A DNA stretch of 64,000 nucleotides, taken from NCBI GenBank assembly GCA_963776245.1, contig CAVZLN010000006.1:256001-320000 (forward strand), given 5' to 3'. Numbering within the stretch: position 1 is the stretch's first letter; every line of letters starts with the position of its first letter. The translations under genes were made by a program, and so were the position numbers. The stretch comes from Candidatus Eiseniibacteriota bacterium. Its GTDB lineage: Bacteria; Eisenbacteria; RBG-16-71-46. Below are positions 1 through 64,000 of this stretch, piece after piece. Under the pieces are notes generated by a model. The model ran no database searches, was not told the DNA's origin, and saw only the letters and a program-made list of their open reading frames with translations.

Positions 1-545
1 GTGAACCCCGCACGCAGCAGATCCGCGGCCTGCTGCTCCCACGCCATGCGCTCCGAGAGCGCGACCGGCGCCAGGATCAGCAGGGGCTCGCCGGGCTCCC
101 AGCCTTCCGCTTCGCGCGCGACAGAACTCGGGCTGTCCACCGCCACGACGCGATCGCAGGCCGCGCAATGCACGGTGCCGAGGCGCGCGAACAGCAGGCG
201 GAGATGGTCGAGGACCTCGGTCGCGGTCCCGACCGTGGAACGTGCGCTGCGCGCCGGCGACGCCTGCTGGATGGCGACCGCCGGCGTGAGCCCGTGGATG
301 CTGTCCACGTCGGGGCGCGCCAGCCGCTCGAGGAACTGCCGGGCGTAGGCCGAGACCGACTCGACGTAGCGGCGCTGTCCCTCGGCGTAGAGCGTGTCGA
401 AGGCCAGCGAGGACTTCCCCGAGCCCGACACGCCCGTGATCACCGTGAGCCGCCCTCGCGGCAGGTCGAGGTCGAGGTCCTTGAGGTTGTGCTGGCGGGC
501 CCCGCGGATGGAGATCGCGTCCGGCGGGAACGGGGTGTCGATCAA
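1..545 (-). CDS. uvrA: Excinuclease ABC subunit A, 5' part (runs off the window start)
   Basis: Own translation of the minus strand from TTG at 545: [53 protein letters not shown], the canonical UvrA N-terminus with Walker A. Not in the ORF track. Confidence 0.95.
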
Positions 546-788
546 CGATCGCTCGGGCTGGGGTGCGCAGGCGCGGCCGGGAGGGCGCGAATCTATCACA
601 CGGGCGCCGGGCGGGAACGCGTACGGCTCGCCCATCCATGAGCGAGCCGTGCGCAGAAGAACTGAGGATCATCGCCAGCCCTGGCGACCCCCAGCCCTGC
701 ATCGCCGCAGGGCCTACAGGTGCCGGCTGCGGCACTGACGCGGAGCACCCCGGACGTCGCGCGGAGGCGAGCGTCAGGGGTTCAGCAT

Positions 789-823
789 TCGGGGATCGAC
801 GACTCTCGTCGGTCGATCCCCGA
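789..823 (-). terminator. Strong hairpin downstream of the Lys-rich microprotein (putative terminator)
   Basis: TCGGGGATCGAC (789-800) pairs with GTCGATCCCCGA (812-823), plus an inner GAC/GTC pair. It lies 30 nt after the stop at 853. There is no clear U-tract. Confidence 0.55.
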
Positions 824-852
824 GGACGTGCCAGGTCCAGTTTTCGCTGAAG

Positions 853-921
853 TTACTTCTTCTTCTTCGCAGCCTTCTTCTTCGTGGCCTTCTTCTTCGC
901 AGCCTTCTTCTTGGCAGCCAT
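853..921 (-). CDS. 22-aa lysine/alanine-rich microprotein MAAKKKAAKKKATKKKAAKKKK (histone H1/protamine-like, putative nucleic-acid-binding)
   Basis: ATG at 921 and TAA at 853-855. A 12-nt anti-SD complement AAGGAGGTGATC lies at 926-937. All 13 Lys use AAG. A sigma54 promoter lies upstream and a hairpin downstream. Confidence 0.8.
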   Translation of the reverse strand: MAAKKKAAKKKATKKKAAKKKK

Positions 922-1059
922 TGGTGATCACCTCCTTGTCGATTCACTCGTTCGACGGACCATTCGGCCCACCGAAGACATAGTGCGCCGCATCTTCGCG
1001 GCCGGACGGCCTTCTGCGGAGCTCCCGAGTGCCCAGCATGGCCTCAGTCAGTGTATTGA

Positions 1060-1075
1060 TGCAGCCGGCATGCCA
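1060..1075 (-). promoter_or_regulatory. sigma54 (-24/-12) promoter for the Lys-rich microprotein
   Basis: Minus strand TGGCAT-GCCGG-CTGCA matches TGGCAC-N5-TTGCA with exact GG-N10-GC spacing. It sits in AT-richer intergenic DNA next to a sigma54 activator gene. Confidence 0.7.
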
Positions 1076-1197
1076 CGATCGACGGATGAATCACTCGCTG
1101 GACGATAAAATGTTGTGGTTGAACATGATGACCGGCCGATTCCGATGGATCCACCAGGTCCGGAGCGGTGGAGAGCGCTGTGGACAACCGGCATAAC

Positions 1198-1301
1198 TGT
1201 CAAGATTATTGGGCGTTAGCCGGATGATGGTCAGCAATGTCATGCAGTACATGACGTTACTGGATACTGTCCACTTCCTGGCTGGTGTCAAGATACTTGA
1301 C
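1198..1301. promoter_or_regulatory. Candidate enhancer (UAS) sites for a sigma54 activator
   Basis: Palindromes GTCATG-cagta-CATGAC (1239-1255) and GTCAAG-ata-CTTGAC (1287-1301), and TGTCAAGAT repeated at 1198 and 1286. They lie about 125-225 bp upstream of the sigma54 promoter. Confidence 0.45.
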
Positions 1302-2685
1302 GACTGACCTCGTCATCGATCCGCAGCCGCCTCAGCTTCTCGATCAGACCCTGCCGCGAGATGCCGAGCACGCGAGCGGCGCGGCTCTTGTTGCCCGCGA
1401 CCAGTCGCATCACCTCGCTGATGTGCTCGGCCTCGATCTGGGCCAGCGTGGGCATCGCCAGGGCTGTCCGGTGACGCGTCGCGGGGAGCGCCGCCGGCCG
1501 TCGCGCCGCGGCCGAGGATCTCGGAGGACAGGTGGTCGAGCGCGATGGTCTCACCCTCCTCGAGCAGCACCACGCGCTCGACGAGGTTCTTCAGCTCGCG
1601 CACGTTCCCGGGCCAGGCATACGCGAGCATCGCCTGCGCCGCCCCGTCACTGATGGAGGCGAAGCGCTTCTGGAACTTGCGCGAGAACTCCTGCACGAAG
1701 TGCTGCCCGAGCATCAGGATGTCGTCTCCGCGTTCGCGGAGCGCCGGCAGGTGGATGCTCACCACCTTGAGGCGGAAGAACAGGTCGCTGCGGAAGCGGC
1801 CCGACCGCACCTCGAGATCGAGGTCCTTGTTGGTCGCGGCGACGATGCGGATGTCGACGGCGATGTCGAGCGCCCCGCCCACGCGCTTGAAGTTGCGGTG
1901 GTCGATGAAGCGCAGCAGCTTCGCCTGGGTGGGCAACGGCATGTCCGCGACCTCGTCCAGGAACAGGGTGCCGCCGTCGCACAGCTCGACCAGCCCCTTC
2001 TTGGTGTCGGTGGCGTCGGTGAACGCGCCGCGCTCGTGCCCGAACAGCTCGTTCTCGAGCAGGCTCTCGTGGAACGAGGAGCAGTTCACCTCCATCAGCG
2101 GCTGCTGGGCACGGTCGCTGCGGTAGTGGAGGGCACGAGCGACCAGCTCCTTGCCGGTGCCGCTCTCACCGGTGATGAGCACCGAGGTCGCCTGGCTGCG
2201 CACCACCTTCTCGATGAGGTCGCTCACTTCGCGCATCGGGCCGGAGGTGCCGATGATCTCCTCCCCCGTCCAGGCGGCTCCACGCCTGGCGCCGATACAG
2301 GTCGAGCTCGCTCGCCTGGCGGAAGTGCCGGCTCGCGGACTCCACCGCGAGCACGATGTCCTCCATCTCGTACGGTTTGCGCAGGAAGTCGCACGCGCCG
2401 AGCTTCATGGCGTCCACCGCGGACTGGACGTCGCCGTACGCCGTGATGAGCACCACCTGCAGCAGCGGGTCCACTTCGCGGGCGCGCCGCAGCACCGAGA
2501 GTCCGTCGGTGTCGGGCAGGCGCATGTCGAGGATCATGACCTGCGGCCGTCACCTCCCGCACCTTGTCGAGGCCTTCCGCCCCGGTGCTCGCGAGCTCCA
2601 CGGCGTAACCGCGCGCGCGCAGCACCTTGGCCAGGGACTTGCGGATCAGGAGCTCGTCGTCGACCACCAGGACCGAGGTCTTCAT
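1288..2685 (-). CDS. NtrC-family sigma54-dependent response regulator (REC-AAA+-HTH), frameshifted in this assembly
   Basis: [54 protein letters not shown] and HTH GNKSRAARVLGISR, spread over several frames. Confidence 0.92.
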
Positions 2686-2692
2686 CGGGCGC

Positions 2693-3794
2693 TCACTCTT
2701 CGGGCCGCCCCGGCATCTCGGCCGGCACCGGCAGGGAGACGCGCAGCGTGGCGCCGCCGCCGGGGTTGTTCTTGGCGGTGATCACGCCGCCGGCCTCGCG
2801 CACGATCTGCACCGAGATGGACAGCCCGAGCCCGGTGCCCTTCGATCGCGTGGTGAAGAACGGGTCGAAGATCTTGTCCATGAGCTCCTTGGGGATGCCC
2901 ACGCCGAGGTCGGTGAACGACACGTCCACCATCGACCGCCGGGTGCGGTATCGGCGCACGCCGGTGGTCACCCGCAGGGCGCCGCCCTCCGGCATCGCCT
3001 GGACCGCGTTCAGGCACAGGTTCAGGAACACCTGCTGCACCAGGTCGGGGTCCACGAACACGAGCGGGAGGTCGTCGGTCAGCTCTCGCGAGAGCTGGAT
3101 CTCGGCGTCGCCGAGCTGGAGCTCGAGCATCGCGAGCGTGCGGTCGAGCACGGCGTGGAGGTCGGTGGGCTGTGGCTGCGCCGCCGGCGGCCGCGCGAAC
3201 ATGAGCAGCCCGGTGATGATCTGCTCGATGCGGTCCAGCTCCTTGATGACGTCGTCGAGGTCCTCGCGCCGCGGATCGTTGGGCTTGAACTTGGAGCCGA
3301 CGAACTGGACCGTGGTGCGGATGCCGGTGAGCGGATTGCGGATCTCGTGGGCGACGTAGGCCGAGAGCTCGCCGAGCGAGACCAGCCGGTCGATGCGCTT
3401 CTGGAACTCGCCGTCCTCGGTCTCGGAGATGGCCTCGGCGAGCACGACCGAGCCCACCACGTCACCGTCCTCGTCGCGCATCGGCAGCGACTCGGCCTTG
3501 AGCGTCAGCTCGCGCTCGTCGGTCTCGATCCGGAAGTCGCGCGCCTCGCGCGACGCGCCTTTGAGCCAACGCGCGTCGGCGCCCGGGAACAGCCGCGTGC
3601 CCGGGCAGGCCGAGGAACGCCCCCGGCTCAGCGCCGAGCATCTCGTCGAGACGCCGGTTGTAGTAGAGGACACGGCGCTCGCGGTCGAGCGCGACGACCA
3701 CCTGCTCGAGCGTGTCCAGCACCTGGGAGGACAGCGCCGGGGAGCGCGCCGGGGTCTCGGGCTCCCCATGCCGGCTCGGGGTCTCACTGCGCAT
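2693..3794 (-). CDS. PAS-domain sensor histidine kinase (one frameshift near 3600)
   Basis: H-box AHEIRNPLTGI, N-box NLCLNAVQAM, DPFFTT and GTGLGL. ATG at 3794 follows GGAGG. Confidence 0.9.
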
Positions 3795-4081
3795 GGGCGG
3801 TAGGCCTCCACTGAAACGCGACCGATGCGCCAGTGGTATCACAGGCCCGCGGCCCGGGCAATGATCCGTGTGCGTTCCCGCCCGTCCCGGCCGGGCTCGG
3901 GCGCTCGTCCACGGCGCACGCGGCGGGCCGCTCGTCGCGTCGCGCGTGCCGTCCGCCGCGCGTCGTCGGGCGCGCGCGGCGGGCGCTCTCGGGGTTGTCT
4001 CGGGGTGGCCCGGCTGATAGAGTATCCAGCCGCTTTCCGCTCATCCGATCACCGTCCTTCCTCCCTCATCCGGAGTCCCGC

Positions 4082-5903
4082 ATGCTTCGTTTCCTGCGCG
4101 GCGGTGGCAAGCGCACCAAGACCATCTGGTGGTCCGTCGCCATCATCACCATCGTCGGTTTCCTCGCCGGCTTCGTGTTCCTGTTCGGCGCCGGTCTGGA
4201 CACCACGCAGAACGCGCGCGCCACCGGCGCGGTGGCCGTGGTGGACGGTGAGCGCATCTCGAACGTGGACTTCCAGAACGCGCTCGTCCAGCAGCGCGAG
4301 GCGTTACCGGCGCCAGTTCGGTGCGATCCCGCCGAGCGCGACCAGCGGATGCTCGAGACCCAGGCGTGGCGGACGCTCGTCACCGAGCGTCTGGTCACGG
4401 CCAAGGCGCTCCAGTTCGGGCTGCGAGGCGACCGACAAGGACGTCAGCCTGGCGATGAAGACGAACCCGCCGCAGGCGCTCCTGATGATGCCCGACTTCC
4501 AGACCAACGGGCAGTTCGACATCAACAAGTACCGTTCGGCGCTGCAGAACCCGAACATCAACTGGGCTCCTTTCGAGGAGATGGCGCGCAAGCAGATCCC
4601 GATGCGGAAGCTGGAGGAGCGGCTGCTCGCTTCGATCAAGGTCACGGACGCTGAACTGCGCCAGACCTTCCACGATCGCAATGACCGCATCGACGCGACC
4701 GTGGTCGCGCTGCTCCCCGCCGCCGACACCAAGGTGGCCGCGCCCACCGAGGCCGAGCTCCAGGCGGCCTACGACCGCTTCAAAGGGCGTTTCGGCTCGG
4801 GCCTGCGGGTCCAGCTCGAGGTGCTCCAGGTGCCGAAGCGGTATGGAGAGCGGGAACTGCGCGAGGCGCTCGAGCTGGCGAAGAGCCTGACGGAACGGGC
4901 GCGCCGCGGGGAGAAGTTCGAGGATCTCGCCCGGGACTTCAGCGAGGGCCCCAACGCCGACCAGGGCGGCACGCTGCCGCGCCCGGTGACGATGCAGGAG
5001 CTCGGCCCCCAGATGGGCCCCCAGGTCTTCTCGCTCCCGCCCGGCTCCGTGCTCGACCCGGTCGGGGACGCGGGCCGTTTCGTGATCCTCAAGGTGATCG
5101 AGAAGATGCCGCCGGCCGCGAATGGCCAGCCGCAGATGCGCATCGGGCAGATCATCGTCAAAGCCAAGTCCGACGACGCCTCGGTGCGCAAGCAGGTCGA
5201 TGAGCTCAAGAAGCTGCGCGCGCGCGCGGCGGGCTCGAAGAGCCTCGCGCAGGCGGCCACGGCCGGCGGGCTCACGACCTTCAAGACCTCGTACTACGAC
5301 TTCGCCAACCCGCCCAACGAGCTCTACTCGGTCCCCGAGGCCGCCGAGTGGGGCCTCGGCGCGAAGCCGGGCGAAGTGAGTCCGGTGTTCGAGGGGATCG
5401 ACGAGTACGTGGTCGCGCAGGTGTCGGGGCGCCACTCCGGTGGCCCGGCGCCGCGCTCGGAGGTGGCCGAGCCCATCCGCCAGGTCGCCGAGCTGGGCAA
5501 GAAGGTGGATGCGCTCAAGGGCAAGGCCGACGCGCTCGCGCAGGCGGTGGCCGCCGGCCAGCGGCTCGAGGACGCGGCCCGCGCCCAGGGGCTGCAGGCC
5601 GAGCGCATCAGCGGCATGACGCGGTCGACGCCCGACCCGCGTCTCGGCGCCCCGGAGGCGCTCGGCGCGCTGTTCTCCGCCCGGCCGGGCGTGGTGGTGG
5701 GCCCGGTGCGCGCGCTCACCGGCTGGTACTTCGTGCGCCTCGAGAACGTGGCCGCGGCGCCCGACACCGCCTACGAGCGGACCAAGACCACGCTGGCGCG
5801 CGAGATCCTGCAGCGGCGCCAGCAATCGTTCTTCGTGGGCTTCGTGAGCGGTCTCCGCGAGCATTCAGCCGTGAAGGACCTGCGCAACCTCGCGGCGGAC
5901 TGA
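4082..5903 (+). CDS. SurA/PpiD-like periplasmic chaperone with parvulin PPIase domain (frameshifts near 4305 and 4425)
   Basis: N-terminal TM (TIWWSVAIITIVGFLAGFVF), SurA_N-like FQTNGQFDINKY and parvulin motif GEKFEDLARDFSEGPNADQGG. Confidence 0.85.
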
Positions 5904-6032
5904 GCGCGGATCGCGGACACCAGCGAGCATCACGGCGCGGCAGCGCGCCGCACCCCACGACGGCGCGACCCCGGTCGCGCCGTCGGCGTTCGCGGGCGGA
6001 GAGCGCTGCGGAGAGCGCTCACGCCCGCGCGG

Positions 6033-6230
6033 TCACTCGACGGGCTTGTTGTCGGGCGGCTTGGGGGTCTCGTCGCGCTGGATCTCGTCCTTGATCTCGC
6101 GCTGCGCCTTGCGGAATTCCTTCATCGCCTGACCGAGCCCGCGCGCCAGGTTGGGCAGCTGGCTGGGCCCGAAGACCAGCAGCACCAGAACGAGTACGAT
6201 CGCGATCTCGCCGCCACCGAGTCCGAACAT
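6033..6230 (-). CDS. tatA: Twin-arginine translocase TatA/TatE subunit
   Basis: MFGLGGGEIAIVLVLVLLVFGPSQLPNLARGLGQAMKEFRKA, with an SD upstream. Confidence 0.93.
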   Translation of the reverse strand: MFGLGGGEIAIVLVLVLLVFGPSQLPNLARGLGQAMKEFRKAQREIKDEIQRDETPKPPDNKPVE

Positions 6231-6245
6231 CGTGTCCTCCTCTCC

Positions 6246-6674
6246 CTACTGGGGATCCCAGCGGAGCCGGCTGCGGTCGCTGCCGATCACCACCGTCACG
6301 TCCGCCAGATCCGAGTCCCATGCCTGCCGGATCACCGGCGGCCCGCCCAGATAGCGGGCCACGGCACGCGCGGCGACCGGATCGTCGCGCCGCGCGACGA
6401 CGACCGACGCGAACCAGTCCGCGCGATCGGCGTTGCTCACCTCCACCACCTGAAATCCACCCTCGCGCAGGTACGAGGCGATCCGCGAGGCGATCCCGCC
6501 CTCGCCCGAGCCGTTCAGCACCTGCACCCGCGTCTGGCGCGGCGGCGGCCCCGGCGCGCGCGTGCTCGGCGCGGGCCGGAAGCTCGACCACCCCCACGAC
6601 AGCACCAGCGTCCCCACCATCATCGCGAGCGCCCAGAAGGCCACGCGCCCGCCGCGCTCGGCGATCTTACCCAC
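6246..6674 (-). CDS. LytR C-terminal domain membrane protein
   Basis: TM segment, then VQVLNGSGEGGIA and ADVTVVIGSD, the LytR_C signature. Confidence 0.85.
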   Translation of the reverse strand: MGKIAERGGRVAFWALAMMVGTLVLSWGWSSFRPAPSTRAPGPPPRQTRVQVLNGSGEGGIASRIASYLREGGFQVVEVSNADRADWFASVVVARRDDPVAARAVARYLGGPPVIRQAWDSDLADVTVVIGSDRSRLRWDPQ

Positions 6675-7224
6675 GCGTCACGCTCTGCGCCCGACGGCGC
6701 GACCCCGCGCGCGGCGGGGCCTCGAGCGCGCGCAGCGCGGCGCGCAGACGCGTCCACGTGCGCCCCAGCGACTCGGGCAGCACCCGCGTGCCGCCCAGCA
6801 CCGGCATGAAGTTGGTGTCGCCGTCCCAGCGCGGCACCAGGTGCAGGTGCAGGTGCCGGAGCACCCCCGCTCCGGCCACGCGGCCGAGATTCACGCCCAC
6901 GTTGATGCCGTGCGGTGCATACTCCGCCGCCAGCGCGCGCTCCGCAAGGCCGGTGAGATCGAGCAGGTCCGCGCGCTCCGCGGGGGTCAGTTCGTGGAAG
7001 GCGCCGGTGTGGCGCGCCACCGCCACCATCAGGTGGGCCGGATTGTACGGGTAGCGATTGAGCATGAGCAGCGCGTGGGGCCGCCGCGCCAGCACCAGGT
7101 GGGCGCGGTCGCCGCGCGCGCGGCGCACCCGGCAGAACAGACAGCCCCGGGGCTCGTGCGCGCGGTGGATGTACTCCATGCGCCACGGCGACCACAGGCG
7201 CGCGTACGCGTCGGCACCTTTCAT
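6667..7224 (-). CDS. HIT-family hydrolase (Ap4A phosphorylase/FHIT-like)
   Basis: LWSPWRMEYI, CLFC, LNRYPYNPAH and HLHLHLVPRWDGDTNFM. Confidence 0.9.
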   Translation of the reverse strand: MKGADAYARLWSPWRMEYIHRAHEPRGCLFCRVRRARGDRAHLVLARRPHALLMLNRYPYNPAHLMVAVARHTGAFHELTPAERADLLDLTGLAERALAAEYAPHGINVGVNLGRVAGAGVLRHLHLHLVPRWDGDTNFMPVLGGTRVLPESLGRTWTRLRAALRALEAPPRAGSRRRAQSVTRG

Positions 7225-7988
7225 GCCCCGGCCCTCCCTCCGCCCAGTTCGCGGTGCACGCGCTCGGCGTCCTCGAGTTGTTCCACGGTGTTGATGCCGA
7301 GCAGTTCCCGGTACTCCGGGGCGCACACCACCGCGCCCGCGTGACCGGCGCGCTGGAGCAGCTCCACGGTGTCGGTCAGATAGTACTCGCCCTGGGAGTT
7401 GCCCGCCGTCAGCCCCGCCAGCACCTGGGCCAGCGCCGGGTAGTCGAACGCGTAGATGCCCGAGTTCACCTCGTGGATGGCGCGCTGCTCCGGCGTGGCG
7501 TCGCGGTGCTCCACGATCGCGGTGATGCCGTGCTCGCCGGCGCGCAGGATGCGACCGTAGCCGGTCGGATCGGGGAGCCGCATGGAGAGCACGGTGACGG
7601 CGGCGCCGCTCGCGCGGTGCCCCTCGAGCAGCGCGTGGAGGGTCGCGGCGCGCAGCAGCGGCGTGTCCCCGCACACCACCAGCAACGTGCCCTCGAACTC
7701 CTCGAGCGCGGGACCCGCCATCATCACCGCGTGCCCGGTGCCGCGCTGGTCGGCCTGCACCACCCACTCCACTTCGGCGTCGGCGAAGGCGGCTCGGACA
7801 CGGTCGCGCTGGTGCCCGATCACCACCAGCGTGCGTCCCACCCCGAGGTCCTCGAGCGTGTCCAGCACGTGGCCGAGCAGCGGCCGGCCGGCCACCTGGT
7901 GCAGCACCTTGGCCATGTCGCTCTTCATGCGGGTGCCCTGTCCGGCGGCGAGCACGAGCGCGGCGACCTCGGGATGGCGGTGGGTCAT
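7221..7988 (-). CDS. GlmU-like nucleotidyltransferase, uridyltransferase domain only
   Basis: LAAGQGTRMKS, GTGHAV, PTGYGRI, EVNSGIY and NSQGEYYLTD. It ends at 255 aa with no left-handed beta-helix domain. Confidence 0.88.
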   Translation of the reverse strand: MTHRHPEVAALVLAAGQGTRMKSDMAKVLHQVAGRPLLGHVLDTLEDLGVGRTLVVIGHQRDRVRAAFADAEVEWVVQADQRGTGHAVMMAGPALEEFEGTLLVVCGDTPLLRAATLHALLEGHRASGAAVTVLSMRLPDPTGYGRILRAGEHGITAIVEHRDATPEQRAIHEVNSGIYAFDYPALAQVLAGLTAGNSQGEYYLTDTVELLQRAGHAGAVVCAPEYRELLGINTVEQLEDAERVHRELGGGRAGA

Positions 7989-8884
7989 CGGGGCTCCCAT
8001 TCGAGGTTGTCGATCAGCCGCGCCGGCCCCACGCGCGCGGCGACGGCCAGCAGCACGCGGCCCTCCACCCGGCGCACCGGACGCAGGGTGATGGCATCCA
8101 CCACCGCGACGTAGTCCTCGCGCACCAGCGGATACGCGCGCCAGACGCGGCGGATGGCGGTCTTGAGCCGCGCCGCCGAGCGCTCGCCGGCCCGCAGCGC
8201 CCGTTCGGCCGCGCCCAGCCCGCGCACCAGCGCGACCGCCTGGGCACGATGGTCGCCGTCCAGATAGGCGTTCCGGCTCGAACACGCCAGCCCGTCGCGT
8301 TCGCGCACGGTGGCGCCGCGGCGCACCTTCACCGGGAGCAGCAGGTCCCGGCACATCTGCTCGAGCACCCGTGCCTGCTGCGCGTCCTTCTGCCCGAGCC
8401 ACAGGTCGTCCGGCGCCACGGCGTGGAGCAGCTTCAGGACCACCGTGGCCACGCCCTCGAAATGACCGGGCCGCACCGCGCCCTCGAGCACGTCGCCCAG
8501 CCCGGTCACCCGCGTGCGCGTGCGCTCGCCGGCGGGGTACACGTCCGTCTCCCGCGGCGCCCACAGCAGGTCGACACCCTCGCGCGCCAGCAGCGCGCGG
8601 TCGCGCGCCAGGGAGCGCGGGTAGCGGCGGTAGTCCTCGGTCGGCCCGAACTGCAGCGGGTTCACGAAGATGCTCACCACCACGCGGTCGGCCACGGCGC
8701 GCGCGCGCCCCACCAGCGCGAGATGGCCCGCGTGCAGCGCGCCCATGGTGGGCACCAGGGCCACCCGCGACCCGCGCGCGCGCCACGCCGACACCGCCCG
8801 CCGCACGTCCTCGACGCGCCGCACCATCGCCAGGGCGGGTCGCGCCGGAGTGCGCCCGCCGGGGCGCGCCGCCCGCGTCGCCAT
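7985..8884 (-). CDS. panC: Pantoate--beta-alanine ligase
   Basis: VPTMGALHAGH, SIFVNPLQFGP, RPGHFEGV, GQKDAQQ and RLIDN. Confidence 0.96.
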   Translation of the reverse strand: MATRAARPGGRTPARPALAMVRRVEDVRRAVSAWRARGSRVALVPTMGALHAGHLALVGRARAVADRVVVSIFVNPLQFGPTEDYRRYPRSLARDRALLAREGVDLLWAPRETDVYPAGERTRTRVTGLGDVLEGAVRPGHFEGVATVVLKLLHAVAPDDLWLGQKDAQQARVLEQMCRDLLLPVKVRRGATVRERDGLACSSRNAYLDGDHRAQAVALVRGLGAAERALRAGERSAARLKTAIRRVWRAYPLVREDYVAVVDAITLRPVRRVEGRVLLAVAARVGPARLIDNLEWEPR

Positions 8885-9708
8885 CAGTAGGACTCCCGCT
8901 CCGCGGGGAAGCGCCGCTCGCGCACGTCGGCGACGAAGCGGCGGAAGGCGTCGCGCGCGGTGTCCGCCAGTTCGGCGTAGCGCCGCACGAACCTCGGCTG
9001 ATGCCCGAGGTAATAGCCCAGCAGGTCGTGGCTCACCAGCACCTGCCCGTCGCACCCGGGCCCCGCGCCGATGCCGATGGTGGGGATATCGAGGGCGCGC
9101 GTCACGGCCGCGCCGAGCGCCGCGGGGATGCCCTCGAGCACCAGCGCGAAGCAGCCCGCCTCCTCCAGCAGCCGCGCCTCGCGCAGCAGCCGCTCCTGGT
9201 CGGCCTCGGAGCGCGCCTGCACCCGGTACCCGCCGAAGGCGAGCACGCTCTGCGGCGTCAGACCGAGGTGCCCCATCACCGGGATGCCGCTGGCGACGAT
9301 GCGCCCCACCGCGGGGACCACGCGCTCCCCGCCCTCGAGCTTGATCGCGTCGGCGCCTCCTTCCTGCACCATCCGCCCGGCGTTGGCGACCGCCTGTTCG
9401 ACGCTGACCTGGTACGACATGAACGGCATGTCGCCGACCACCAGCGCCGCCGGACGCGCGCGCGTCACGGCCCGGACGTGGTGGAGCATGTCGTCCATGG
9501 TGACCGGCAGCGTGCTGTCGTAGCCCAGCACCACCGTGCCGAGACTGTCGCCCACCAGCAGCACGTCGACCCCCGCTTCGTCGGCGAGTCGCGCGCCCGG
9601 GAAGTCGGACGCCGTGACGACCACGATGGGGCGCTGCTGCCGCTTCAACTCGACCACCGCGGGCGCCGTGATCCTCGCGCGCGCGGCCGGGAGCTCTCCG
9701 CCATTCAT
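8884..9708 (-). CDS. panB: 3-methyl-2-oxobutanoate hydroxymethyltransferase
   Basis: LLVGDSLG, VGDMPFMSY, IKLEGG, GHLGLTPQS and IGIGAGPGCDGQVLV. Confidence 0.96.
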   Translation of the reverse strand: MNGGELPAARARITAPAVVELKRQQRPIVVVTASDFPGARLADEAGVDVLLVGDSLGTVVLGYDSTLPVTMDDMLHHVRAVTRARPAALVVGDMPFMSYQVSVEQAVANAGRMVQEGGADAIKLEGGERVVPAVGRIVASGIPVMGHLGLTPQSVLAFGGYRVQARSEADQERLLREARLLEEAGCFALVLEGIPAALGAAVTRALDIPTIGIGAGPGCDGQVLVSHDLLGYYLGHQPRFVRRYAELADTARDAFRRFVADVRERRFPAERESY

Positions 9709-10355
9709 CCGCTGCCTCCCCCTTCGATCGGCGTGTAGTACACCGTGCCCGTCCCGTGCGAGAGGATGCGCTTGAGCAGGTCCTCGAAGTCGTCCGGGTT
9801 GTTCACGAAGTCGATGGCGTTGGTGTTCACCACCAGCAGCGGGGCATCGGTGTAGTGGAAGAAGAAGTGGTTGTACGCCTCCACCAGCTGCTCGATGTAG
9901 CCGCGCTCCATGTCCTTCTCGAACGGGCGCGCGCGCCGCGAGATGCGCTCCATCAGCGTCTCGGCGGTGGCCTGCAGGTAGATCACGACGTCGGGCTTCA
10001 CCACCTCCAGCTCGAGCCAGCCCACCAGCCGCTCGTAGAGCGCGAGCTCGCGCTCCGACAGGTTCAGACGCGCGAAGATGCGATCCTTGGCGAACAGGTA
10101 GTCCGCCACCAGGCGGTCGCTGAACAGCTCGGTCTGACGCAGATTGCGCTGCTGCTGGTAGCGGCTGAACAGGAAGTGCATCTGCGTCTGGAACGCGAAT
10201 CGCGCCCGGTCCTTGTAGAAGTCCTTGAGGAACGGGTTCTCCTCCACCTCCTCGAGCACCAGCTTGGCCTGCAGCCGCTCGGTGAGCAGGCGCGCGAGGC
10301 TCGTCTTGCCCACGCCGATGACGCCCTCGACGCCGATGTAGCGATTCTCGGTCAT
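9705..10355 (-). CDS. Deoxynucleoside kinase family protein
   Basis: IGVEGVIGVGKTSL, ENPFL and KDRIFA, in the typical folK-dNK-panB context. Confidence 0.9.
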   Translation of the reverse strand: MTENRYIGVEGVIGVGKTSLARLLTERLQAKLVLEEVEENPFLKDFYKDRARFAFQTQMHFLFSRYQQQRNLRQTELFSDRLVADYLFAKDRIFARLNLSERELALYERLVGWLELEVVKPDVVIYLQATAETLMERISRRARPFEKDMERGYIEQLVEAYNHFFFHYTDAPLLVVNTNAIDFVNNPDDFEDLLKRILSHGTGTVYYTPIEGGGSG

Positions 10356-10419
10356 GACGGACGGCGGCGCGCGGGCGCGCAGGCGCCGCGCGGGGCGCGG
10401 CCGGCGAAGGCTGCGAGCG

Positions 10420-10914
10420 TCAGTTCCAGAGGCGCGTGCCCTTCCGCACCGGCGGCCGCGTGTTGAGGCGCGCGAGGTGGCTGAGCAGGGTCTCGCCGGT
10501 CTCGGGATGCACCAGCGCCGGGTCGAGCTCGACCAGCGGCACCAGCACGAACGAGCGTCGGATCAGTTCCGAGTGGGGCACCCGCAGGTCGGGCTCCTCG
10601 AGCACCAGGTCCCCGACCAGCAGCACGTCGAGGTCCATGGTGCGCGGCCCCCACTTGTGGGTGCGGGTGCGGCCCAGGCGCTTCTCGATCAGGTGCAGGT
10701 TCCACAGCAGCTGGCGCGGCGGAAGCTCGGTGTCGACCTCGGCCACCGCGTTGAGGAAGTTCGGCTGCTCCGCGTCGCCGACCGGCTCGGTGTCGTAGAG
10801 GGACGAGGCGCGCGTGAGCTGGGTGAGCGGGAGGCGCGCGATCTCCTCGAGCGCCTGGCGGATCAGCGCCTCGCGGTCGCCGAGGTTGGAGCCGATCCCG
10901 ATGAACGCCCTCAT
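10420..10914 (-). CDS. folK: 2-amino-4-hydroxy-6-hydroxymethyldihydropteridine diphosphokinase
   Basis: IGIGSNLGDR, FLNAV, WGPRTMDLDVL and RSFVLVPL. Confidence 0.95.
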   Translation of the reverse strand: MRAFIGIGSNLGDREALIRQALEEIARLPLTQLTRASSLYDTEPVGDAEQPNFLNAVAEVDTELPPRQLLWNLHLIEKRLGRTRTHKWGPRTMDLDVLLVGDLVLEEPDLRVPHSELIRRSFVLVPLVELDPALVHPETGETLLSHLARLNTRPPVRKGTRLWN

Positions 10915-11270
10915 GCCGGCCTCACGCGCGTCACCTCGATGACGGCGCGGCCGCCGGTGGTCCAGCCCAGGTTCTGCTTGGCGATCCGCACCCGCGCCGA
11001 GCGCACCGTGAAGCGCTCGAGGATGGTCTCCGCGACCTTGGCGGCGAGCATCTCGAGCAGGTGGAAGCTGTTCTGCTCGACCACCTCGCGCACGGTGCGG
11101 TAGAGCGCGTCGTAGTCCACCGCGTCGGCGAGCTTGTCGCTGCTCTCGGCCCGGGCATCCACGGGCTCGAGCTCGAGGTCCACCTCGAGCCGCTGGCCGG
11201 CCTCTTTCTCGTAGGGGCGGGCGCCGTGATGCCCGAACACCGAAAGCCCCTCCAGCCGGATGGTGGCCAA
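10911..11270 (-). CDS. folB: Dihydroneopterin aldolase
   Basis: IRLEGLSVFGHHGA, EKEAGQRLEVDL, VDY and FHLLEMLA. A TTG start at 11270 is inferred. Confidence 0.92.
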   Translation of the reverse strand: MATIRLEGLSVFGHHGARPYEKEAGQRLEVDLELEPVDARAESSDKLADAVDYDALYRTVREVVEQNSFHLLEMLAAKVAETILERFTVRSARVRIAKQNLGWTTGGRAVIEVTRVRPA

Positions 11271-11509
11271 CGCGTTGCCTCCGTGAGCGGATGGTGCCCG
11301 TGAGCCCCGTGGGGCCGGTCCTGAGCCGCGGCGAAGTCTAGGGAGGTGCGGGAGGACGGTCAAGGCAGCGCGTGGAGCGGCGTTGGCGCGAAGATCCCCT
11401 TCCCCGCCCCTGTGCTAGGGTGCGCCCACGAGAGGGAAGCCGCAGCGGGTCCCGGTCCGTGGATCCGCGGCGTGCTCCCGCGACCGACTCTCATCCATCG
11501 AGGCGTGGC

Positions 11510-14206
11510 TTGGCCGAACTGATCCAGCGCCTGGAGAGCGCCGTCGCGGACCGCTATCGCGTCGAGCGCGAGATCGGTCAAGGCGGCATGGCGCACGTGT
11601 TCCTCGCGCACGATGAGCACCTGCACCGCGCCGTCGCGCTCAAGGTCCTGCGACCCGAGATCGCGGCCCGGCTCGGCCCCGAGCGGTTCCTTCGCGAGAT
11701 CCGCTTCGCGGCGAGCCTCACCCATCCCCACATCCTGACGGTGATCGATTCCGGAGAGGCCGACGGGCTGCTCTTCTACACCATGCCGTACATCCGGGGC
11801 GAGACCCTGCGCGCCAGGCTGCGGCGCGAGCCCCAGTTGCCGCTCGACGAGGCGGTGCGCATCACGGGCGAGATCGCCGAGGCCCTCGACCACGCGCACC
11901 ACCACGGGCTCGTGCACCGGGATGTGAAGCCCGAGAACGTGCTGCTCTCCGCCGGGCACGCGGTGGTGGCCGACTTCGGCATCGCGCGCGCGCTCGATGA
12001 CGGGACCGGCCCCGCGCTCACCGGGACCGGGGTCGTGGTCGGAACCCCCGCCTACATGAGTCCCGAGCAGGCGTCGGGGAGCCACGCGATCGACGGCCGC
12101 ACCGACCAGTACGGCCTCGCGTGCACCTGCTACGAGATGCTGGCCGGCCAGCCGCCCTTCACCGGTCCGACCTCGGAGGCGATCGCCCACCAGCATCTGA
12201 ACGTGATTCCGCGCCCGGTGACCGACGTGCGTCCCGCGGCCGGCGACGCGATCGCGCAGGTTCTCTCGCGCGCGCTGGCCAAGAACCCCGCCGACCGGTT
12301 CCCCGATACCGCGGGCTTCGCCGCGGCGCTGGCGGCGGCCGCCGCGGCGCGCGTCCCCGCGGCGCGCGCGCCGTCCGGGGCGCGGCGTCGGGCGTGGGCG
12401 TTCGCGCTCGTGCCGGTCGCGCTCGCGCTGGCGGCGGCGGCGGTGTGGTTCGTCGGGCCCGGGAAGCGCCCGGGGCCCGCGCCCGCCCTCGAGCTCGCGC
12501 GCGTCACCTACGACGCGGGCATCAGCCTGGACCCCGCGATCTCGCGCGACGGCCGCATGGTGGCCTACGCCTCGGACCGGGCAGGCGCCGGCGATCTCGA
12601 CCTGTGGGTGCAGTACCTCGACCAGCGTTCCGCGGTGCGCCTCACCCGCGACCCCGCGCACGACATGCAGCCGAGCTTCTCGCCCGACGGCGCGCGCATC
12701 GCCTTCCGCTCCGAGCGCGACGGCGGAGGCATCTACCTCGTCCCCACGCTCGGCGGCGGCGAGCGCCTGCTGGTGCGGGGAGGCTCGTTCCCGCGCTTCT
12801 CGCCCGACGGCACGAGCATCGCCTATGTGGTCATCCCGCCGACCGACGCGCCCGCGCGCATGTACCGGGTGCCCGCCGACGGCGGGGAGCCGAGGCCGTT
12901 CCTGCCCGAGTTCCGGTCGCGCCCGCTGCCCGCCGGCATCGGCCCGCTGTGGTCGCCCGATGGCCGGGCGCTGATGTTCAACGGCCAGCGTGGGGACGAC
13001 GTGGCCAGCCGGGATGTCTGGGTGGCGCCGGCCGACGGCGGCGATCCGGTGCGCACCGACATCCTGCGGACGCCCGGGCTCGCGTCGCCGGTCCGCATCC
13101 CGTGCGCGTGGCTCCCCGGTCGCGTGCTGATCGCCGCGGGCGTGACGTTCCAGGGCCTCAATCTCTACAGCGTCCCGGTCTCGGCCGATGGGCACCGCGT
13201 CACCGGGAAGGCACGGCGCCTGACGACCGGCCCCGGGATGCGCTACTTCGTCGGCGTTTCCGACGACGGACGCATCGTGCTGCCCGACTTCACCTGGACG
13301 GTGCACCTGTGGTCGGCCGAGCTCGACCCGGTCCGGATGGTCGCGACCTCGCCCCCCCGACGCATCACCGAGGAGACCGCCCCGAAATTCGGCCTGTCCC
13401 TCTCGCGCGATGGTTCGCGGCTGGCGTACGGCACGTTCTCCGGGGCGCCCGAGCGCCTCCAGCACGAGGTTCGCGTGCGCGACCTCGCGACCGGAGGCGA
13501 GGCCACGCGCATCACGGTGTCGAACGGGCTCCTGCTGCTCGATCCGCGACTCGCCCCGGATGACACGACGCTGGTCTACCACGACCTCGTCCAGGGTCAC
13601 ACGGTGGCCCTGCTGCTGCGCCCGGGCGAGACCACTGGACGCGAAGTGTGCCGCGACGGACGCGTCATGGCGTTCTTCGGCGATGGCGGCAGCGTCCTGG
13701 CGCGGCTGGAGCGGCGGCGCATCGAGCGCATCGACCTCGTCTCGGGCACCCGTGTCCGGCTGGTGGAGGCGGACTCCTCGACGACCATCGAGGGCGTCGC
13801 CCTCTCGCCCGACGACCGCTGGATCGCGTTCGCCTTCGGCTCCGCCGACGAACGCGTGCGCATCGCCGTCGTCCCGGTGCGCGGCCGGGTGGTGCCGCGA
13901 CGCGAGTGGATGGTGGTGGTCGACGGCCCCGGCCATGTCGCCCAGCCCTGCTGGTCCGCCGACGGCGAGCGGCTGGTCTACCTCGGCGACCGCGACGGCC
14001 CCCTGTGCATCTGGGCGCAGCGGCTCGACCGAGCCACCCGGCGGCCGGCGGGCGAGCCGACCGCGGTCGTGCACCTGCACCGCTCCGATCTCGCCATGCT
14101 CCTCGTCCGGGGCATGTGGTCCGAGGCGGCGACCTCGCGCCGCATCTTCTTCAACGCCGCCCAGCAGTCCGGGAACATCTGGCAGGGCAAGCTGGAGCCC
14201 CGCTAG
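11510..14206 (+). CDS. Hanks-type Ser/Thr protein kinase with TM and TolB/PD40 beta-propeller
   Basis: IGQGGMAHV, VALK, HRDVKPEN, DFG and GTPAYMSPEQ, a TM segment, then repeated SPDG motifs. Confidence 0.92.
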   Translation: MAELIQRLESAVADRYRVEREIGQGGMAHVFLAHDEHLHRAVALKVLRPEIAARLGPERFLREIRFAASLTHPHILTVIDSGEADGLLFYTMPYIRGETLRARLRREPQLPLDEAVRITGEIAEALDHAHHHGLVHRDVKPENVLLSAGHAVVADFGIARALDDGTGPALTGTGVVVGTPAYMSPEQASGSHAIDGRTDQYGLACTCYEMLAGQPPFTGPTSEAIAHQHLNVIPRPVTDVRPAAGDAIAQVLSRALAKNPADRFPDTAGFAAALAAAAAARVPAARAPSGARRRAWAFALVPVALALAAAAVWFVGPGKRPGPAPALELARVTYDAGISLDPAISRDGRMVAYASDRAGAGDLDLWVQYLDQRSAVRLTRDPAHDMQPSFSPDGARIAFRSERDGGGIYLVPTLGGGERLLVRGGSFPRFSPDGTSIAYVVIPPTDAPARMYRVPADGGEPRPFLPEFRSRPLPAGIGPLWSPDGRALMFNGQRGDDVASRDVWVAPADGGDPVRTDILRTPGLASPVRIPCAWLPGRVLIAAGVTFQGLNLYSVPVSADGHRVTGKARRLTTGPGMRYFVGVSDDGRIVLPDFTWTVHLWSAELDPVRMVATSPPRRITEETAPKFGLSLSRDGSRLAYGTFSGAPERLQHEVRVRDLATGGEATRITVSNGLLLLDPRLAPDDTTLVYHDLVQGHTVALLLRPGETTGREVCRDGRVMAFFGDGGSVLARLERRRIERIDLVSGTRVRLVEADSSTTIEGVALSPDDRWIAFAFGSADERVRIAVVPVRGRVVPRREWMVVVDGPGHVAQPCWSADGERLVYLGDRDGPLCIWAQRLDRATRRPAGEPTAVVHLHRSDLAMLLVRGMWSEAATSRRIFFNAAQQSGNIWQGKLEPR

Positions 14207-14248
14207 CGAGGCGATAACAGCGCGGGGCGCGGCGGGGAGGCCGCTCCG

Positions 14249-15088
14249 TCACACCGCCACGCCGAACTCGCGCAGCGCTTCGTTGAGCGAGGTCTTGCGG
14301 TCGGTGGAGGCCTTGCGGCTGCCGATGATGAGCGCGCACGGCGTGCCGAACTCGCCGGCCGGGAACGCGCGCGGCTTCGATCCGGGGATGACCACCGAGC
14401 GCGCGGGCACGCATCCTCGCGTCTCCACCGCCGCCTTCCCGGTGACATCGATGATGGGGGTGGACGCGGTGAGCACCACGCCGGCACCCAGCACCGCGCC
14501 CTCTTCCACGCGCACGCCCTCCACCACGATCGCGCGCGAGCCGATGAAGCAGTCGTCTTCGACGATCACCGGCTGGGACTGCGGCGGCTCGAGCACGCCC
14601 CCGATGCCGACGCCGCCCGACAGGTGCACGCGCCGGCCGATCTGGGCGCATGAGCCCACGGTGGCCCAGGTGTCCACCATCGTCCCTTCGCCCACGCGCG
14701 CGCCGCAATTCACGTAGCCCGGCATCAGGATCACGCCCGGCTCCAGGAACGCGCCGTAGCGCGCCACGCCCGGCGGCACCACGCGCACCCCCGCGGCGGC
14801 CAGGTTGCGCTTGAGCGGGATCTTGTCGTGGAACTCGAACGGCCCCACCTCCATGGTGCGCGAGACGCGCATCCGGAAGTAGAGCGCGAGCGCCTGCTGC
14901 AGCCAGCCGTGCGTGATCCACCGGCCGCCCGCCGGTTCGGCCACCCGCAGGTCGCCGGCGTCGAGCGCGGCGAGCGCGCCCTCGACCGCGCCGCGCGCCG
15001 CGGGATCGTCGAGCGCGATGCGGCCCTCGTAGGCCTCGGCGATGACCGCCCGCCAGCGCTCGACCGGATACCCGTCGGGAGCCCTCAC
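14249..15088 (-). CDS. dapD: Tetrahydrodipicolinate N-succinyltransferase
   Basis: DKIPLK, GVRVVPP, MVDTWATVGSCAQIG, HLSGGVGIGGVLEP and TSLNEALR. Confidence 0.95.
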   Translation of the reverse strand: MRAPDGYPVERWRAVIAEAYEGRIALDDPAARGAVEGALAALDAGDLRVAEPAGGRWITHGWLQQALALYFRMRVSRTMEVGPFEFHDKIPLKRNLAAAGVRVVPPGVARYGAFLEPGVILMPGYVNCGARVGEGTMVDTWATVGSCAQIGRRVHLSGGVGIGGVLEPPQSQPVIVEDDCFIGSRAIVVEGVRVEEGAVLGAGVVLTASTPIIDVTGKAAVETRGCVPARSVVIPGSKPRAFPAGEFGTPCALIIGSRKASTDRKTSLNEALREFGVAV

Positions 15089-16353
15089 GCGCTCACGCCC
15101 TCGAGCCGCGCGACCGCCTCGCGGCACTGCGCGGGAGTGGGCACCAGGGCGAAGCGCACGAAGCCCTCGCCGCCGCGGCCCATGAACGAGCCCGGCATGC
15201 ACACCAGTCCGACGCGCAGCAGGGCCTCCACGAACGCCACGTCGTCTCCGCCCGGCGCCCGGAGCCACAGGTAGAACGACGCCTCGCTCGCCTCCACCGT
15301 CCAGCCGCGGCGGGCGAAGTAGTCGAGCATGAGCGCGCGCTTCTCGGCATAGCGGGCGCGCTGCTCCTGCGGGTGCGCGTCGTCGTCCCAGGCCGCGATC
15401 GCCGCGGCCTGCACGAAGTCCGGGGTGGCGGTGCCGACGTTGGGGCGGAAGCGCCGCAGCGCGTCCATCAGCCGGGGATCCCCGGCCATGAAGCCCGAGC
15501 GGAAGCCGGTCATCGCCGAGCGCTTGCTCAGGGTGTGGAGGGCGACCACGTTCTCGAGCCCGTGCTGGAGCGTGGAGCCCGGAGGCCGGTCGAACCAGAT
15601 CTCGCTGTACGCCTCGTCGGACGCCACCCACGTGCCGTGCCGGCGCGCGGTCTCGAGCACCCGCGCGGTGAGCTCGGGCGGGGACACCGCGCCGGTCGGG
15701 TTGTGCGGCGTCGTCAGCCACAGCAGCGCGGCACGCTCCCAGACGCGCGCCGGGACACGCTCGGGCACGAAGCGCCAGCCATCGGCGCTGCGCAGCGGCA
15801 CGAAGTGCGGGGTCGCTCCCGCGAACGCGGCGCCCGACTCGTACACCGGATACGCCGGCGTCGGGATGATGACGATGTCCTTCCGGCGCCGCGGAGCGCG
15901 GTCCACCATGGCCAGCGCCATCAGGAACACCGCCTCCTTGCTGCCGTTGACGGGCAGGACGTGGCGTTCGGGGTCGAGGGTCACGCCGAAGCGGCGCATC
16001 ACCCAGCGCGCGCATGCCGCGCGCAGCGCGGGCTGGCCGGCGGCGGCCGGATACGACGACATCGCGGGGATGGAGTCGCGCAGCACCTGCTTGATGAACT
16101 CGGGTGTGAGCTCGCGCGGATCGCCCATGCCGAAGTTGAGGACCTCGAGCCCCGGCGGGCAGAGCGCGGCGCGCTTGCGGTCGAGGGTGACGAACGGATA
16201 CTCGCGTTCGCCGGTGAGCAGCGGATGGAGCGGCGCCTCGGGCCGCGCCCGCGCCCGGCGCGTGGACGCGGTCCGCGCGCGCGGGGCCCGCACGGAGGCG
16301 GCGCGCGGACGCGACTTCGCGCGCGGGGCCGGGCGGACGGTCGTCTTCTTCAC
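15085..16353 (-). CDS. dapC: Succinyldiaminopimelate aminotransferase-like PLP enzyme (class I/II)
   Basis: GSKEAVF, YPVYE, PHNPTG, SDEAYSEI and LSKRSAMTGFRSG. It lies between dapE and dapD. Confidence 0.8.
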   Translation of the reverse strand: MKKTTVRPAPRAKSRPRAASVRAPRARTASTRRARARPEAPLHPLLTGEREYPFVTLDRKRAALCPPGLEVLNFGMGDPRELTPEFIKQVLRDSIPAMSSYPAAAGQPALRAACARWVMRRFGVTLDPERHVLPVNGSKEAVFLMALAMVDRAPRRRKDIVIIPTPAYPVYESGAAFAGATPHFVPLRSADGWRFVPERVPARVWERAALLWLTTPHNPTGAVSPPELTARVLETARRHGTWVASDEAYSEIWFDRPPGSTLQHGLENVVALHTLSKRSAMTGFRSGFMAGDPRLMDALRRFRPNVGTATPDFVQAAAIAAWDDDAHPQEQRARYAEKRALMLDYFARRGWTVEASEASFYLWLRAPGGDDVAFVEALLRVGLVCMPGSFMGRGGEGFVRFALVPTPAQCREAVARLEGVSA

Positions 16354-17423
16354 GGTCCCTCCTCGCACAGGAACTCCTCCAGCACGCGGCACGCCGGCTC
16401 GAGATTCGCGATCGGGCAGTACTCGTCCCTCTGGTGGCAGAGATCCGGGATGCCCGGACCGAAATTGAAGGCCGGGATGCCGGCGGCCGTGAAGCGCGCG
16501 ACGTCGGTCCATCCCTGCTTGCCCGCGGTGGGGAGCCCGAAGCGGCGGATGAAGCCCGCCACCTCCGGGTCGCCGGCCGAGACCTTCCCCGCCGGCGCCG
16601 CGTCCACGATGCGCAGCTCGAAGTCCGCCGGCACGAGCGCCCGCAGGCGGCGCTCGGCGTCCGCGATCGTGCGGTCGGGCGTGAACCGATGGTTGAGATT
16701 CGCGACCAGCTCGTCGGGCACCACGTTGCGCGCGCGTCCCGCCTGGAGCGTGGTGACCTGTAGGGTCTCGCGGTACTCCACCCCGTGCAGCGTCAGCGGC
16801 GTGGACGGGAAGCGCACGATCTCCGCCAGCCACGGCGCGGCGCGCTCGATGGCGTTCACCCCGCTCCAGGGCCGCGCCGCGTGCGCACTCTTCCCGGTCA
16901 CGCGGACCTCGGCGTTCATCACGCCGTTGCATCCCAGCTCGACCGCTCCGTCGGTGGGCTCGAGCAGCACCGCGAGCGCCGCGTCGCGGAGCCACGGCAT
17001 CTCCTGGAGCAGGCGGCCCAGACCATTGCCGTCGGCCGGCCCCTCCTCGGCGTCGTAGAACACCAGCGCCAGATCGAAGCGCAGACGCTGGATCTCCAGG
17101 CCGTCGAGCAGGCCGAGCATCACCGCCACGCCGCCCTTCATGTCGGTGGCGCCGAGGCCGTAGAGGCGGTCGCCCTCGCGCCGCGCCCGCTGATTGCCGT
17201 TGGGCGGCACGGTGTCGAGATGGCCGGCGAGGAGCGCCAGCGGGCGCCCGCGCTGCGGCCCGCGCCACACCACGGCGTGGCCCGAGCGGAGGATCTCGCC
17301 GGGCGCCGTGGCGCGCAGCCGCTCGCTCACGAAACCGGCGATCCGCGACTCATCCCCGGTGACACTCGGGATGTCCACGAGCGTGGCGAGCAACTCGACG
17401 AGCGATTCGGAGTTCGGGACCAT
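16350..17423 (-). CDS. dapE: Succinyl-diaminopimelate desuccinylase (M20)
   Basis: GHLDTVP, GLGATDMKGG, FYDAEEG, GKSAHAARPW and WTDVARF. Confidence 0.9.
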   Translation of the reverse strand: MVPNSESLVELLATLVDIPSVTGDESRIAGFVSERLRATAPGEILRSGHAVVWRGPQRGRPLALLAGHLDTVPPNGNQRARREGDRLYGLGATDMKGGVAVMLGLLDGLEIQRLRFDLALVFYDAEEGPADGNGLGRLLQEMPWLRDAALAVLLEPTDGAVELGCNGVMNAEVRVTGKSAHAARPWSGVNAIERAAPWLAEIVRFPSTPLTLHGVEYRETLQVTTLQAGRARNVVPDELVANLNHRFTPDRTIADAERRLRALVPADFELRIVDAAPAGKVSAGDPEVAGFIRRFGLPTAGKQGWTDVARFTAAGIPAFNFGPGIPDLCHQRDEYCPIANLEPACRVLEEFLCEEGP

Positions 17424-17507
17424 GATGAGGTGCGCGATGCGCGCGCGGCGACTCTAGCAGCGCCTCGCCGCTTGCGCCAGCGCCGCCGCGGCCGATAGCC
17501 TCGCGCC

Positions 17508-18365
17508 ATGTCCGACGCATCCCCGCTCCCGTCCACCTCCGGCTCCCTCCTGCGCCTCTCGGGGGCCGACGCGCTCGCGCTGCTCCATCGCATCTCGACC
17601 GCGCACCTCGCCGGGCTCGCGCCGGGCGAGGCGCGCGCCACGCTGTTCTGCGACTTCCGCGGGCGCCTGCTGCACCGCGCGGTGGTGGCGGTCACCTCCG
17701 ACCGCGCGGTGTGGCTGCTGCGCGACGATGCCCCGGGCGACGCGCTGGTGGCGCTGGTGGAGCGCTCGGTCTTCCGCGAGGACGTCCGGATCGCCGACGC
17801 CGGCGCGGGTCGCGCGGTGCGCGCGAGGGCGGAGCCGACCGGGCTGGCGCCGGGGACGCTGCGCGAGGCGGAGGGCGTCCCGCGTCAGGTCCAGGTGGAC
17901 CCACGGTCCGCGCTCGAGGTAGTCGACGGTCCGCCCCCGGCTCCCGGCGCGGCGCGTGAGCGCGACCGCATCGCCGCCGCGCGCCCGCGCGCGGGGCACG
18001 AGATCGCCGGAGAGTTCACGCCCTTCGAGATCGGGCTCGCGCACGAGGTGCACCTGTCGAAGGGCTGCTACACCGGACAGGAGGCGCTGATGCGACTGGT
18101 CACCTACGGCGCCGTGCGCCGCCGCCTCGCGGTGGTGTCGGGCGACGGCGCCCCGCCGCCGGTGCCGTGCGACCTCGCCAGCGCCGGCGTGCGTTGCGGA
18201 CGGCTCACCAGCGCGAGCGCCGATGACCGGGGCTGGACCGGGCTGGCCGTGGTGGCGATCGAGGCCGCCGCCGCGGGCCGCGCGCTGGTGGCGGAGGGCG
18301 GCGCGGAGGTGCGCGTCGGACGCGTGGTGCCCGAGACCCGCCCGCTCGGCCTGCCGACGACGTAG
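17508..18365 (+). CDS. YgfZ/GcvT-like folate-binding protein
   Basis: Signature KGCYTGQE, plus LRLSGADA. Confidence 0.88.
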   Translation: MSDASPLPSTSGSLLRLSGADALALLHRISTAHLAGLAPGEARATLFCDFRGRLLHRAVVAVTSDRAVWLLRDDAPGDALVALVERSVFREDVRIADAGAGRAVRARAEPTGLAPGTLREAEGVPRQVQVDPRSALEVVDGPPPAPGAARERDRIAAARPRAGHEIAGEFTPFEIGLAHEVHLSKGCYTGQEALMRLVTYGAVRRRLAVVSGDGAPPPVPCDLASAGVRCGRLTSASADDRGWTGLAVVAIEAAAAGRALVAEGGAEVRVGRVVPETRPLGLPTT

Positions 18366-18369
18366 GACG

Positions 18370-19977
18370 CTAGGCGCCTTCCGGCGGCCCCTCGTCCTCG
18401 CCCGGCGCGTCCACCACGATGGCGTCGGTGGTGAGCAGGAGCACGCCCACGCTCACCGCGTGCTGGAGCGCGGATCGCGTCACCTTGGCCGGATCGAGGA
18501 TGCCGGCGGCGGCGAGATCGCGGAACTCCAGGCGCTCGGCGTCGTACCCTTCACCGCCGCGGGCCGCGTGGAGCCGCTCGACCACCATCTCGCCGTCGGC
18601 GCCGGCGTTGTGAGCGATCTGGCGCGCCGGCTCCTCGAGCGACTCCTCGACGATCTCGCGCCCGCGCTGCTCGTCGGGGTTCGCGGCGGGCGGCAGCGCG
18701 CGCACCGCGGCCCGCGCCCGCAGCAGCGCCACGCCGCCGCCCGTCACCACGCCCTCCTCGAGCGCCGCGCGGGTCGCGGCGAGCGCGTCCTCGAGACGCT
18801 CGCGCCGCTCCGCGATCGCACTGTCGGTGGCGCCGCCGACGCGGATCACCGCGATGCCGCCGCGCAGCCGCGCGATCCGTTCGCGCACCGCGTCACGCGT
18901 GCGCTCGCGCGTGGCCTCGTCCAGCTCGCGGTCGAGCATCGCGAGGTGCTCGCGGATGGCCTCCGAGGCACCGCCGCCCTCGACCAGCGTGGTGTCGTCG
19001 CGCCCCACCACCACCTCGCGCGCGCGCCCGAGGTCGGACTCGGTGACGCGCTCGAGCTCGCGCCCCAGGTCGGGAGCGATCAGGCTCGCCCCGGTGAGCA
19101 CCGCGAGGTCCTCGAGCAGCGCGCGCCGCGCCGCGCCGGTGCCCGGCACGCGCACCGCCACCGAGGGCGCGGTGCCGCGCAACCGGTTCACCACCAGGGT
19201 CGCGAGCGCCTCGTCCTCGATGTCCTCGGCGATCACCAGCAGCGGCCGCCGGGCGCGCGCCGCCAGCTCGAGCGCCGGCACCAGTTCGCGAGCCGCCGAG
19301 CAGGTCGCCGCGGCGACCATCACCAGCGGATGCTCGAGCACCGCCTCCATGCGGTCGGGGGCGGTCACGAAGTAGGGCGACAGCCAGCCGGCGGCGAGGT
19401 GCACCCCTTCCACCATCTCGAGCGTGGTCTCCAGCCCATGGCTGTCGTCCACCTGGACCACGCCGCGCGCGCCGACGCGCTCGAACGCGTCGGCCACCAG
19501 CAGCGCCAGCGGTTCGTCACCCGCGGCGCTCGCCAGCGCCACGTGGAGCAGATCGTCGCGGCCCTCGACGCGGCGCGCGGTCGCGGCGAGGTGCTCTAGG
19601 ACCGCGGCCGCCGCCGCCTCGATGCCGCGGCGGAGCGCCATCGGGTCGTGCCCGGCCGCGATCGCCTGGAGCCCGCGCGCCACCAGCGCGTGCGCGAGCA
19701 CGGTGGTGGTGGTGGTGCCGTCGCCCGCGCTCTCGCCGGTCGCGGTCGCGGCCTCGCGCACCATGCGCACGCCGAGGTCCTCGAACGGGTCCGCGAGCTC
19801 GATGGCGCTGGCGATGGTCTGGCCGTCGTTGGTGATGGTGGGCACGTGCGCGCCGTGCTCGAGCACCACGCTGCGCCCCCGCGGCCCGAGGGTCACGCGC
19901 ACCACCCGCGCCAGCTGGTCCACGCCGCGCAGCAGCGAGGCGCGTGCCGCGTCGTCGAACTCGAGTCGCTTGCCCAT
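18370..19977 (-). CDS. groEL: Divergent chaperonin GroEL paralog
   Basis: VTLGPRGR, TITNDG, GDGTTT, LSPYF, EDALAATRAA and GILDPAKVTR. There is no GGM tail and no adjacent groES. Confidence 0.9.
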   Translation of the reverse strand: MGKRLEFDDAARASLLRGVDQLARVVRVTLGPRGRSVVLEHGAHVPTITNDGQTIASAIELADPFEDLGVRMVREAATATGESAGDGTTTTTVLAHALVARGLQAIAAGHDPMALRRGIEAAAAAVLEHLAATARRVEGRDDLLHVALASAAGDEPLALLVADAFERVGARGVVQVDDSHGLETTLEMVEGVHLAAGWLSPYFVTAPDRMEAVLEHPLVMVAAATCSAARELVPALELAARARRPLLVIAEDIEDEALATLVVNRLRGTAPSVAVRVPGTGAARRALLEDLAVLTGASLIAPDLGRELERVTESDLGRAREVVVGRDDTTLVEGGGASEAIREHLAMLDRELDEATRERTRDAVRERIARLRGGIAVIRVGGATDSAIAERRERLEDALAATRAALEEGVVTGGGVALLRARAAVRALPPAANPDEQRGREIVEESLEEPARQIAHNAGADGEMVVERLHAARGGEGYDAERLEFRDLAAAGILDPAKVTRSALQHAVSVGVLLLTTDAIVVDAPGEDEGPPEGA

Positions 19978-20042
19978 GGCGCCCCTCCCTGAGACCGCCC
20001 GCGCGCCGCACGCGATGCGCGGCGCGGTGCGGCGCCCCTACC

Positions 20043-21125
20043 CTACGGACGCCACTCCGCCAGGAACACGTTGGTCTCCCCCGGCACCTTGCCCCCGCGG
20101 TTGGCGCAGAACACCAGCCAGCGCCCGTCGGGGCTGAACATCGGGAAGCCGTCGAAGTCGGGATCGCGCGTCACCGCCTCGGGAGCGCCACCCGCGACAT
20201 CCACCAGGTAGAGGTTGAAGTCCCGCCCGCGCGGCTGGTCCTTGTTGGACGCGTAGATCAGCCGCCGGCCATCGGGGGTGAAGTACGGCGCGAACGAGGC
20301 GCCGGGGTCGTGGGTGACCTGGCGCTTGCCGGTGCCGTCGGCCCGCATCACCCAGAGGTCCATGGCGCCGGGCTTCACCAGGTTCCGCGCCAGCAGGTCC
20401 CGGTAGCGCGCGGTCTCGGCGGAGTCCGCGGGGTGATGGGTGCGCCAGCAGATCCACTTCCCGTCGCGCGAGAAGAACGCGCCGCCGTCATAGCCCGTCT
20501 CGTGCGTGAGCTGGGTGAGCTGGCTGCCGTCGGGGTGCATCTTGAACAGGTTGATGTCCCCCTCGCGCAGCGAGGTGAAGACGATCCAATTCCCGTCGGT
20601 GGAGAGCGTGGCCTCGGCGTCGTAGTCCGGGTTGTCGGTCAGCCGTCTCAGGTCGCTCCCGTCGGGCCGGGCGGTGAAGATGTCGTACGAGGCGTAGACC
20701 GGCCAGGTGTAGCCCTGGCTCATGTCGGGCTCGGGCGGGCAGGCGTCGCCGCCGAGATGGGTCGAGGCGAACAGGATGCGCCGGTCGCGGTCGTAGAAGT
20801 AGCCGCAGGTCGTGCGCCCCTTCCCGGTGCTCACCATCGGCGTGGCGCCGGTGCGCAGGTCGTAGACGTACTGCTGGTCGCAGGTGCGACCGTCGCGTGC
20901 CGACTGGAAGATCAGACGCGTGCCGTCGGCCGACCAGTAGGCCTCGGCGTTCTGCCCGCCGAACGTGAGCTGCCACAGGTGCGCGAAGTGGCGCTCGCCC
21001 GGGCGGATGAGCGAGTCCGCCGGCACCGCGGTGGGCGGCACGGGCGGCGCGCGCCGCGGCGCGGGCGCGGCGGCGACGAGGACGAGGGCGGCCAGCGCGA
21101 GGAGTGTGCCGACACGAGACCTCAT
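20043..21125 (-). CDS. Secreted TolB-like PD40 beta-propeller protein
   Basis: Signal peptide, QLTFGGQNAEAYWS, STGKGRTTCGYF, YDAEAT and FDGFPMFSPDG. Confidence 0.88.
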   Translation of the reverse strand: MRSRVGTLLALAALVLVAAAPAPRRAPPVPPTAVPADSLIRPGERHFAHLWQLTFGGQNAEAYWSADGTRLIFQSARDGRTCDQQYVYDLRTGATPMVSTGKGRTTCGYFYDRDRRILFASTHLGGDACPPEPDMSQGYTWPVYASYDIFTARPDGSDLRRLTDNPDYDAEATLSTDGNWIVFTSLREGDINLFKMHPDGSQLTQLTHETGYDGGAFFSRDGKWICWRTHHPADSAETARYRDLLARNLVKPGAMDLWVMRADGTGKRQVTHDPGASFAPYFTPDGRRLIYASNKDQPRGRDFNLYLVDVAGGAPEAVTRDPDFDGFPMFSPDGRWLVFCANRGGKVPGETNVFLAEWRP

Positions 21126-22957
21126 GGTCTCCTTCCCAGCGTGGCGACGATCTCGACCTGCTGGCCGCCGCGCTTGATGGTGACGCGCACCTGCTGCCCG
21201 GGCTTCCGGGAGCGGAGCGCGTAGGTGTAATCGTAGAGGTTGTCGATGAGGATGCCGTCGAACTTCACCAGCACGTCGCCCTCCCGGAGCCCCGCGGCCT
21301 CGGCCGGGCTCTTGTCGCGCACCCCCGAGAGCAGCACGCCGCCCTCGCTCTGGCTGAAGTCGGGGATGGTCCCCAGATAGGCGCCGCCGTAACCGCGCCC
21401 GGCGGCCATGCGACCCGCGGCGCTGTCGGCCTCCGCCTTGCGCCACCGCGGGCGCGGTCGCGCGTCGAGCGACTCGATCAGCGCCGCCGCGAACCCCGCC
21501 ACGCGCGCGAGCCCGCGGGTAGTCCAGCTTGTCCCAGGTGTCGCTCGGCTTGTGGTAGTCGCCATGGGCGCCGGTGAAGAGCATGAGCACCGGGACCTGC
21601 CGCTTGTAGAACGACGAGTGGTCGCTCGGCCCGTAGCCATCGCTCGAGGGCTTCAACCGGAAGCCCGCCCCCGCGTTCACGCGCTCCACCAGTCCCGGGA
21701 ACTCGTCCGCGGTGCCGGTGCCCATCACCATCAGCTTGTCGTCCTTCAGGCGGCCGACCATGTCCATGTTGATCATGGCCTCGACCGTGTTCATCGGCCG
21801 GGGCGGGTCGTCGACGAAGTGCGAGGAGCCCAGCACCCCGCTCTCCTCGCCCGTGAACGACGCGAACACCAGCTCGTGCTCGGGCCGCCAGCCGTGCTTC
21901 ACCCGCAGCGCCAGCGCCCGCGCCACCTCGAGCAGCGCCGCGGTGCCCGAGGCATTGTCGTCGGCGCCCAGGTGCGGGCACGTGGCGGTTGTCGAGCGAG
22001 GACTCGCCGCCGTACCCGAGATGATCGTAGTGCGCGCCGATCACCAGGGTCCGCAGGGTGTCGCGGCCCGGCAGCCGGCCGACCACGTTGGCGATGCGCG
22101 CGCGGGTGCGCCGCAGCGTCACCGCGAGGGTCGCCGAGTCCCGGAGCGCGAACGAGCGCGGCTGGTCGTCCGTCCTCGATGGCGTTCTGAGCCGCGGCGA
22201 CCGAACTGCCCACGCCCTTCAGCAGCGCGTCCGCCACCCGCTCCGAGACCTGCACCGCCAGCAGCCCGCTGGACATGTAGCCGGTGCGCTCGGTGCGCGG
22301 CGGGCGCGGCGGCTCGCCGGCGTGGAACCGCGGACCGTTCACCACGATCAGGCCGAGCGCGCCGTGCTCGCGCGCGTTGATCGCCTTGGTGCGCAGTTCG
22401 GCGAACGGCGTGTTCACGGTGCCGTCGAAGCGGCTGGTGGAGTCGTTCTCGCCCGGCTCCTGGGTGAGCACCAGCACCAGCTTGTCGCGCACCTCGAGGC
22501 CGGCGTAGTCGTCCCATCCCAGCCCGGTCGCGGTGATGCCATAGCCGGCGAACACCACCGGCGCCGCCAGCGTGCCGTTGGTGGAGAAGCCGAGCGGCTG
22601 GAGATCGTCGCCGGGCGACACCCGCAGCCCGGCGGCGTCCACCTCGGTGGGCGCGTCCACCTCCACGCCGGTGGTGACCTCGAACGGCTGGCGCCAGGTG
22701 CCGTCGTCGCCCGCGGGCCGCAGCCCGAGCGCCCGCATGCGCCGCTCGAGATACGCCGCGGCGCTGTCGAGCCCCGCGGTGCCCACCCCGCGGCCCTCGC
22801 GCGCCGGGTCGGCGAGCCAGCGCACGGTCTCCTTCAGCACCACGCTGTCGGGCGCCGCACCCGGCCGGCGCGCGGCGTGGCCCGCGACCGGGGCGAGCAT
22901 CCCGAGCGCGAGCGCGAGCCACGCGACTCGGCGCGCGAGCGGGCGCGCATCCGCCAT
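21122..22957 (-). CDS. M28 family aminopeptidase with PA and C-terminal PDZ domains (several frameshifts)
   Basis: IGAHYDHLG, GADDNASG, FTGEESG, NMDMVGR, SDHSSF and HGDYHKPSD. PDZ segment YLGTIPDF. Confidence 0.88.
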
Positions 22958-22965
22958 CGCGGCCC

Positions 22966-23790
22966 TCACGGCGTCTCCTCCCACAGCATGCGCATGCCCT
23001 TCAGCGTCAGGCCCTCGTCCACGATGTTGATGGTCTCGCACTCGGGGGCCAGCGCCTTGGCCCAGCCGCCGGTGGCGATGACGTGCGGGGTGCCCCGCAT
23101 CTCGAGCGTGAGCCGGCGCACCAGCGCGTCGATCTGTCCGGCGGCGCCCCACAGCACGCCGGCGCGCAGCGACTCCTCGGTGGTGCGGCCGAGCGCGCGC
23201 ATCGGGCGGCGCAGCTCCACGCGCGGCAGCCGGGCCGCCTTGCGGAACAGCTCCTCCGCCGAGGTGCCCACGCCGGGCGCGATGGCGCCGCCGAGATAGG
23301 CCCCCGCCTTCGAGATGCAATCGAAGGTGGTCGCGGTGCCGAGGTCCACCACGATCGCGGGCGTGCCGTAGATGGCGCGCGCGGCGATCGCGTTGGCGAT
23401 CCGGTCGGCGCCCACCGCGCTCTTGTCGTGGTAGCGGATGTCGAGCGAGGTCACGGTGGCCGCGCTGATCTCGAGCGGCGGCCGGCCGGTGCGCTGTTCG
23501 AGCGCCTGCGCCCACGCCAGCGTGAGCGAGGGCACCACCGAGCACAGCACCGCGCCGGCGTGCTGCGTCCCGTCGGCGCCGTGGCGCCGCAGCAGCAGTT
23601 CGAGCGCCACCAGCGCCTCGTCCGCGGTCATGCGCCCGCTGGTGAGCCGCCACATGCGCTCCAGCGACTCGCCGCGGAAGTGCCCGACCACGGTGTCGCT
23701 GTTGCCGATGTCCACCGCGATGACACGCGCCTCGGCGCGCCCGCGCGCGCGGCGCGGATTCGCGGCGCTCTTGTGCTGGAGATCCGGCAT
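22966..23790 (-). CDS. coaX: Type III pantothenate kinase
   Basis: VDIGNS, VGADRIAN, VVDLGTATTFD, GGAIAPG and IATGG. Confidence 0.95.
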   Translation of the reverse strand: MPDLQHKSAANPRRARGRAEARVIAVDIGNSDTVVGHFRGESLERMWRLTSGRMTADEALVALELLLRRHGADGTQHAGAVLCSVVPSLTLAWAQALEQRTGRPPLEISAATVTSLDIRYHDKSAVGADRIANAIAARAIYGTPAIVVDLGTATTFDCISKAGAYLGGAIAPGVGTSAEELFRKAARLPRVELRRPMRALGRTTEESLRAGVLWGAAGQIDALVRRLTLEMRGTPHVIATGGWAKALAPECETINIVDEGLTLKGMRMLWEETP

Positions 23791-23802
23791 CGTCGCCCCC
23801 CG

Positions 23803-24594
23803 TCACTCGGCGCCGCGCGGCGACTGCCGCCGGCGCCACACGAACCACGACAAACCGATGCTGAGGAAGTAGAGCGCGACCATCGGCACACCCATGACCA
23901 GTTGCGCCGTCACGACGTCGCCGGGCGTGATGATCGCGGTGGCGAGGAACGTGAGCACGATGGCGATGCGCCACTGCCGGACCAGGAACCGCGGGGTCAC
24001 CAGCCCGATCGCGGTGAGCGTCATGAGCACCAGCGGCAGCTGGAACACCAGCCCGCACGCCAGCGCCATGTTGTACACGAACGAGGTGAGCTCGCCGAGC
24101 CGGATCATGCCCTTCATGTTCGGCGTCATGAAGCCCGACAGCACCTGGACCACCAGCGGCACCACGTAGCCGTAGGCCGCCCACACCCCGAGCCCGAACA
24201 GGATCATCGAGGCGAACGTCATCGGCAGGATCCAGCGGCGCTCGCGCCGGAACAGCCCGGGCGCGACGAAGCGCCAGATCTGGTAGAACACGTAGGGCGC
24301 GGCGACCACCACGCCGAGGATGAGCGTGAGCTTGATCCGCTCGTTGAAGGCCTCGAGCGGCGACAGCACGACCGCCTCCTTGACGGTGCGGCGGATCACG
24401 TCCTCGAGCACCCGCGGCGCCAGCCACCACCCCGCCAGCGCGCCCACCACTGCGCCGCCGATCGAATGGAGCAGCACCCGGCGCAGCTCCTCGAGGTGCG
24501 CGAGGAACGGCATCTCGCCGCTCTGGCGCGGATCGAGCGGCGGCGCGTCGTCCGCGCGGTCGAGCGGGGGGCCGGCGTGCGGGAACTCGGTCAT
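23803..24594 (-). CDS. tatC: Twin-arginine translocase TatC
   Basis: MPFLAHLEELRR, YQIWRFVAPGL, FQLP, AIITPGD and multiple TM segments. Confidence 0.95.
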   Translation of the reverse strand: MTEFPHAGPPLDRADDAPPLDPRQSGEMPFLAHLEELRRVLLHSIGGAVVGALAGWWLAPRVLEDVIRRTVKEAVVLSPLEAFNERIKLTLILGVVVAAPYVFYQIWRFVAPGLFRRERRWILPMTFASMILFGLGVWAAYGYVVPLVVQVLSGFMTPNMKGMIRLGELTSFVYNMALACGLVFQLPLVLMTLTAIGLVTPRFLVRQWRIAIVLTFLATAIITPGDVVTAQLVMGVPMVALYFLSIGLSWFVWRRRQSPRGAE

Positions 24595-25418
24595 CGCGCG
24601 CGCTCCACCGGCCACGCCACCTCGAGGTCGCCCGCCAGCACCGTGGTCTCGCGCCCGTCGGGGAGGGTGATCACGAGCGCGCCGTCGGCGTCCAGCGTGC
24701 GCGCCACGCCGTCGAGCGGACCGGCCGGGGTGCGCACCGTGACCGGGTGGCCCCAGAAGGTGGCGCGCGCGCGCCAGCGGTCCAGCGCCCGCGCGCGTGC
24801 GCCCTCCCCCGGCACGCCCCACAGCGGCTCGAGCCGCGACAGGAAGTCCGCCGCCACCTGCTCGCGCGTCAGGGTGTGCCCCTCGAGCGCCAGCGAGGTG
24901 GCGAGCCCCGCCACGCCGGGCGCGAAGTCCTCCGCGCGCTGGCTCACGTTCACCCCCACGCCCACCACGGCGGCCCCGCCCACGCGACCGTCCCCCGGCG
25001 CGAGCGGCGCGCGGCGGCTCTCGGCCAGGATGCCCGAGAGCTTGCGCTCGCCCGCCAGCAGGTCGTTGGGCCACTTCAGGCGCGTGGCCACCCCGAGCCC
25101 CTCGAGCGCCTCGGCCAGCGCCAGTCCGGCGACCAGCGGAAGCGTGCTCGCCGACCTCAGGTCGGCGCCGAGATGGAGCGCCACCGAGAGCGCCAGCCCG
25201 CGACCGGGGGCGGTGTGCCACACGCGCCCGTCGCGGCCGCGGCCGCGCGTCTGCGCGTCGGCGATCACCACCGTGCCATCGGGCGCGCCGGCGGCCAGCG
25301 CCTCCCACGCCACGTCGTTGGTGGACTCCACCGCGTCGCGCGTGATGAGCGAGCGCCCCAGGCGCCGGGTCGTGAGCCGCGCCGTGAACGCCGCGCGGTC
25401 GAAGGTCGGGTCAGCCAA
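24591..25418 (-). CDS. birA: Biotin--[acetyl-CoA-carboxylase] ligase (no N-terminal HTH)
   Basis: STND, QTRGRGRDGRVW, LKWPNDL, KLSGILAE and GVGVNV. Confidence 0.93.
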   Translation of the reverse strand: MADPTFDRAAFTARLTTRRLGRSLITRDAVESTNDVAWEALAAGAPDGTVVIADAQTRGRGRDGRVWHTAPGRGLALSVALHLGADLRSASTLPLVAGLALAEALEGLGVATRLKWPNDLLAGERKLSGILAESRRAPLAPGDGRVGGAAVVGVGVNVSQRAEDFAPGVAGLATSLALEGHTLTREQVAADFLSRLEPLWGVPGEGARARALDRWRARATFWGHPVTVRTPAGPLDGVARTLDADGALVITLPDGRETTVLAGDLEVAWPVERAR

Positions 25419-26304
25419 TCTCCTCGATCTCCAGGCTGAGGTCGAGCGCGGGCGCCGAGTGCGTGAGCGCGCCGACCGATAGGTAGTCCACGCCGGTCTC
25501 GGCGTAGGTGCGGGCGGATTCCAGGTGGATGCCTCCCGAGGCCTCGATCTGCGGCCACCGCCGCGCGCCGGGGAGCATCCGCGAGCTGTCGGGCGGATGC
25601 GCCTGGCACCAGCGGTCCACTTCCTCGACGGCGCGCCGCAACTCGGCGGGCGGCCGGTTGTCGACCAGGATGCGGTCCACCTCCGGACGCAGCGCCTCGC
25701 GCAACTGGTCGAGCGACTCGACCTCGACCTCGAGCAGCAGGTCGCCCTGACGGGTGCGCAGGATGCGCTCGAGCGCCGGGGTGATGCCGCCCGCGGCGCG
25801 GATATGGTTGTCCTTGAGCAGGTACATGTCCCACAGCGCCAGCCGGTGGTTCTCGCCGCCTCCGCAGCGGACCGCGTACTTCTCGAGGAATCGCAGTCCG
25901 GGGGTGGTCTTGCGGGTGTCGAGGATGGTGGCGCCGGTGCCGCGGATGGCCTCGACGTAGCGGCGCGTGAGCGAGGCCACCCCGCTCAGGTGCTGCAGGA
26001 AGTTGAGCGCGGTGCGCTCGCCCTTGAGGATGCCGCCGACGTCGCCGGTGATCTGCGCCACCGCGACGCCCGGCGCGAGCGTGTCGCCGTCGGCGGCGAG
26101 GGAGCGGAACTTGAGCGTCGGTGAGGCCTCGCGGAACGTCAGGCGCGCCACGTCGAGCCCGGCGAGCACGCCCGCCTCCTTGGCGACGATCACGGCCCGC
26201 GCGTTCACGCCCGACTTCACGGCGTTGAGCGTGGTGATGTCGCCGGTGCCGATGTCCTCCGAGAGCGCGTATCGTACGATGGGCAGCGCGACGGTCTCGA
26301 GCAT
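25411..26304 (-). CDS. nadC: Nicotinate-nucleotide diphosphorylase (QPRTase)
   Basis: EDIGTGDIT, ERTALNFLQ, DTRKTTPG, LLKDNHI, EVEVE and GALTHSA. Confidence 0.95.
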   Translation of the reverse strand: MLETVALPIVRYALSEDIGTGDITTLNAVKSGVNARAVIVAKEAGVLAGLDVARLTFREASPTLKFRSLAADGDTLAPGVAVAQITGDVGGILKGERTALNFLQHLSGVASLTRRYVEAIRGTGATILDTRKTTPGLRFLEKYAVRCGGGENHRLALWDMYLLKDNHIRAAGGITPALERILRTRQGDLLLEVEVESLDQLREALRPEVDRILVDNRPPAELRRAVEEVDRWCQAHPPDSSRMLPGARRWPQIEASGGIHLESARTYAETGVDYLSVGALTHSAPALDLSLEIEEIG

Positions 26305-26306
26305 GG

Positions 26307-28410
26307 TCAGCGATCCGGTCCGAAGCGTCGTGCGATGCGCCGCGGCTCGTCCGCGGGACGTCCGCCGCGGCTGCCGCGGCCGGTGGGGCGCCGTGCGGCC
26401 CCGGTGACGCCCAGCGACGCCGCGCCCGCGAGCGTCGCGCGGATCTCGTCGGCCCGGTCGCGCAGCGAGGCGGCGCGCTCGAACTCGAGCCGCTTGGCCG
26501 CCGCGAGCATCTCCTCCTCGAGCCGGGCGATCAGCACCTGCGCGTCTTCGGCCTCGGCCGCGCCCACCAGCGCCTGCACGTCGTCGCCCGCGCTCGCTCC
26601 GATCGCGTCCGCCACCGAGGTGGAGCGCATCACGTCCTCGACGCTCTTCACCACCGAGCGCGGCGTGATGCCGTGCTCGGCGTTGTACGCCAGCTGCTTC
26701 GCGCGCCGGCGCCCGGTCTCGTCGATCGCGCGGCGCATCGAGTCGGTGACGGCGTCGGCGTAGAGGATGACGTGGCCGTTCAGATGGCGCGCGGCGCGGC
26801 CCGCGGTCTGGATCAGCGAGCGCTCGCTGCGCAGGAAGCCCTCCTTGTCGGCGTCGAGGATCGCCACCAGCGAGACCTCGGGAAGGTCGAGACCCTCGCG
26901 CAGCAGGTTGATGCCCACCAGCACGTCGAACTCCTCGAGCCGCAGGCCGCGCAGGATCTCCACGCGTTCGAGCGCGTCGATGTCGCTGTGCAGGTAGCGC
27001 ACGCGCACCCCCGCCTCGTGCAGGTAGTCGGTGAGGTCCTCGGCCATGCGCTTGGTGAGGGTGGTGACCAGCACGCGCTCGTGGGCCGCGACGCGCAGCC
27101 GGATCTCGCCCAGCAGGTCGTCCACCTGGCCCGGCGACCGGGCGCACGTCGAGCTCCGGGTCCACCAGCCCGGTGGGCCGGATGATCTGCTCCACCACCA
27201 CGCCCCGGGTCTGCCGCAGCTCGAGGTCGGCGGGCGTCGCCGAGACGAAGATCATGGACTTCGCCAGCGCCTCGAACTCGTCGAAGCGCAGCGGGCGGTT
27301 GTCGAGCGCCGAGGGCAGGCGGAAGCCGAAATCCACCAGCGTCTGCTTGCGCGAACGGTCGCCCTCGTACATCCCGCCGATCTGCGGCAGGGTGACATGG
27401 GACTCGTCGATGATCACCAGGAAGTCGTCCGCGAAGTAGTCGAGCAGGCAGCCCGGACGCTCGCCCGGCGCGCGGCCCGAGAGGTGGCGCGAGTAGTTCT
27501 CGACCCCCTGGCAGGTGCCGGTCGCGGCGAGCATCTCGAGATCGTACTCGGTGCGCTGCTGGAGCCGCTGCGCCTCGAGCAGCTGGCCCGCGGCACGGAA
27601 GCGCGCGAGCTGTTCGCGCAGCTCCGCGCGGATGCCGTCGAGCGCGGCGTGGATGCGCGGCTCGGGCGTGACGAAATGCTTGGCCGGGTAGAGCGCGAGG
27701 CGCTCCATGCGGCGCTTCGCCTGCCCGGTCACCGGGTCCACGGCGGACAGCCGCGACACCACCTCGTCCTCCAGCTCGATGCGCACGATCACGTCGTCGT
27801 AGGCGGGGTGCACCTCGACCACGTCGCCCCGCACCCGGAAGCATCCGCGCCCGACCTCGATGTCGTTGCGCTGGTACTGGATCGCGACCAGGCGCTCGAG
27901 CAGGTCCTTGCGGCGCATCGGCTCGCCGGTGGCGAGATCCACGCGCAGGTGCTTCCAGTCCGCGGGGGTGCCGAGGCCGTAGATGCACGACACGCTCGCC
28001 ACCACCACCGCCTGGTCCTGCTCGAGCAGCATCGAGGTCGCCTGCAGGCGCAGCCGGTCGATGTCGTCGTTGATGCTGGCGTCCTTGGCGATGTAGGTGT
28101 TGGTCGCCGGGACGTAGGCCTCGGGCTGGTAGTAGTCGTAGTACGAGATGAAGTAGCCCACCGCGTTCTCGGGGAAGAACTGCTTGAACTCCCCGTAGAG
28201 CTGCGCCGCCAGCGTCTTGTTGTGCGAGATCACCAGCGCCGGGCGTCCCCACTGGGCGATCACGTTGGCGATGGTGAACGTCTTGCCCGACCCGGTGACC
28301 CCGAGCAGGACCTGGCGCCGCTCGCCACGACGCAGGCCGTCGGCCAGCGCGGCGATGGCCTCGGGCTGGTCGCCGCGCGGCGGGTATGGGGCACGGAGGG
28401 TGTACGCCAT
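26307..28410 (-). CDS. uvrB: Excinuclease ABC subunit B (one frameshift near 27130)
   Basis: [43 protein letters not shown] and a C-terminal UVR motif. Confidence 0.96.
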
Positions 28411-28466
28411 GGGCCGCCGATGCTACCCGAGGCGCGCCGGGCGGTCGAGGGCGGGCTGGGCCACGG

Positions 28467-29828
28467 CTACCAGCGCACGCGCACCGTGTAGGCGAGCGTC
28501 ACCTGCTGACCGGCCGCGACCGGGACCTCGAAGCGCACGGTGTTGGCGTCCTTGCGGGTCCACGCCAGGCTGCTCTTGAGGATCTCCCAGTCGCCCGGGA
28601 CGTTCTCCTCGACCGCGATGACGACGTTCGTCTTCTTGCGGTCGCGCAGCGTGATCTCCACGCTCTGCTCGCGCTCGCGGTCGGAGATGCGACGGTCCTC
28701 GAGCGGCCTGCGTTCGGCCACCAGGTCGAACGCTCGACCCACCTCGAGCGTGAGGGTCTCGCCCTCGGCGGTGTGCCCGATCGTGGTCTCGCCGGCGAAC
28801 TGGAGCGCGCCCGCGGCGTCCGCCTCGTAGGTGCGCACGCGCCCGGCGGGCAGCGGCACCCCGAGCCCGGCGTCCTTCGCGTTCTTCAGCACCAGCTGGA
28901 TGCGCACCCCCTGCCCGTCGCCGCCGCGGAACAGGTAGCGCGGAGTCACCTTCACCTCACGGGGCTCGAGCATCACCAGACTCTGGGTCTCGCGGTCGCG
29001 CAGCGTCGCGGGCTCGGGCAGGGCGTAGAGGTGGTACTCGGAGAAGTCCTGCTCCTGGAGCAGGCGCTTCTCCATGGGTGCCACGCCATCGGCCGCCATC
29101 AGCATCGCCGCGCGCGGCACCGGCGACGGCGACGGCGGCTCGCGCCGCGGGTCGCCCGCCACCAGCTTGAGATCCGCCCCCACGAAGTCGCGGCCGGTGG
29201 TGTTCTCCACCTGCACCGTGGCCGACCAGGTCCCGACCGACTCGCCGCGGCGCACCAGCACGTGCTCGGCGCTCCACGACAGACCGCCGGTGAGGTAGGA
29301 CAACTCGGCGGTCGCGCGCCCGCGCCGGCCGCCCTCGAGCACCGCCTCGACCGCGGGCCGCAGCGCCGGCGCGGCGGACGGCGTGACCAGGCGCACCACC
29401 TCGACCGCGGCGCGCGCCAGCGTGGAGATCGCGCCGTCGTCGCCGCGCACCACCAGCCAGCTCCCGTCGGCCGCGACCAGCACGCCCTCGGTGACGCGGT
29501 CGCCGCGCCCCGTCACTCGCACCCGCGCGCCGCGCGCGCGCTCGATCAGGCCGTCGCCGCTCGCCACGTCGAAGCGCCAGGCGAGCCGCGCCACCCGCGC
29601 GCCACCTTCGGGAGCCACGCGCAGCGACGTGAAGTCGAGGCGCTCGGCGACGTCCTCGAAGCGCACCGTGTCGCGCGCGCCGGTGAGCTCGAAGGCGCGG
29701 GTCTCGCGCACCAGCGCGAGGTCGCGCGAGTACACGGTGACGGCCGGGCCCGCCGCGGCGGTGGCGGCGGACAGCGACAGGGCCACCGCGAGCGCGGCGC
29801 GGCCCGGGGAGACGGCTCGGGATCCCAT
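28467..29828 (-). CDS. Secreted DUF4139-domain protein
   Basis: Signal peptide, VTVYSRDLALVRETR, LSYLTGGLSWSA, YHLY, LGVPLPAGRVR and GRAFD. Confidence 0.8.
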   Translation of the reverse strand: MGSRAVSPGRAALAVALSLSAATAAAGPAVTVYSRDLALVRETRAFELTGARDTVRFEDVAERLDFTSLRVAPEGGARVARLAWRFDVASGDGLIERARGARVRVTGRGDRVTEGVLVAADGSWLVVRGDDGAISTLARAAVEVVRLVTPSAAPALRPAVEAVLEGGRRGRATAELSYLTGGLSWSAEHVLVRRGESVGTWSATVQVENTTGRDFVGADLKLVAGDPRREPPSPSPVPRAAMLMAADGVAPMEKRLLQEQDFSEYHLYALPEPATLRDRETQSLVMLEPREVKVTPRYLFRGGDGQGVRIQLVLKNAKDAGLGVPLPAGRVRTYEADAAGALQFAGETTIGHTAEGETLTLEVGRAFDLVAERRPLEDRRISDREREQSVEITLRDRKKTNVVIAVEENVPGDWEILKSSLAWTRKDANTVRFEVPVAAGQQVTLAYTVRVRW

Positions 29829-29908
29829 GGCATCCTCCTGCTGGGTGGGAAAACGTCGGCATCCTACCCTACGCCGCGGGCGCGGGAATCTTCCCGGCGC
29901 GACCCGGC

Positions 29909-30794
29909 TCAGGGGGCGAGCCGCTCACGGAAGGTGCGCGGCTCGAAGCGCGCGACGATGGCGCGCAGGCTGTCCTCGAGCAACGCGAGCTTGGCGGCGA
30001 GCGGCCGGTCCATGCCCGGATGCTTCGCCAGCCGCGGGTCGACGCGGTCCTCGGTCAGCCCCAGGGCGTCCACCGCGTGGAGCGGGTACGAGAGCGGCTG
30101 GCCGTGCGCGGCCAGCGCGTCGAGCGCCGCGGTGAAGCGCTTCTCGGGCAGCACGTAGCGCAGGCGTGTGGTAGACCGGCATGCGCAGCAGACCGTGCAC
30201 CGAGAGCGGGAACTCCTCGAGCACGTCCGCGCCGATGCCGACCCGGTGCGGCAGGCGCTCGAGGTCGAACGGCCACAGCCTCAACCGCAGCACGCCGCGC
30301 GGGTCGCCGCTCTTGGAGGCGAGCAGCAGGCGCGCGGCGGCGAGCAGCGGCGTCGGGTAGCCGGACGCGTCGTACCGGTAGCCGGCCCGGGCGAGCGCCG
30401 CCAGCGTGCGGACGTCCATGTCGAAGTTGGGGGCGCGGAACCCCACCACCTCGCCCCCACACGCCGCCGCGAGCGTGGCACGCGAGCCCGCGGTCTCGCG
30501 CTCCAGCGCGTCGGGGCCCAGGCGCGTGATCGCCAGCGGATGGGTGGCGGAGTGGCTCGCGACCTCGTGCCCCTCCGCCACCATCGATCGCAGCGCGTCC
30601 GCGTGCGCGACCCCGTCGCGCCCCACCACGAACAGCGTCGCGCGCACGCCGGTGCGGGCGAACAGCTCGTGCAATCGCGGCAGCGCGGTGGTGTACGCGA
30701 GCGGGTCGGGCTCCAGCCCGCGCCAGCCGTAGCCGTCGAGATGCAGATCGACCGGATCGACGTCCACGCTCACGGTCACGACGGGGCGGGTCAT
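29909..30794 (-). CDS. Polysaccharide deacetylase family protein (frameshift near 30165)
   Basis: VSVDVD, RATLFVVG, GHEVASHSATH, GFRAP and YRYDAS. Confidence 0.85.
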
Positions 30795-31018
30795 GCGGGG
30801 CCCTCGAGGGTCATGGCGGCGCCCCTGCGGGCACGGCCGGCGCGCAGCATACGGAGGGGCTGGCGCGCGGGCAATGCGGACCGCGCCCGCCGCGGCCTCG
30901 AGCGGCCGTGCGGAGGCGGCCGCGCGGGCGACTTCCGGGTTGCCTCCCCGGCCCCCGCCGCGTACCCTGCGACCCTTCATCGACGGTCAGATGGCCCCGA
31001 CCCCGGGCCTTCGCCACC

Positions 31019-31046
31019 TTCAGCCTGCCCGCCCGCGCGCCGATAA
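31019..31046 (+). promoter_or_regulatory. sigma28 (FliA/WhiG-type) promoter of the oxidoreductase-wecB-GT operon
   Basis: TTCAG-N15-GCCGATAA with a perfect consensus -10, about 100 bp upstream of the ATG at 31145. Confidence 0.65.
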
Positions 31047-31144
31047 CGTATGCGATCGGGAGCGTCACGCCCGGGGACGCGGGCCGAGGCGTGAGACGCC
31101 GGCCCAGGAGCATCCGCATACCTGGTTCTCGGCAGGAAGGTGGC

Positions 31145-32464
31145 ATGGCGCTCGATATCGGGATCATCGGCGGCGGCATCTCGGGGCTGGCCAGCGCGTC
31201 ACGGCTGAGCGGCCTCGGCCATCGTCTGACGCTGTTCGAGGGGGACGACGTCCTCGGTGGTCTGGGCACCACCTTCCCCTACCGCGACGGCCACCTCGAG
31301 CGCTTCTACCACTGCCTGCTCCCCGACGATCACGCATTGCTCGCGCACCTGCGCGATCTCGGGATCGAGCGCGAGATCCTCTGGAAGCACACGGCGATGG
31401 GATTCATGTACCAGCGCCGCATCTGGCCGCTGAACACCCCGCTCGATCTGCTGAGGTTCGGCGCGCTCACCCCGATCGAGCGCCTCCGCATGGGCCTGCT
31501 TGGACTGCGCGCGCGCGCCGGCGGGCTCGACCCGCACCTCGACCGCGTGACCGCGGCGGACTGGGTGCGCCAGCAGGTGGGCACGCGCGCCTTCGACGTG
31601 CTGTGGAAGCCGCTGCTCTCCGCCAAGATCGGCGACCACTACGCGGCGTTGCCGGCGCTGTGGCTCACCAGCCGCATGCACCGCGAGAAGAGCGCGCCCA
31701 CCGAGACCAAGGGCTGCCTGCCGGGCGGGTATCGCTCGCTCATCGGCGCGTTCGAGCAGCGCCTGCGCGAGCGCGGCGTGGCTCTCCGCATGCGCACGCG
31801 CGTGCGCGCGATCGAGCGCGTGGGCGAGCGCATGGGCGTGCGGCTCGAGGACGGCACGCTCGAGGTGTTCGACAGCGTGATCGCGACCTCGCCGCTCCCG
31901 CAGTTCCAGCGCATGACCGCGGGGCTCGGGCTCGACCCGAAGCTGGCGGGCCTCCAGCTCGACTACCAGGGCGTGATGAGCGGGGTGTTCCTCACCCGCC
32001 AGCCGCTCACCCGCTACTACTGGATGCCGTGGGTGGACAGCGGTGCGACCTCGCAGGGCGTGATCGAGATGTCGAACCTGGTGCCGCTCGAGCGCGCCGG
32101 CGGGCTGCACGTCAACTACCTGGTGAACTACACCCATCGTGACAGTGCGCTGTTCCAGCAGACCGACGAACAGGTGCTGGCGCTCTATCGCCGCGACCTC
32201 GCGTCGCTGTTCCCCGCCGCCGCGGGGTCGGTGGTGGACGCGTTCCTGTTCCGCGCGCCGTTCGTGGAGCCGATGTGGACCGTGGGCTACCGCCAGGTCC
32301 GTCCGCCCACGTCGGTGGTGCCGGGCCGGCTCTACCTGGTGTGCACCGCCCAGGTCTACCCGCGCGTGAACTCGTGGAACTCGTGCTGCGAGGTGGCGGA
32401 CGAGATGGCGCAGGGATTCATCGCGGAGACCGCGGGGCTCGCGGCCGCGGGGGCGCGCGCGTGA
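31145..32464 (+). CDS. FAD-dependent oxidoreductase (amine oxidase/protoporphyrinogen oxidase-like)
   Basis: IGIIGGGISGL, FEGDDVLGGL and LERFYH. Confidence 0.85.
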   Translation: MALDIGIIGGGISGLASASRLSGLGHRLTLFEGDDVLGGLGTTFPYRDGHLERFYHCLLPDDHALLAHLRDLGIEREILWKHTAMGFMYQRRIWPLNTPLDLLRFGALTPIERLRMGLLGLRARAGGLDPHLDRVTAADWVRQQVGTRAFDVLWKPLLSAKIGDHYAALPALWLTSRMHREKSAPTETKGCLPGGYRSLIGAFEQRLRERGVALRMRTRVRAIERVGERMGVRLEDGTLEVFDSVIATSPLPQFQRMTAGLGLDPKLAGLQLDYQGVMSGVFLTRQPLTRYYWMPWVDSGATSQGVIEMSNLVPLERAGGLHVNYLVNYTHRDSALFQQTDEQVLALYRRDLASLFPAAAGSVVDAFLFRAPFVEPMWTVGYRQVRPPTSVVPGRLYLVCTAQVYPRVNSWNSCCEVADEMAQGFIAETAGLAAAGARA

Positions 32465-33534
32465 GGATCGGCATCGTCGTCGGCACGCGCCCCGAGATCA
32501 TCAAGATGGCCCCCGTGGTGCGCGCCTGCCAGAAGCGCGGCGTGCCGTTCGTGCTGCTCCACACCGGCCAGCACTACTCGTTCGAGATGGACGGCGTGTT
32601 CTTCGAGGAGCTCGGCCTGCCGGCCCCGAACGCCAACCTCGAGGTGGGTTCGGGCACCCAGGCGTACCAGATCGGCACCATGATCCTGGGCTTCGAGCCG
32701 CTCCTCGCGCGCGAACGGCCCGACGTGCTGCTGGTCGAGGGCGACACCAGCTCGGTGCTGGCCGGGGCCCTGACCGCGCAGAAGATGGGCATCCCGGTCG
32801 GGCACGTCGAAGCCGGATTGCGCTCGTACGACCGCGGCATGCCGGAGGAGATCAACCGCATCCTCACCGACCATCTGTCGCAGTGGCTGTTCGCTCCCAC
32901 CGCGCACTCGCGCGACATCCTGCTCGCCGAACAGATCGCGGCCGCGCGCATCCATGTCACCGGCAACACCGTGGTGGACGAGCTGCTGCTCCAGCGCGGG
33001 CGCGCGATGCGCCCCGAGTTGTTCGAGCGCTTCGGCGTGGAACCCGGGCGCTACGCGCTCGCGACCGTGCACCGGGCCGAGAACACCGACGCGCCGGCGC
33101 GCCTGCGCGGGATCGTCGACGGGTTGGCGGGCGCCGCCCGGGCGCTCGGCATCCCGGTGCTGGCCGCGCTCCACCCGCGCACCACCGTCCGGCTGGAGTC
33201 CATGGGGATCGTCTTCGACGGCGGGGTGCGCGCCCTGCCGCCCCTGCCCTACCTCGACTTCCTCGGCCTGCACGCGCGCGCCGCGCTGGTGCTCACCGAC
33301 TCGGGCGGGCTCCAGGAGGAGGCGTGCACGCTCGGGGTGCCGTGCGTGACGCTGCGCGACAACACCGAGCGGCCCGAGTCGGTGGAGGTGGGCGCCAACC
33401 TGCTCGCCGGCGCCGCGCCCGAGCGCATCGTGGAGTGCGCGCTCGCGATGAAGGACCGGCCCCGCGGCTGGCCGAACCCGTTCGGCGACGGCCACAGCGG
33501 CGAGCACATCGTGGACCTGCTGCTGAAGGCCTGA
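32461..33534 (+). CDS. wecB: UDP-N-acetylglucosamine 2-epimerase (non-hydrolysing)
   Basis: GTRPEIIKMAP, HTGQH, HVEAGLRS, PEEINR, TDSGGLQEEA and NPFGDG. Confidence 0.95.
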   Translation: MRIGIVVGTRPEIIKMAPVVRACQKRGVPFVLLHTGQHYSFEMDGVFFEELGLPAPNANLEVGSGTQAYQIGTMILGFEPLLARERPDVLLVEGDTSSVLAGALTAQKMGIPVGHVEAGLRSYDRGMPEEINRILTDHLSQWLFAPTAHSRDILLAEQIAAARIHVTGNTVVDELLLQRGRAMRPELFERFGVEPGRYALATVHRAENTDAPARLRGIVDGLAGAARALGIPVLAALHPRTTVRLESMGIVFDGGVRALPPLPYLDFLGLHARAALVLTDSGGLQEEACTLGVPCVTLRDNTERPESVEVGANLLAGAAPERIVECALAMKDRPRGWPNPFGDGHSGEHIVDLLLKA

Positions 33535-33536
33535 GC

Positions 33537-35117
33537 ATGCCCGGACCGACCACGCCCTCGACCCTCGCCGAGCGACGCGGCCTGATGCTGCTGTTGTTCG
33601 CGGCGCTCATCCTGCGCCTGTGGCATCTCGGCGCGCTCAGCCTGTGGACCGACGAGGCGTACATGTGGGCCGCCGTGCGCGGTTCGCTCGGCGAGGTGTG
33701 GCGCTTCTGCATGTACAAGGACGCCAGCCCGCCGCTGTTCCACCTGCTCACCTGGCTGGCGCTGAGGCTCGGCGATGACGAGGCCAACCTGCGCCTGGTC
33801 TCGGCGCTCGCCTCGGTGGTGATGGTGTGGCTGACCTACCGGCTGGCGCGCCTGTGGGCCGACCGGCGCGAGGCCCTGGTCGCCGCGGCGCTGGTGGCAC
33901 TGTCGCCGTTCCAGCTCATGTACGCGCAGGAGGCGCGCAACTACATGCTGGTCGGCGTGTGGACCGTGTTGGCGCTCTACCTGTTCGCCCGCGCGCTGCT
34001 GCTCGGGAGACCACGGGCCTGGTGGCCGTTGAGCGGCGCGATCGCGCTCGGACTGTGGACCCAGCCGATCGCGGTGCTCGGGCTCGGCGCCCAGGGTCTG
34101 CTCGCGCTCATCCGGGCACCCGGCTGGCGCCGCCTGGGGCGCTGGGCGCTCGCGGTCGCGGTCGGCATCGCCCTCTACCTGCCTTGGCTCATCGTCGGGT
34201 TGCAGCAGGCGGCGCACACCGGCGACAGCCACTGGTACATCGACCGGCCCGACAGCCGCGACGCGTTCCAGGTGCTGCGCGCGCTGATGCTCTCGCCGGT
34301 GCCGCTCGTCACCGCCCCGGCGTCCGCGCCGGCGCCCGGGCTCGAGGCGCTGATGCCCCGCGCCCTCGCCCAGTTGCTGCTGCTGGTCCTGGCATTCGTG
34401 CCGCTGGCGATCGGCGCGTCCGCGGGGATCCGGCGGGACGCCCGCGGCGAGGGCGCGCGCTTCGCGCTGGTGGCGCTGCTCGCGCCGCTGCTCGCGGTGT
34501 TCGCGCTGTCGTTCAAGCAGTCCTTCTGGCTGCCGCGCTACTTCGTGTTCCTGACGCCCTTCGTGGCGCTGTTGACCGCTTCGGGGCTGATGCGGATGAG
34601 ACCCGGGGCGCTGGCGCGCGGGTGGGGCGTCGTGCTCCTGGTGGTCTCGGCGTACGCCTGCGTGCGCGTGGAATGGGATTACGGCAAGGAGCGCTGGCGC
34701 GAGGTGACGCGCTCGATCGTGGCGCGCGCCGTGGCCGGCAGGAGCGCGGTGCTGGTGCCGTACAACAGCGCGCCGGTGCTCTACTACGAGCGCACGCTGA
34801 CGGCGCCGCCGCCGGCGTTCGAGGTGTCGCACCCCGACGTGCCGTTCCAGTCCGAATGGACGCCCGCGCAGATGGAGGAGATGTCGCGCACGGCGCGTGC
34901 CCAGGTGGTCGGGCGCGAGGACGTGTGGGTGATCGTGTGCAGCCCCAGCTCGGAGCCCCGCCGCCGGGTCGCGGCGCTCGCCGAGTCGGCTGCCGCCGGT
35001 GAGGGCCGCGCGCTGGTATTGCGCGAGACCTGGGACTCCACCACCGGTCCGCTGCACGTGTCGCGCTACCGCCGCGGCGCGCCCCCGATCGACGCGAGGC
35101 TCGAAGCCGGGAAGTAG
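33537..35117 (+). CDS. GT-C membrane glycosyltransferase (PMT/ArnT-like, GT39/GT83)
   Basis: SLWTDE, PPLF, LRLVS, YAQEARNY, PRY and many TM segments. Confidence 0.85.
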   Translation: MPGPTTPSTLAERRGLMLLLFAALILRLWHLGALSLWTDEAYMWAAVRGSLGEVWRFCMYKDASPPLFHLLTWLALRLGDDEANLRLVSALASVVMVWLTYRLARLWADRREALVAAALVALSPFQLMYAQEARNYMLVGVWTVLALYLFARALLLGRPRAWWPLSGAIALGLWTQPIAVLGLGAQGLLALIRAPGWRRLGRWALAVAVGIALYLPWLIVGLQQAAHTGDSHWYIDRPDSRDAFQVLRALMLSPVPLVTAPASAPAPGLEALMPRALAQLLLLVLAFVPLAIGASAGIRRDARGEGARFALVALLAPLLAVFALSFKQSFWLPRYFVFLTPFVALLTASGLMRMRPGALARGWGVVLLVVSAYACVRVEWDYGKERWREVTRSIVARAVAGRSAVLVPYNSAPVLYYERTLTAPPPAFEVSHPDVPFQSEWTPAQMEEMSRTARAQVVGREDVWVIVCSPSSEPRRRVAALAESAAAGEGRALVLRETWDSTTGPLHVSRYRRGAPPIDARLEAGK

Positions 35118-35527
35118 GCGAAGGGGGCACGGGCGGCGAAGGGCGTGAATGAGGGTGCGCGCGAGCTGTCATCTTCCCCACCTGAGCGTGACTGAAGCGG
35201 GTGCCCGTCGGAGTGCGAAGTGTGAGACGCGTGCGAACCAGCCCTCGCCCGATCTTCCGGTGCGATCGATTGCCGGCGTGTTCGGCCCGGACCGACGAAT
35301 TGACTTGACACGTTTCGCGGACCCCGGCGTGCCCGACCCGCGGCCCGTGCTGCGATCGCGCGCCTGCGCGCGCAGGATGCGCGGAGACGTCCTCGCGGCT
35401 TCGTGTGGTGGTCACTTTGCCTGATGCCCCGCGCGGCGCGCCCTCCGGGCACGCACGAGCGTCTCGAACACGCATGCTATACAGAGCGCGTGCCCCCGCG
35501 ACCGAGTCCCCGTTGCGGAGTCCCGCC

Positions 35528-36917
35528 ATGCCGTCCTACTCGCTGTCCCATCTCCCCGACCCGGTCCTGCTGCATGACCTGGCCGCGCTCGTCGCGCAGG
35601 ATCGCGTCACCGCCGCCGCGCTGCTCGCCCACCTCGCCGAGGTCGATGCCCGTCGGCTCTACCGGCCGGCGGCCTACCCGTCCATGTTCGCCTGGTGCGT
35701 GGGCGAGCTGGGGCTGTCCGATGACGCGGCGTTCCGGCGCATCCGCGCGGCGCGCACGGCCCGGGAGTTCCCCGCCATCTTCCCGATGCTGGCCGACGGC
35801 CGACTGGATCTGAGCGCGGTGCTGCGGCTGGCACCCTATCTGACCGTCGACACCGCCGACGATCTGCTCGCCGCCGCGGCGGGCAGGACGGACCGCGAGC
35901 TCGAGCGGCTGCTGGCCGAGCGCTTCCCACGGCCCAACCTGCCGGCACTGGTGCAGCCGCTCGCTGGCGACGAACTGGCGCCGGCGCCAGTCGGCGCGCT
36001 CGCGGGTGAACTGGCGGCGCCGCCAGTTGGGAATCCCCTCGCTCAACTGGCGGCGCCGCCAGTTCAGGACGATGTCATGCAACACGCCCCGGGGCGTGTT
36101 CGCCCACCTGCGTCACACCCGGTGATCGGGCCCTTGTCACCCGGGAGCTTCGCCCTCCAGTGCACCATCGGCCAAGCCACCCACGACAGGCTGCGCTACG
36201 CCCAGGCCCTGCTCGGGCACGCGGTGCCCTCGGGCGACCTCGTGCAGGTGCTGGACCGCGCCCTCGATGCGCTGATCTCCAAGCTCGAGCAGCGCAAGTT
36301 CGCCCCCACCGCCCGCTCGTGCCCGAGCCGCCGGCGCCGCGCGGCGGACAGCCGCTACGTGCCCGCCGCCGTGCGGCGCACCGTCTGGCAGCGCGACGGC
36401 GGCCAGTGCACCTTCGTGAGCGAGTCAGGCCGGCGCTGCGGGGCCACCGCGAGGTTGGAGTTCGATCACATCGACCCGTTCGCGCGCGGCGGGCAGGCGA
36501 CGCCGGCCGGACTGCGCCTGCGCTGCCGGGCGCACAACCAGTTCGAGGCGGAGCGCACCTACGGCGCCGGGTTCATGGCTCACAAGCGCGCCGAGTCCCA
36601 GCGCCGGGCGGCGGCGACCCGCGAAGCGAAGCGGGCGCACGCCGCCGCCGAGGCGCGCGCACGCGAGGATGCACAGGCACAGGAGCGCGAACGCGCCGCC
36701 GCCCGGCAGGCCAGCGCGGACGAAGTGATCCCGTGGCTCCGGGGGCTCGGATTCCGGGCCGACGAGGCGCGCCGCGCGGCGGCGTGCTGCGACACCATGG
36801 TGGACGCGCCGATCGAGGCGACGGGTCCGCGCCGCGCTCTCGAGGCTGGCGCCCGGCGGCGCACGCCGCGTCCCGAACCTCGCGAGCGCTGCGGGCATGA
36901 ACGCGATCGGAGGGTGA
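35528..36917 (+). CDS. HNH endonuclease with DUF222-like N-terminus and helical (RuvA-C-like) C-terminus; frameshift near 36820
   Basis: LLAHLAEVDARRLY, VRRTVWQRDGGQCTF, LEFDHIDPFARGG and LRCRAHNQ. C-terminal LRGLGFRADEARRA then (frame change) RVRAALSRL, with TGA at 36915-36917. Confidence 0.82.
35973..36100. repeat. Four 20-bp palindromes at exact 36-bp period inside the HNH gene
   Basis: 35973 AACTGGCGCCGGCGCCAGTC (inner 18 bp palindromic), 36009 and 36045 AACTGGCGGCGCCGCCAGTT, 36081 AACACGCCCCGGGGCGTGTT. Spacers are 16 nt and differ from each other. Confidence 0.9.
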
Positions 36918-37109
36918 GGAAGCCGCTGCCCGCTTCACCTCGGGACCGACGGCACGCGGGGGCCGATGCCCGCGGCGCAGGTTCCTGTCCCGGCGCCCAG
37001 CCTCTTCACCTCGCCGCCAGCGGCTTACGAACCACCCCGCGCCCGCCGCCGATGATAGTGTCACGCGGACGTCACCGCGCCCGGGCCGCGGGGCGGACGA
37101 GGAGTGGCC

Positions 37110-37772
37110 ATGCACTCTCGACGTGCATTCGGGTTCTTCGCGTTGGCGGGCACACTGGCGGGCACGCTGGCGCTCGCCGGGTGCTCGCGCGATCTCCCGC
37201 TCTATCCGCAAGCGCACGCCCTCGCCGGGCGGGTGCGACTGACGGGGATGCTCACAGCGGACGACGCGAGGCCCCTCGGCACGCGGGTGGTGGACGACGC
37301 CGACGGGGTCCCGGTCGAGCTCCTCTATGGCGAGCAGGTCGTCGCCCGGACCACCACCACGGATGGTGTCTATCGGTTCACCGGGGTGCGGCCCGGCGGC
37401 TACCGGGTGCGGGCGAGCATCTTCGGGCCCGTCAACGACCGGACCGCGGCTCTGACCATCGCGAACTCGGACGTCTTCTCAGCGGACACCCTGAGTCTGA
37501 CGTCGTCCGGCGATCTCTACCCCGCACCCAATCCGATCGGGGACGGCAGCACCATCTTCTTCGCCGTGCCGGACACCGAGTGGGTCGAGGTGCGCGTCCT
37601 CGACGCGAAGGGCGACCTGGTCCGCGCGCTGGTCCACCGCCGCGCCGACCCCGGGCTCGCGAGCACCTTCTGGAACGGCTGCGACCAGGCGGGGGTCTCG
37701 GTGCCCGGTTCGCTGTTCTGGGTGACCTTCGAGTCCGGAGCGGACCTGCGCGCTCAGCTGCTCTTCAAGTGA
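37110..37772 (+). CDS. Putative lipoprotein with carboxypeptidase-regulatory-like and FlgD-Ig-like domains
   Basis: Lipobox LAGC, TTTTDGVYRFTGVRPGGYRVRA, YPAPNP and VLDAKGDLVRAL...WNG. Confidence 0.7.
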   Translation: MHSRRAFGFFALAGTLAGTLALAGCSRDLPLYPQAHALAGRVRLTGMLTADDARPLGTRVVDDADGVPVELLYGEQVVARTTTTDGVYRFTGVRPGGYRVRASIFGPVNDRTAALTIANSDVFSADTLSLTSSGDLYPAPNPIGDGSTIFFAVPDTEWVEVRVLDAKGDLVRALVHRRADPGLASTFWNGCDQAGVSVPGSLFWVTFESGADLRAQLLFK

Positions 37773-37787
37773 GCGGCCGCCCGATCC

Positions 37788-40435
37788 CTACGCCTGCGGG
37801 GTCTGGCGCAGGCTGGTCTGCATCTTCTGCAGCTTCTCGAGGTTCTCCTCGAGCTGCGCGAGCCGGGCGCGCTCGCGCTCGACCACCTCGGGCTTGGCCT
37901 TGTCGAGGAAGTCCTGGTTGCGCAGCTTCTTCTTCACGTTCTCGAGGTCGCCGAGCAGCCGGTCGGCCTCGCGCGCGAGCCGGGCGCGCTCTTCGTCCAC
38001 GTCGATCAGCCCCTCGAGCGGCAGGAACACCTCGGCGCCTTCCACCACCGCCGACGCCGCCACCGCCGGACGCGAGCCGTCGCGCGCCACGGTCAGCGTC
38101 TCGATGCGCGCGAGCGGCTTGAGCTGGTCGGCGAGGCGCTCGACCAGGTCGAGCTGCGCGGCGGTGCCGCGCACCATCACCGGCACCGCCTTGCCCGGGG
38201 CGATCTTCGCCTCGACGCGCAGGTTGCGCACCGCGACCACCAGCGCCTGCAGGAACTCCACCTCGCGCTCGGCGTCGGCGTCGAACCACGCCTTCTTCGC
38301 CTTGGGCCACGCCGGCGGTCGCCAGCGGCTCGCCGTCGTGCGGCAGCGCCTGCCACAGCTCCTCGGTCACGAACGGCATGAACGGGTGGAGCAGCCGCAG
38401 GATGCCGTCGAGCACCTTCCACGCCACCCAGCGCGCGGTGCGGCGGTCGGCCGGGTCGCGCCTCCATCGGTCCAGCGCGGCTTGGCCATCTCCAGGTACC
38501 AGTCGCAGTACTCGTTCCACGCGAAGTGGTAGACGGCGTTGCGCCGCCTCGTCGAGGCGGTAGGTCTTGAGGTTGCGCGTGATGTCCTTCACCGCGTTGG
38601 CGAAGCGCGACAGGATCCAGCGGTCGGCGAGCGTGAGCCGCAGCTGCGACTCCTTCACCGCGCCGAGGTCCTCGTCGCCGAGGCGCATCTGCACGAGCTT
38701 GGTGGCGTTCCAGATCTTGTTGGCGAAGAACTTCCCGGTCTCGAGCCGCTTCTCGTCGAACAGCAGGTCCTGACCCGTCGGGGTCAGGTAGATCATGGTG
38801 AAGCGCACCGCGTCGGCGCCGTAGCGGTCCATCATCTCGAGCGGGTCGGGCGAGTTGCCGAGCGACTTGCGTCATCTTGCGGCCCTGCGCGTCGCGCACG
38901 ATGGCGGTGAACAGCACGTGCGGGAACGGCGCCTCGCCGAGGAACTCGTACCCGGCCATGATCATGCGCGCGACCCAGAAGAAGATGATGTCGGCGCCGG
39001 TGACCATGAGGCTGTTCGGGTAGTAGCGCTGCGAGGTCCGCGGTGTCGTCCGGCCAGCCGAGCGTGGCGAACGGCCACAGCCACGACGAGAACCAGGTGT
39101 CGAGCACGTCCTCGTCCTGGCGCCAGCCCTCGCCCGCCGGCGCGTCCACCGAGACCACCATCTCGTCGCCGCGGTACCACACCGGGATGCGGTGGCCCCA
39201 CCACAGCTGGCGCGAGATGCACCAGTCGCGGATGTTCTCGAGCCAGTGCAGGTACACGTTCTTGTAGCGCGACGGGTAGAACTTCACCTTGCCGCGTTTC
39301 GCGGCCTCGATCGCGGGTGCCGCGAGCGGCGCCATCTTCACGAACCACTGCCACGACAGGTAGGGCTCGATCACGGTGTGGCAGCGCGAGCAGTGGCCGA
39401 CGAGGTGGTGTAGGGCTCGACCTTCTCGAGGTAGCCCGCGTCCCGCAGCGCCTCGACGATGCGCTTGCGCGCCTCGAAGCGGTCGAGGCCGCGGAAGTCG
39501 CCGGCGTTCTCGTTCATCACGCCGTGCTCGTCCATCACCACGACCTCGGGCAGGCCGTGGCGCTGCGCGGTCTGGAAGTCGTTCGGGTCGTGCGCCGGCG
39601 TCACCTTCACCGCGCCGGTGCCGAACTTCGGGTCCACCATCTCGTCGGCGACGATCGGGATCTCGCGGCGCACCAGCGGCAGCACCGCGGTCCGGCCGAC
39701 GAGCTTGGCGTAGCGGCGGTCCTTCGGGCTCACCGCCACCGCGGTGTCGCCCAGCATGGTCTCGGGCCGCGTGGTGGCCACGGTGATCGACTTGTCGCCG
39801 TCCTTGAGCGGGTAGTTGAGGTACCACAGGCTGCCCTGGGTCTCGACGTGGTCCACTTCTTCGTCGGAGAGCGCGGTGAGGCAGCGCGGGCACCAGTTGA
39901 CGATGTAGCGCCCGCGGTAGATGAGCCCCTTGTCGTAGAGCCGCTTGAACACCTCGAGCACGGCGCGCGAGTAGCCCGGGTCGAGGGTGAAGCGCTCGCG
40001 GGTCCAGTCGGGGGTGGTGCCGAGCCGGCGCTCCTGCTGCAGGATGAGCCCGCCGTACTGCTCCTTCCACGCCCACACCTCGGACAGGAAGCCGTCGCGG
40101 CCGAGGTCGTGACGCGAGCGCCCGCCCTCGCGCAGCTTCTTCTCCACCACGTTCTGGGTGGCGATGCCCGCGTGGTCCGTGCCGGGCACGTAGAGCGTCT
40201 CGCGACCCTCCATGCGCTGCCAGCGCACGATCAGGTCGCGGATGGACTCGCCCAGCACGTGGCCCATGGTGAGCGAGCCGGTGACGTTGGGCGGCGGGAT
40301 GGTGATGACGAACGGCTTGCCGGAGCCCGGGGCGGGCTGGAACACCCCGCGCTCCTCCCACGTGCCGTACCAGCGAGCTTCGACCCGCCCCGGATCGTAG
40401 GGCTGTTCGAGCGCCGCGGGATTGCCAGGACGCAT
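37788..40435 (-). CDS. valS: Valine--tRNA ligase (several frameshifts)
   Basis: [54 protein letters not shown] and a C-terminal coiled arm. Confidence 0.96.
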
Positions 40436-40576
40436 GTGCGTGACCTCCAGAAGGTCGGCCGGGGGGCTCACGGGACCCCGGGCCGAGAAGGGGCAGCAGG
40501 CTAGCACAGTCGCGCCGCCCCCTCGAAACCCCCGCGCTCGCGCGATGCTGGCCGCGGTGCGGGCGGCGCTGCTAGC

Positions 40577-42157
40577 ATGCGTCGCATGCGCTTCCGACCG
40601 GCCGCCTGCCTCGCCGTGCTGCTGTCGCTGACCTGCCCCCTGTCCGCCCGCGCCACCAGCGGCGAGTACCTGCCGGTGGGCGATCCGCTCGAGGCCGAAC
40701 TGCGGGTGCTCGAGACCCTGCGCCCCGACGAGCGCACCGGCTTCTGGCCGGAGCGCTCGCACGCGACCCACCCCGGCACCCGGCCGGCGCGCATCGGCGA
40801 TCTGCTCGCGCCCACGTTCCTGCCCGACGCGCTCGATCCGGTGCGGCGCATCTCCGCACTCCGTCTCATGCGTGCCCTCGCCCGCGACGTGGTCATCGGG
40901 CCGGCGGCCGACCCGCGGGCCACCCCGCGCCTGAGCGAGCGCGGCGACCTGCGCGACGGCCGCTTCGAGCTCTCCGCCGGCGTCGAGGGCCGCGGGGAGG
41001 TCGCGCGCCACACCGACCCGCGCTTCGGCTCGGGCTCGGGGATGCACCTGCGGGGCACCGCGGCGATCGACCGCTGGACGTTCCACACCCACACCGTGGT
41101 GGGCCAGATCGACGGCGCGCGGGCGTTCGCGGACCCGATCGTGCCCCACAGCGATCTGGTCGCGCACACCGAGGAGACCTACCTCGCCACCGGTGGCGAC
41201 CACTGGGCCGCTCAGTTCGGCCGCTCGCGCTGGGCTTGGGGCCCGGGCGAGGAGGGCTCGCTCACGCTCTCCGCGACCGCTCCCGCCATCACCGGGCTGG
41301 CGATGAGCGCGGACCTGCCGGCCCTCCACGTGCACGCCATCGCGCTCAACGCCACGCTCGGCGCCAGCGCCGGCGAGCAGCTCGCGGCGCATCGGATCGA
41401 GTGGCAGCCGGCCGGCGCGCTGCGCATCGGCGCCACCGAGACCGCGCGCTATCGGGCCAGCGGCTGGCGCCCGCTCTACGCGATGGGCCTGCTCCCCTAC
41501 ATCTTCGCCCAGCGCCTCGAGAGCCAGGACGAGCCCGACTCGCTCAGCGCCCTGCGCAACAACATCATGCTCGGCGCCGACATCGCATGGCGCGTGGCCG
41601 AGGGCACGCGGGTGTACGGCGAGCTGCTGGTCGACGACCTGCACTCGAAGACCGGCGCCAATCCCGACAAGCTCGCGTTCCAGTTCGGCTGGGACGGCGC
41701 GGGCGCCATCGGGCGCTCGCGCGTGACGTGGAACGGCGAGTACACGCGCGTTTCGCGCTACGTCTACACCTCGTTCTTCGGGCGCGCCTACGCCGCGCAC
41801 GGCGAACCGCTGGGCTTCCCCACCGGGCCGGACGCGCGGCGCGCGCGCGTGCGGGTGACGTGGGATCCCTCCGCGGACTGGCAGGTGATCGCGCGCGCGG
41901 CGCGCACCGATCAGGGCGCGAACCGTCTCGACCAGCCGTTCGACCCCGCCAGCGCCGCGCCGGCCGGGAGCCCGTTCGACTTCGAGGGCACGGTCGAGCG
42001 CACCCGCGCCGCCGAGGCCGGCCTGCGCTGGTGGCCCGCCAGCGGCGTGGACCTCACGCTCGGCGCGGGCTGGACGTGGGTGGAAGGCGCCGGGCACGTC
42101 GCCGGCGCGAAGCGCGACGGCCCCCGGGGCTCGCTCGAGGTGCGGCTGACGCGCTGA
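40577..42157 (+). CDS. Capsule assembly Wzi-like outer-membrane protein
   Basis: Signal peptide, FGRSRWAWGPGEEGSLTLS, AAHRIE, YGELLVDD and PLGFPTGPD. Confidence 0.75.
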   Translation: MRRMRFRPAACLAVLLSLTCPLSARATSGEYLPVGDPLEAELRVLETLRPDERTGFWPERSHATHPGTRPARIGDLLAPTFLPDALDPVRRISALRLMRALARDVVIGPAADPRATPRLSERGDLRDGRFELSAGVEGRGEVARHTDPRFGSGSGMHLRGTAAIDRWTFHTHTVVGQIDGARAFADPIVPHSDLVAHTEETYLATGGDHWAAQFGRSRWAWGPGEEGSLTLSATAPAITGLAMSADLPALHVHAIALNATLGASAGEQLAAHRIEWQPAGALRIGATETARYRASGWRPLYAMGLLPYIFAQRLESQDEPDSLSALRNNIMLGADIAWRVAEGTRVYGELLVDDLHSKTGANPDKLAFQFGWDGAGAIGRSRVTWNGEYTRVSRYVYTSFFGRAYAAHGEPLGFPTGPDARRARVRVTWDPSADWQVIARAARTDQGANRLDQPFDPASAAPAGSPFDFEGTVERTRAAEAGLRWWPASGVDLTLGAGWTWVEGAGHVAGAKRDGPRGSLEVRLTR

Positions 42158-42309
42158 CGCGCGCCCGCGGAGGCGGATCCGCGGCCGGGGACGGGAGCCC
42201 GTGGCCGTTCTTGCCGCGCTCGTCCGCGAATCAGGTGCGGGGCGCCCGCGCCCGGCTATCGTCCGCGCGACCCGTTCCGTCCGCACCTCCTCCATCGAGG
42301 GAGTCGTCC

Positions 42310-44343
42310 ATGCGCGTGAGAGCCCTGCTGCCCCTGTCCCTGATCGCCGCGGTCGCCTTCGCACCCTTCGCGCGCGCCGCGGACTCCGGCATCCGCGCGC
42401 TCGTGCCCGCCAACCTGGACACGACGTGCGCGCCGTGCCGCGACTTCTTCAAGTTCGCCAACGGCGGCTGGGTGTCGCGCACCACCATCCCACCCTCCCA
42501 GTCGAGCTGGGGCAGCTTCGACGAGCTCGCCGAGCGCAATCGCCTCACCCTCGCGGGCATCCTCGAGCGCGCGGCGAAGGACACCGGCGCGAAGCCGGGG
42601 TCCGAGACCTGGATGCTCGGCACGTTCTGGAACACCGCGATGGACTCGGCGCAGGCCGACGCCGCGGGCGCCGCGCCGCTCGCCCCGGTGCTCGCGGCCG
42701 TGGACGGGCTGGCCTCCACGCGCGACCTCGCGGGGCAGATCGCGTGGATGCACGAGCGCGGCATCGGCGGACTGTTCGGCTTCCGCGCCGCGCAGGACCC
42801 GGGCCACAGCGATGCCATGATCGCGTTCGTCGGCCAGGGCGGCCTCGGTCTGCCGGACCGCGACTACTACTTCCGCGACGACTCGGCCGCCCGGGCGATC
42901 CGCGTCGAGTACGTGGCGCACGTGGCGCGCACCTTCGTGCTGCTGGGCGAGGGCGAGGGCGCGGCGGGCGCCGACGCCGGGACGGTGATGGCGATCGAGA
43001 CCGAGCTCGCCCGCGCCTCGATGACCAACGTGCAGCGGCGCGATCCCCGGGCGACCTACAACAAGATGCCGCTCGACACGCTCCAGGGCATCGCGCCGGC
43101 CTTCGAGTGGGCCGCCTACCTCGGCCGGCGCGGGGCGCCCCGGGTGGACTCCGTCAACGTCACCCAGCCGGGCTTCGCGCGCGCGCTGAGCGGCCTCATC
43201 GCCACCCGCCCGCTCGCCGAGTGGAAGGCCTACCTGCGCTGGAAGGTGGCGGACGACGCTTCGCCGGTGTTGTCCGCGGCGTTCGCCGACGAGGCGTTCC
43301 GTTTCAACCGGCTGCTCAGCGGCCAGCTGGTGATGCAGCCGCGCTGGAAGCGCGCGCTGCGCTGGACCGACGCCGAGCTCGGCGACCTGCTGGGACGGGC
43401 GTACGTCAAAGAGCGCTTCTCCCCCGCCGCGCGCGAACGCGCGCTCGCCATGGTGCGCAACCTCGAGGCCGCGCTCGGAGACCGCATCCGCTCGCTCGAC
43501 TGGATGGACGAGGCGACGCGGCGCGCGGCGCTCGGCAAGCTCGAAGCGTTCGCGAACAAGATCGGCTACCCCGACACCTGGCGCGACTACCGGGGCGTGG
43601 AGCTGTCCCGCGGCTCACTCTACGCGTGCCGGCTCAGCACCCGGCACTACGAGTCGAAGCGGAACCTCGACCGCATCGGCAAGCCGGTGGAACGCGGCGA
43701 GTGGCAGATGACGCCGCCGACGGTGAACGCGTTCTACAGCCCGTCGCTCAACAGCATCAACTTCCCGGCCGGGATCCTGCAGCCGCCGTTCTACGATCCG
43801 TCATGGGACGACGCCATGAACTACGGCGGGATCGGCGCGGTCATCGGCCACGAGATGACGCATGGCTTCGACGACCGCGGCCGCCAGTTCGATGCCCGCG
43901 GCAACCTGCGTGACTGGTGGACGGCGAGCGACGCCGCGAACTACAAGGCCCGCGCCGACCGCGTGACCGAACAGTACGCGGGTTACACCGTGCTCGACAC
44001 GCTCCATCTCAACGGCCGGCTCACGCTGGGCGAGAACATCGCCGACCTCGGCGGGGTCGCGGTCGCCTACCACGCGCTCCAGAAGGCGCTGGCCGGCAAG
44101 CCGCGGCGGATCCTCGACGGGTTCACGCCGGAGCAGCGGTTCTTCCTGTCGTGGGCGCAGGTGTGGCGCGACGTGGCGCGCGACGAGGATCTCCGCACCC
44201 AGGTGCAGACCGATCCGCATTCGCCGCCCTACTGGCGGGTGAACGGGACGCTCTCGAGCCTGCCGGAGTTCCAGGCGGCGTTCGGCTGCCACGCTGGCGA
44301 CCCGATGGTGCGTGACCCGGAGAAGCGCGCGCGGATCTGGTAG
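42310..44343 (+). CDS. M13 family metallopeptidase (PepO/neprilysin-like)
   Basis: DFFKFANGGW, VNAFY, GHEMTHGFDD, TLGENIADLGG and DPHSP. Confidence 0.95.
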   Translation: MRVRALLPLSLIAAVAFAPFARAADSGIRALVPANLDTTCAPCRDFFKFANGGWVSRTTIPPSQSSWGSFDELAERNRLTLAGILERAAKDTGAKPGSETWMLGTFWNTAMDSAQADAAGAAPLAPVLAAVDGLASTRDLAGQIAWMHERGIGGLFGFRAAQDPGHSDAMIAFVGQGGLGLPDRDYYFRDDSAARAIRVEYVAHVARTFVLLGEGEGAAGADAGTVMAIETELARASMTNVQRRDPRATYNKMPLDTLQGIAPAFEWAAYLGRRGAPRVDSVNVTQPGFARALSGLIATRPLAEWKAYLRWKVADDASPVLSAAFADEAFRFNRLLSGQLVMQPRWKRALRWTDAELGDLLGRAYVKERFSPAARERALAMVRNLEAALGDRIRSLDWMDEATRRAALGKLEAFANKIGYPDTWRDYRGVELSRGSLYACRLSTRHYESKRNLDRIGKPVERGEWQMTPPTVNAFYSPSLNSINFPAGILQPPFYDPSWDDAMNYGGIGAVIGHEMTHGFDDRGRQFDARGNLRDWWTASDAANYKARADRVTEQYAGYTVLDTLHLNGRLTLGENIADLGGVAVAYHALQKALAGKPRRILDGFTPEQRFFLSWAQVWRDVARDEDLRTQVQTDPHSPPYWRVNGTLSSLPEFQAAFGCHAGDPMVRDPEKRARIW

Positions 44344-44355
44344 CCGCAGGGGACG

Positions 44356-45294
44356 TCAGGGACGGGCGGGCAGCGGATGCGTGCGCGACCACTCGACGGT
44401 GCGCCGCAGGCCGTCGGGGAAGCTGACCCTGGGCACCCAGCCGAGCACGTCGCGCGCGCGCGTGGCGTCGAGGTAGATGCGCTGCACCTCGCCCGCGCGC
44501 GCCGCCTCGTAGATGGGTGACAGGGCGGTGCCGAGGATGACGTTCAGCTCGCGCACGATGTCGTTCACCGAGGTCCCGGTGGCGGTGCCGAGGTTCACCA
44601 TCGCGCCGCTGCCCCCCTCGAGGGCGAGCACGTTGGCGTCCACCACGTCGCCCACGTACAGGTAGTCGCGCACCTGGTCGCCGGTGCCGAAGATGCGCGG
44701 GCGCTTCCCCTCGAGCATCAGCCCGATGAAGATGGCGTTCACGCCCGCCTCGCCGTGCGGGTTCTGGCGCGGGCCGTACACGTTCGGGTAGCGCAGCACG
44801 GTGTGGTCGAGCCCGTGGAGCAGCTTCCACAGGTAGAGGTAGTGCTCGAGGGTGTGCTTGCTCACGCCGTACGGGGACTCGGGGTTCACCGGATGGTCCT
44901 CGGTGGCGGGCAGCGAGCGGCCCTCGCCGTAGAGCGCCCCGCCGGTCGAGGCGTACACGAACTTCCGCACCCCGTGGCGGGTGCACGACTGGAGCAGCGC
45001 GAGCGCGCCGAGGATGTTGGTGGTGGCGTCGTGCACCGGGTCCTCGACCGAGCGCCGCACATCGATCTGCGCCGCGTGGTGGTCCACCAGCTCGGGCTTG
45101 AACTCGGCGATCACGCGCTCGACCGCGGCCGCGTCGCGCAGGTCGGCGTGGAAGAAGCGGGCCCGCGGGTTCACGAACTCGCGGAAGCCGCTCGAGAGGT
45201 CGTCGAACACCGCGACCTCGTGACCGAGTTCGACGAACCGGTCCGTTACGTTGGAGCCGATGAAACCGGCGCCTCCGGTCACCAGGATGCGCAC
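44356..45294 (-). CDS. NAD-dependent epimerase/dehydratase (UDP-glucose 4-epimerase-like)
   Basis: ILVTGGAGFIGS, STGGALYG, YGVSK and NVYGPRQ. Confidence 0.92.
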   Translation of the reverse strand: MRILVTGGAGFIGSNVTDRFVELGHEVAVFDDLSSGFREFVNPRARFFHADLRDAAAVERVIAEFKPELVDHHAAQIDVRRSVEDPVHDATTNILGALALLQSCTRHGVRKFVYASTGGALYGEGRSLPATEDHPVNPESPYGVSKHTLEHYLYLWKLLHGLDHTVLRYPNVYGPRQNPHGEAGVNAIFIGLMLEGKRPRIFGTGDQVRDYLYVGDVVDANVLALEGGSGAMVNLGTATGTSVNDIVRELNVILGTALSPIYEAARAGEVQRIYLDATRARDVLGWVPRVSFPDGLRRTVEWSRTHPLPARP

Positions 45295-45442
45295 GGGATC
45301 CTCCTTGGCGGAACGTGGTGGCCGCGCGGGGCGGCGCGACGCGGCAGGTTAGTCGCGGTGCGGCGGGCGCGCAAGGCGCGCACGGCCGATCGCGGGACGG
45401 AGTCCGACGCGGCGTCGCGCGGGGCGCGCGCGGCAGGCTGCC

Positions 45443-46450
45443 TCACGCCGCGCGCGCCCCGGCCTCGCGGCCGAGGACGGCGGCGAGCCGCGCGGGCAGC
45501 GCCTCGTGCTGCGCGCAGGCGAGGGCGGGCCCGCGGGACGACGCCACGCGCGACGCCGGTGCGCGATCGAGCGCGGCGGCGAGGGCGGCGGCGAGATCGT
45601 GGGTGCCGCCCGCACGCGCGCCGACCAGGCAGCCCCGTCCGTCGAGCCACGCGCGCAGGGCGGCCGGGAGCGGCGCGTCGCCCGCCACCAGCAGCGGACA
45701 TCCGCACTCGAGCGCACGCCACACCATCCCCGCCGAGAACGGGCTCTCCCCCGCGAACACCGCGACGGTCGCCGCGTTCCACCAGGCGAACTCCGCGTCG
45801 CGCGTCGCGGCGCCGGCGAAATGCACGCGCGTGCCCACGCCGAAGCGGCGCGCCAGGGCCTCGAACTCGGGCTGCGCGTCCCCCAGCACGACCAGGTCGA
45901 GCGCGTCCGCGTCCGCCGCGGCTCGTGCGAAGGACTCGATCACCTGCGCGCCGCCGCGCCCGGCGAGCGGCAGCGGGGCCAGCACGTAGTCGCCGTCCCA
46001 CAGCGGCAGACGCTGGCGCGCGCCGCGCAGCGGCTCGCCCGCGCTCCACGCCAGCGCACACCCCTCGGCATCGAGCGCCGCGCATGGCGCCACGCCGCGC
46101 GCGCCGGGATCGAAGGCGGTCGGCCACCACCTCAGCGCGAGCCCGGCGGGCAGCGCGCGCGCGATCGCCTCGACGGCGTGCGCGGGCGAGGCGATCACGA
46201 CCTGGTGCGGCGCGTGCGCCTGCGCCGCCTCACTCAGCGCGGCGAGCCCGGCGCGGCCGGCGCCGAAGCGCGGCGCGCGCCCGGCGGCCGGCGCGGGGCG
46301 GTTCCTACCCTCGGCGAGTGTGGGATCGCACACCAGCGCCCGCGCCTCGAAGCCGGCGTGCTGCAGCAGGGAGACCCGGTCGCGCGCGTCGGCCTCGGCC
46401 GCGCCGGGCGCGCCGAGGTGCTCGACGAGCACCATGCGGAAGTGGGACAC
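45443..46450 (-). CDS. Divergent GT-B (GT4-like) glycosyltransferase-fold protein
   Basis: RVHFAG and ESPFSAGMVWRALECGCPLLV resemble a degenerate E-x-F-G...EA-x-A-C-G-x-P motif. Confidence 0.6.
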   Translation of the reverse strand: MSHFRMVLVEHLGAPGAAEADARDRVSLLQHAGFEARALVCDPTLAEGRNRPAPAAGRAPRFGAGRAGLAALSEAAQAHAPHQVVIASPAHAVEAIARALPAGLALRWWPTAFDPGARGVAPCAALDAEGCALAWSAGEPLRGARQRLPLWDGDYVLAPLPLAGRGGAQVIESFARAAADADALDLVVLGDAQPEFEALARRFGVGTRVHFAGAATRDAEFAWWNAATVAVFAGESPFSAGMVWRALECGCPLLVAGDAPLPAALRAWLDGRGCLVGARAGGTHDLAAALAAALDRAPASRVASSRGPALACAQHEALPARLAAVLGREAGARAA

Positions 46451-46481
46451 GGACACCCCCTCGGGAGGGCCGGAGTGGAGA

Positions 46482-47510
46482 TCAGGCGGGGACGGGTGCC
46501 ACGCGCCGGCTCTCGGCCTGGACGCCACGCATCCAGATGAGGAACCGGAGCCGCTCCCGGACTTGCAGATTGCAGGCCAGCACCTCGGGCGCGCGGGCCG
46601 GGGTCGCGCGGACCACGGGCGGCGGGGTCAGCGGGACGGTGACGGGCTCGGCAAGGGGTGCCGGCGCCAGCGCCCGGAGCCATTCGACGCGCTCGCCGAT
46701 GGTTTCGAGCGTCGCATCAGCTCGCGCGTCCAGGTCGATGCGCTCGAACCAGATACCCAATCGCTGGGAGAGCGCGATGGCGGGTCTCGGCAGGGCCCCG
46801 GGGGCGCCTGACCACCACCCGCGGAGGAGCCGGCCGCGCAGCGCGTCCCCGATCGCCTCCTGGGCGCCCGGGTCCACCACCATCAGGATGCGACCGAAGT
46901 GTGGCCACGCCTCCTCGAACAGCCGGCCAAGCTGGGACCAGCGCTCCTGGGCGGTCGGCGCGCCATGAGCCAGCAGGTAGAACCCCGCCTGCCCTCCGTT
47001 CTGCACCAGCCCGAGCAGGGGCAGCCGGCCCGCGAGGCACTCCACCAGGCCGAGGCGCGGGTCGGCGCCGAACCAATCGTGCAGCGCCAGGCGCCGGCCG
47101 GCGTCCACCACCAGCACGCGCTCGCCGCGCGCGAGGTAGCGCGCGGCGAGCTCGGCCACCGCCGCCTCGAGCGCGCGCCGCGTGGCGCCGCTCACCACGT
47201 GGAGCGCGGCGGTCGGAACCTCGGGCACCGAGGGACTCGTCGCGGTCGCGTCCGCGACGAGCGCTTCGGCGCGCCGCTCCGACCGCGCGGCCAGCACGCC
47301 CCCCGCGGTGGCGCCGAGCAGGGCCACCCCCGCCCAGGCGATCGGCGTGCCGGGGCCCAGCGTGGGCATCAGTCCGGAGACCGCGGCGAGCGCGGCGATG
47401 CCGGCGGCCGAGCCGGCCGCGGCGCCGAGCAGGAAGCGGAGATGGCGGGCGCGCGGCCTGCGGGGGGCCGCGACGTCGAGGGCGTCGAGGGCGTCATCCA
47501 TGGCGCTCAT
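46482..47510 (-). CDS. Membrane protein with degenerate MinD/CpsD(Wzc)-like domain
   Basis: Two TM segments, then ARGERVLVVDAG..LHDWFG....LGLVECLAG. No Walker A. Confidence 0.55.
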   Translation of the reverse strand: MSAMDDALDALDVAAPRRPRARHLRFLLGAAAGSAAGIAALAAVSGLMPTLGPGTPIAWAGVALLGATAGGVLAARSERRAEALVADATATSPSVPEVPTAALHVVSGATRRALEAAVAELAARYLARGERVLVVDAGRRLALHDWFGADPRLGLVECLAGRLPLLGLVQNGGQAGFYLLAHGAPTAQERWSQLGRLFEEAWPHFGRILMVVDPGAQEAIGDALRGRLLRGWWSGAPGALPRPAIALSQRLGIWFERIDLDARADATLETIGERVEWLRALAPAPLAEPVTVPLTPPPVVRATPARAPEVLACNLQVRERLRFLIWMRGVQAESRRVAPVPA

Positions 47511-47638
47511 CTGAGGGGGCCTGCCGAGCGGAAGTGCGCATCATCCGTGAAGCGAACGTCCGCAACCTAGCGTGCGCGCGCCGGCGCGGTCAAGCGCGGG
47601 CGTGGATCCCGCGCCGCGCGCACGCGGGGCGGGTCGCG

Positions 47639-49382
47639 TCAGGCGTGGCCGGAGGTGGGCGCCGGGCGGCCCGCGGCGGGGAGCGTGAAGAAGAACGTGC
47701 TGCCCACGCCCGGCAGGCTCTCGACCCAGATGCGCCCGCCGTGCTGCTCGACGATGCCCTTGCTGATCACCAGCCCGAGACCGGTGCCACCGGCCTTGCG
47801 GGTCGCCGACGAGTCGATCTGCGAGAACTTGCGGAACAGCTTGGCGAGATCCTGCGGCGCGATGCCCTCGCCGTGGTCCCGGACCCCGACGCGCACGCCC
47901 TCCTCGCCCACCTCGGCGCCGATCTCGATGCGCCCGTTGGTGGGCGAGAACTTGATCGCGTTCGAGAGCAGGTTGGTGAGCACCTGGGCGATGCGGTTGG
48001 CGTCCATCATGAGGTCGGGCAGCTCCCCGGGAAGCACCAGGTCGAGGTGGATGCGGCGCTCCTCGATCAGCGTGCGCAGGTTGTACGCCGCCTGCTGGAC
48101 CACCGGTTCGAGCCGCTGGCGCTCGATGCTCATCGGCAGCGAGGCCGCCTCGATCTTCGAGAAGTCGAGGATGTCGTTGATCAGCACCAGCAGGCGCTCG
48201 GCGTTGGCGTGCGCGATGGTGAGCAGCTTGCCCTGCTGATCGGTGTTGTGGAAGTAGTGGTCGTCGGCGAGCAGCTCGATGGCGCCCTTCACCGAGGTGA
48301 GCGGGGTGCGGATCTCGTGCGACACCACCGCGACGAAGTCCGACTTGAGACGGTCGAGCACCTTGGTGTGCTCGAACAGCTGGGAGTTCAGCACCGCGAG
48401 CGCGGCCTGCGAGGCGTAGAGCATCATGAAGCTCTCGTCGTCGTCGCTGAAGCCGCCGGGCTTGTCGAGCAGCGCCAGCACGCCGATCACGCGCCCCTCG
48501 GCGAGCAGCGGCACCGCCGAGCATCGACGTGGTGCGCCGGTTCTCGATCCCGGGCACCTCGAAGGGCTCCGCGCCCACCCCGGTGGAGAGCCGCCGCGGC
48601 GTCTGGCCGGTGGCGCATTCCCACAGCGGGCCGCTCGGCTCGAGGGCCGCGGGCATGCCGTCCTCGCGCAGCTCCACGGTGGCGCCGTGCGCGGCGGCCA
48701 CGCGGAACTCCGCGGTGTCCTCGACCCGCAGGTAGACCACCGCGGCCGCCGAGCCGCCGGAGAGCTCGGCGCCCTTCTCGCACACCATCGCGAGACGCGG
48801 CGAGAGCTCGAGGTCCGCCATGATCGCCTTGCTGACGTCGTAGAGCGCGGTCATCTGCCAGGTCGCCAGGCGGACGCGCTCGCGCAACTCGTGCTCGTGG
48901 TGCTGGAGGATCTCGTTCTTCTGGCGCAGCTCCTCGACCAGCTGGCGGTTGACGGCCCGCAGCCGGCGGTGCGCCACGGCGCGGTCCACGATCTGCTCGA
49001 GGTCGTCGAGGTCGAACGGCTTCGGCACGTAGTCGTAGGCGCCCTGGCGCAGCGCGTCGATGGCGGTGCTGGCCGAGGCGTAGCCGGTGACCACGATGAC
49101 GCCCACCTCGGGGTCCACGCTCTTGGCGTAGCGCATCACCTCGAGGCCCGAGAGCCCGGGCAGGTTGATGTCGGTGAGGATGACGTCGGGGCGCAGCTCG
49201 GGCAGCACGCGCACCGCCTCCTCGCCGCTCAGCGCCACGGTCAGGTCGTAGCCCTTGGCCGAGAGGAACTCGCGGCACAGGTCGGCGACCGTCTCCTCGT
49301 CGTCCACCACCAGCACGCGCACCGGCGTGTCGTGTTCCGACAGGCTCAGCGCGGCGGCGGCTTCGGGCGTCAGCGGTTCCAT
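47639..49382 (-). CDS. Hybrid REC-GAF-histidine kinase (frameshift near 48520)
   Basis: VLVVDDE, TDINLPG, GAYDYVPKPF, a GAF-like region, SHEIRTPLTS, NLLSNAIKF and GGTGLGL. Confidence 0.9.
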
Positions 49383-49395
49383 CTCCGGTCCCCCG

Positions 49396-50358
49396 TCAGT
49401 GCACGCGCGCGCTCGCGCGCGTCACCACCTGCCGCCGGCCGCCCTTCTTCGCGAGCCCCAGCGCCTGGTCCACCCCGTTCATGAGCTCGAGCGGGTCGAA
49501 GCCGTCGCGCGGCGCGGCCACCACGCCGGTCGAGACCGTGAGACGTCCGACGCGGGCGAAGCGGTGCTCCTCGAGCGTGCGCCGCAGGCGCTCCGCCACG
49601 CGGCGCGCGGGCAGCACGTCGGTCTCGGGCAGCAGGATGCCGAACGCGTCGCCGCCCAGCCGCGCGATGATGTCGCCGTCCCGCAGCGCCAGCTTGAGCA
49701 CCAGCGCCACCTCGGCCAGCGCGCGGTCTCCGGCGGCGCGGCCGTAGCGCGCGTTGAGCGCGCCGAAATGATCGAGGTCCACCTCGAGCAGGCCGAGCGG
49801 CACCCCGTGCTCCGCCGCGCGCGCGACCTCCTCGGCGAGGCGCTCGTGGAACGCGCGCGCATCGGGCAGCCCGGTGACGGGGTCCCGCCCCGGCTGCTGA
49901 CGCAGGCGCGCCAGCTCGAGGCGCGCGCCGAGCGCGGCGCCGAGCGCGCCCGCGGCGGTGCGCATCAGCGCGTGCTGCGCGGGTGACCAGCGCCGGCCGG
50001 GATGCGCCAGCAGTTCGAGCGTGCCGACGCGCTCATCGCCGCGCGACAACGGCACCGCCATCACGCCGCGCAGATCGCCCGGCTCGCGTTCCCAGGGCCC
50101 GCGTGCGCACGAGCGCTCGAGCCTGCCCTGCGGTCCGAGCGCGTGGAGCGAGGCGCCGGCGCAATCGAACGCGCGCACCAGCGCGTCGAGGGCACGGTCG
50201 AGCGCGCGCGGTTCGGACGCCGCGGAGAGCAGCGCCTCGCAGGCGGCCCACAGCAGGCGCGACGCGCGGCGGCGTCCGTCGGCGGTGTCCGGCGGGTCGC
50301 CGACCCGTGTCCGGGCGACGCCGGCGGTGGCCGTCTCACGCCGCGCGGGCCGGAGCAT
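49396..50358 (-). CDS. GGDEF-domain protein with GGDAF variant motif
   Basis: DPVTGL, DLDHFGALNARYG, RDGDIIARLGGDAF and KKGGR. Confidence 0.88.
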   Translation of the reverse strand: MLRPARRETATAGVARTRVGDPPDTADGRRRASRLLWAACEALLSAASEPRALDRALDALVRAFDCAGASLHALGPQGRLERSCARGPWEREPGDLRGVMAVPLSRGDERVGTLELLAHPGRRWSPAQHALMRTAAGALGAALGARLELARLRQQPGRDPVTGLPDARAFHERLAEEVARAAEHGVPLGLLEVDLDHFGALNARYGRAAGDRALAEVALVLKLALRDGDIIARLGGDAFGILLPETDVLPARRVAERLRRTLEEHRFARVGRLTVSTGVVAAPRDGFDPLELMNGVDQALGLAKKGGRRQVVTRASARVH

Positions 50359-50740
50359 CGGATCCTCCGATCGAGTTCTTGAGGTCGCGCAGCCGGCCCG
50401 CGGCCTCCTGGATGCGGCCCGACTCACGCAGCATCACTTCCAGCCGCTCACGCACGCCGGGCTGCTGACCCGCCGGGCCCATCAGGAGCAGCTGGGCATG
50501 GCCGCGGACCCCCACCAGCGCGTTGTTGATCTCGTGGTGCGCCCCGAGCACTCGCCCGGCCTCCGCGTCCCACGCCTGCTGCTCAGCCCACCATGACGCG
50601 AGCGTGGCGCGCAGCGCGCGCGCGGCGTCGGCGTGGCCGGCCTGCTCGAGCTCGGCGGCCTGCGCGCCCAGCCGGGCGCGCAGCGCGAGCCACGGGGCCG
50701 GCTCCGAGCCGGCGCCCGAGCCGGGACGGGGCAGGCTCAC
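50336..50740 (-). CDS. Stand-alone HisKA/DHp-like protein without ATPase domain
   Basis: HHEINNALVGVRGHAQLL...ESGRI. Its GTG start overlaps the fliA stop codon. Confidence 0.65.
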   Translation of the reverse strand: MSLPRPGSGAGSEPAPWLALRARLGAQAAELEQAGHADAARALRATLASWWAEQQAWDAEAGRVLGAHHEINNALVGVRGHAQLLLMGPAGQQPGVRERLEVMLRESGRIQEAAGRLRDLKNSIGGSDAPARAA

Positions 50741-51588
50741 GCCGCCTCCTCTTCGAGCATCGCCTTGCCCAGCCGCAGGCGCATGCGGGACATCGCCCGC
50801 GTGTGCACCTGGGACACCCGCGACTCCGAGATGCCCAGCGTCCGTCCGATCTCCTTCAGCGTCAGGTGCTCGTAGTAGTAGAGCGAGACCACCAGCCGTT
50901 CCTGCTCCGGCAGCTGGTCGAGGGTGCGCAGCAGCACCAGGCGGGACTGCTGCTCCTCGAGGCGCTCCTGGTAGTCCACCACCGCCGGGTCGGCGAGATG
51001 GTCGCCCAGCGTCGCCGGCTCCTCGCCGTCGCCCGAGCGGCTCTCGTCGAGCGACACCAGCACGGCGCCGCGGACGTGATCGAGCAGGCGGTAGAAGTCG
51101 GGGCGGGTCATCTTCATCTCGCGCGCGACCTCCTCCTCGGAGGCGGCGCGGCCGAGCTTCTGGTCGAGCTTGCGCGTCACGCCGTCGAGGTTGCGCGCCT
51201 TGCGCCGCATCGAGCGCGACACCCAGTCGAGCGCGCGCAGCTGGTCGAGCACCGCGCCCTTGATGCGCCACACCGCGTAGGTCTCGAACTTCACGCCCTT
51301 GCGCGCGTCGAACTTCGCGTGCGCGTCGAGCAGCCCGAGCACGCCGGCCGAGTAGAGGTCCTCGTGATCCACGTTCTTGGGCAGCGTCGCCGCGACGCGC
51401 TCCACCACGTGGCGCACCAGCGGCGCGAAGCGCTTGAGCAGGTCGTTCTTCGAATACTGCACCGCGGCGGGCGCGGGCTGCGGGCGCGCGGCGCGGCGGG
51501 TGCCCGTCACCACGACGAGGCGCGGCGCGGGTCGGGCGGCGGGCGAGGACTTGGCGGTCGCGGTGGCGAGGATGGCAGGGCGGGCCAT
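50737..51588 (-). CDS. fliA: RNA polymerase sigma factor, FliA/WhiG (sigma28) family
   Basis: DLYSAGVLGLLDA, KFETYAVWRIKGAVLDQLRALDWVSRSMR and LTLKEIGRTLGISESRVSQVH. Confidence 0.94.
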   Translation of the reverse strand: MARPAILATATAKSSPAARPAPRLVVVTGTRRAARPQPAPAAVQYSKNDLLKRFAPLVRHVVERVAATLPKNVDHEDLYSAGVLGLLDAHAKFDARKGVKFETYAVWRIKGAVLDQLRALDWVSRSMRRKARNLDGVTRKLDQKLGRAASEEEVAREMKMTRPDFYRLLDHVRGAVLVSLDESRSGDGEEPATLGDHLADPAVVDYQERLEEQQSRLVLLRTLDQLPEQERLVVSLYYYEHLTLKEIGRTLGISESRVSQVHTRAMSRMRLRLGKAMLEEEAA

Positions 51589-51602
51589 GGGAATGAACCT
51601 CC

Positions 51603-52503
51603 TCAGGCTCTGAGACGTTCGACGCTCGGGGTCACGTCGGATGCCGGGGGCGAAGGGACATCCCAGAGCCGACCGGCCAGGGCGCGATAGGCCGCCGCGG
51701 CCAGGGACTGCGGGAAGGCGGTGAGCAAGGGTTCCTGCCGGCGCACCGCGCCGGGCACGGCGGGGTCGAGCGGCACCCAGCCCCAGTAGTCGATCTCGAG
51801 ACGCAGGAAGCGGCGGGCCACCAGGCTGATGCGATGCGACGTCTCCTCCGCCTCCTCGGGGCTCGCCGCCATGCTGACCACGAGGTGCGGCGCCCGCGTG
51901 AGGCCCTGGCGCTGGAGCAGCTTCACCAGGCCGTAGGCATCGGAGAACGCCGGCATCTCGGGCGTGGTCATCGAGCAGCACGTCGTCGGCGGACAGACAG
52001 AACGAGGTCACCTGGCGCGAGACGCCCGAGGCGGTGTCGATGAGCACCAGGTCGGCGTCCGCGGCGAGCGTTCCGAGGCCGCGCAGCAGGAACTCGCGCC
52101 GCACGTCGTCGAGCTCCGCGAGCTCGGGCTCGTTGGAGGCGGCCGGCACCAGCGTGACGTTCTTCGGTCCCCGGATCGCGATCTCCTCGAGCGTGCGCTC
52201 GCCCGCGAAGACGTGCTGCAGGTCGTAGCGCGGATGCACGCCGAGGAGCAGGTCGAGGTTGGCCTGCGAGAAGTCGGCGTCCACCAGCAGCACGCGGCAG
52301 CCGCGCTCGCCGAGCGCGATCGCCAGGTTGGCCGCGAGGTGGCTCTTGCCCACCCCGCCCTTGCCGCTCGCCACCACCACGGTGCGCACGCCGGGGCGTG
52401 CCCACTGGGCCGGATGGTCGCTCTCCCCCGAGGTCGCGTGACCCGGGACCACGCGCAGGCCGGCGCGGGCCGCGGGCGTGTCGTTTCCGCGGCGCGGGCT
52501 CAC
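51603..52503 (-). CDS. flhG: FlhG/FleN MinD-family ATPase (frameshift near 51970)
   Basis: ASGKGGVGKS, LLVDADFSQANLD, IDTASG, TTPE..AFSDAY and VRRQEP. It lies directly upstream of fliA. Confidence 0.85.
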
Positions 52504-52745
52504 GCGGCCAGCCCCGTGGCGCGCGACGCGCCGGGCAGCGTCATGACCGCACGCAGGAATTCCCAGTAGCGGCGCTGCTCGCGGCAGCGGCGCAGCGCGA
52601 GGTCGAGACCGAGGCGCGAGAGCCGGCGCTCCTCCTCGCGCAGCGAAGCGAGCGCGGCGTCCAGCGCGTCGAGGCGCGCGCCTTCGCCCGCGGGCACCTC
52701 GCGGCGCGGATCGGCGGACGGCGTCACCGGCGGGCGGCGGTTCAC
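52500..52745 (-). CDS. Small helical hypothetical protein (81 aa)
   Basis: GTGA-type overlaps on both sides. Sequence includes RLDALDAALASLREEERRLSRLGL...EQRRYWEFLRAV. Confidence 0.6.
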   Translation of the reverse strand: MNRRPPVTPSADPRREVPAGEGARLDALDAALASLREEERRLSRLGLDLALRRCREQRRYWEFLRAVMTLPGASRATGLAA

Positions 52746-53059
52746 GACGCCCTCCGCAGCCGCGCGACGCCGACCGCGGCGCGTGCGGCGCGACGCGAAC
52801 CGAGACCGTGATAGGCGCGCGTCAGCTCGGCGAGCAGCGCGCGATAGCGGGCGGTGATGCTGGCCTCGGGCAGCCGCAGCGCGCGCGCGGCCTCGGCCGG
52901 GGTCAGGCGCTCGACCAGCAGCAGGGCGAGCATCATGCGCTCGCGCGGCGCGCAGTGTTCGAGCGCGTCGAGCAGGCGGCGCCGGATCACGCTGTCGGCG
53001 AGCGCGGGCCCGTCCGCGGGCGGGCGGCGCGGCGGCGGCGCGGCGCCGGCAGTCCTCAC
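52742..53059 (-). CDS. sigma70 region-4-only protein
   Basis: LDALEHCAPRERMMLALLLVERLTPAEAARALRLPEASI aligns by eye with region 4 of the neighbouring FliA ([36 protein letters not shown]). Confidence 0.7.
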   Translation of the reverse strand: MRTAGAAPPPRRPPADGPALADSVIRRRLLDALEHCAPRERMMLALLLVERLTPAEAARALRLPEASITARYRALLAELTRAYHGLGSRRAARAAVGVARLRRAS

Positions 53060-53458
53060 GCGGCCTTCCGCGGCGCGGGGCGGTACGGCGCGCGGCGCGG
53101 TCGAGGGCCAGGCGCACCGAGCGGCGGAGCGCGTCCATCGGGAACGGTTTCGGGAAGCACTCGGCGACCCCCGCCGCGCGCAGTTCGCGCAGCGTCTCGG
53201 GCGCGGCGTAGGCGGTGAGGATCACCACCGGCTGGGCGTGGCGACCACGGCCGTAGCTTGCGCGCGAGGTCGAGCCCGCTCATCCCGGGGAGCTTCGAGG
53301 TCGGAGATCACGAGGTCGCTGTGTCCGCCGTTGCGCAACCAGCCCCACGCCTCTTCGGCGGAGCGGAACGCGTCGATCGTGAACCCGTCGTCCGAGAGCC
53401 CTTCGGAAAGGGCCCAGGAGGTGGTGGGCTCGTCTTCGACGATCAGGATGTGGGGCAT
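53056..53458 (-). CDS. Single-domain response regulator (frameshifted)
   Basis: MPHILIVEDE, DLVISD, PGMSGLDL, VILTAY and FPKPF, spread across frames. Confidence 0.85.
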
Positions 53459-53497
53459 GGCGAGGCTCTCCGGGGTGAGGTCGCGGAGAACCCGTTT

Positions 53498-53513
53498 TGC
53501 AGTCGTCGTGCCA
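53498..53513 (-). promoter_or_regulatory. sigma54 promoter of the REC-sigma4-ORF-flhG-fliA operon
   Basis: TGGCAC-GACGA-CTGCA, 40 bp upstream of the ATG at 53458 and just downstream of a sigma54 activator gene. Confidence 0.8.
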
Positions 53514-53787
53514 GAGGTGGACGGCGGGCGCCGCAGGGCGGCCGTCGGGGTGGTCGCGGGGGCGAAGTGCGCCGGGATGGCGGCTGCATCCGGTTCGAGG
53601 TCAGCGGGTTAGCGCGGCACCTCAGGTGCCGCTGGGCCGCTGGGAATCGCTGTCCGGGGCGCCGGCCGCGGGGGCGTCGGCTCCGGGCGCGTCCCGCGTC
53701 TCAGAACGCCCGCTCAAGCGCGTTCCGCATGGTCACGCGCTCCGACCGTAACTGGCCGGCGGGCGAGCCGGAAGCGGCCGGCAGGGC

Positions 53788-55204
<1,417 letters not shown>

Positions 55205-56460
55205 GACGTTTCTCCACCGGGAAGTTGAGGAGCAGGGTCGTGCCGCGTCCTTCGCGGGTCGCCACCTCGATGGCGCCGCCGTGCTCCTGCATGATGGTCT
55301 GCGAGATCGCGAGCCCGAGTCCGGTCCCGCGCGACTTGGTCGAGAAGAACGGATCGAACATCTTCTCGAGCACCCCGCGCGGGATGCCGGGGCCGGTGTC
55401 GATGACGCGCACCTGCTGGAACTCGATGCGCGTGGCGTGCTCGCGGGCCCGGTGCCGCGATCGTCGGCCGCGCCGGCCCGGTCCGCGCGGCGGGGCGCGG
55501 CGGCGCACCTTGCGCACCTCGTAGCGCAGCGTGCCACCGGCCTCCATGGCCTGCACCGCGTTGAGGCTGATGTTGAGCAGCACCTGCTGCACCAGGTCGG
55601 GGTCGATGTAGAGCGTGCCCAGCCGCGGCGCGACGTCGCGCTCGACCGTCACCCGGGCCTGCGCGATCGGCTCGGCGAGCAGCTCGACCACGCGGTCGAC
55701 GCACGCGCCGAGCTCGGCGGGGCGCAGCTCGGGGGTGCGCGGGCGCGCGTACTGGAGCAGGCTGGCGACGATGCGGTCGAGCCGCGCCACCTCGTCGAGG
55801 ATGACCTGCACGAAGCGCGCGCGGTCGTCGCGGGGCTCGAATCGGCGCAGCAGCACCTGCGCGCTGGTGCCGATGCCGGCGAGCGGGTTGCGGATCTCGT
55901 GGGCCACGCCCGCGGAGAGCTGGCCGAGCGTGGCGAGGCGCTCCTTGCGCCGCAGCTCCTCCTGCAGGCGGCGGGTGCGCGTCAGGTCGTGGAGCACGAT
56001 CAACGCCCATCCCGGACGGTCCGAGCCGGGTGCCGTGCAGCAGCACCGGCACCTCCACCCCGCCCTCGCCGAGCAGCACGGTCTCGCGTTCGATGCGCGC
56101 GCGGCGCGCGAGGTCGCCCGACCGGGTCGTCGCCCGGCACGCATGCTGCGGAACAGCTCGCCGGCGGCGCGCCCGCGGGCGCGCGCCGCGCGCACGCCGA
56201 GCAGGCGCGCGGCCACCGGATTGAGCATGGCGACGCGGCCGCGCGGCGTCGAGCAGCACGACTCCGGCTTCGACGTCGGACATGAGTGCCCTGAACAGGG
56301 CATCGGGCGGCGGCATCCGTACCGCCGGGGCGCGCGGGGCGCGCTTCACGGGCATGACCGCTCCATGGCGCGGGCAGTATAGCCGCGCGGAGCCCATGGG
56401 CGATAGCGCCGTGATGCGGGTCGTGTGGCCGGAGCGGGCCGGGTGCGCGCGGCGCGCGGC

Positions 56461-56652
56461 TCAGCGGCGGCGCAGTTCCTCGAGGAGTTCGTCGACCAGC
56501 CGCGACTTCACGTCGTCGCGGTCGTACCAGCCGGCCGCGACGCGGGCCCGGGCCGTGGCGATGTGGGGCCAACGGATGTACTCGTCGATGCGCGCGGGCG
56601 CCTGGGCCGGGACGGCTGCCGGGCCGCGGGTGGAGCGTGAGGACGGGGTCAT
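56461..56652 (-). CDS. FlgM-like anti-sigma28 factor (63 aa)
   Basis: [32 protein letters not shown] resembles the FlgM C-terminal pattern (R..kV..lk..I..G.Y.vd...iA..ll). Its ATG overlaps the csrA stop. Confidence 0.6.
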
Positions 56653-56975
56653 CGTTCCTCGACGCGGTCCGCGCGGGGACGCCGTGCGCGAGGAGCGCGC
56701 CGCGCCCACGACGGTCGGCCGCCGGTCGTCATCGCCCGGACGTTCAGAGCTTCCCGTTCGGATCCGCGCGGTCCGGGCGGGGTGTCGATCTTGGTTCCCT
56801 GCGCGCGACGGTTCTCTTCCTGGATGCGCGCGTAGATCTCCTCCCGGTGCACCTTGACCTCGGGTGGCGCCTCGATGCCGAGCTTGACCTGGCCGGAGCG
56901 GACCTCGAGCACGGTGATCTTCACCGTGTCCCCGATCCGGATGTTCTCTCCTAACTTCCTTGTTAGGACCAGCAT
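56649..56975 (-). CDS. csrA: Carbon storage regulator CsrA (long, Firmicutes/Spirochaete-like C-terminus)
   Basis: [55 protein letters not shown]. Confidence 0.96.
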
Positions 56976-57029
56976 CTTCCTGAGTTCCTCCGCTCCTTGC
57001 CGGGGCCGGAGGGCGCCCGGACAGTCAGC

Positions 57030-57057
57030 GTATCGGCATGCGTCGCATGCCTCTTGA
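57030..57057 (-). promoter_or_regulatory. sigma28 promoter of csrA-flgM-like
   Basis: TCAAG-N15-GCCGATAC. The spacer overlaps the palindrome GGCATGCG-T-CGCATGCC (57035-57051). Confidence 0.75.
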
Positions 57058-57162
57058 GGCGAGAATAGACACATCCGGGGCCGGCGGCCAAGTGAGGACT
57101 CGCGCTTGACACCGCTGCGAGCGCTTGCGAGCCTGCAGCCGACCACTCCTCCGGAGGTGCGC

Positions 57163-59626
57163 ATGGAACGTGGCTGGCCTTCGCACCTGCTGTCATGGCT
57201 TCTCGTTCCGGCGGTCGCCCTGCTCGTGGCGTCGGCCCTGAGCCTGCCCCGGCGCGGGTACACCGGACTGGTGCCGCGCGGCGACGTGATCGAGAACGTC
57301 GATCCCGGCAGCCCGGGCGCGCGCGCGGGAGTGCGGCCGGGCGACCGCCTCGCTCCCACCCGCGCCGGCGAGGCCCCCGACGCGCCGCTCGTGGCGGCCA
57401 CGCCCGGGCGCCCGCTGACCCTCGTGCTCGAACGCGGCGGCGCGCAGCGGCGCGTCTGGCTCGCGCCCGAGACCCTGCCGCCGGGCGACTGGCGCAAGCG
57501 GGTCGGCCAGCTGCTGGTCGCCGCGGGATTCGTGCTGCTCGGCGGCTGGGTGTGGAGCGAACGACGCGATCCGCTGACGCGCGTCTTCCTGCTGTTCTGC
57601 CTGTCGTTCGCGGTGATGCTGGTGCCCCCTCCGGCTTTCGGGTCCGTCCACGTCACGCGCATCCACGAGCTGGCGATGACGGCCGCGCAGCTGTTCCTGC
57701 CCGCGCTGTTCGTCCACTTCTTCGCGCTGTTCCCCGAGTCGCGCGGCCCGCGCGGAGCGCTCGGCGCCACGGTGAGCGTGGGCTACGGGGTGGCGACCGT
57801 GCTGTTCGTCGCCGCCATCGCCCTCGAGGCGGTGCGGCTGGCGCGCCCGAGCACCGCCCAGGACGCCCTCGACGCGCTCCACATCTCGGCCGGAGCGTGG
57901 TTCGTGATGGGCCTGCTGTGGGCCCTCGCGCTGTTCGCCCGCTCCTATCTGCGCGCCGGCCCCCCCGACGCGCGCCGGCGGCTGCGCGTGGTGCTCGCCG
58001 GCACCGCGCTCGGCGTGATCCCGCTCGCGGGTCTGGTGGCGCTGCGCAACCTGGCGCCGGGCGTGGCGCTGCCGGGCGAGCGCTGGTCGCCGCTGCTCAC
58101 GCTGCTGGTGCCCGCGTCGTTCGCGTGGGCGATCGCGGTGCACCGCATCTTCGACTTCCGCGTCGCGCTGCGCGCGGGCATCGGCGCGCTGCTGGTGGCC
58201 GCGCTCTCGGGCGCGGCGTACGTCGTCGGCGAACGCATCGCGGCGGTGCGGCGCCCCGACCTCTCGGGCGGCATGGGCGGCGCCGCGCTCGCGTTCGTCA
58301 TCGCGGCGCTGGTGGTGGCGGGGCCGGTGCGCCGGCGCCTGCGGGTGCTCACCGGCGGCGAGGGCGGTGAGCGGCCGCTGGCCGAATGGACCGGGCACCA
58401 CCCGTTCGGGCACGACACCTCGGACTCGATCCTGTGCTCGGCGTGCGAGGTGCTCCATCAGGCGCTGCGCCTCGACGGCAGCGCCGTGCTGGTGCCGTCC
58501 CGTGGCGAGGGCCTGGTGGCGGCGAGCGCGGGGGCCTCGCCGGCGGTGCTGCTCGAACGCCTGCCGCTGGACCTCGCCGCCGGCCGGGTGGCGGCGCTCG
58601 AGGACGCGGCGCTCGAGCCCGCCGACCGCGCCGCGCTCGAGGACGCGGGCGCGCGCTGGCTGCTGCCGGTGGGCGAGGCCCCGGCGCGCGCCCTGTTCGT
58701 GCTCGGGCGCCGGCTCGCGGGCTCGTGGCTCGACCACGCGGAGATGGCCGAGCTGCAAGCGCTTCGCCGCTCGCATCGAACTGGCGCTCGAGAACGCGGC
58801 GCTGCGGCGCGAGGCGAGCACGCATGGCCGGCTCGACCGCTCGCTGCGCGAGGCGGGCGCGATCCAGGCGCATCGCCTGCCGCGGCGCGCGCCGGTCTTC
58901 CCCACGCTCGACTGCGCGGCCGCCGCGCTCTCGAGCGAGGCGGTGGGCGGCGACTACTACGACTTCGTCGAGGGACCGTCGCGCGATTTCACGCTCGCCG
59001 TCGGGGACGCGGCCGGGCACGGCGTCCCCGCGGCGCTCGTGCTCGCCGACGTGCAGGCGCGCTTCCGTGCCGCCGCCCAGCGTGGCCAGGCCCCGAGCGA
59101 GGTGCTCGCCGCGCTCAATCACGAACTGGTGCGCCACGGCGAGCCCGAGCACTTCGTGGGCCTGCTGTGCGCCCGGGTCGAGGCGCGCGAGGGCCGGGTG
59201 TGGATCGCCAACGCCGGCATCACCCCACCGGTGCTCCGCCGCCGCGACGGCACCACCAGCCAGCTGCTGGCGGGCGGGGTGCTGCTCGGGGTGCGCGCGG
59301 GCTCGGACTACCCCGAGGTGTGCGTCCAGCTCGCCGCCGGGGACCTGCTGGTCATCCACACCGACGGCCTCACCGAGGCCCGGCGGGGCGAGGAGATGTT
59401 CGGCGACGAGCGCGTCCGGGAGGTGCTCGACGCCCACGCCCACCGCCGGGCGGCCGACATCGTGCAGGCCCTGTTCGAGGCGGTGCGGGAGTTCGCCGAC
59501 ACCCCGCTCGACGACATCACGGTCCTGGTGCTGCGCCAGCTCACCGGGGGGCCCTCCGCCCCGGCCCCGGGCGGCCCGATCCCCACGCTCATGTCCACCG
59601 ACCTGCTGGCCGATACCGAGGGGTGA
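57163..59626 (+). CDS. Membrane PP2C/SpoIIE (RsbU-like) phosphatase with PDZ, multi-TM and GAF-like regions (frameshift near 58760)
   Basis: PDZ motif [16 protein letters not shown], many TM segments, [23 protein letters not shown] and DDITVLVL. Confidence 0.88.
59589..59616 (+). promoter_or_regulatory. Candidate sigma28 promoter inside the 3' end of the phosphatase gene
   Basis: TCATG-N15-GCCGATAC, about 100 bp upstream of the small ORF at 59715. Confidence 0.5.
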
Positions 59627-59714
59627 GGCGGAAGGATCGCCTCGGCGCCCGCGACCGGTCGTCACGGGCAAGTCCCCAAGGGACTGCGCAGGACGCGCGA
59701 AGCGGAGGTGGACG

Positions 59715-59771
59715 ATGGAGCTCGCCGTGGTTCTGGTGCTCCTGGATCTGCTCTGGTGGATCCGCCGCTAG
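59715..59771 (+). CDS. 18-aa hydrophobic microprotein MELAVVLVLLDLLWWIRR
   Basis: SD GGAGGTG before the ATG, GC3-rich codons, and a following AGGCC-GAAA-GGCCT hairpin. Confidence 0.55.
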   Translation: MELAVVLVLLDLLWWIRR

Positions 59772-60608
59772 GCCGAAAGGCCTGAATCATCCGGGCCCGC
59801 GGCGGGCCCGCGGGGCGCGGCAAGCGCCCCAGCGAGCTCCCGCGCCAGTGTGAGCACGCGATCAGCGGAGCCCCGCTGCGGGTCTTCGGACACGGCGCGC
59901 ATGAACGCCGCCCCCACGATGACGGCGTCGGCGACACCGCTCGAGCGCGCGCGCCTGGTCCGCGTTCGAGATCCCGAATCCCACCGCCACCGGCAGGGCG
60001 GCGCGCGCGCGCAGCGCGGCCACGCGCTCGGGCAGCGCCCCGCTCCAGCCTCCCGCGGCACTCCCGGTGACGCCGGTGCGCGCGAGGCAGTACACGAACC
60101 CCCGGCAACGCGCGAGCAGCAGCGGCACGCGCGCGGCCGCGGTGGTCGGCGCGACCAGCAGCACGGTGTCGAGGCCCGCCGCGTCGAACGCGGCCCACGC
60201 CTCGGGCGACTCCTCGGGCGGCAGATCGGAGACGATCAGCCCATCCACGCCCGCCGCGCGCGCGGCCGCCGCGAACTCGGCGGCCCCGGCCCGCACCACC
60301 GGATTGGCGTACGTCATCACCACCACCGGCAGGTCCGACTCGCGCCGCAGGGCGCGCACCACCTCGAACGCCTGCTGGGCTCCCACCCCGCGCGCGAGCG
60401 CCCACTCGGACGAGCGCTGGATCTCGGGACCGTCGGCGATCGGGTCGGAGAACGGGATGCCGATCTCGAGCGCGAGCACGCCGGCCCGCGCCAGCCCGCG
60501 CGCCATCTCGAGGGTGTCCTCGAGCGAGGGGTAGCCGGCCGTCAGGTACGGGATGAGCCCGGTCCGCCCGCGCCACGCCTGGAACGCGGGACCGATGCGG
60601 CTGGGCAT
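59768..60608 (-). CDS. trpA: Tryptophan synthase alpha chain (frameshift near 59950)
   Basis: LIPYLTAGYP, LEIGIPFSDPIADGPEIQ, MTYANP, DLPPEE, GVTG, VGFGIS and ADAVIVG. Confidence 0.93.
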
Positions 60609-60630
60609 GCGGGTGGGAGCGCGGGCGGGG

Positions 60631-61087
60631 CTACGGCAGCCAGCGCGGCTGAGCGTATCCCAGGCCGCCGTACTGCAGCGGCGAGCGCAGCTGATGGTAC
60701 TCGAAGGAGAACTGCGGTGTTCCCGCGCGGCTGCCAGTCCATCCGCAGCCCTTCGAGGAAGAACGGGTTCCTGCCCGAGGCGGCCGCGTCCGGGCCCCAG
60801 CTGTTGCCGAGGCTCACGCTCAGGGCGAACGGAGCGCGGAACTGATAGCTGAGGCTGGTCACCTGGAGCGCGTCGGTGCCGCGGCCCGAGAACCCCCCGA
60901 CCGTGACCGACGTCGAGACGTGCAGGCGCTGCGGATCGATCCAGGACGACGCGCGAGCGAGCGCGCTGGTGGGCACCGGAGGACGCCACGCGCCGAGCGA
61001 CGGGGCGCCGGACTGCCAGGATTGCGCGCTCGCGGGAACCGCCGCGAGGGCGAGCACGAAGGCGCACAGCACGATGTTCTGGCGCAT
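60631..61087 (-). CDS. Secreted hypothetical protein, beta-strand rich (frameshift near 60710)
   Basis: Signal peptide MRQNIVLCAFVLALAAVPASA, plus a TTGACA box upstream. Confidence 0.6.
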
Positions 61088-61161
61088 GGGTCGATAATGA
61101 TAACCGCGCGCCGCCCCTGTCAATGGCGACGGGGAGGCGCGGGTCCAGAGGGTGCAAAAGG

Positions 61162-62424
61162 TCAGGCGGCCTGTTCGTCCTCACCGAAGACGATGCGCAG
61201 CACGATCTCGCACGAGCTGTCGCGCGGCACCCGGATGGGGATGACGACCGGCTTGCGGCCCGGGTGAGCGGACGTCTGGGGCGCGGCCGCTTCCACCGCC
61301 CGCTCGGCCGGAGCGGGGACCACCACCGGGATGGTCCTCGTGACCGGCTCCCGCCGGCTCTCATGCGCGGGCTCGGGCATCGGCTCGGGACGCGTCGAGG
61401 TCTCGAAGTGCGCCACCGGCCGGGGGCGCGCCATGGGCGTGGGAGGCTCGGTGGTCTCCGGGCGCGCCGCGCCGACCGGCGCGTGCGGGGCGGGGACTCC
61501 CGCGCGGGGCGCCGGGGGCGGCGCGCTGGAGCGCGGAGCGGACGGCGCGGCGGCGGCGTGAGCCGCCACCGGAGCGGGCGGCGCCTTCGTCGGCGGCGGC
61601 GGCTCGAGCGCCTGCATCGCGTCGGGCAGCTCGATCTCGCGGCCGTAGTCCACGGCGCCGCGGCCGACCTCCATCACGGGAACGGGCGTCTCCGGCAGCT
61701 CGCGCTGGAGCGCGTGACCGCCCATACCGGGCAGCGCGGCCGGCTGGAAGGCGGCCTCGGCCGCGCGCGCGGGCCCCGGCTTGACCATTTCCTCCGGCGC
61801 CGCGGGGCGCGGCGCGGTGGTCGCGCTGGTGCGCCGCAGGTCCTTGGTCACCTTCTCCATCAGCAGGTGCGAGATGCCGCGGAAGGTCTCGAACACGCCC
61901 TTGCCCTGGGTCGCGACCGCTTCGAAGAACGGGACCTTGCCGCCCGGGTTGAGCTCGGCGTTGAGTTCCTCGACGGAGTAGAGGTTCGGCAGGTCGCGCT
62001 TGTTGTACTGGATCACCCACGGCAGCGCGTCGAGGCTGAGGTTGTACTCGGCCAGGTTGGCGCGCAGGTTGGCGAGGCTCTCCTTGTTCTCCTCCATCTT
62101 GCCGACCTCGGAGTCGGCCACGAACACGATCGCGTCCGCGCCCTTGAGCACCAGCTTGCGCGTGGCGTTGTAGAACACCTGGCCGGGGACCGTGTAGAGG
62201 AGGAAGCGCGTCTTGAAGCCCATGATCTCGCCGAGATCGAGGGGCAGCAGGTCGAAGAACAGCGTGCGGTCGGACTGCGTCTTCATGCTCACCATCTTGC
62301 CGCGGCTGGTCTCGGGGACCGCCTCGTAGATGGATTCGAGGTTCGTCGTCTTCCCGCTCAGGCCGGCGCCGTAGTACACCAGCTTGGCGTTGATCTCCTT
62401 GCCCGAATAGCTCACGACGACCAC
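61162..62424 (-). CDS. mglA: MglA-family small GTPase with long Pro/Ala-rich C-terminal extension
   Basis: KEINAKLVYYGAGLSGKTTNL, DRTLFFD, LYTVPGQVFYNATRK, VFVADS and QYNKRD. SD AAGGAGG precedes the GTG at 62424. Confidence 0.9.
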   Translation of the reverse strand: MVVVSYSGKEINAKLVYYGAGLSGKTTNLESIYEAVPETSRGKMVSMKTQSDRTLFFDLLPLDLGEIMGFKTRFLLYTVPGQVFYNATRKLVLKGADAIVFVADSEVGKMEENKESLANLRANLAEYNLSLDALPWVIQYNKRDLPNLYSVEELNAELNPGGKVPFFEAVATQGKGVFETFRGISHLLMEKVTKDLRRTSATTAPRPAAPEEMVKPGPARAAEAAFQPAALPGMGGHALQRELPETPVPVMEVGRGAVDYGREIELPDAMQALEPPPPTKAPPAPVAAHAAAAPSAPRSSAPPPAPRAGVPAPHAPVGAARPETTEPPTPMARPRPVAHFETSTRPEPMPEPAHESRREPVTRTIPVVVPAPAERAVEAAAPQTSAHPGRKPVVIPIRVPRDSSCEIVLRIVFGEDEQAA

Positions 62425-62672
62425 GGTCGATCCCTCCTTGTGCGACCCCACCCTGTCGCGAGGCAATCCCCCATGGAGCCCCTTGCCGCCCTTTCTCCAC
62501 AGGAACCTCGAGGGTGCGGTGAACCGTCCAGATAGTCGGTGCTTTCGCCGAGCCCGGACGGGCCGACGCGCACCGGATGGGGTCGCCACTCTCGTTACCG
62601 CCGCTGCGGCTCCCTGACGCGAGTCACGCCGCAATCGCCCGGCGCACCGCCGGACGTCTGCTGTCGGTGTGT

Positions 62673-62700
62673 CTATCGGCCCGGCGCCGCACGACCTTGA
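62673..62700 (-). promoter_or_regulatory. sigma28 promoter upstream of mglA
   Basis: TCAAG-N15-GCCGATAG, the same architecture as the csrA promoter. Confidence 0.75.
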
Positions 62701-62881
62701 GCGCGAAGACGGGGCGCCGGCGGAAAGGCCGCGGCGGCCGCGACGGCATGCCGAGGGGAGGTCCGGGAGGCGGGCGCCGGGGTGGCCGCCCATGGCAGGA
62801 CGGGCCCGGCCCGGGTCCCGGGCGCGCGGCCCCGCCGCGCGGGGCGGCGGGCGCGGGACGCTCCGGGGGGGTGAGCGGGGG

Positions 62882-63309
62882 TCAGGCCTCGTCGGCCAGC
62901 GCGGGGACCTGCGCGGTGGATCCAGATGCCCTGGCGCTCGTGGACCTGGGTCTGGATCCGTCCGCCCGCGGTCGGTAGTGCGAGAGGAAGATCTCCTTCA
63001 GCGTCCTCGGACTCCGTCGGACGGGAAGTACCGGCAGCGCGCGCGTGAACATGTCGTCGCGGCCGGAGTACACGAACGCGGTCACCTCGGTGACGCGCTC
63101 GTACTGGTTCTGGTCGTACGCGGCCTCGGGCGAGTCCTCCATGTCGAGCCACAGCGAGGCCATCGGCCGGACCACCTCGAAGTCGTGCGTGACTCGACAT
63201 GAGGTACTCCCACAGCCCGAAGATCTCGAGCGGGATGAAGCGCGACGAGCCCTGCGCCCGTGCTCCCCCTTCGCCGGATCTCGCAGCGCACCAGTTTCTG
63301 ACTGGACAT
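62882..63309 (-). CDS. Hypothetical protein (multiple frameshifts)
   Basis: SD AGGAGG and ATG at 63309. Protein-like segments MSSQKLVRCEI, RFIPLEIFGLWEYLM and SLWLDMEDSPEAAYDQNQYERVTEV lie in different frames. Confidence 0.6.
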
Positions 63310-63420
63310 CGCCGAACCCTCCTGGACTTCGATCCCTGGAACGCGGCGGGGTCACCGGCACCACGGAGGCGGCGCGCGGATGCTTCCGCGCGCTCCCACG
63401 GCGGATGGACCGTCGCGGAC

Positions 63421-63449
63421 ATGCTAGTCCGGGCCCGAACCACCGTCAA
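63421..63449 (-). promoter_or_regulatory. sigma70-type promoter
   Basis: TTGACG-N17-TAGCAT. Confidence 0.55.
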
Positions 63450-63540
63450 TCGCTGAGGTTGCGGCTGCCGGAAGGCGAGCGCGCACCCCTCACGCGAGAT
63501 CGCGCCCGGCGGGGCCGCCGCCACCCCGGCGCGGTACGTC

Positions 63541-63570
63541 TTGACAGTGCTTCCGACCAGCCCGTACGTT
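63541..63570 (+). promoter_or_regulatory. sigma70-type promoter
   Basis: TTGACA-N18-TACGTT upstream of the ATG at 63618. Confidence 0.5.
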
Positions 63571-63617
63571 GCCCCAGACGCCTGACCCAGCCCGCGGCGA
63601 CGGCCTCGTTCCACGGA

Positions 63618-64000
63618 ATGGAGAAACGGGATGTCCCGACTCATCTACGGCTGGCTGACGGGGATCGTGTCCAGCCTCCCGATGTGGCTGGGCTACCTCG
63701 TCGCCGACGTCGCCACCGAGATCCACTTCCGCTGCTTCCCCTCCCGCCGCCACGCCGCCCTCGCCAATCTCGCCACCCTGATGCCGCGCGCCACCCGGCG
63801 CGAGCGCGCTCCAGGTGGTCCGCAGCATGATGCGGAACTACAACCGGATGATGTTCGAGTTCTTCCGCCTGCCGCACCTGACCCGCGCGGAATTGCTCGG
63901 CTCGGTCGAGGTGGTGGGCCGCGAGCACCTCGAGCAGGCCGTCGCGCGCGGCCGCGGCGTCATCCTCACCTGCTGCCACATCGGCAACTGGGAGCTCGCG
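63618..64000 (+). CDS. Lysophospholipid/lipid A-type acyltransferase (LPLAT), 5' part, frameshifted
   Basis: ANLA, VGREHLEQAVARGRGVILTCCHIGNWELA (H-x-GNWE motif). Confidence 0.85.

Follow-up and report, generated by a model that had tools for sequence, protein, structure and literature searches.

A Candidatus Eisenbacteria genome in which no flagellar genes were found has a predicted FliA (sigma28) regulon for surface motility and attachment

INTRODUCTION

In polar flagellates, FliA and FlgM govern the class III regulon together with a sigma54 tier and FlhG/FleN, and flgM is itself driven by sigma28. In the PhyR-NepR system of Alphaproteobacteria, which acts on ECF sigma factors, a sigma-like domain fused to a receiver titrates the anti-sigma factor. 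Sigma28-clade promoters also precede type IV pilus and cyclic di-GMP (c-di-GMP) enzyme genes in the non-sporulating, unicellular Rubrobacter radiotolerans, where 12 WhiG promoters are supported by start-site mapping and the anti-sigma is the c-di-GMP-binding RsiG (PMC8325347). In Actinomycetota, WhiG1 and WhiG2 are predicted to control regulators and c-di-GMP enzymes as well as type IV pili in certain families, WhiG typically accompanies a flagellar cluster or RsiG, and the WhiG2-RsiG switch is recognized by sigma2 residues Lys57, Gly61 and Arg62 (PMC13595943). In Myxococcus, extension and retraction motors, MglA and SgmX drive twitching (PMC7668184).

Here, we compare with these systems a locus from a Candidatus Eisenbacteria genome, G000, contained in a window of 64,000 nt (the whole stretch of DNA analyzed). 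The locus shares its regulators, promoter elements and ancestral cluster (as in the relative G037) with the polar-flagellate FliA-FlgM circuit, but flagellin, the export gate and FliW were not found, FlgM is shortened, and an export checkpoint would be impossible. As in PhyR-NepR, a sigma-like domain adjoining a receiver domain is the proposed titrator of the anti-sigma; unlike in PhyR-NepR, it is a free FliA-type sigma4 accompanied by a separate REC gene. WhiG control of pili in Rubrobacter is a precedent with a different anti-sigma, the candidate in G000 being FlgM-like; G000 additionally keeps a sigma54 tier, FleN and CsrA, and MglA and an SgmX-like protein are among its predicted targets. 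The G000 promoter consensus also resembles that of Actinomycetota WhiG, whereas FlhA is missing from 28 of our 40 high-quality genomes, all 40 of which have FliA above the cut-off. The window FliA carries Arg59, Glu63 and Arg64, and RsiG-type control was rejected because Glu occupies the position of WhiG Gly61. Like Myxococcus, G000 has MglA and the gene order pilB-pilT-pilC-pilS-pilR-pilA, together with a TPR protein that matches the SgmX model at its two ends, although this protein is shorter (~700 aa) than Myxococcus SgmX and falls below the family cut-off; a single marginal match was found when an MglB-type protein was sought in G000. FliA control is not described in the excerpts of the Myxococcus account (PMC7668184).

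RESULTS

The features of the locus are collected in Table 1. The window FliA is the only G000 protein above the TIGR02479 cut-off, and G000 holds a single FliA copy. It contains sigma regions 2, 3 and 4 (PF04542, PF04539 and PF04545); regions 2.4 and 4.2, whose residues we presume to make the promoter contacts, align gap-free with both WhiG and P. aeruginosa-type FliA and are invariant in 38 sequences. Over 20 family loci FliA is 79-86% identical, with invariant DNA-binding regions. The box preceding its operon, which we take to be a sigma54 promoter from the presumed consensus, stands at every fliA operon compared versus a background of 44 in 1848 transcription-unit starts. In flagellated G037, the fleN homologue sits between flhF and fliA. 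A PDZ-membrane/SpoIIE gene near the locus is syntenic in relatives.

Table 1. Features of the FliA locus and its predicted promoters (window coordinates)
Feature	Position	Strand	Remarks
Predicted sigma28 promoter TTCAG-N15-GCCGATAA before oxidoreductase operon	31019..31046	+	18/26 orthologues with enough upstream DNA
FAD oxidoreductase (PRK07233), wecB epimerase, GT-C glycosyltransferase operon	31145..35117	+	
HisKA-only ORF, GAF-GGDEF and REC-kinase genes, downstream of fliA	47639..50740	-	Syntenic across class
fliA (sigma28)	50737..51588	-	TIGR02479, 246 bits vs cut-off 189.6; PDB relatives WhiG and FliA
fleN/flhG-type MinD ATPase	51603..52503	-	Frameshifted in assembly
Conserved small helical ORF	52500..52760	-	68/70 loci; no Pfam match
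Stand-alone FliA-like sigma4 domain, altered recognition helix	52742..53059	-	53/70 loci; candidate FlgM decoy
Putative sigma54 -24/-12 box before REC - sigma4-only - coiled-coil - fleN - fliA operon	53497..53514	-	63/63 loci
Histidine kinase and sigma54 enhancer-binding response regulator	53788..56352	-	Both frameshifted in assembly; syntenic in relatives
Fifth sigma28-like match, 3' end of sigma54 regulator	53812..53840	-	Score 19.3; 10/63 loci vs 3 for control spacers
Short FlgM-like putative anti-sigma28, 63 aa, C-terminal R..G.Y helices only	56461..56652	-	
csrA	56649..56975	-	PF02599; NF002469 and TIGR00202 above cut-off
Predicted sigma28 promoter TCAAG-N15-GCCGATAC before csrA and flgM-like gene	57030..57057	-	Top-scoring genome site, 25.1 bits; 48/48 loci
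Tandem sigma70-like promoter TTGGCC-N18-TATTCT, just upstream of csrA sigma28 site	57062..57091	-	
Predicted sigma28 promoter TCATG-N15-GCCGATAC in 3' end of SpoIIE/PP2C gene	59589..59616	+	35/35 loci, looser pattern
Conserved structured leader behind 59589 site	59622..59714	+	4/17 predicted pairs with two-sided changes
18-aa hydrophobic microprotein ending DLLWWIRR	59715..59771	+	32/35 loci, synonymous codon changes
MglA small GTPase, long Pro/Ala-rich C-terminal tail	61162..62424	-	Solved MglA proteins, E 1e-74 to 4e-71
mglA leader, candidate structured RNA: invariant loop, long-range stem ending at ribosome-binding site	62425..62665	-	
Predicted sigma28 promoter TCAAG-N15-GCCGATAG before mglA	62673..62700	-	29/29 family orthologues

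A first-pass annotation of the window had listed four 28-mers as sigma28-type promoters; on re-reading, their letters and coordinates were exactly right, and its identifications of csrA, the FlgM-like protein, mglA and the microprotein hold. The sites face downstream genes as it claimed, but the one at 59589 is intragenic, in the 3' end of the SpoIIE/PP2C ORF (58367-59626). The fifth match in Table 1 is absent from that list; autoregulation of fliA through it was set aside on its conservation in just 10 of 63 loci and retained as a weak possibility. The long C-terminal tail of csrA may be an assembly frameshift, and the tandem promoter upstream of its sigma28 site, which we assume to be of the sigma70 type from the consensus, has a comparable -10 at 39 of the 48 loci.

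Within the window alone, GCCGATA is not significantly enriched (n=7, shuffle mean 3.93; 10 of 100 shuffles reach 7). Across the genome it far exceeds chance. Among its 140 occurrences, TCAAG lies upstream at exactly 15 nt in nine cases, at 14 nt in one, and at none of the remaining spacers between 10 and 20. Sixty-one occurrences are intergenic, with 49 facing a gene and 5 facing away (57% facing expected), and the word ranks second among 568 7-mers of equal composition. Of the 49 gene-facing sites, 34 carry T at -20 (p=4e-18), 25 carry A at -18 and 22 carry A at -17. When G000 was scanned with a matrix built solely from 83 sites of relatives, N15 gave 31 facing sites and 1 facing away, and the other spacers from 11 to 19 gave 1-4 facing. 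Exact N15 matches number 6-21 per genome in 36 family genomes, where controls total 2, and are scarce (0-6) outside the order. The G000 sites combine a -35 of TAAA/TCAA, a -10 of GCCGATAA, fixed spacing and a gene-facing orientation, and both elements correspond to the consensus of FliA/WhiG promoters as given in two studies (PMC8325347, PMC13595943). These genome-wide statistics agree with orthologue conservation in upholding the motif as a sigma28-type promoter, and the class TNAAG-N15-GCCGATA very probably represents the FliA promoters of G000. Its spacer is 1 base longer than that of f2 flagellin promoters: family f1 prefers N15, with the N14 pattern at about control level, and flagellin promoters in single-FliA relatives are N14.

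The motif is kept before orthologues of csrA, mglA, the oxidoreductase and the microprotein (Table 1; the csrA count covers relative loci having 250 nt of upstream DNA), whereas control searches at eight non-target neighbor genes (23-78 loci each) gave 0-3 matches. These counts cover kin, which are not independent, and the mglA count is partly circular, since the scoring matrix contained csrA, mglA and microprotein sites. In relatives the 59589 site is mostly TCAAG and overlaps the SpoIIE/PP2C ORF in 27 of 35. Upstream of pilB, 25 of 29 loci score at least 8 and 16 of 29 at least 12 (G000 counted in). By hand count in ten relatives, 92 sites could be mapped and 62 of them lie at genes for which the G000 homologue has a site too, compared with a G000 baseline of 51 in 1854 transcription units; 30 of 122 relative sites have no G000 homologue, and ~30 more map to site-less G000 genes. 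Flagellated relatives also carry the motif at non-flagellar genes, namely, sgmX-like (G037), REC-GGDEF (G039) and mglA (G055); no site was found upstream of mglA in G037. The same elements precede flagellin in 3 of 4 single-FliA relatives (with N14) and flagellar flgM at 4 loci, an occurrence that links the motif to FliA.

The predicted regulon likely comprises roughly 30-50 transcription units. Outside the window, its main targets are PilB/PilT, the SgmX-like protein, HD-GYP/GGDEF/PilZ proteins, kinases and EPS genes. Five of the six PilB/PilT motor loci carry the motif, the site-less one being a pilT locus. The 85 site-bearing coding segments (of 3496) are enriched in PilB/PilT (7/11), HD-GYP (5/7), kinase (10/40) and REC (9/44) genes; GGDEF enrichment (1/4, p=0.09) was not significant, and genes for HD-GYP (breakdown) exceed those for GGDEF among targets. 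Further targets are pgaC, GT4, glycogen phosphorylase, phosphofructokinase and MshEN-bearing PilBs. The first-pass annotation had given FliA control over polarity, envelope glycosylation and translation; glycosylation is a minor and less conserved branch (18/26), and the emphasis has to shift to the dominant targets elsewhere in the genome, which are sensor kinases, c-di-GMP turnover, SgmX-like/MglA polarity and the motors of type IV pili. We use the name SgmX-like only, because the match to NF052243 (85.7 bits versus a cut-off of 1800) consists of two partial segments (model positions 9-196 and 877-1014) far under the cut-off. For the most conserved target, C3:793584, an Atlas search returned HEAT-repeat clusters only, without assigned function.

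Two of the window promoters are followed by conserved leaders. The core of the mglA leader was found in 27 of 30 loci, and 10 of its pairs show two-sided changes; in the leader behind the 59589 site, the central hairpin of relatives is missing in G000. Rfam searches with 3 relative loci gave no known riboswitch or RNA family at gathering for either leader, and a CsrB/RsmZ-type RNA behind 59589 was not assigned on its one PrrB/RsmZ match (20.2 bits, below the gathering score of 44).

The window FlgM-like protein has no Pfam match, and 17 of 30 orthologues weakly match PF04316 (best E 0.0023). Its profile matches a flagellar-cluster FlgM set, which includes above-cut-off FlgMs, at 98.3% (E 2e-14); against PDB sequences it gave 2 matches, both at chance level. 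The protein is not full length, being without the N-terminal D-x-V-x-I-S segment of flagellar-cluster copies. For the sigma4-only protein, the top 7 PDB matches are FliA/WhiG sigma4 domains, PhyR structures are also among the matches, and the DNA-recognition helix is not conserved. The modelled pair of the two proteins scored 0.63, the best control 0.09; going by this model, binding of the FlgM-like protein could possibly provide an export-free release route. G037 has the sigma4-only gene although it is flagellated; in G059 and G053 the FlgM-like gene is present, and the sigma4-only gene was not detected in the stretch fetched.

Flagellin, FlhA, rod and FliW (PF00669, PF00771, PF00460 and PF02623) were not found in G000 (92.4% complete), and neither flagellin nor other late flagellar genes, as in a class III regulon, appear among the G000 targets. 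The regulon had been called mostly non-flagellar; with these four families absent, it looks wholly so. Of 36 family members, 9-10 possess flagellar genes. In G037 a complete flagellar cluster is interspersed with G000-type regulators; judged against it, the G000 locus derives from such a cluster and retains its regulatory skeleton, the structural genes having been deleted. The flagellated family members hold a separate cluster with a second FliA, 37-39% identical, which forms its own clade at 99/94 support in a tree whose deep branches are open and whose long-branch joins are flagged.

DISCUSSION

Our analysis favors, with a probability of roughly 80%, a model in which the window FliA heads a surface-motility/attachment regulon in a flagellum-less cell, and it suggests that a flagellar sigma28-inhibitor circuit was retained for the control of movement on surfaces. 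In this model, the kinase and sigma54 activator would turn on the operon carrying fleN and fliA, and FliA would transcribe csrA and the short FlgM-like gene, providing negative feedback. Free FliA would drive a pilus system activated at the pole as in Myxococcus (pilB/pilT/pilC, the sgmX-like gene and mglA), along with HD-GYP, GGDEF, PilZ, kinase and EPS/envelope glycosylation genes and the microprotein, while the major pilin would remain under PilSR and sigma54. Some targets would already have been FliA-served in flagellated ancestors, and we propose that FliA outlived the flagellum for this reason. The weakest step is the release of FlgM by the co-transcribed sigma4-only protein, which we place somewhat below even odds; with no export gate for FlgM, this protein would nevertheless be the most likely route. 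A fuller version is more doubtful: a complete flagellar hierarchy without a flagellum, in which a FliA-derived sigma4 mimic, expressed from a sigma54 promoter, opens the FlgM checkpoint that export normally opens, and the output is a Myxococcus-type MglA/SgmX type IV pilus and c-di-GMP programme. Survival of the circuit would be explained if the flagellum was lost only after the mimic and part of the non-flagellar targets were in place.

The identity of the reader of the motif and the flagellar state of the organism bear directly on this model. With 15 sigma70-family matches in the genome, and with N15 differing from the N14 of f2 flagellin promoters, there is room for a different reader, such as the group-3 factor at C4:279161 or an ECF-type sigma, FliA being a separate relic. 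This is very improbable: the -35 and -10 both fit the FliA/WhiG consensus (PMC8325347, PMC13595943), the best-scoring site stands before csrA and the flgM-like gene, FliA is itself highly conserved with invariant DNA-binding regions, and the mglA motif is N14 in G056 and G038 and N15 in f1, so that a single sigma with a shifting spacer is enough. More improbable still is a flagellated organism whose cluster is missing from the assembly, the sites being extra members of a flagellar regulon. Incomplete assembly and the flagellated minority of the family would allow it, but neither flagellin nor FlhA was found in G001 (same genus, 98%) or in such genomes as G003, G011, G014 and G022 (99-100%), the structural-gene deletion falls mid-locus in contiguous sequence, and flagellated kin hold the second, distant FliA where G000 has one only.

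Other alternatives concern purpose and release. The regulon could be a stationary-phase or sessile programme of c-di-GMP, EPS, glycogen and adhesion functions, with pili used not for motility but in attachment, predation or DNA uptake, as the pgaC, GT4, glycogen phosphorylase, phosphofructokinase, HD-GYP and MshEN-bearing PilB targets might indicate. We consider this unlikely, though far from negligible, as both extension and retraction motors, MglA and the SgmX-like protein are all targets, the Myxococcus twitching set (PMC7668184), and the preponderance of HD-GYP over GGDEF also speaks against it; such a programme alters the purpose and leaves the promoter assignment intact. Also somewhat below even odds is the alternative that FliA and FlgM still interact and FlgM is removed instead by proteolysis or by partner switching through the neighboring SpoIIE phosphatase or the REC protein, the sigma4-only protein having another role. 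The syntenic PDZ-membrane/SpoIIE gene, the FlgM-like genes of G053 and G059 near which no sigma4-only gene was detected, and the chance that the 0.63 model mirrors the solved FliA-FlgM complex all favor removal of this kind; the best PDB matches of the sigma4-only protein, its unconserved recognition helix and its co-transcription with fliA argue for the decoy.

The surface-motility model provides the first predicted regulon and motility mode found for this uncultured, widespread lineage, and it links sigma28 to MglA/SgmX polarity control. The locus also yields a conserved microprotein and two leader RNAs of no assigned class. It raises the question of how FlgM can be relieved without an export apparatus, for which the sigma4-only protein is a named candidate, and it indicates that a sigma factor may persist after its machine is lost if it is by then in the service of another motility system.

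A gene-facing promoter motif with a fixed spacer

The first-pass annotation had placed four sigma28-type promoters in this stretch, and each of the 28-mers was found at its claimed position. Within the window alone, GCCGATA occurs 7 times against 3.93 expected, which is not significant. Throughout the surrounding genome (3.56 Mb, 92.4% complete), TCAAG lies upstream of 9 of the 140 GCCGATA copies at exactly 15 nt, of 1 at 14 nt, and of none at the other spacers from 10 to 20 nt. Sixty-one copies are intergenic; 49 face a gene versus 5 facing away, a bias bettered by 1 of 568 words of the same composition. Among 7-mers of this composition, CGCTAGA points toward genes most consistently across the genome (30 facing, 1 away, 55 total) and probably belongs to the housekeeping -10 element.

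At the 15-nt spacer (N15), a matrix trained solely on 83 sites from other genomes (score of at least 14) picked out 31 sites that face a gene and 1 that faces away, compared with 1 to 4 facing sites at other spacers. With a combined matrix, 52 sites marked 51 of 1854 transcription units; coding segments were called by our own dicodon model, and many assembly frameshifts make segment counts approximate. Exact TNAAG-N15-GCCGATA occurs 6 to 21 times in each of 36 family genomes (control matches, 2 across all), 2 to 9 times per genome elsewhere in the order, and 0 to 6 times elsewhere in the class.

Coordinates of features in the window and of loci elsewhere in the genome
Feature	Position	Strand	Observation
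Oxidoreductase site	31019-31046		
fliA	50737-51588		
Helical ORF, 86 aa	52500-52760	-	Between sigma4-only gene and fleN; conserved, 68/70 loci; no Pfam family
TATACT -10-like element	56365-56410	-	Between flgM-like gene and kinase; kinase/regulator pair may therefore have its own promoter
csrA	56649-56975	-	
csrA site	57030-57057		
PDZ-membrane plus SpoIIE phosphatase gene	57106-59626	+	Frameshift-split; divergent from csrA; syntenic in many relatives
Microprotein site	59589-59616		
Microprotein leader	59622-59714	+	Conserved hairpin, CCAACC loop; downstream GGTTG could pair with loop; hairpin lost in this genome
mglA leader	62425-62665	-	Purine-rich invariant loop on covarying multi-stem structure closing beside ribosome-binding site
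mglA site	62673-62700		
HEAT-repeat plus HD-GYP pair (L126)	C3:793584		With L146, most conserved targets
HEAT-repeat plus HD-GYP pair (L146)	C3:435056		
Perfect site within kinase/HD-GYP coding sequence (L124)	C3:205441-205467	-	Kept in 5/10 relatives; in two others, a site directly upstream of downstream REC gene; likely internal promoter
pilT between accB and accC (L150)	C8:307744-310832	-	Conserved site immediately 5' of accB, also in G038 and G056

The four sites among relatives

The motif also recurs upstream of orthologs, with the reservation that the relatives counted are kin rather than independent samples. The csrA site was kept in 48/48 loci, and the same test on eight nontarget neighbor genes gave 0 to 3 matches in 23 to 78 loci each. 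For mglA, the site was found in all 29 family orthologs, with 0 at spacers of 12, 13, 17, and 18 nt; a strict-spacer test gave 5/8, two of the misses having 16-nt spacers. Under a looser pattern, the microprotein site was present in 35/35 loci, 32 of them continuing into a peptide that ends in DLLWWIRR and carries synonymous changes, so that the microprotein is real, judged by its conservation. Since the scoring matrix contained the csrA, mglA, and microprotein sites, the cleaner tests are the oxidoreductase (18/26 orthologs, two short loci dropped) and pilB, whose weaker site reached a score of at least 8 in 25/29 orthologs and at least 12 in 16, with 11 scoring at N16 too. The mglA leader, which matched no Rfam family at gathering in three loci, is a candidate new cis-regulatory RNA.

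FliA as the probable reader of the motif

A single gene in the genome passed the FliA/WhiG cutoff, and the promoter elements agree with the consensus used in PMC8325347 and PMC13595943. In flagellated relatives, such elements stand upstream of flagellin (3/4 at N14) and of flagellar flgM (4 loci). The mglA motif is at N14 in the relatives G056 and G038, so that a one-base change of spacer seems to have taken place in the window's own family. We assign the motif's promoters to FliA with a probability of about 0.9. According to PMC13595943, WhiG Gly61 is required for c-di-GMP/RsiG control; in our alignment the corresponding FliA residue is Glu.

Matches to the flagellin, FlhA, rod, and FliW families were absent from this 92.4% complete genome. 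FliA exceeded the cutoff in 58 of 61 genomes, whose flagellin carriers numbered 18 and FlhA carriers 15; among 40 high-quality genomes, all had FliA and 12 had FlhA. The stretch from mglA to fliA in the relative G037 contains a complete flagellar cluster, with csrA, flgM, a kinase, a sigma54 regulator, REC, sigma4-only, and fleN genes scattered through it; the window has this set of regulators in unchanged order, minus the structural genes. In flagellated members of the window's own family, a second, distantly related FliA is encoded next to flhA. Four of these members (G002, G020, G018, and G010; L389 to L392) carry it in a second flagellar cluster with full-length FlgM, which suggests flagella re-acquired beside a retained circuit. 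csrA is retained here, and since neither FliW nor flagellin was found, the usual CsrA partner switch cannot operate.

Control of FliA

Upstream of the fliA operon, a sigma54 box is present in 63/63 loci; by comparison, such boxes occur at 44/1848 unit starts. The gene after csrA encodes a shortened FlgM relative, which, there being no export gate, needs another release route. The fliA operon also encodes a free sigma4 domain with an altered recognition helix; among solved structures, this domain is closest to FliA and WhiG. Folded together, this sigma4-only protein and the FlgM-like protein scored 0.63 (best of three controls, 0.09), with a partner pLDDT of at least 77 and at least 90% contact agreement between runs. 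The mark that the model passed is reached by 116/157 solved and 2/215 mismatched pairs; because our own alignments were used here, these counts apply only approximately. The solved relatives of the window's FliA include 1rp3, a FliA-FlgM complex, and the pass may therefore show likeness only. No sigma4-only gene was detected beside the FlgM-like genes of two relatives (G053 and G059), which counts against a universal decoy. A role for the sigma4-only protein as an FlgM decoy is conceivable and slightly less probable than the contrary.

Regulon content

The genes immediately following selected sites, one or two per site, were taken as targets; 69 and 77 of 112 extracted proteins were scanned, and 24 in another scan. 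The pilus-motor targets include PilT genes and four PilB-family genes that bear MshEN (5/6 PilB/PilT loci have a site), and polarity is represented by an SgmX-like TPR protein. MglA-SgmX activation of pili is described in PMC7668184. The c-di-GMP targets include two HEAT plus HD-GYP operons and a REC-GGDEF operon with kinase/HD-GYP hybrids; there are also one PilZ and one HDOD protein, PAS/GAF/CHASE4 kinases, one Hpt, pgaC, a GT4, lptC, glycogen phosphorylase, and phosphofructokinase. PilB/PilT (7/11 segments, P = 1e-9), HD-GYP (5/7), kinases (10/40), and REC (9/44) were enriched; enrichment was not significant for GGDEF (1/4). In the main pilus cluster the genes are in a Myxococcus-like order, and a kinase/regulator pair is followed by the sigma54 box of the major pilin.

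In ten relatives, 122 of 152 exact sites were used; 92 mapped to genes of this genome, 62 of them to site-bearing genes, and the HEAT/HD-GYP and sgmX-like targets recur in 9/10. Similar HEAT proteins are present in Gemmatimonadota, Nitrospirota, and Myxococcota clusters. In flagellated relatives with a single FliA, the motif is already present upstream of sgmX-like, REC-GGDEF, or mglA genes, and mglA of the flagellated G037 is without it.

The nearest known case, described in PMC8325347, is Rubrobacter WhiG, which drives pili and c-di-GMP genes under RsiG, a picture broadened by PMC13595943. Within a literature coverage that left out most subscription papers, nothing was found on this system under Eisenbacteria/Eiseniibacteriota sigma factors, flagella, or type IV pili, and no paper joined FliA with mglA, FlgM, and type IV pili. 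Motility is the likely purpose of the regulon, which is real and is a new variant of sigma28 reuse.

Follow-up and report, generated by a model that had tools for sequence, protein, structure and literature searches.

Flagellar regulators are organized as sigma54-to-sigma28 hierarchies in several lineages: that of Pseudomonas and Vibrio comprises FleQ, FleSR, FleN, FliA, and FlgM, and that of Campylobacter and Helicobacter comprises FlgSR, FlhF/FlhG, FliA, and FlgM. Chlamydial sigma28 belongs to a lineage without flagella and serves a developmental programme; to our knowledge, Chlamydiae have no locus organized as sigma54-FlhG-FlgM-CsrA. According to a review, nonflagellated Legionella species have lost the structural genes and kept "mainly genes with regulator functions" (PMC5655016). 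Legionella clade III keeps fliA and flgM, the L. longbeachae subclade keeps fliA, fleN, fleR/fleS, and flgD, and L. israelensis keeps fleQ, fliA, fleN, and flgM; flgM expression in Legionella is described there as sigma28 dependent (PMC5655016). In Actinomycetota, the WhiG/WhiG2 type of sigma28 is divided into a flagellar-cluster lineage and an unlinked one, and type IV pili and c-di-GMP metabolism are among the nonflagellar targets predicted there (PMC12871210).

Here we describe a compact set of such regulators from an uncultivated member of the candidate phylum Eisenbacteria, located in a window of 64,000 nt (the whole stretch of DNA analysed). The locus is likely to be a regulatory remnant of an ancestral flagellar cluster that stayed under selection once the structural genes were gone and now runs a nonflagellar programme.

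Layout of the locus and frame breaks

The minus strand carries the whole regulator series from csrA through the REC-GAF kinase, as identified by Pfam matches and by intact orthologues in the congener G001, with which 11.5 kb of the locus is collinear (Table 1). The genes of the locus are all intact in G001, G009, G017, and G011. The earlier note on this DNA had listed the same genes in the same order and had placed a near-consensus sigma54 promoter at exactly the coordinates found here. It had also described GTGA/ATGA overlaps joining most of the genes, and such start-stop overlaps are seen at five junctions: csrA/flgM, REC/sigma4, sigma4/81-aa protein, 81-aa protein/flhG, and fliA/DHp. The DHp stop codon also lies in a GTGA context, and the GGDEF start at that junction is uncertain.

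Table 1. Features of the regulator locus and its divergent neighbour (positions in the window)
Feature	Position	Strand	Remarks
sigma28-type promoter TCAAG-N15-GCCGATAC	57030..57057	-	~55 nt upstream of csrA; score 12/13, intergenic
csrA	56649..56975	-	CsrA domain 56975-56817, Pfam CsrA 86.9 bits
flgM-like anti-sigma28 factor	56461..56652	-	conserved C-terminal ~40 aa clear
PAS-HisKA-HATPase sensor kinase (PAS-HK)	55146..56345	-	intact 401-aa G001 orthologue with PAS domain
NtrC-type sigma54 activator, REC-AAA+-HTH_8, GAFTDA loop	53788..55204	-	intact 470-aa G001 orthologue
sigma54 promoter TGGCAC-N5-CTGCA (GG-N10-GC), TGGCACGACGACTGCA	53498..53513	-	~40 nt upstream of REC start
REC, single-domain response regulator	53056..53458	-	two halves in two frames; relatives' orthologues intact
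sigma4-only protein, 105 aa, ECF-type region 4 HTH	52742..53059	-	Sigma70_r4_2
conserved protein, 81-82 aa, two-helix hairpin	52500..52745	-	in 68/80 related loci
flhG, MinD-type ATPase, SGKGGVGKS	51603..52503	-	Pfam; similarity to f2 FlhG
fliA (sigma28), intact 283-aa ORF	50737..51588	-	Sigma70 r2, r3, r4
DHp-only protein (HisKA without ATPase), H-box HHEINNALVGVRGHAQLLL	50336..50740	-	HisKA 26-28 bits
GAF-GGDEF diguanylate cyclase	49396..50361	-	GGDEF 117.7 bits
REC-GAF-HisKA-HATPase kinase (RR-HK)	47639..49382	-	intact 579-aa G001 orthologue
PDZ-GAF-PP2C (SpoIIE-type) phosphatase, divergent	57106..59626	+	synteny kept in relatives; frame broken near 58754

An 8-nt gap at 56764 makes the C-terminal tail of CsrA differ from that in G001, and the true start of the flgM-like gene may lie further upstream. 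REC orthologues of 122 to 133 aa with the acceptor residues are intact in 11 relatives, and the DHp-only protein is conserved in 11 relatives as well. The sigma4-only protein, whose gene occurs in 64 of 80 related loci, matches Sigma70_r4_2 with E values of 0.002 (window) and 2.7e-4 (G001), and its TIGR02937 match is confined to region 4. AlphaFold modelled the 81-aa protein with a mean pLDDT of 85.0, and fold comparison of the predicted structure gave no specific match. Orthologues of the PP2C phosphatase are intact in G001 (802 aa) and partial in family f3.

The sigma54 promoter combines the GG-N10-GC spacing with the TGGCAC and TGCA elements, and TGGCAC-N5-NTGCA is kept in all 12 loci compared (the window and 11 relatives), with variants in the class-level relatives G038 and G039; rpoN is encoded in the genome. 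The activator has the domains of an NtrC-type enhancer-binding protein, REC, a sigma54-interaction AAA+ domain (Sigma54_activat, 219.9 bits), and HTH_8, which are spread over three frames in the window and all present in the G001 orthologue. The loop consensus of NtrC-type activators is GAFTGA; here the loop is GAFTDA in 12/12 loci, a G-to-D change.

Compared with G001, five genes (PAS-HK, NtrC-like, REC, FlhG, and RR-HK) contain frame-disrupting indels, in total 12 isolated insertions of one base and one deletion, so that their domains lie in different frames. Four insertions fall in the PAS-HK gene (56247, 56141, 56117, and 56016) and four in the activator gene (55072, 55034, 54739, and 53951); REC has two insertions and one deletion, and flhG (51972) and RR-HK (48515) have one insertion each. 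The earlier sequence-only reading did not include these breaks. Were they real, the locus would be a decaying pseudogene cluster, with the cascade dead or dying in this organism even if working in relatives. The 13 indels are uncompensated and not located at homopolymers, and HMM-detected events are about fourfold denser in the locus (6 per 9.4 kb) than in the genome on average. However, the frame segments retain strong codon bias and high domain scores (HATPase_c, 110 bits, besides Sigma54_activat), in-frame stops are absent, and 12 indels out of 13 add a single base (+1). Genome-wide, 482 frameshift-like events were found, including some in the trp region and in the gene for the PP2C phosphatase, and 4.8% of 10-kb intervals are equally dense, with at least six events. 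At four sites, 51972 (two contigs), about 53254, 54741, and 55035, the extra base is missing from contigs of other runs, and a 97.6%-identical contig of 792 nt is 4 nt shorter than its counterpart in the window. Because the relatives are intact, ~480 such events occur across the genome, and independent contigs do not have the extra bases, the breaks are probably errors of the assembly consensus, and we regard real decay of the locus as improbable.

Identity and descent of the regulators

The FliA orthologue in G001 scored 248.7 against TIGR02479 (FliA_WhiG; cutoff, 189.6) and 232.2 against NF005413 (cutoff, 201), and the window ORF has Pfam regions 2, 3, and 4, in line with the FliA/WhiG composition, in which region 1 is lacking. 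A tree of 36 rows was built with E. coli FliA and two sigma factors of this genome (G000) as references and was rooted on other sigma70-family proteins. The sigma28 clade was supported at 100/100, and the sigma factor of the window was placed in a native Eisenbacteria clade with the flagellar-operon FliA of family f2 (95/97). FliA was found in 41/41 relatives and is 75% to 88% identical across family f1, with two lower rows (G005, 71%; G021, whose copy is distributed over contigs). Of the 172 genomes of the phylum, 164 have the native sigma28, 59 have FlhA, and 108 have sigma28 without FlhA; these counts, as well as those for FliA in relatives and for FlhA and flagellin, include one unpublished genome (G026). 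Three further sigma70-family matches are listed in G000, two of them shown at 29% to 33% identity. The FliA gene has no flagellar gene association here, such association being seen solely in the sister families f2 and f10; gene context does not define the family at the sequence level. In the tree, the Eisenbacteria sigma28 that was inherited vertically is the orphan one, and the flagellar-cluster copy of some f1 genomes is the outlier.

CsrA passed the curated models NF002469 (96.2; cutoff, 73) and TIGR00202 (93.6; cutoff, 70.1) and is 89% to 98% identical to its counterparts in f1 and f3. The flgM-like gene is conserved in 11/11 relatives; no match to PF04316 at an E value of ≤0.1 was obtained in G000 or G001, and the family profile had no match in the PDB. 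Aligned with the C terminus of an f2 FlgM (G025), which itself exceeds the Pfam FlgM cutoff (28.4 versus 25), it gave an hhalign probability of 97.3% (E value, 2.5e-11; 41 columns). This profile alignment makes the flgM-like ORF a homologue of a validated FlgM, the shared part being the C-terminal helices that bind sigma28. FlhG is 49.5% to 53.7% identical to the flhF-adjacent FlhG of f2, the single such match in the genome, and FlhG from the second flagellar cluster gave no match as a query. The SGKGGVGKS sequence fits the deviant Walker A motif KGGxGK[ST]; no NCBIfam FlhG model matched, and the MinD models stayed under their cutoffs. FlhF queries matched just a 27%- to 29%-identical SRP-type GTPase elsewhere in the genome, and the FlhG partners FliG, FliM, and FliN are absent from the genome by HMM and tblastn searches.

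No flagellar structural or export genes were found in the window, and HMM searches of the whole genome, with a positive control for each model, detected none of seven flagellar families (FHIPEP, Flagellin_N, Flg_bb_rod, FliG_C, FliW, FlgM, and MotB_plug). Of 88 ORFs from the flagellar clusters of relatives used as tblastn queries, 72 had no match, among them FliM/N/O/P/Q/R, FlhB, FlhA, and the rod proteins; the specific matches were confined to FlhG, FliA, and RR-HK, all at this locus. The assembly is 92.39% complete and consists of 9 contigs, and the organism could in principle be flagellated, with its structural genes in the unassembled 8%. Flagellar regulons run to dozens of genes spread over several clusters, yet no structural ORF was recovered here, and neither FlhA nor flagellin was found in the 98%-complete congener G001. 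In addition, the site of flhA-flhF in relatives is filled by the REC, sigma4-only, and 81-aa protein genes inside a continuous contig, and entire families have no FlhA over the cutoff (f3, 0/8; f17, 0/5; f18, 0/34). We consider a missed flagellum very improbable.

The locus matches the 3' tail of an export operon, fliMNOPQR-flhBA-flhF-flhG-x-fliA...GGDEF-RR-HK, which is intact in flagellated f2 and f10. The RR-HK shares 51.4% identity with the gene that ends the f2 operon tail, and the GAF-GGDEF gene type is also found downstream of fliA in f2, f10, f13, f15, and f18. Intermediate operon forms are present in f13 and f15, and in nonflagellated f18 a fliN-fliO stub is left, fused to flhG. Comparison with relatives indicates that csrA and flgM were relocated beside the PAS-kinase/NtrC pair. 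The earlier proposal that the control layer had been kept as one compact locus in the absence of structural genes agrees with the synteny and the f18 stub, with the HMM search, and with the FliA phylogeny, the checks that it had suggested.

Predicted sigma28 regulon

The canonical sigma28 promoter is TAAA-N15-GCCGATAA, a textbook form with no match in the genome. The form TCAAG-N15-GCCGATAA has 33 intergenic sites, and with spacers of 12, 13, 14, 16, 17, and 18 nt the numbers of intergenic sites are 4, 4, 7, 9, 2, and 5, respectively. Given this background of 2 to 9 per spacer class, several of the 33 sites are due to chance and about 25 to 30 lie above background. A co-oriented gene lies within 400 nt of 31 of 34 sites. 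Three targets were followed in relatives: (i) the csrA promoter keeps its -35 and -10 elements with a variable spacer in 12/12 loci of f1 and f3, one of them with N16; (ii) the promoter of an MshE-like ATPase was found by regex in 14 of 18 f1 loci, and 3 more retain the -10 element alone; and (iii) the pilB promoter was seen by inspection in 6/6 f1 genomes and by regex in 2 of 5 relatives; the pilB site scores only 11/13. Flagellin genes of f2 are preceded by TAAAG/TCAAG-N14-GCCGA(A/T)(A/G)A. Three features point to FliA as the predicted reader of the motif: GCCGATAA as the -10 element, the promoters of the f2 flagellin genes, and the location before csrA-flgM.

The predicted promoters precede csrA-flgM, a pilB-pilT-pilC-pilSR-pilin cluster, a gene for a PilZ protein, several sensor kinase genes, the gene for the MshE-like c-di-GMP-binding ATPase with an HD-GYP gene, and a REC-GGDEF/HK-GAF-HD-GYP operon; they do not stand before flagellin or chemotaxis genes, contrary to what would have refuted the earlier proposal. 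The MshE-like ATPase mRNA, a candidate CsrA target, has GGA motifs at its Shine-Dalgarno sequence and start codon, and the f2 flagellin leader is alike.

Another sigma factor could read these promoters, or they could partly be chance, so that a working locus would have FliA governing little beyond csrA-flgM, with no true connection to pili and c-di-GMP. The TCAAG -35 element and the spacing depart from the canonical promoter, sites occur at the other spacers too, and the genome has further sigma70-family proteins. However, the -10 element matches the sigma28 octamer in full, enrichment is seen at spacer 15 only, and the three targets keep their motif from genus to genus despite drift in the spacer sequence. 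A like architecture also precedes the f2 flagellin genes and stands before flgM, as in known systems (PMC5655016). This alternative is therefore unlikely, if less so than decay of the locus.

Judged by its predicted promoters, the old swimming cascade appears to have type IV pili and c-di-GMP signalling under its control. The PAS kinase would phosphorylate the NtrC-type activator, which with sigma54 would fire the promoter at 53513-53498. The resulting transcript would be a translationally coupled operon for REC, the sigma4-only protein, the 81-aa protein, FlhG, FliA, the DHp-only protein, the GGDEF cyclase, and the RR-kinase. The diverged FlgM would hold sigma28, and free sigma28 would read the TCAAG-N15-GCCGATAA promoters, driving the pilus cluster, the MshE-like ATPase/HD-GYP genes, the REC-GGDEF/HK-GAF-HD-GYP operon, the PilZ protein, and the sensor kinases; sigma28-driven csrA-flgM would provide negative feedback. 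The rewired locus thus likely serves surface behaviour, with type IV pili and c-di-GMP signalling, and not the dormancy or differentiation that the earlier note had offered among its examples.

Comparison with known systems

The locus shares with the Pseudomonas/Vibrio and Campylobacter/Helicobacter hierarchies a PAS-type kinase with an NtrC-type regulator, sigma54, a MinD-type FlhG/FleN, sigma28, FlgM, and the adjacency of flhG and fliA, but it lacks FlhF, the basal-body checkpoint, and flagellar targets. In the B. subtilis CsrA-FliW-flagellin system, homeostasis involves FliW and flagellin (PMC13443453). Both are absent here, where the candidate CsrA target is the MshE-like ATPase mRNA; CsrA is 87% to 91% identical to the f2 copy beside fliW. 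According to a model in the same source, B. subtilis hag would be repressed by few of the CsrAs from Eisenbacteria (PMC13443453).

Closer precedents than the Streptomyces WhiG and chlamydial sigma28 named earlier are the nonflagellated legionellae (PMC5655016) and WhiG2 (PMC12871210). RsiG loaded with c-di-GMP restrains WhiG2 (PMC12871210), whereas the Eisenbacteria sigma factor would be held by a diverged FlgM, with a sigma54/NtrC cascade upstream. In Legionella, as here, FlgM needs control without export via a basal body (PMC5655016). Eisenbacteria belong to another phylum than Legionella; here the regulators are gathered into a single compact locus that has a sigma54 promoter inside it, and the state is clade-wide (108/172 genomes). 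The locus also adds csrA (FliW was not found in the genome), the sigma4-only, DHp-only, and 81-aa proteins, the GGDEF cyclase, and the RR-kinase, and its predicted regulon comprises pili and c-di-GMP signalling, whereas the review discusses virulence-linked targets for Legionella (PMC5655016). Regulators without a flagellum are already known from Legionella and WhiG2, and the Eisenbacteria locus adds to this phenomenon rather than forming a new category.

Locus layout and reading frames

The source genome of Candidatus Eiseniibacteriota comprises 3.56 Mb in nine contigs, with a G+C content of 72% and an estimated completeness of 92.39%. Because bare open frames are unreliable at such a high G+C content, genes were placed from Pfam hits and a codon-position HMM, and both methods put all genes of the locus on the minus strand. 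A PDZ-GAF-PP2C phosphatase gene is divergent from csrA. GTGA or ATGA overlaps couple csrA with flgM, REC with the sigma4-only gene, the latter with the 81-aa ORF, this ORF with flhG, and fliA with the gene for the DHp-only protein (a HisKA domain without an ATPase); the DHp stop codon likewise lies in a GTGA context, where the start of the GGDEF gene is uncertain. The sigma54 promoter that the earlier note had placed at 53498-53513 is present at exactly those coordinates.

Features of the regulatory locus
Feature	Position	Strand	Remarks
sigma28-type promoter	57057-57030	-	~55 nt before csrA; kept, with a drifting spacer, in 12/12 loci of families f1 and f3
csrA	56975-56649	-	Pfam and codon-position HMM
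flgM-like ORF	end at 56461	-	next after csrA
PAS-HisKA-HATPase kinase, then NtrC-type activator		-	after the flgM-like ORF
Gap of 330 nt		-	between the NtrC-type activator and REC
sigma54 promoter TGGCACGACGACTGCA	53513-53498	-	read from the sequence
REC, 105-aa sigma4-only protein, 81-aa ORF, flhG, in series		-	between the 330-nt gap and fliA
fliA	51588-50737	-	intact, 283 aa
DHp-only protein, GAF-GGDEF protein, REC-GAF-HisKA-HATPase kinase (RR-kinase)	kinase end at 47639	-	after fliA

The REC protein retains its acceptor residues, and the H-box of the DHp-only protein is one that we take to be NtrB-like. The sigma54-contact loop of the NtrC-type activator (~54520) reads GAFTDA in all 12 orthologues, the usual consensus being GAFTGA. 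Among 80 related loci, 64 encode the sigma4-only protein and 68 the 81-aa ORF. The latter is predicted with confidence to form a helical hairpin (two helices); it had no match in Pfam or NCBIfam, and its best Foldseek hit against the PDB (E-value, 1.5) pointed merely to generic Rop- or ferritin-like helices. Small ORFs also flank fliA in the flagellated sister family f2, but these (78 aa, hydrophobic; 148 aa, acidic) were rejected as counterparts, being unlike the 81-aa and DHp-only proteins by inspection, and they had no tblastn match in the source genome.

The flgM-like ORF has a variable N terminus and a C-terminal region of ~40 residues that is kept in 11 of 11 relatives. It was not detected by the Pfam FlgM model, and its family profile gave no hits at an E-value of ≤1 against PDB sequences; the profile matched the C terminus of the f2 FlgM, itself over the Pfam cut-off, with 97.3% probability. 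In f2, csrA lies beside fliW, and in f1 (the family of the source genome) and f3 it has been relocated to adjoin flgM. FliW was not found in the genomes searched for it, namely, three of f1: the source genome, its congener G001, and G010.

Several of the genes are broken in this assembly: the REC, AAA+, and HTH_8 domains of the activator lie in three different frames, and the REC, FlhG, and RR-kinase genes are likewise split. The locus is collinear with that of G001 across 11.5 kb (82.7% nucleotide identity), relative to which its conserved coding sequence has 12 isolated single-base insertions and one deletion. The breaks are most likely consensus errors, because such events occur genome-wide, +1 insertions make up 12 of the 13 locus indels, codon bias is undiminished and domain scores are high in every frame segment, G001, G009, G017, and G011 have intact copies of all of the genes, and the extra base at 51972, ~53254, 54741, and 55035 is missing from contigs of four other metagenome runs. 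One such contig (792 nt, 97.6% identical) extends across 54513-55308 and is 4 nt shorter than the window. These contigs represent mixed populations from runs other than that of the source strain and cover part of the insertion sites (the highest share of sampled words in any sequencing run was 0.22), which leaves a little room for recent decay of the locus in this one organism; with the relatives intact, the extra bases missing from the contigs, and similar switches throughout the genome, we consider such decay very improbable.

Genome-wide, the frame HMM counted 482 frameshift-like switches, or 1.56 in every 10 kb of coding sequence. They cluster in places, at up to 18 per 10 kb, and 4.8% of the 10-kb windows contain six or more. 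An origin in homopolymers was rejected, since the mean longest run was 3.39 at the switches versus 3.64 at random sites, and all 13 locus indels lie outside homopolymers. Further switches in the window were located, for example, at 58754 (in the PDZ-PP2C gene), 60713-61164 (trp region), 21518-22169, and 38303-39032. Gene calls and pseudogene claims anywhere in this genome need to be checked against relatives.

Flagellar origin and spread of the locus

The earlier note had reported no flagellar structural genes in the window, and this extends to the whole genome. Searches for seven families (FHIPEP, Flagellin_N, Flg_bb_rod, FliG_C, FliW, Pfam FlgM, and MotB_plug), each positive in two to five control genomes, found none of them. 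Four flagellar-cluster loci of relatives supplied 88 ORFs for a tblastn comparison with the genome; 72 had no match, and the 16 matching ORFs corresponded to FlhG, FliA, and the RR-kinase, all at this locus, and to generic domains elsewhere; there was no match to FliM/N/O/P/Q/R, FlhB, FlhA, or rod proteins. FlhA and flagellin are also missing from G001, which is 98% complete. For annotation, this means that fliA, flhG, flgM, and csrA are by themselves no evidence of motility.

The claim that the locus derives from a flagellar regulon held in both synteny and FliA phylogeny. The flagellated genomes G025 (f2) and G060 (f10) share the order fliM-fliN-fliO-fliP-fliQ-fliR-flhB-flhA-flhF-flhG-x-fliA-...-HDOD-GAF-GGDEF, with a REC-GAF kinase gene next in G025, and the locus corresponds to the tail of this operon. 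Identities to the counterparts in these genomes are 49.5 to 53.7% for FlhG, 55 to 56% for FliA, and 51.4% for the RR-kinase. In a maximum-likelihood tree of FliA (36 rows), the sigma28-type proteins form one clade (100/100), and the window FliA falls inside a native Eisenbacteria clade (95/97) that also includes the flagellar FliA of f2.

Other families have arrangements that, on gene order, appear to show intermediate stages. In G172 (f18, nonflagellated), fliN-fliO runs straight into flhG-x-fliA-HDOD-GGDEF-kinase, a junction that looks like a deletion scar. G081 (f15, nonflagellated) has the PAS-kinase/NtrC pair immediately before flhG, then the GGDEF and RR-kinase genes, with a fliA match between flhG and GGDEF. 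In G078 (f13; 97% complete), fliW and a flagellin-like gene (partial Flagellin_N) adjoin the PAS-kinase/NtrC pair and FlhA was not detected, and this genome may represent another stage of flagellar loss.

The f1 genomes with FlhA carry a second FliA beside flhA that is 36 to 41% identical to the native sigma28. These copies form a separate clade (99/99) that groups with Escherichia coli FliA (89/77). A complete second cluster, flhB-flhA-flhF-flhG-fliA2-...-flgF/G, was seen in G002, G006, G010, G018, G020, G021, and G024 (for example, loci L030 and L031). It may be a flagellar system of separate origin, horizontally reacquired in a lineage that had lost flagella.

The phylum was surveyed in 172 genomes of at least 80% completeness, scoring native sigma28 at an E-value of ≤1e-45 and FlhA over its cut-off; the counts take in one unpublished genome (G026, f3), which was counted only. 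Native sigma28 was present in 164 genomes and FlhA in 59, including three of the eight sigma28-negative genomes, and therefore 108 genomes have sigma28 without FlhA. Sigma28 was found in 8/8 genomes of f3, 5/5 of f17, and 32/34 of f18, the corresponding numbers for FlhA being 0/8, 0/5, and 0/34 (over the cut-off). The sigma factor is 75 to 88% identical within f1 (lower in G005, at 71%, and in G021, where the copy is split over contigs) and CsrA is 89 to 98% identical in f1 and f3, levels that indicate strong purifying selection on both proteins. In genus g77 (f18), nine genomes (G155, G157, and G159 to G165) have one in-frame TAG inside the sigma28 match, which could signal genuine recoding or readthrough or could have arisen at an ORF boundary as an artifact of the read-through search.

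Predicted sigma28 regulon

The textbook sigma28 pattern, TAAA-N14-16-CCGATA, had no hits in the genome (1, 1, and 0 in shuffled sequences). In f2, TAAAG/TCAAG-N14-GCCGA(A/T)(A/G)A stands before the flagellin genes, and a tolerant scan of the source genome yielded the motif TCAAG-N15-GCCGATAA, in which GCCGATAA is the -10 element. Intergenic sites numbered 33 at a spacer of 15 and 4, 4, 7, 9, 2, and 5 at spacers of 12, 13, 14, 16, 17, and 18, respectively, and for 31 of 34 sites, a gene in the same orientation lies no more than 400 nt away. Downstream of the motif are (i) a REC-GGDEF gene, with two HK-GAF-HD-GYP genes and then a REC gene after it; (ii) the gene for an MshEN-T2SSE-zinc-ribbon (MshE-like) ATPase, whose c-di-GMP-binding motif scored 51.8 (cut-off, 38), followed by an HD-GYP gene and cstA; (iii) the pilus cluster pilB-pilT-pilC-pilS-pilR-pilins; (iv) a PilZ protein gene; (v) HEAT-repeat genes, one with an HD-GYP gene after it; (vi) genes for CHASE4, GAF, and PAS hybrid kinases and a PP2C; and (vii) lptC, upstream of rpoN. 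It is kept across genera at three targets, csrA among them: the motif precedes the MshE-like ATPase gene in 14 of 18 f1 loci by regular expression, with the -10 element alone in three more, and pilB in six of six f1 genomes by inspection. A sigma28-like site at 53840-53813, in the 3' end of the NtrC gene, was rejected as a promoter, being coding sequence and present in 3 of 12 loci only.

Other sites were noted in passing. The promoter TCAAGTCGGTGACTCATCAGCCCGATAA before lptC (contig C6, 235875-235902, outside the window) has rpoN (232954-233430) ~1.7 kb downstream on the same strand, so that sigma28 might feed back on the supply of sigma54. Within the window, one sigma28-type site (62673-62700, minus strand) lies 223 nt upstream of a 429-aa ORF without a Pfam hit (61165-62451, minus strand) and another (31019-31046, plus strand) precedes a flavin amine oxidase gene by 94 nt. 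Upstream of the csrA promoter (~57110-57070, minus strand), TGTCAAG is conserved ~50 nt before the -35 element in the window and in loci L017 to L032, and CTATTCTCGC, immediately before this element, is kept in most f1 loci; these blocks may serve as a regulator site or, alternatively, as promoter for the divergent PP2C gene. At the pilus cluster, GTGCAGATTCC, directly upstream of the -35 element (contig C4, ~42290-42365; L205 to L209), is kept in six genomes and may be bound by a second regulator, e.g., the PilR-type activator encoded in the cluster.

Proposed circuit and comparison with known systems

The earlier note had proposed that the control layer was kept and rewired, and the predicted promoters before csrA-flgM, pilus, and c-di-GMP genes support this. 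The cascade, freed from the flagellum, now appears to target type IV pili and c-di-GMP signaling instead, a reading that we consider probable overall. The circuit builds on descent, conservation, and the enrichment and conservation of the promoter motif, all documented by sequence comparison. The PAS kinase would signal to the NtrC-type activator, which with sigma54 would drive the operon from REC through fliA to the last kinase. FlgM would hold sigma28, and free sigma28 would drive csrA-flgM as feedback, plus the pilus and c-di-GMP genes. Many leaders of the MshE-like ATPase gene have GGA at the Shine-Dalgarno sequence and start codon, as in the f2 flagellin leader, and this resemblance hints that CsrA has a new target there. 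The model of one study predicts that few Eisenbacteria CsrAs repress the flagellin of Bacillus subtilis (PMC13443453).

In a flagellated cell, secretion of FlgM through the finished basal body frees sigma28. With no export gate, the release of FlgM becomes a pointed mechanistic question, to which the operon itself encodes a candidate answer. For one nonflagellated Legionella species, proteolysis has been suggested (PMC5655016). Here, the sigma54-driven operon would supply a competitor in the sigma4-only protein, which would attach to the C-terminal helices of FlgM and draw FlgM away from sigma28, and two-component input would thereby free sigma28 directly; CsrA, without FliW and flagellin, would gate translation of the sigma28-driven MshE-like ATPase. 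Taken jointly, a decoy replacing the export checkpoint and CsrA gating of the ATPase seem unlikely to us. Complex prediction for the sigma4-only and FlgM-like proteins gave a score of 0.58 (best of three controls, 0.00), with runs agreeing in at least 92% of contacts and a partner pLDDT of at least 66. Of 157 solved complexes, 116 reach the pass mark, as do 2 of 215 mismatched pairs; scores of ≤0.60 account for only 18 of the 157 solved complexes and for both passing mismatches. By the tool's own account, a pass of this kind is wrong more often than not, except where the proposal was already likely. The prediction weakly favors the sigma4-only protein as a FlgM decoy, which we treat as a lead; the pass may reflect mere likeness to the solved sigma28-FlgM complex, and any region 4 domain might score.

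No account of flagellar regulators in Eisenbacteria emerged from the literature searched (supplements aside). The nearest precedent is that of nonflagellated Legionella, in which regulators likewise outlive the flagellum: these species keep fliA and flgM, or fliA, fleN, and fleR/fleS, "mainly genes with regulator functions" (PMC5655016). In Actinomycetota, where WhiG1 and WhiG2 are split, the predicted regulons include type IV pili and c-di-GMP metabolism (PMC12871210). These parallels are independent, and they suggest that reuse of a swimming switch for surface behavior is a recurrent outcome. The Eisenbacteria case, computational and from an uncultivated lineage, is solid and instructive and no surprise in kind. 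Unlike the Legionella and WhiG cases, Eisenbacteria keep the whole sigma54-to-sigma28 cascade in one locus, retain csrA with FliW not found, and have lineage-specific sigma4-only, DHp-only, and 81-aa partners; the state is also phylum-wide, and deletion intermediates are visible. With the cascade, FlhG, FlgM, and CsrA surviving flagellum loss in 108 of 172 genomes, the phylum offers a natural experiment on the fate of a regulatory hierarchy once its machine is deleted.
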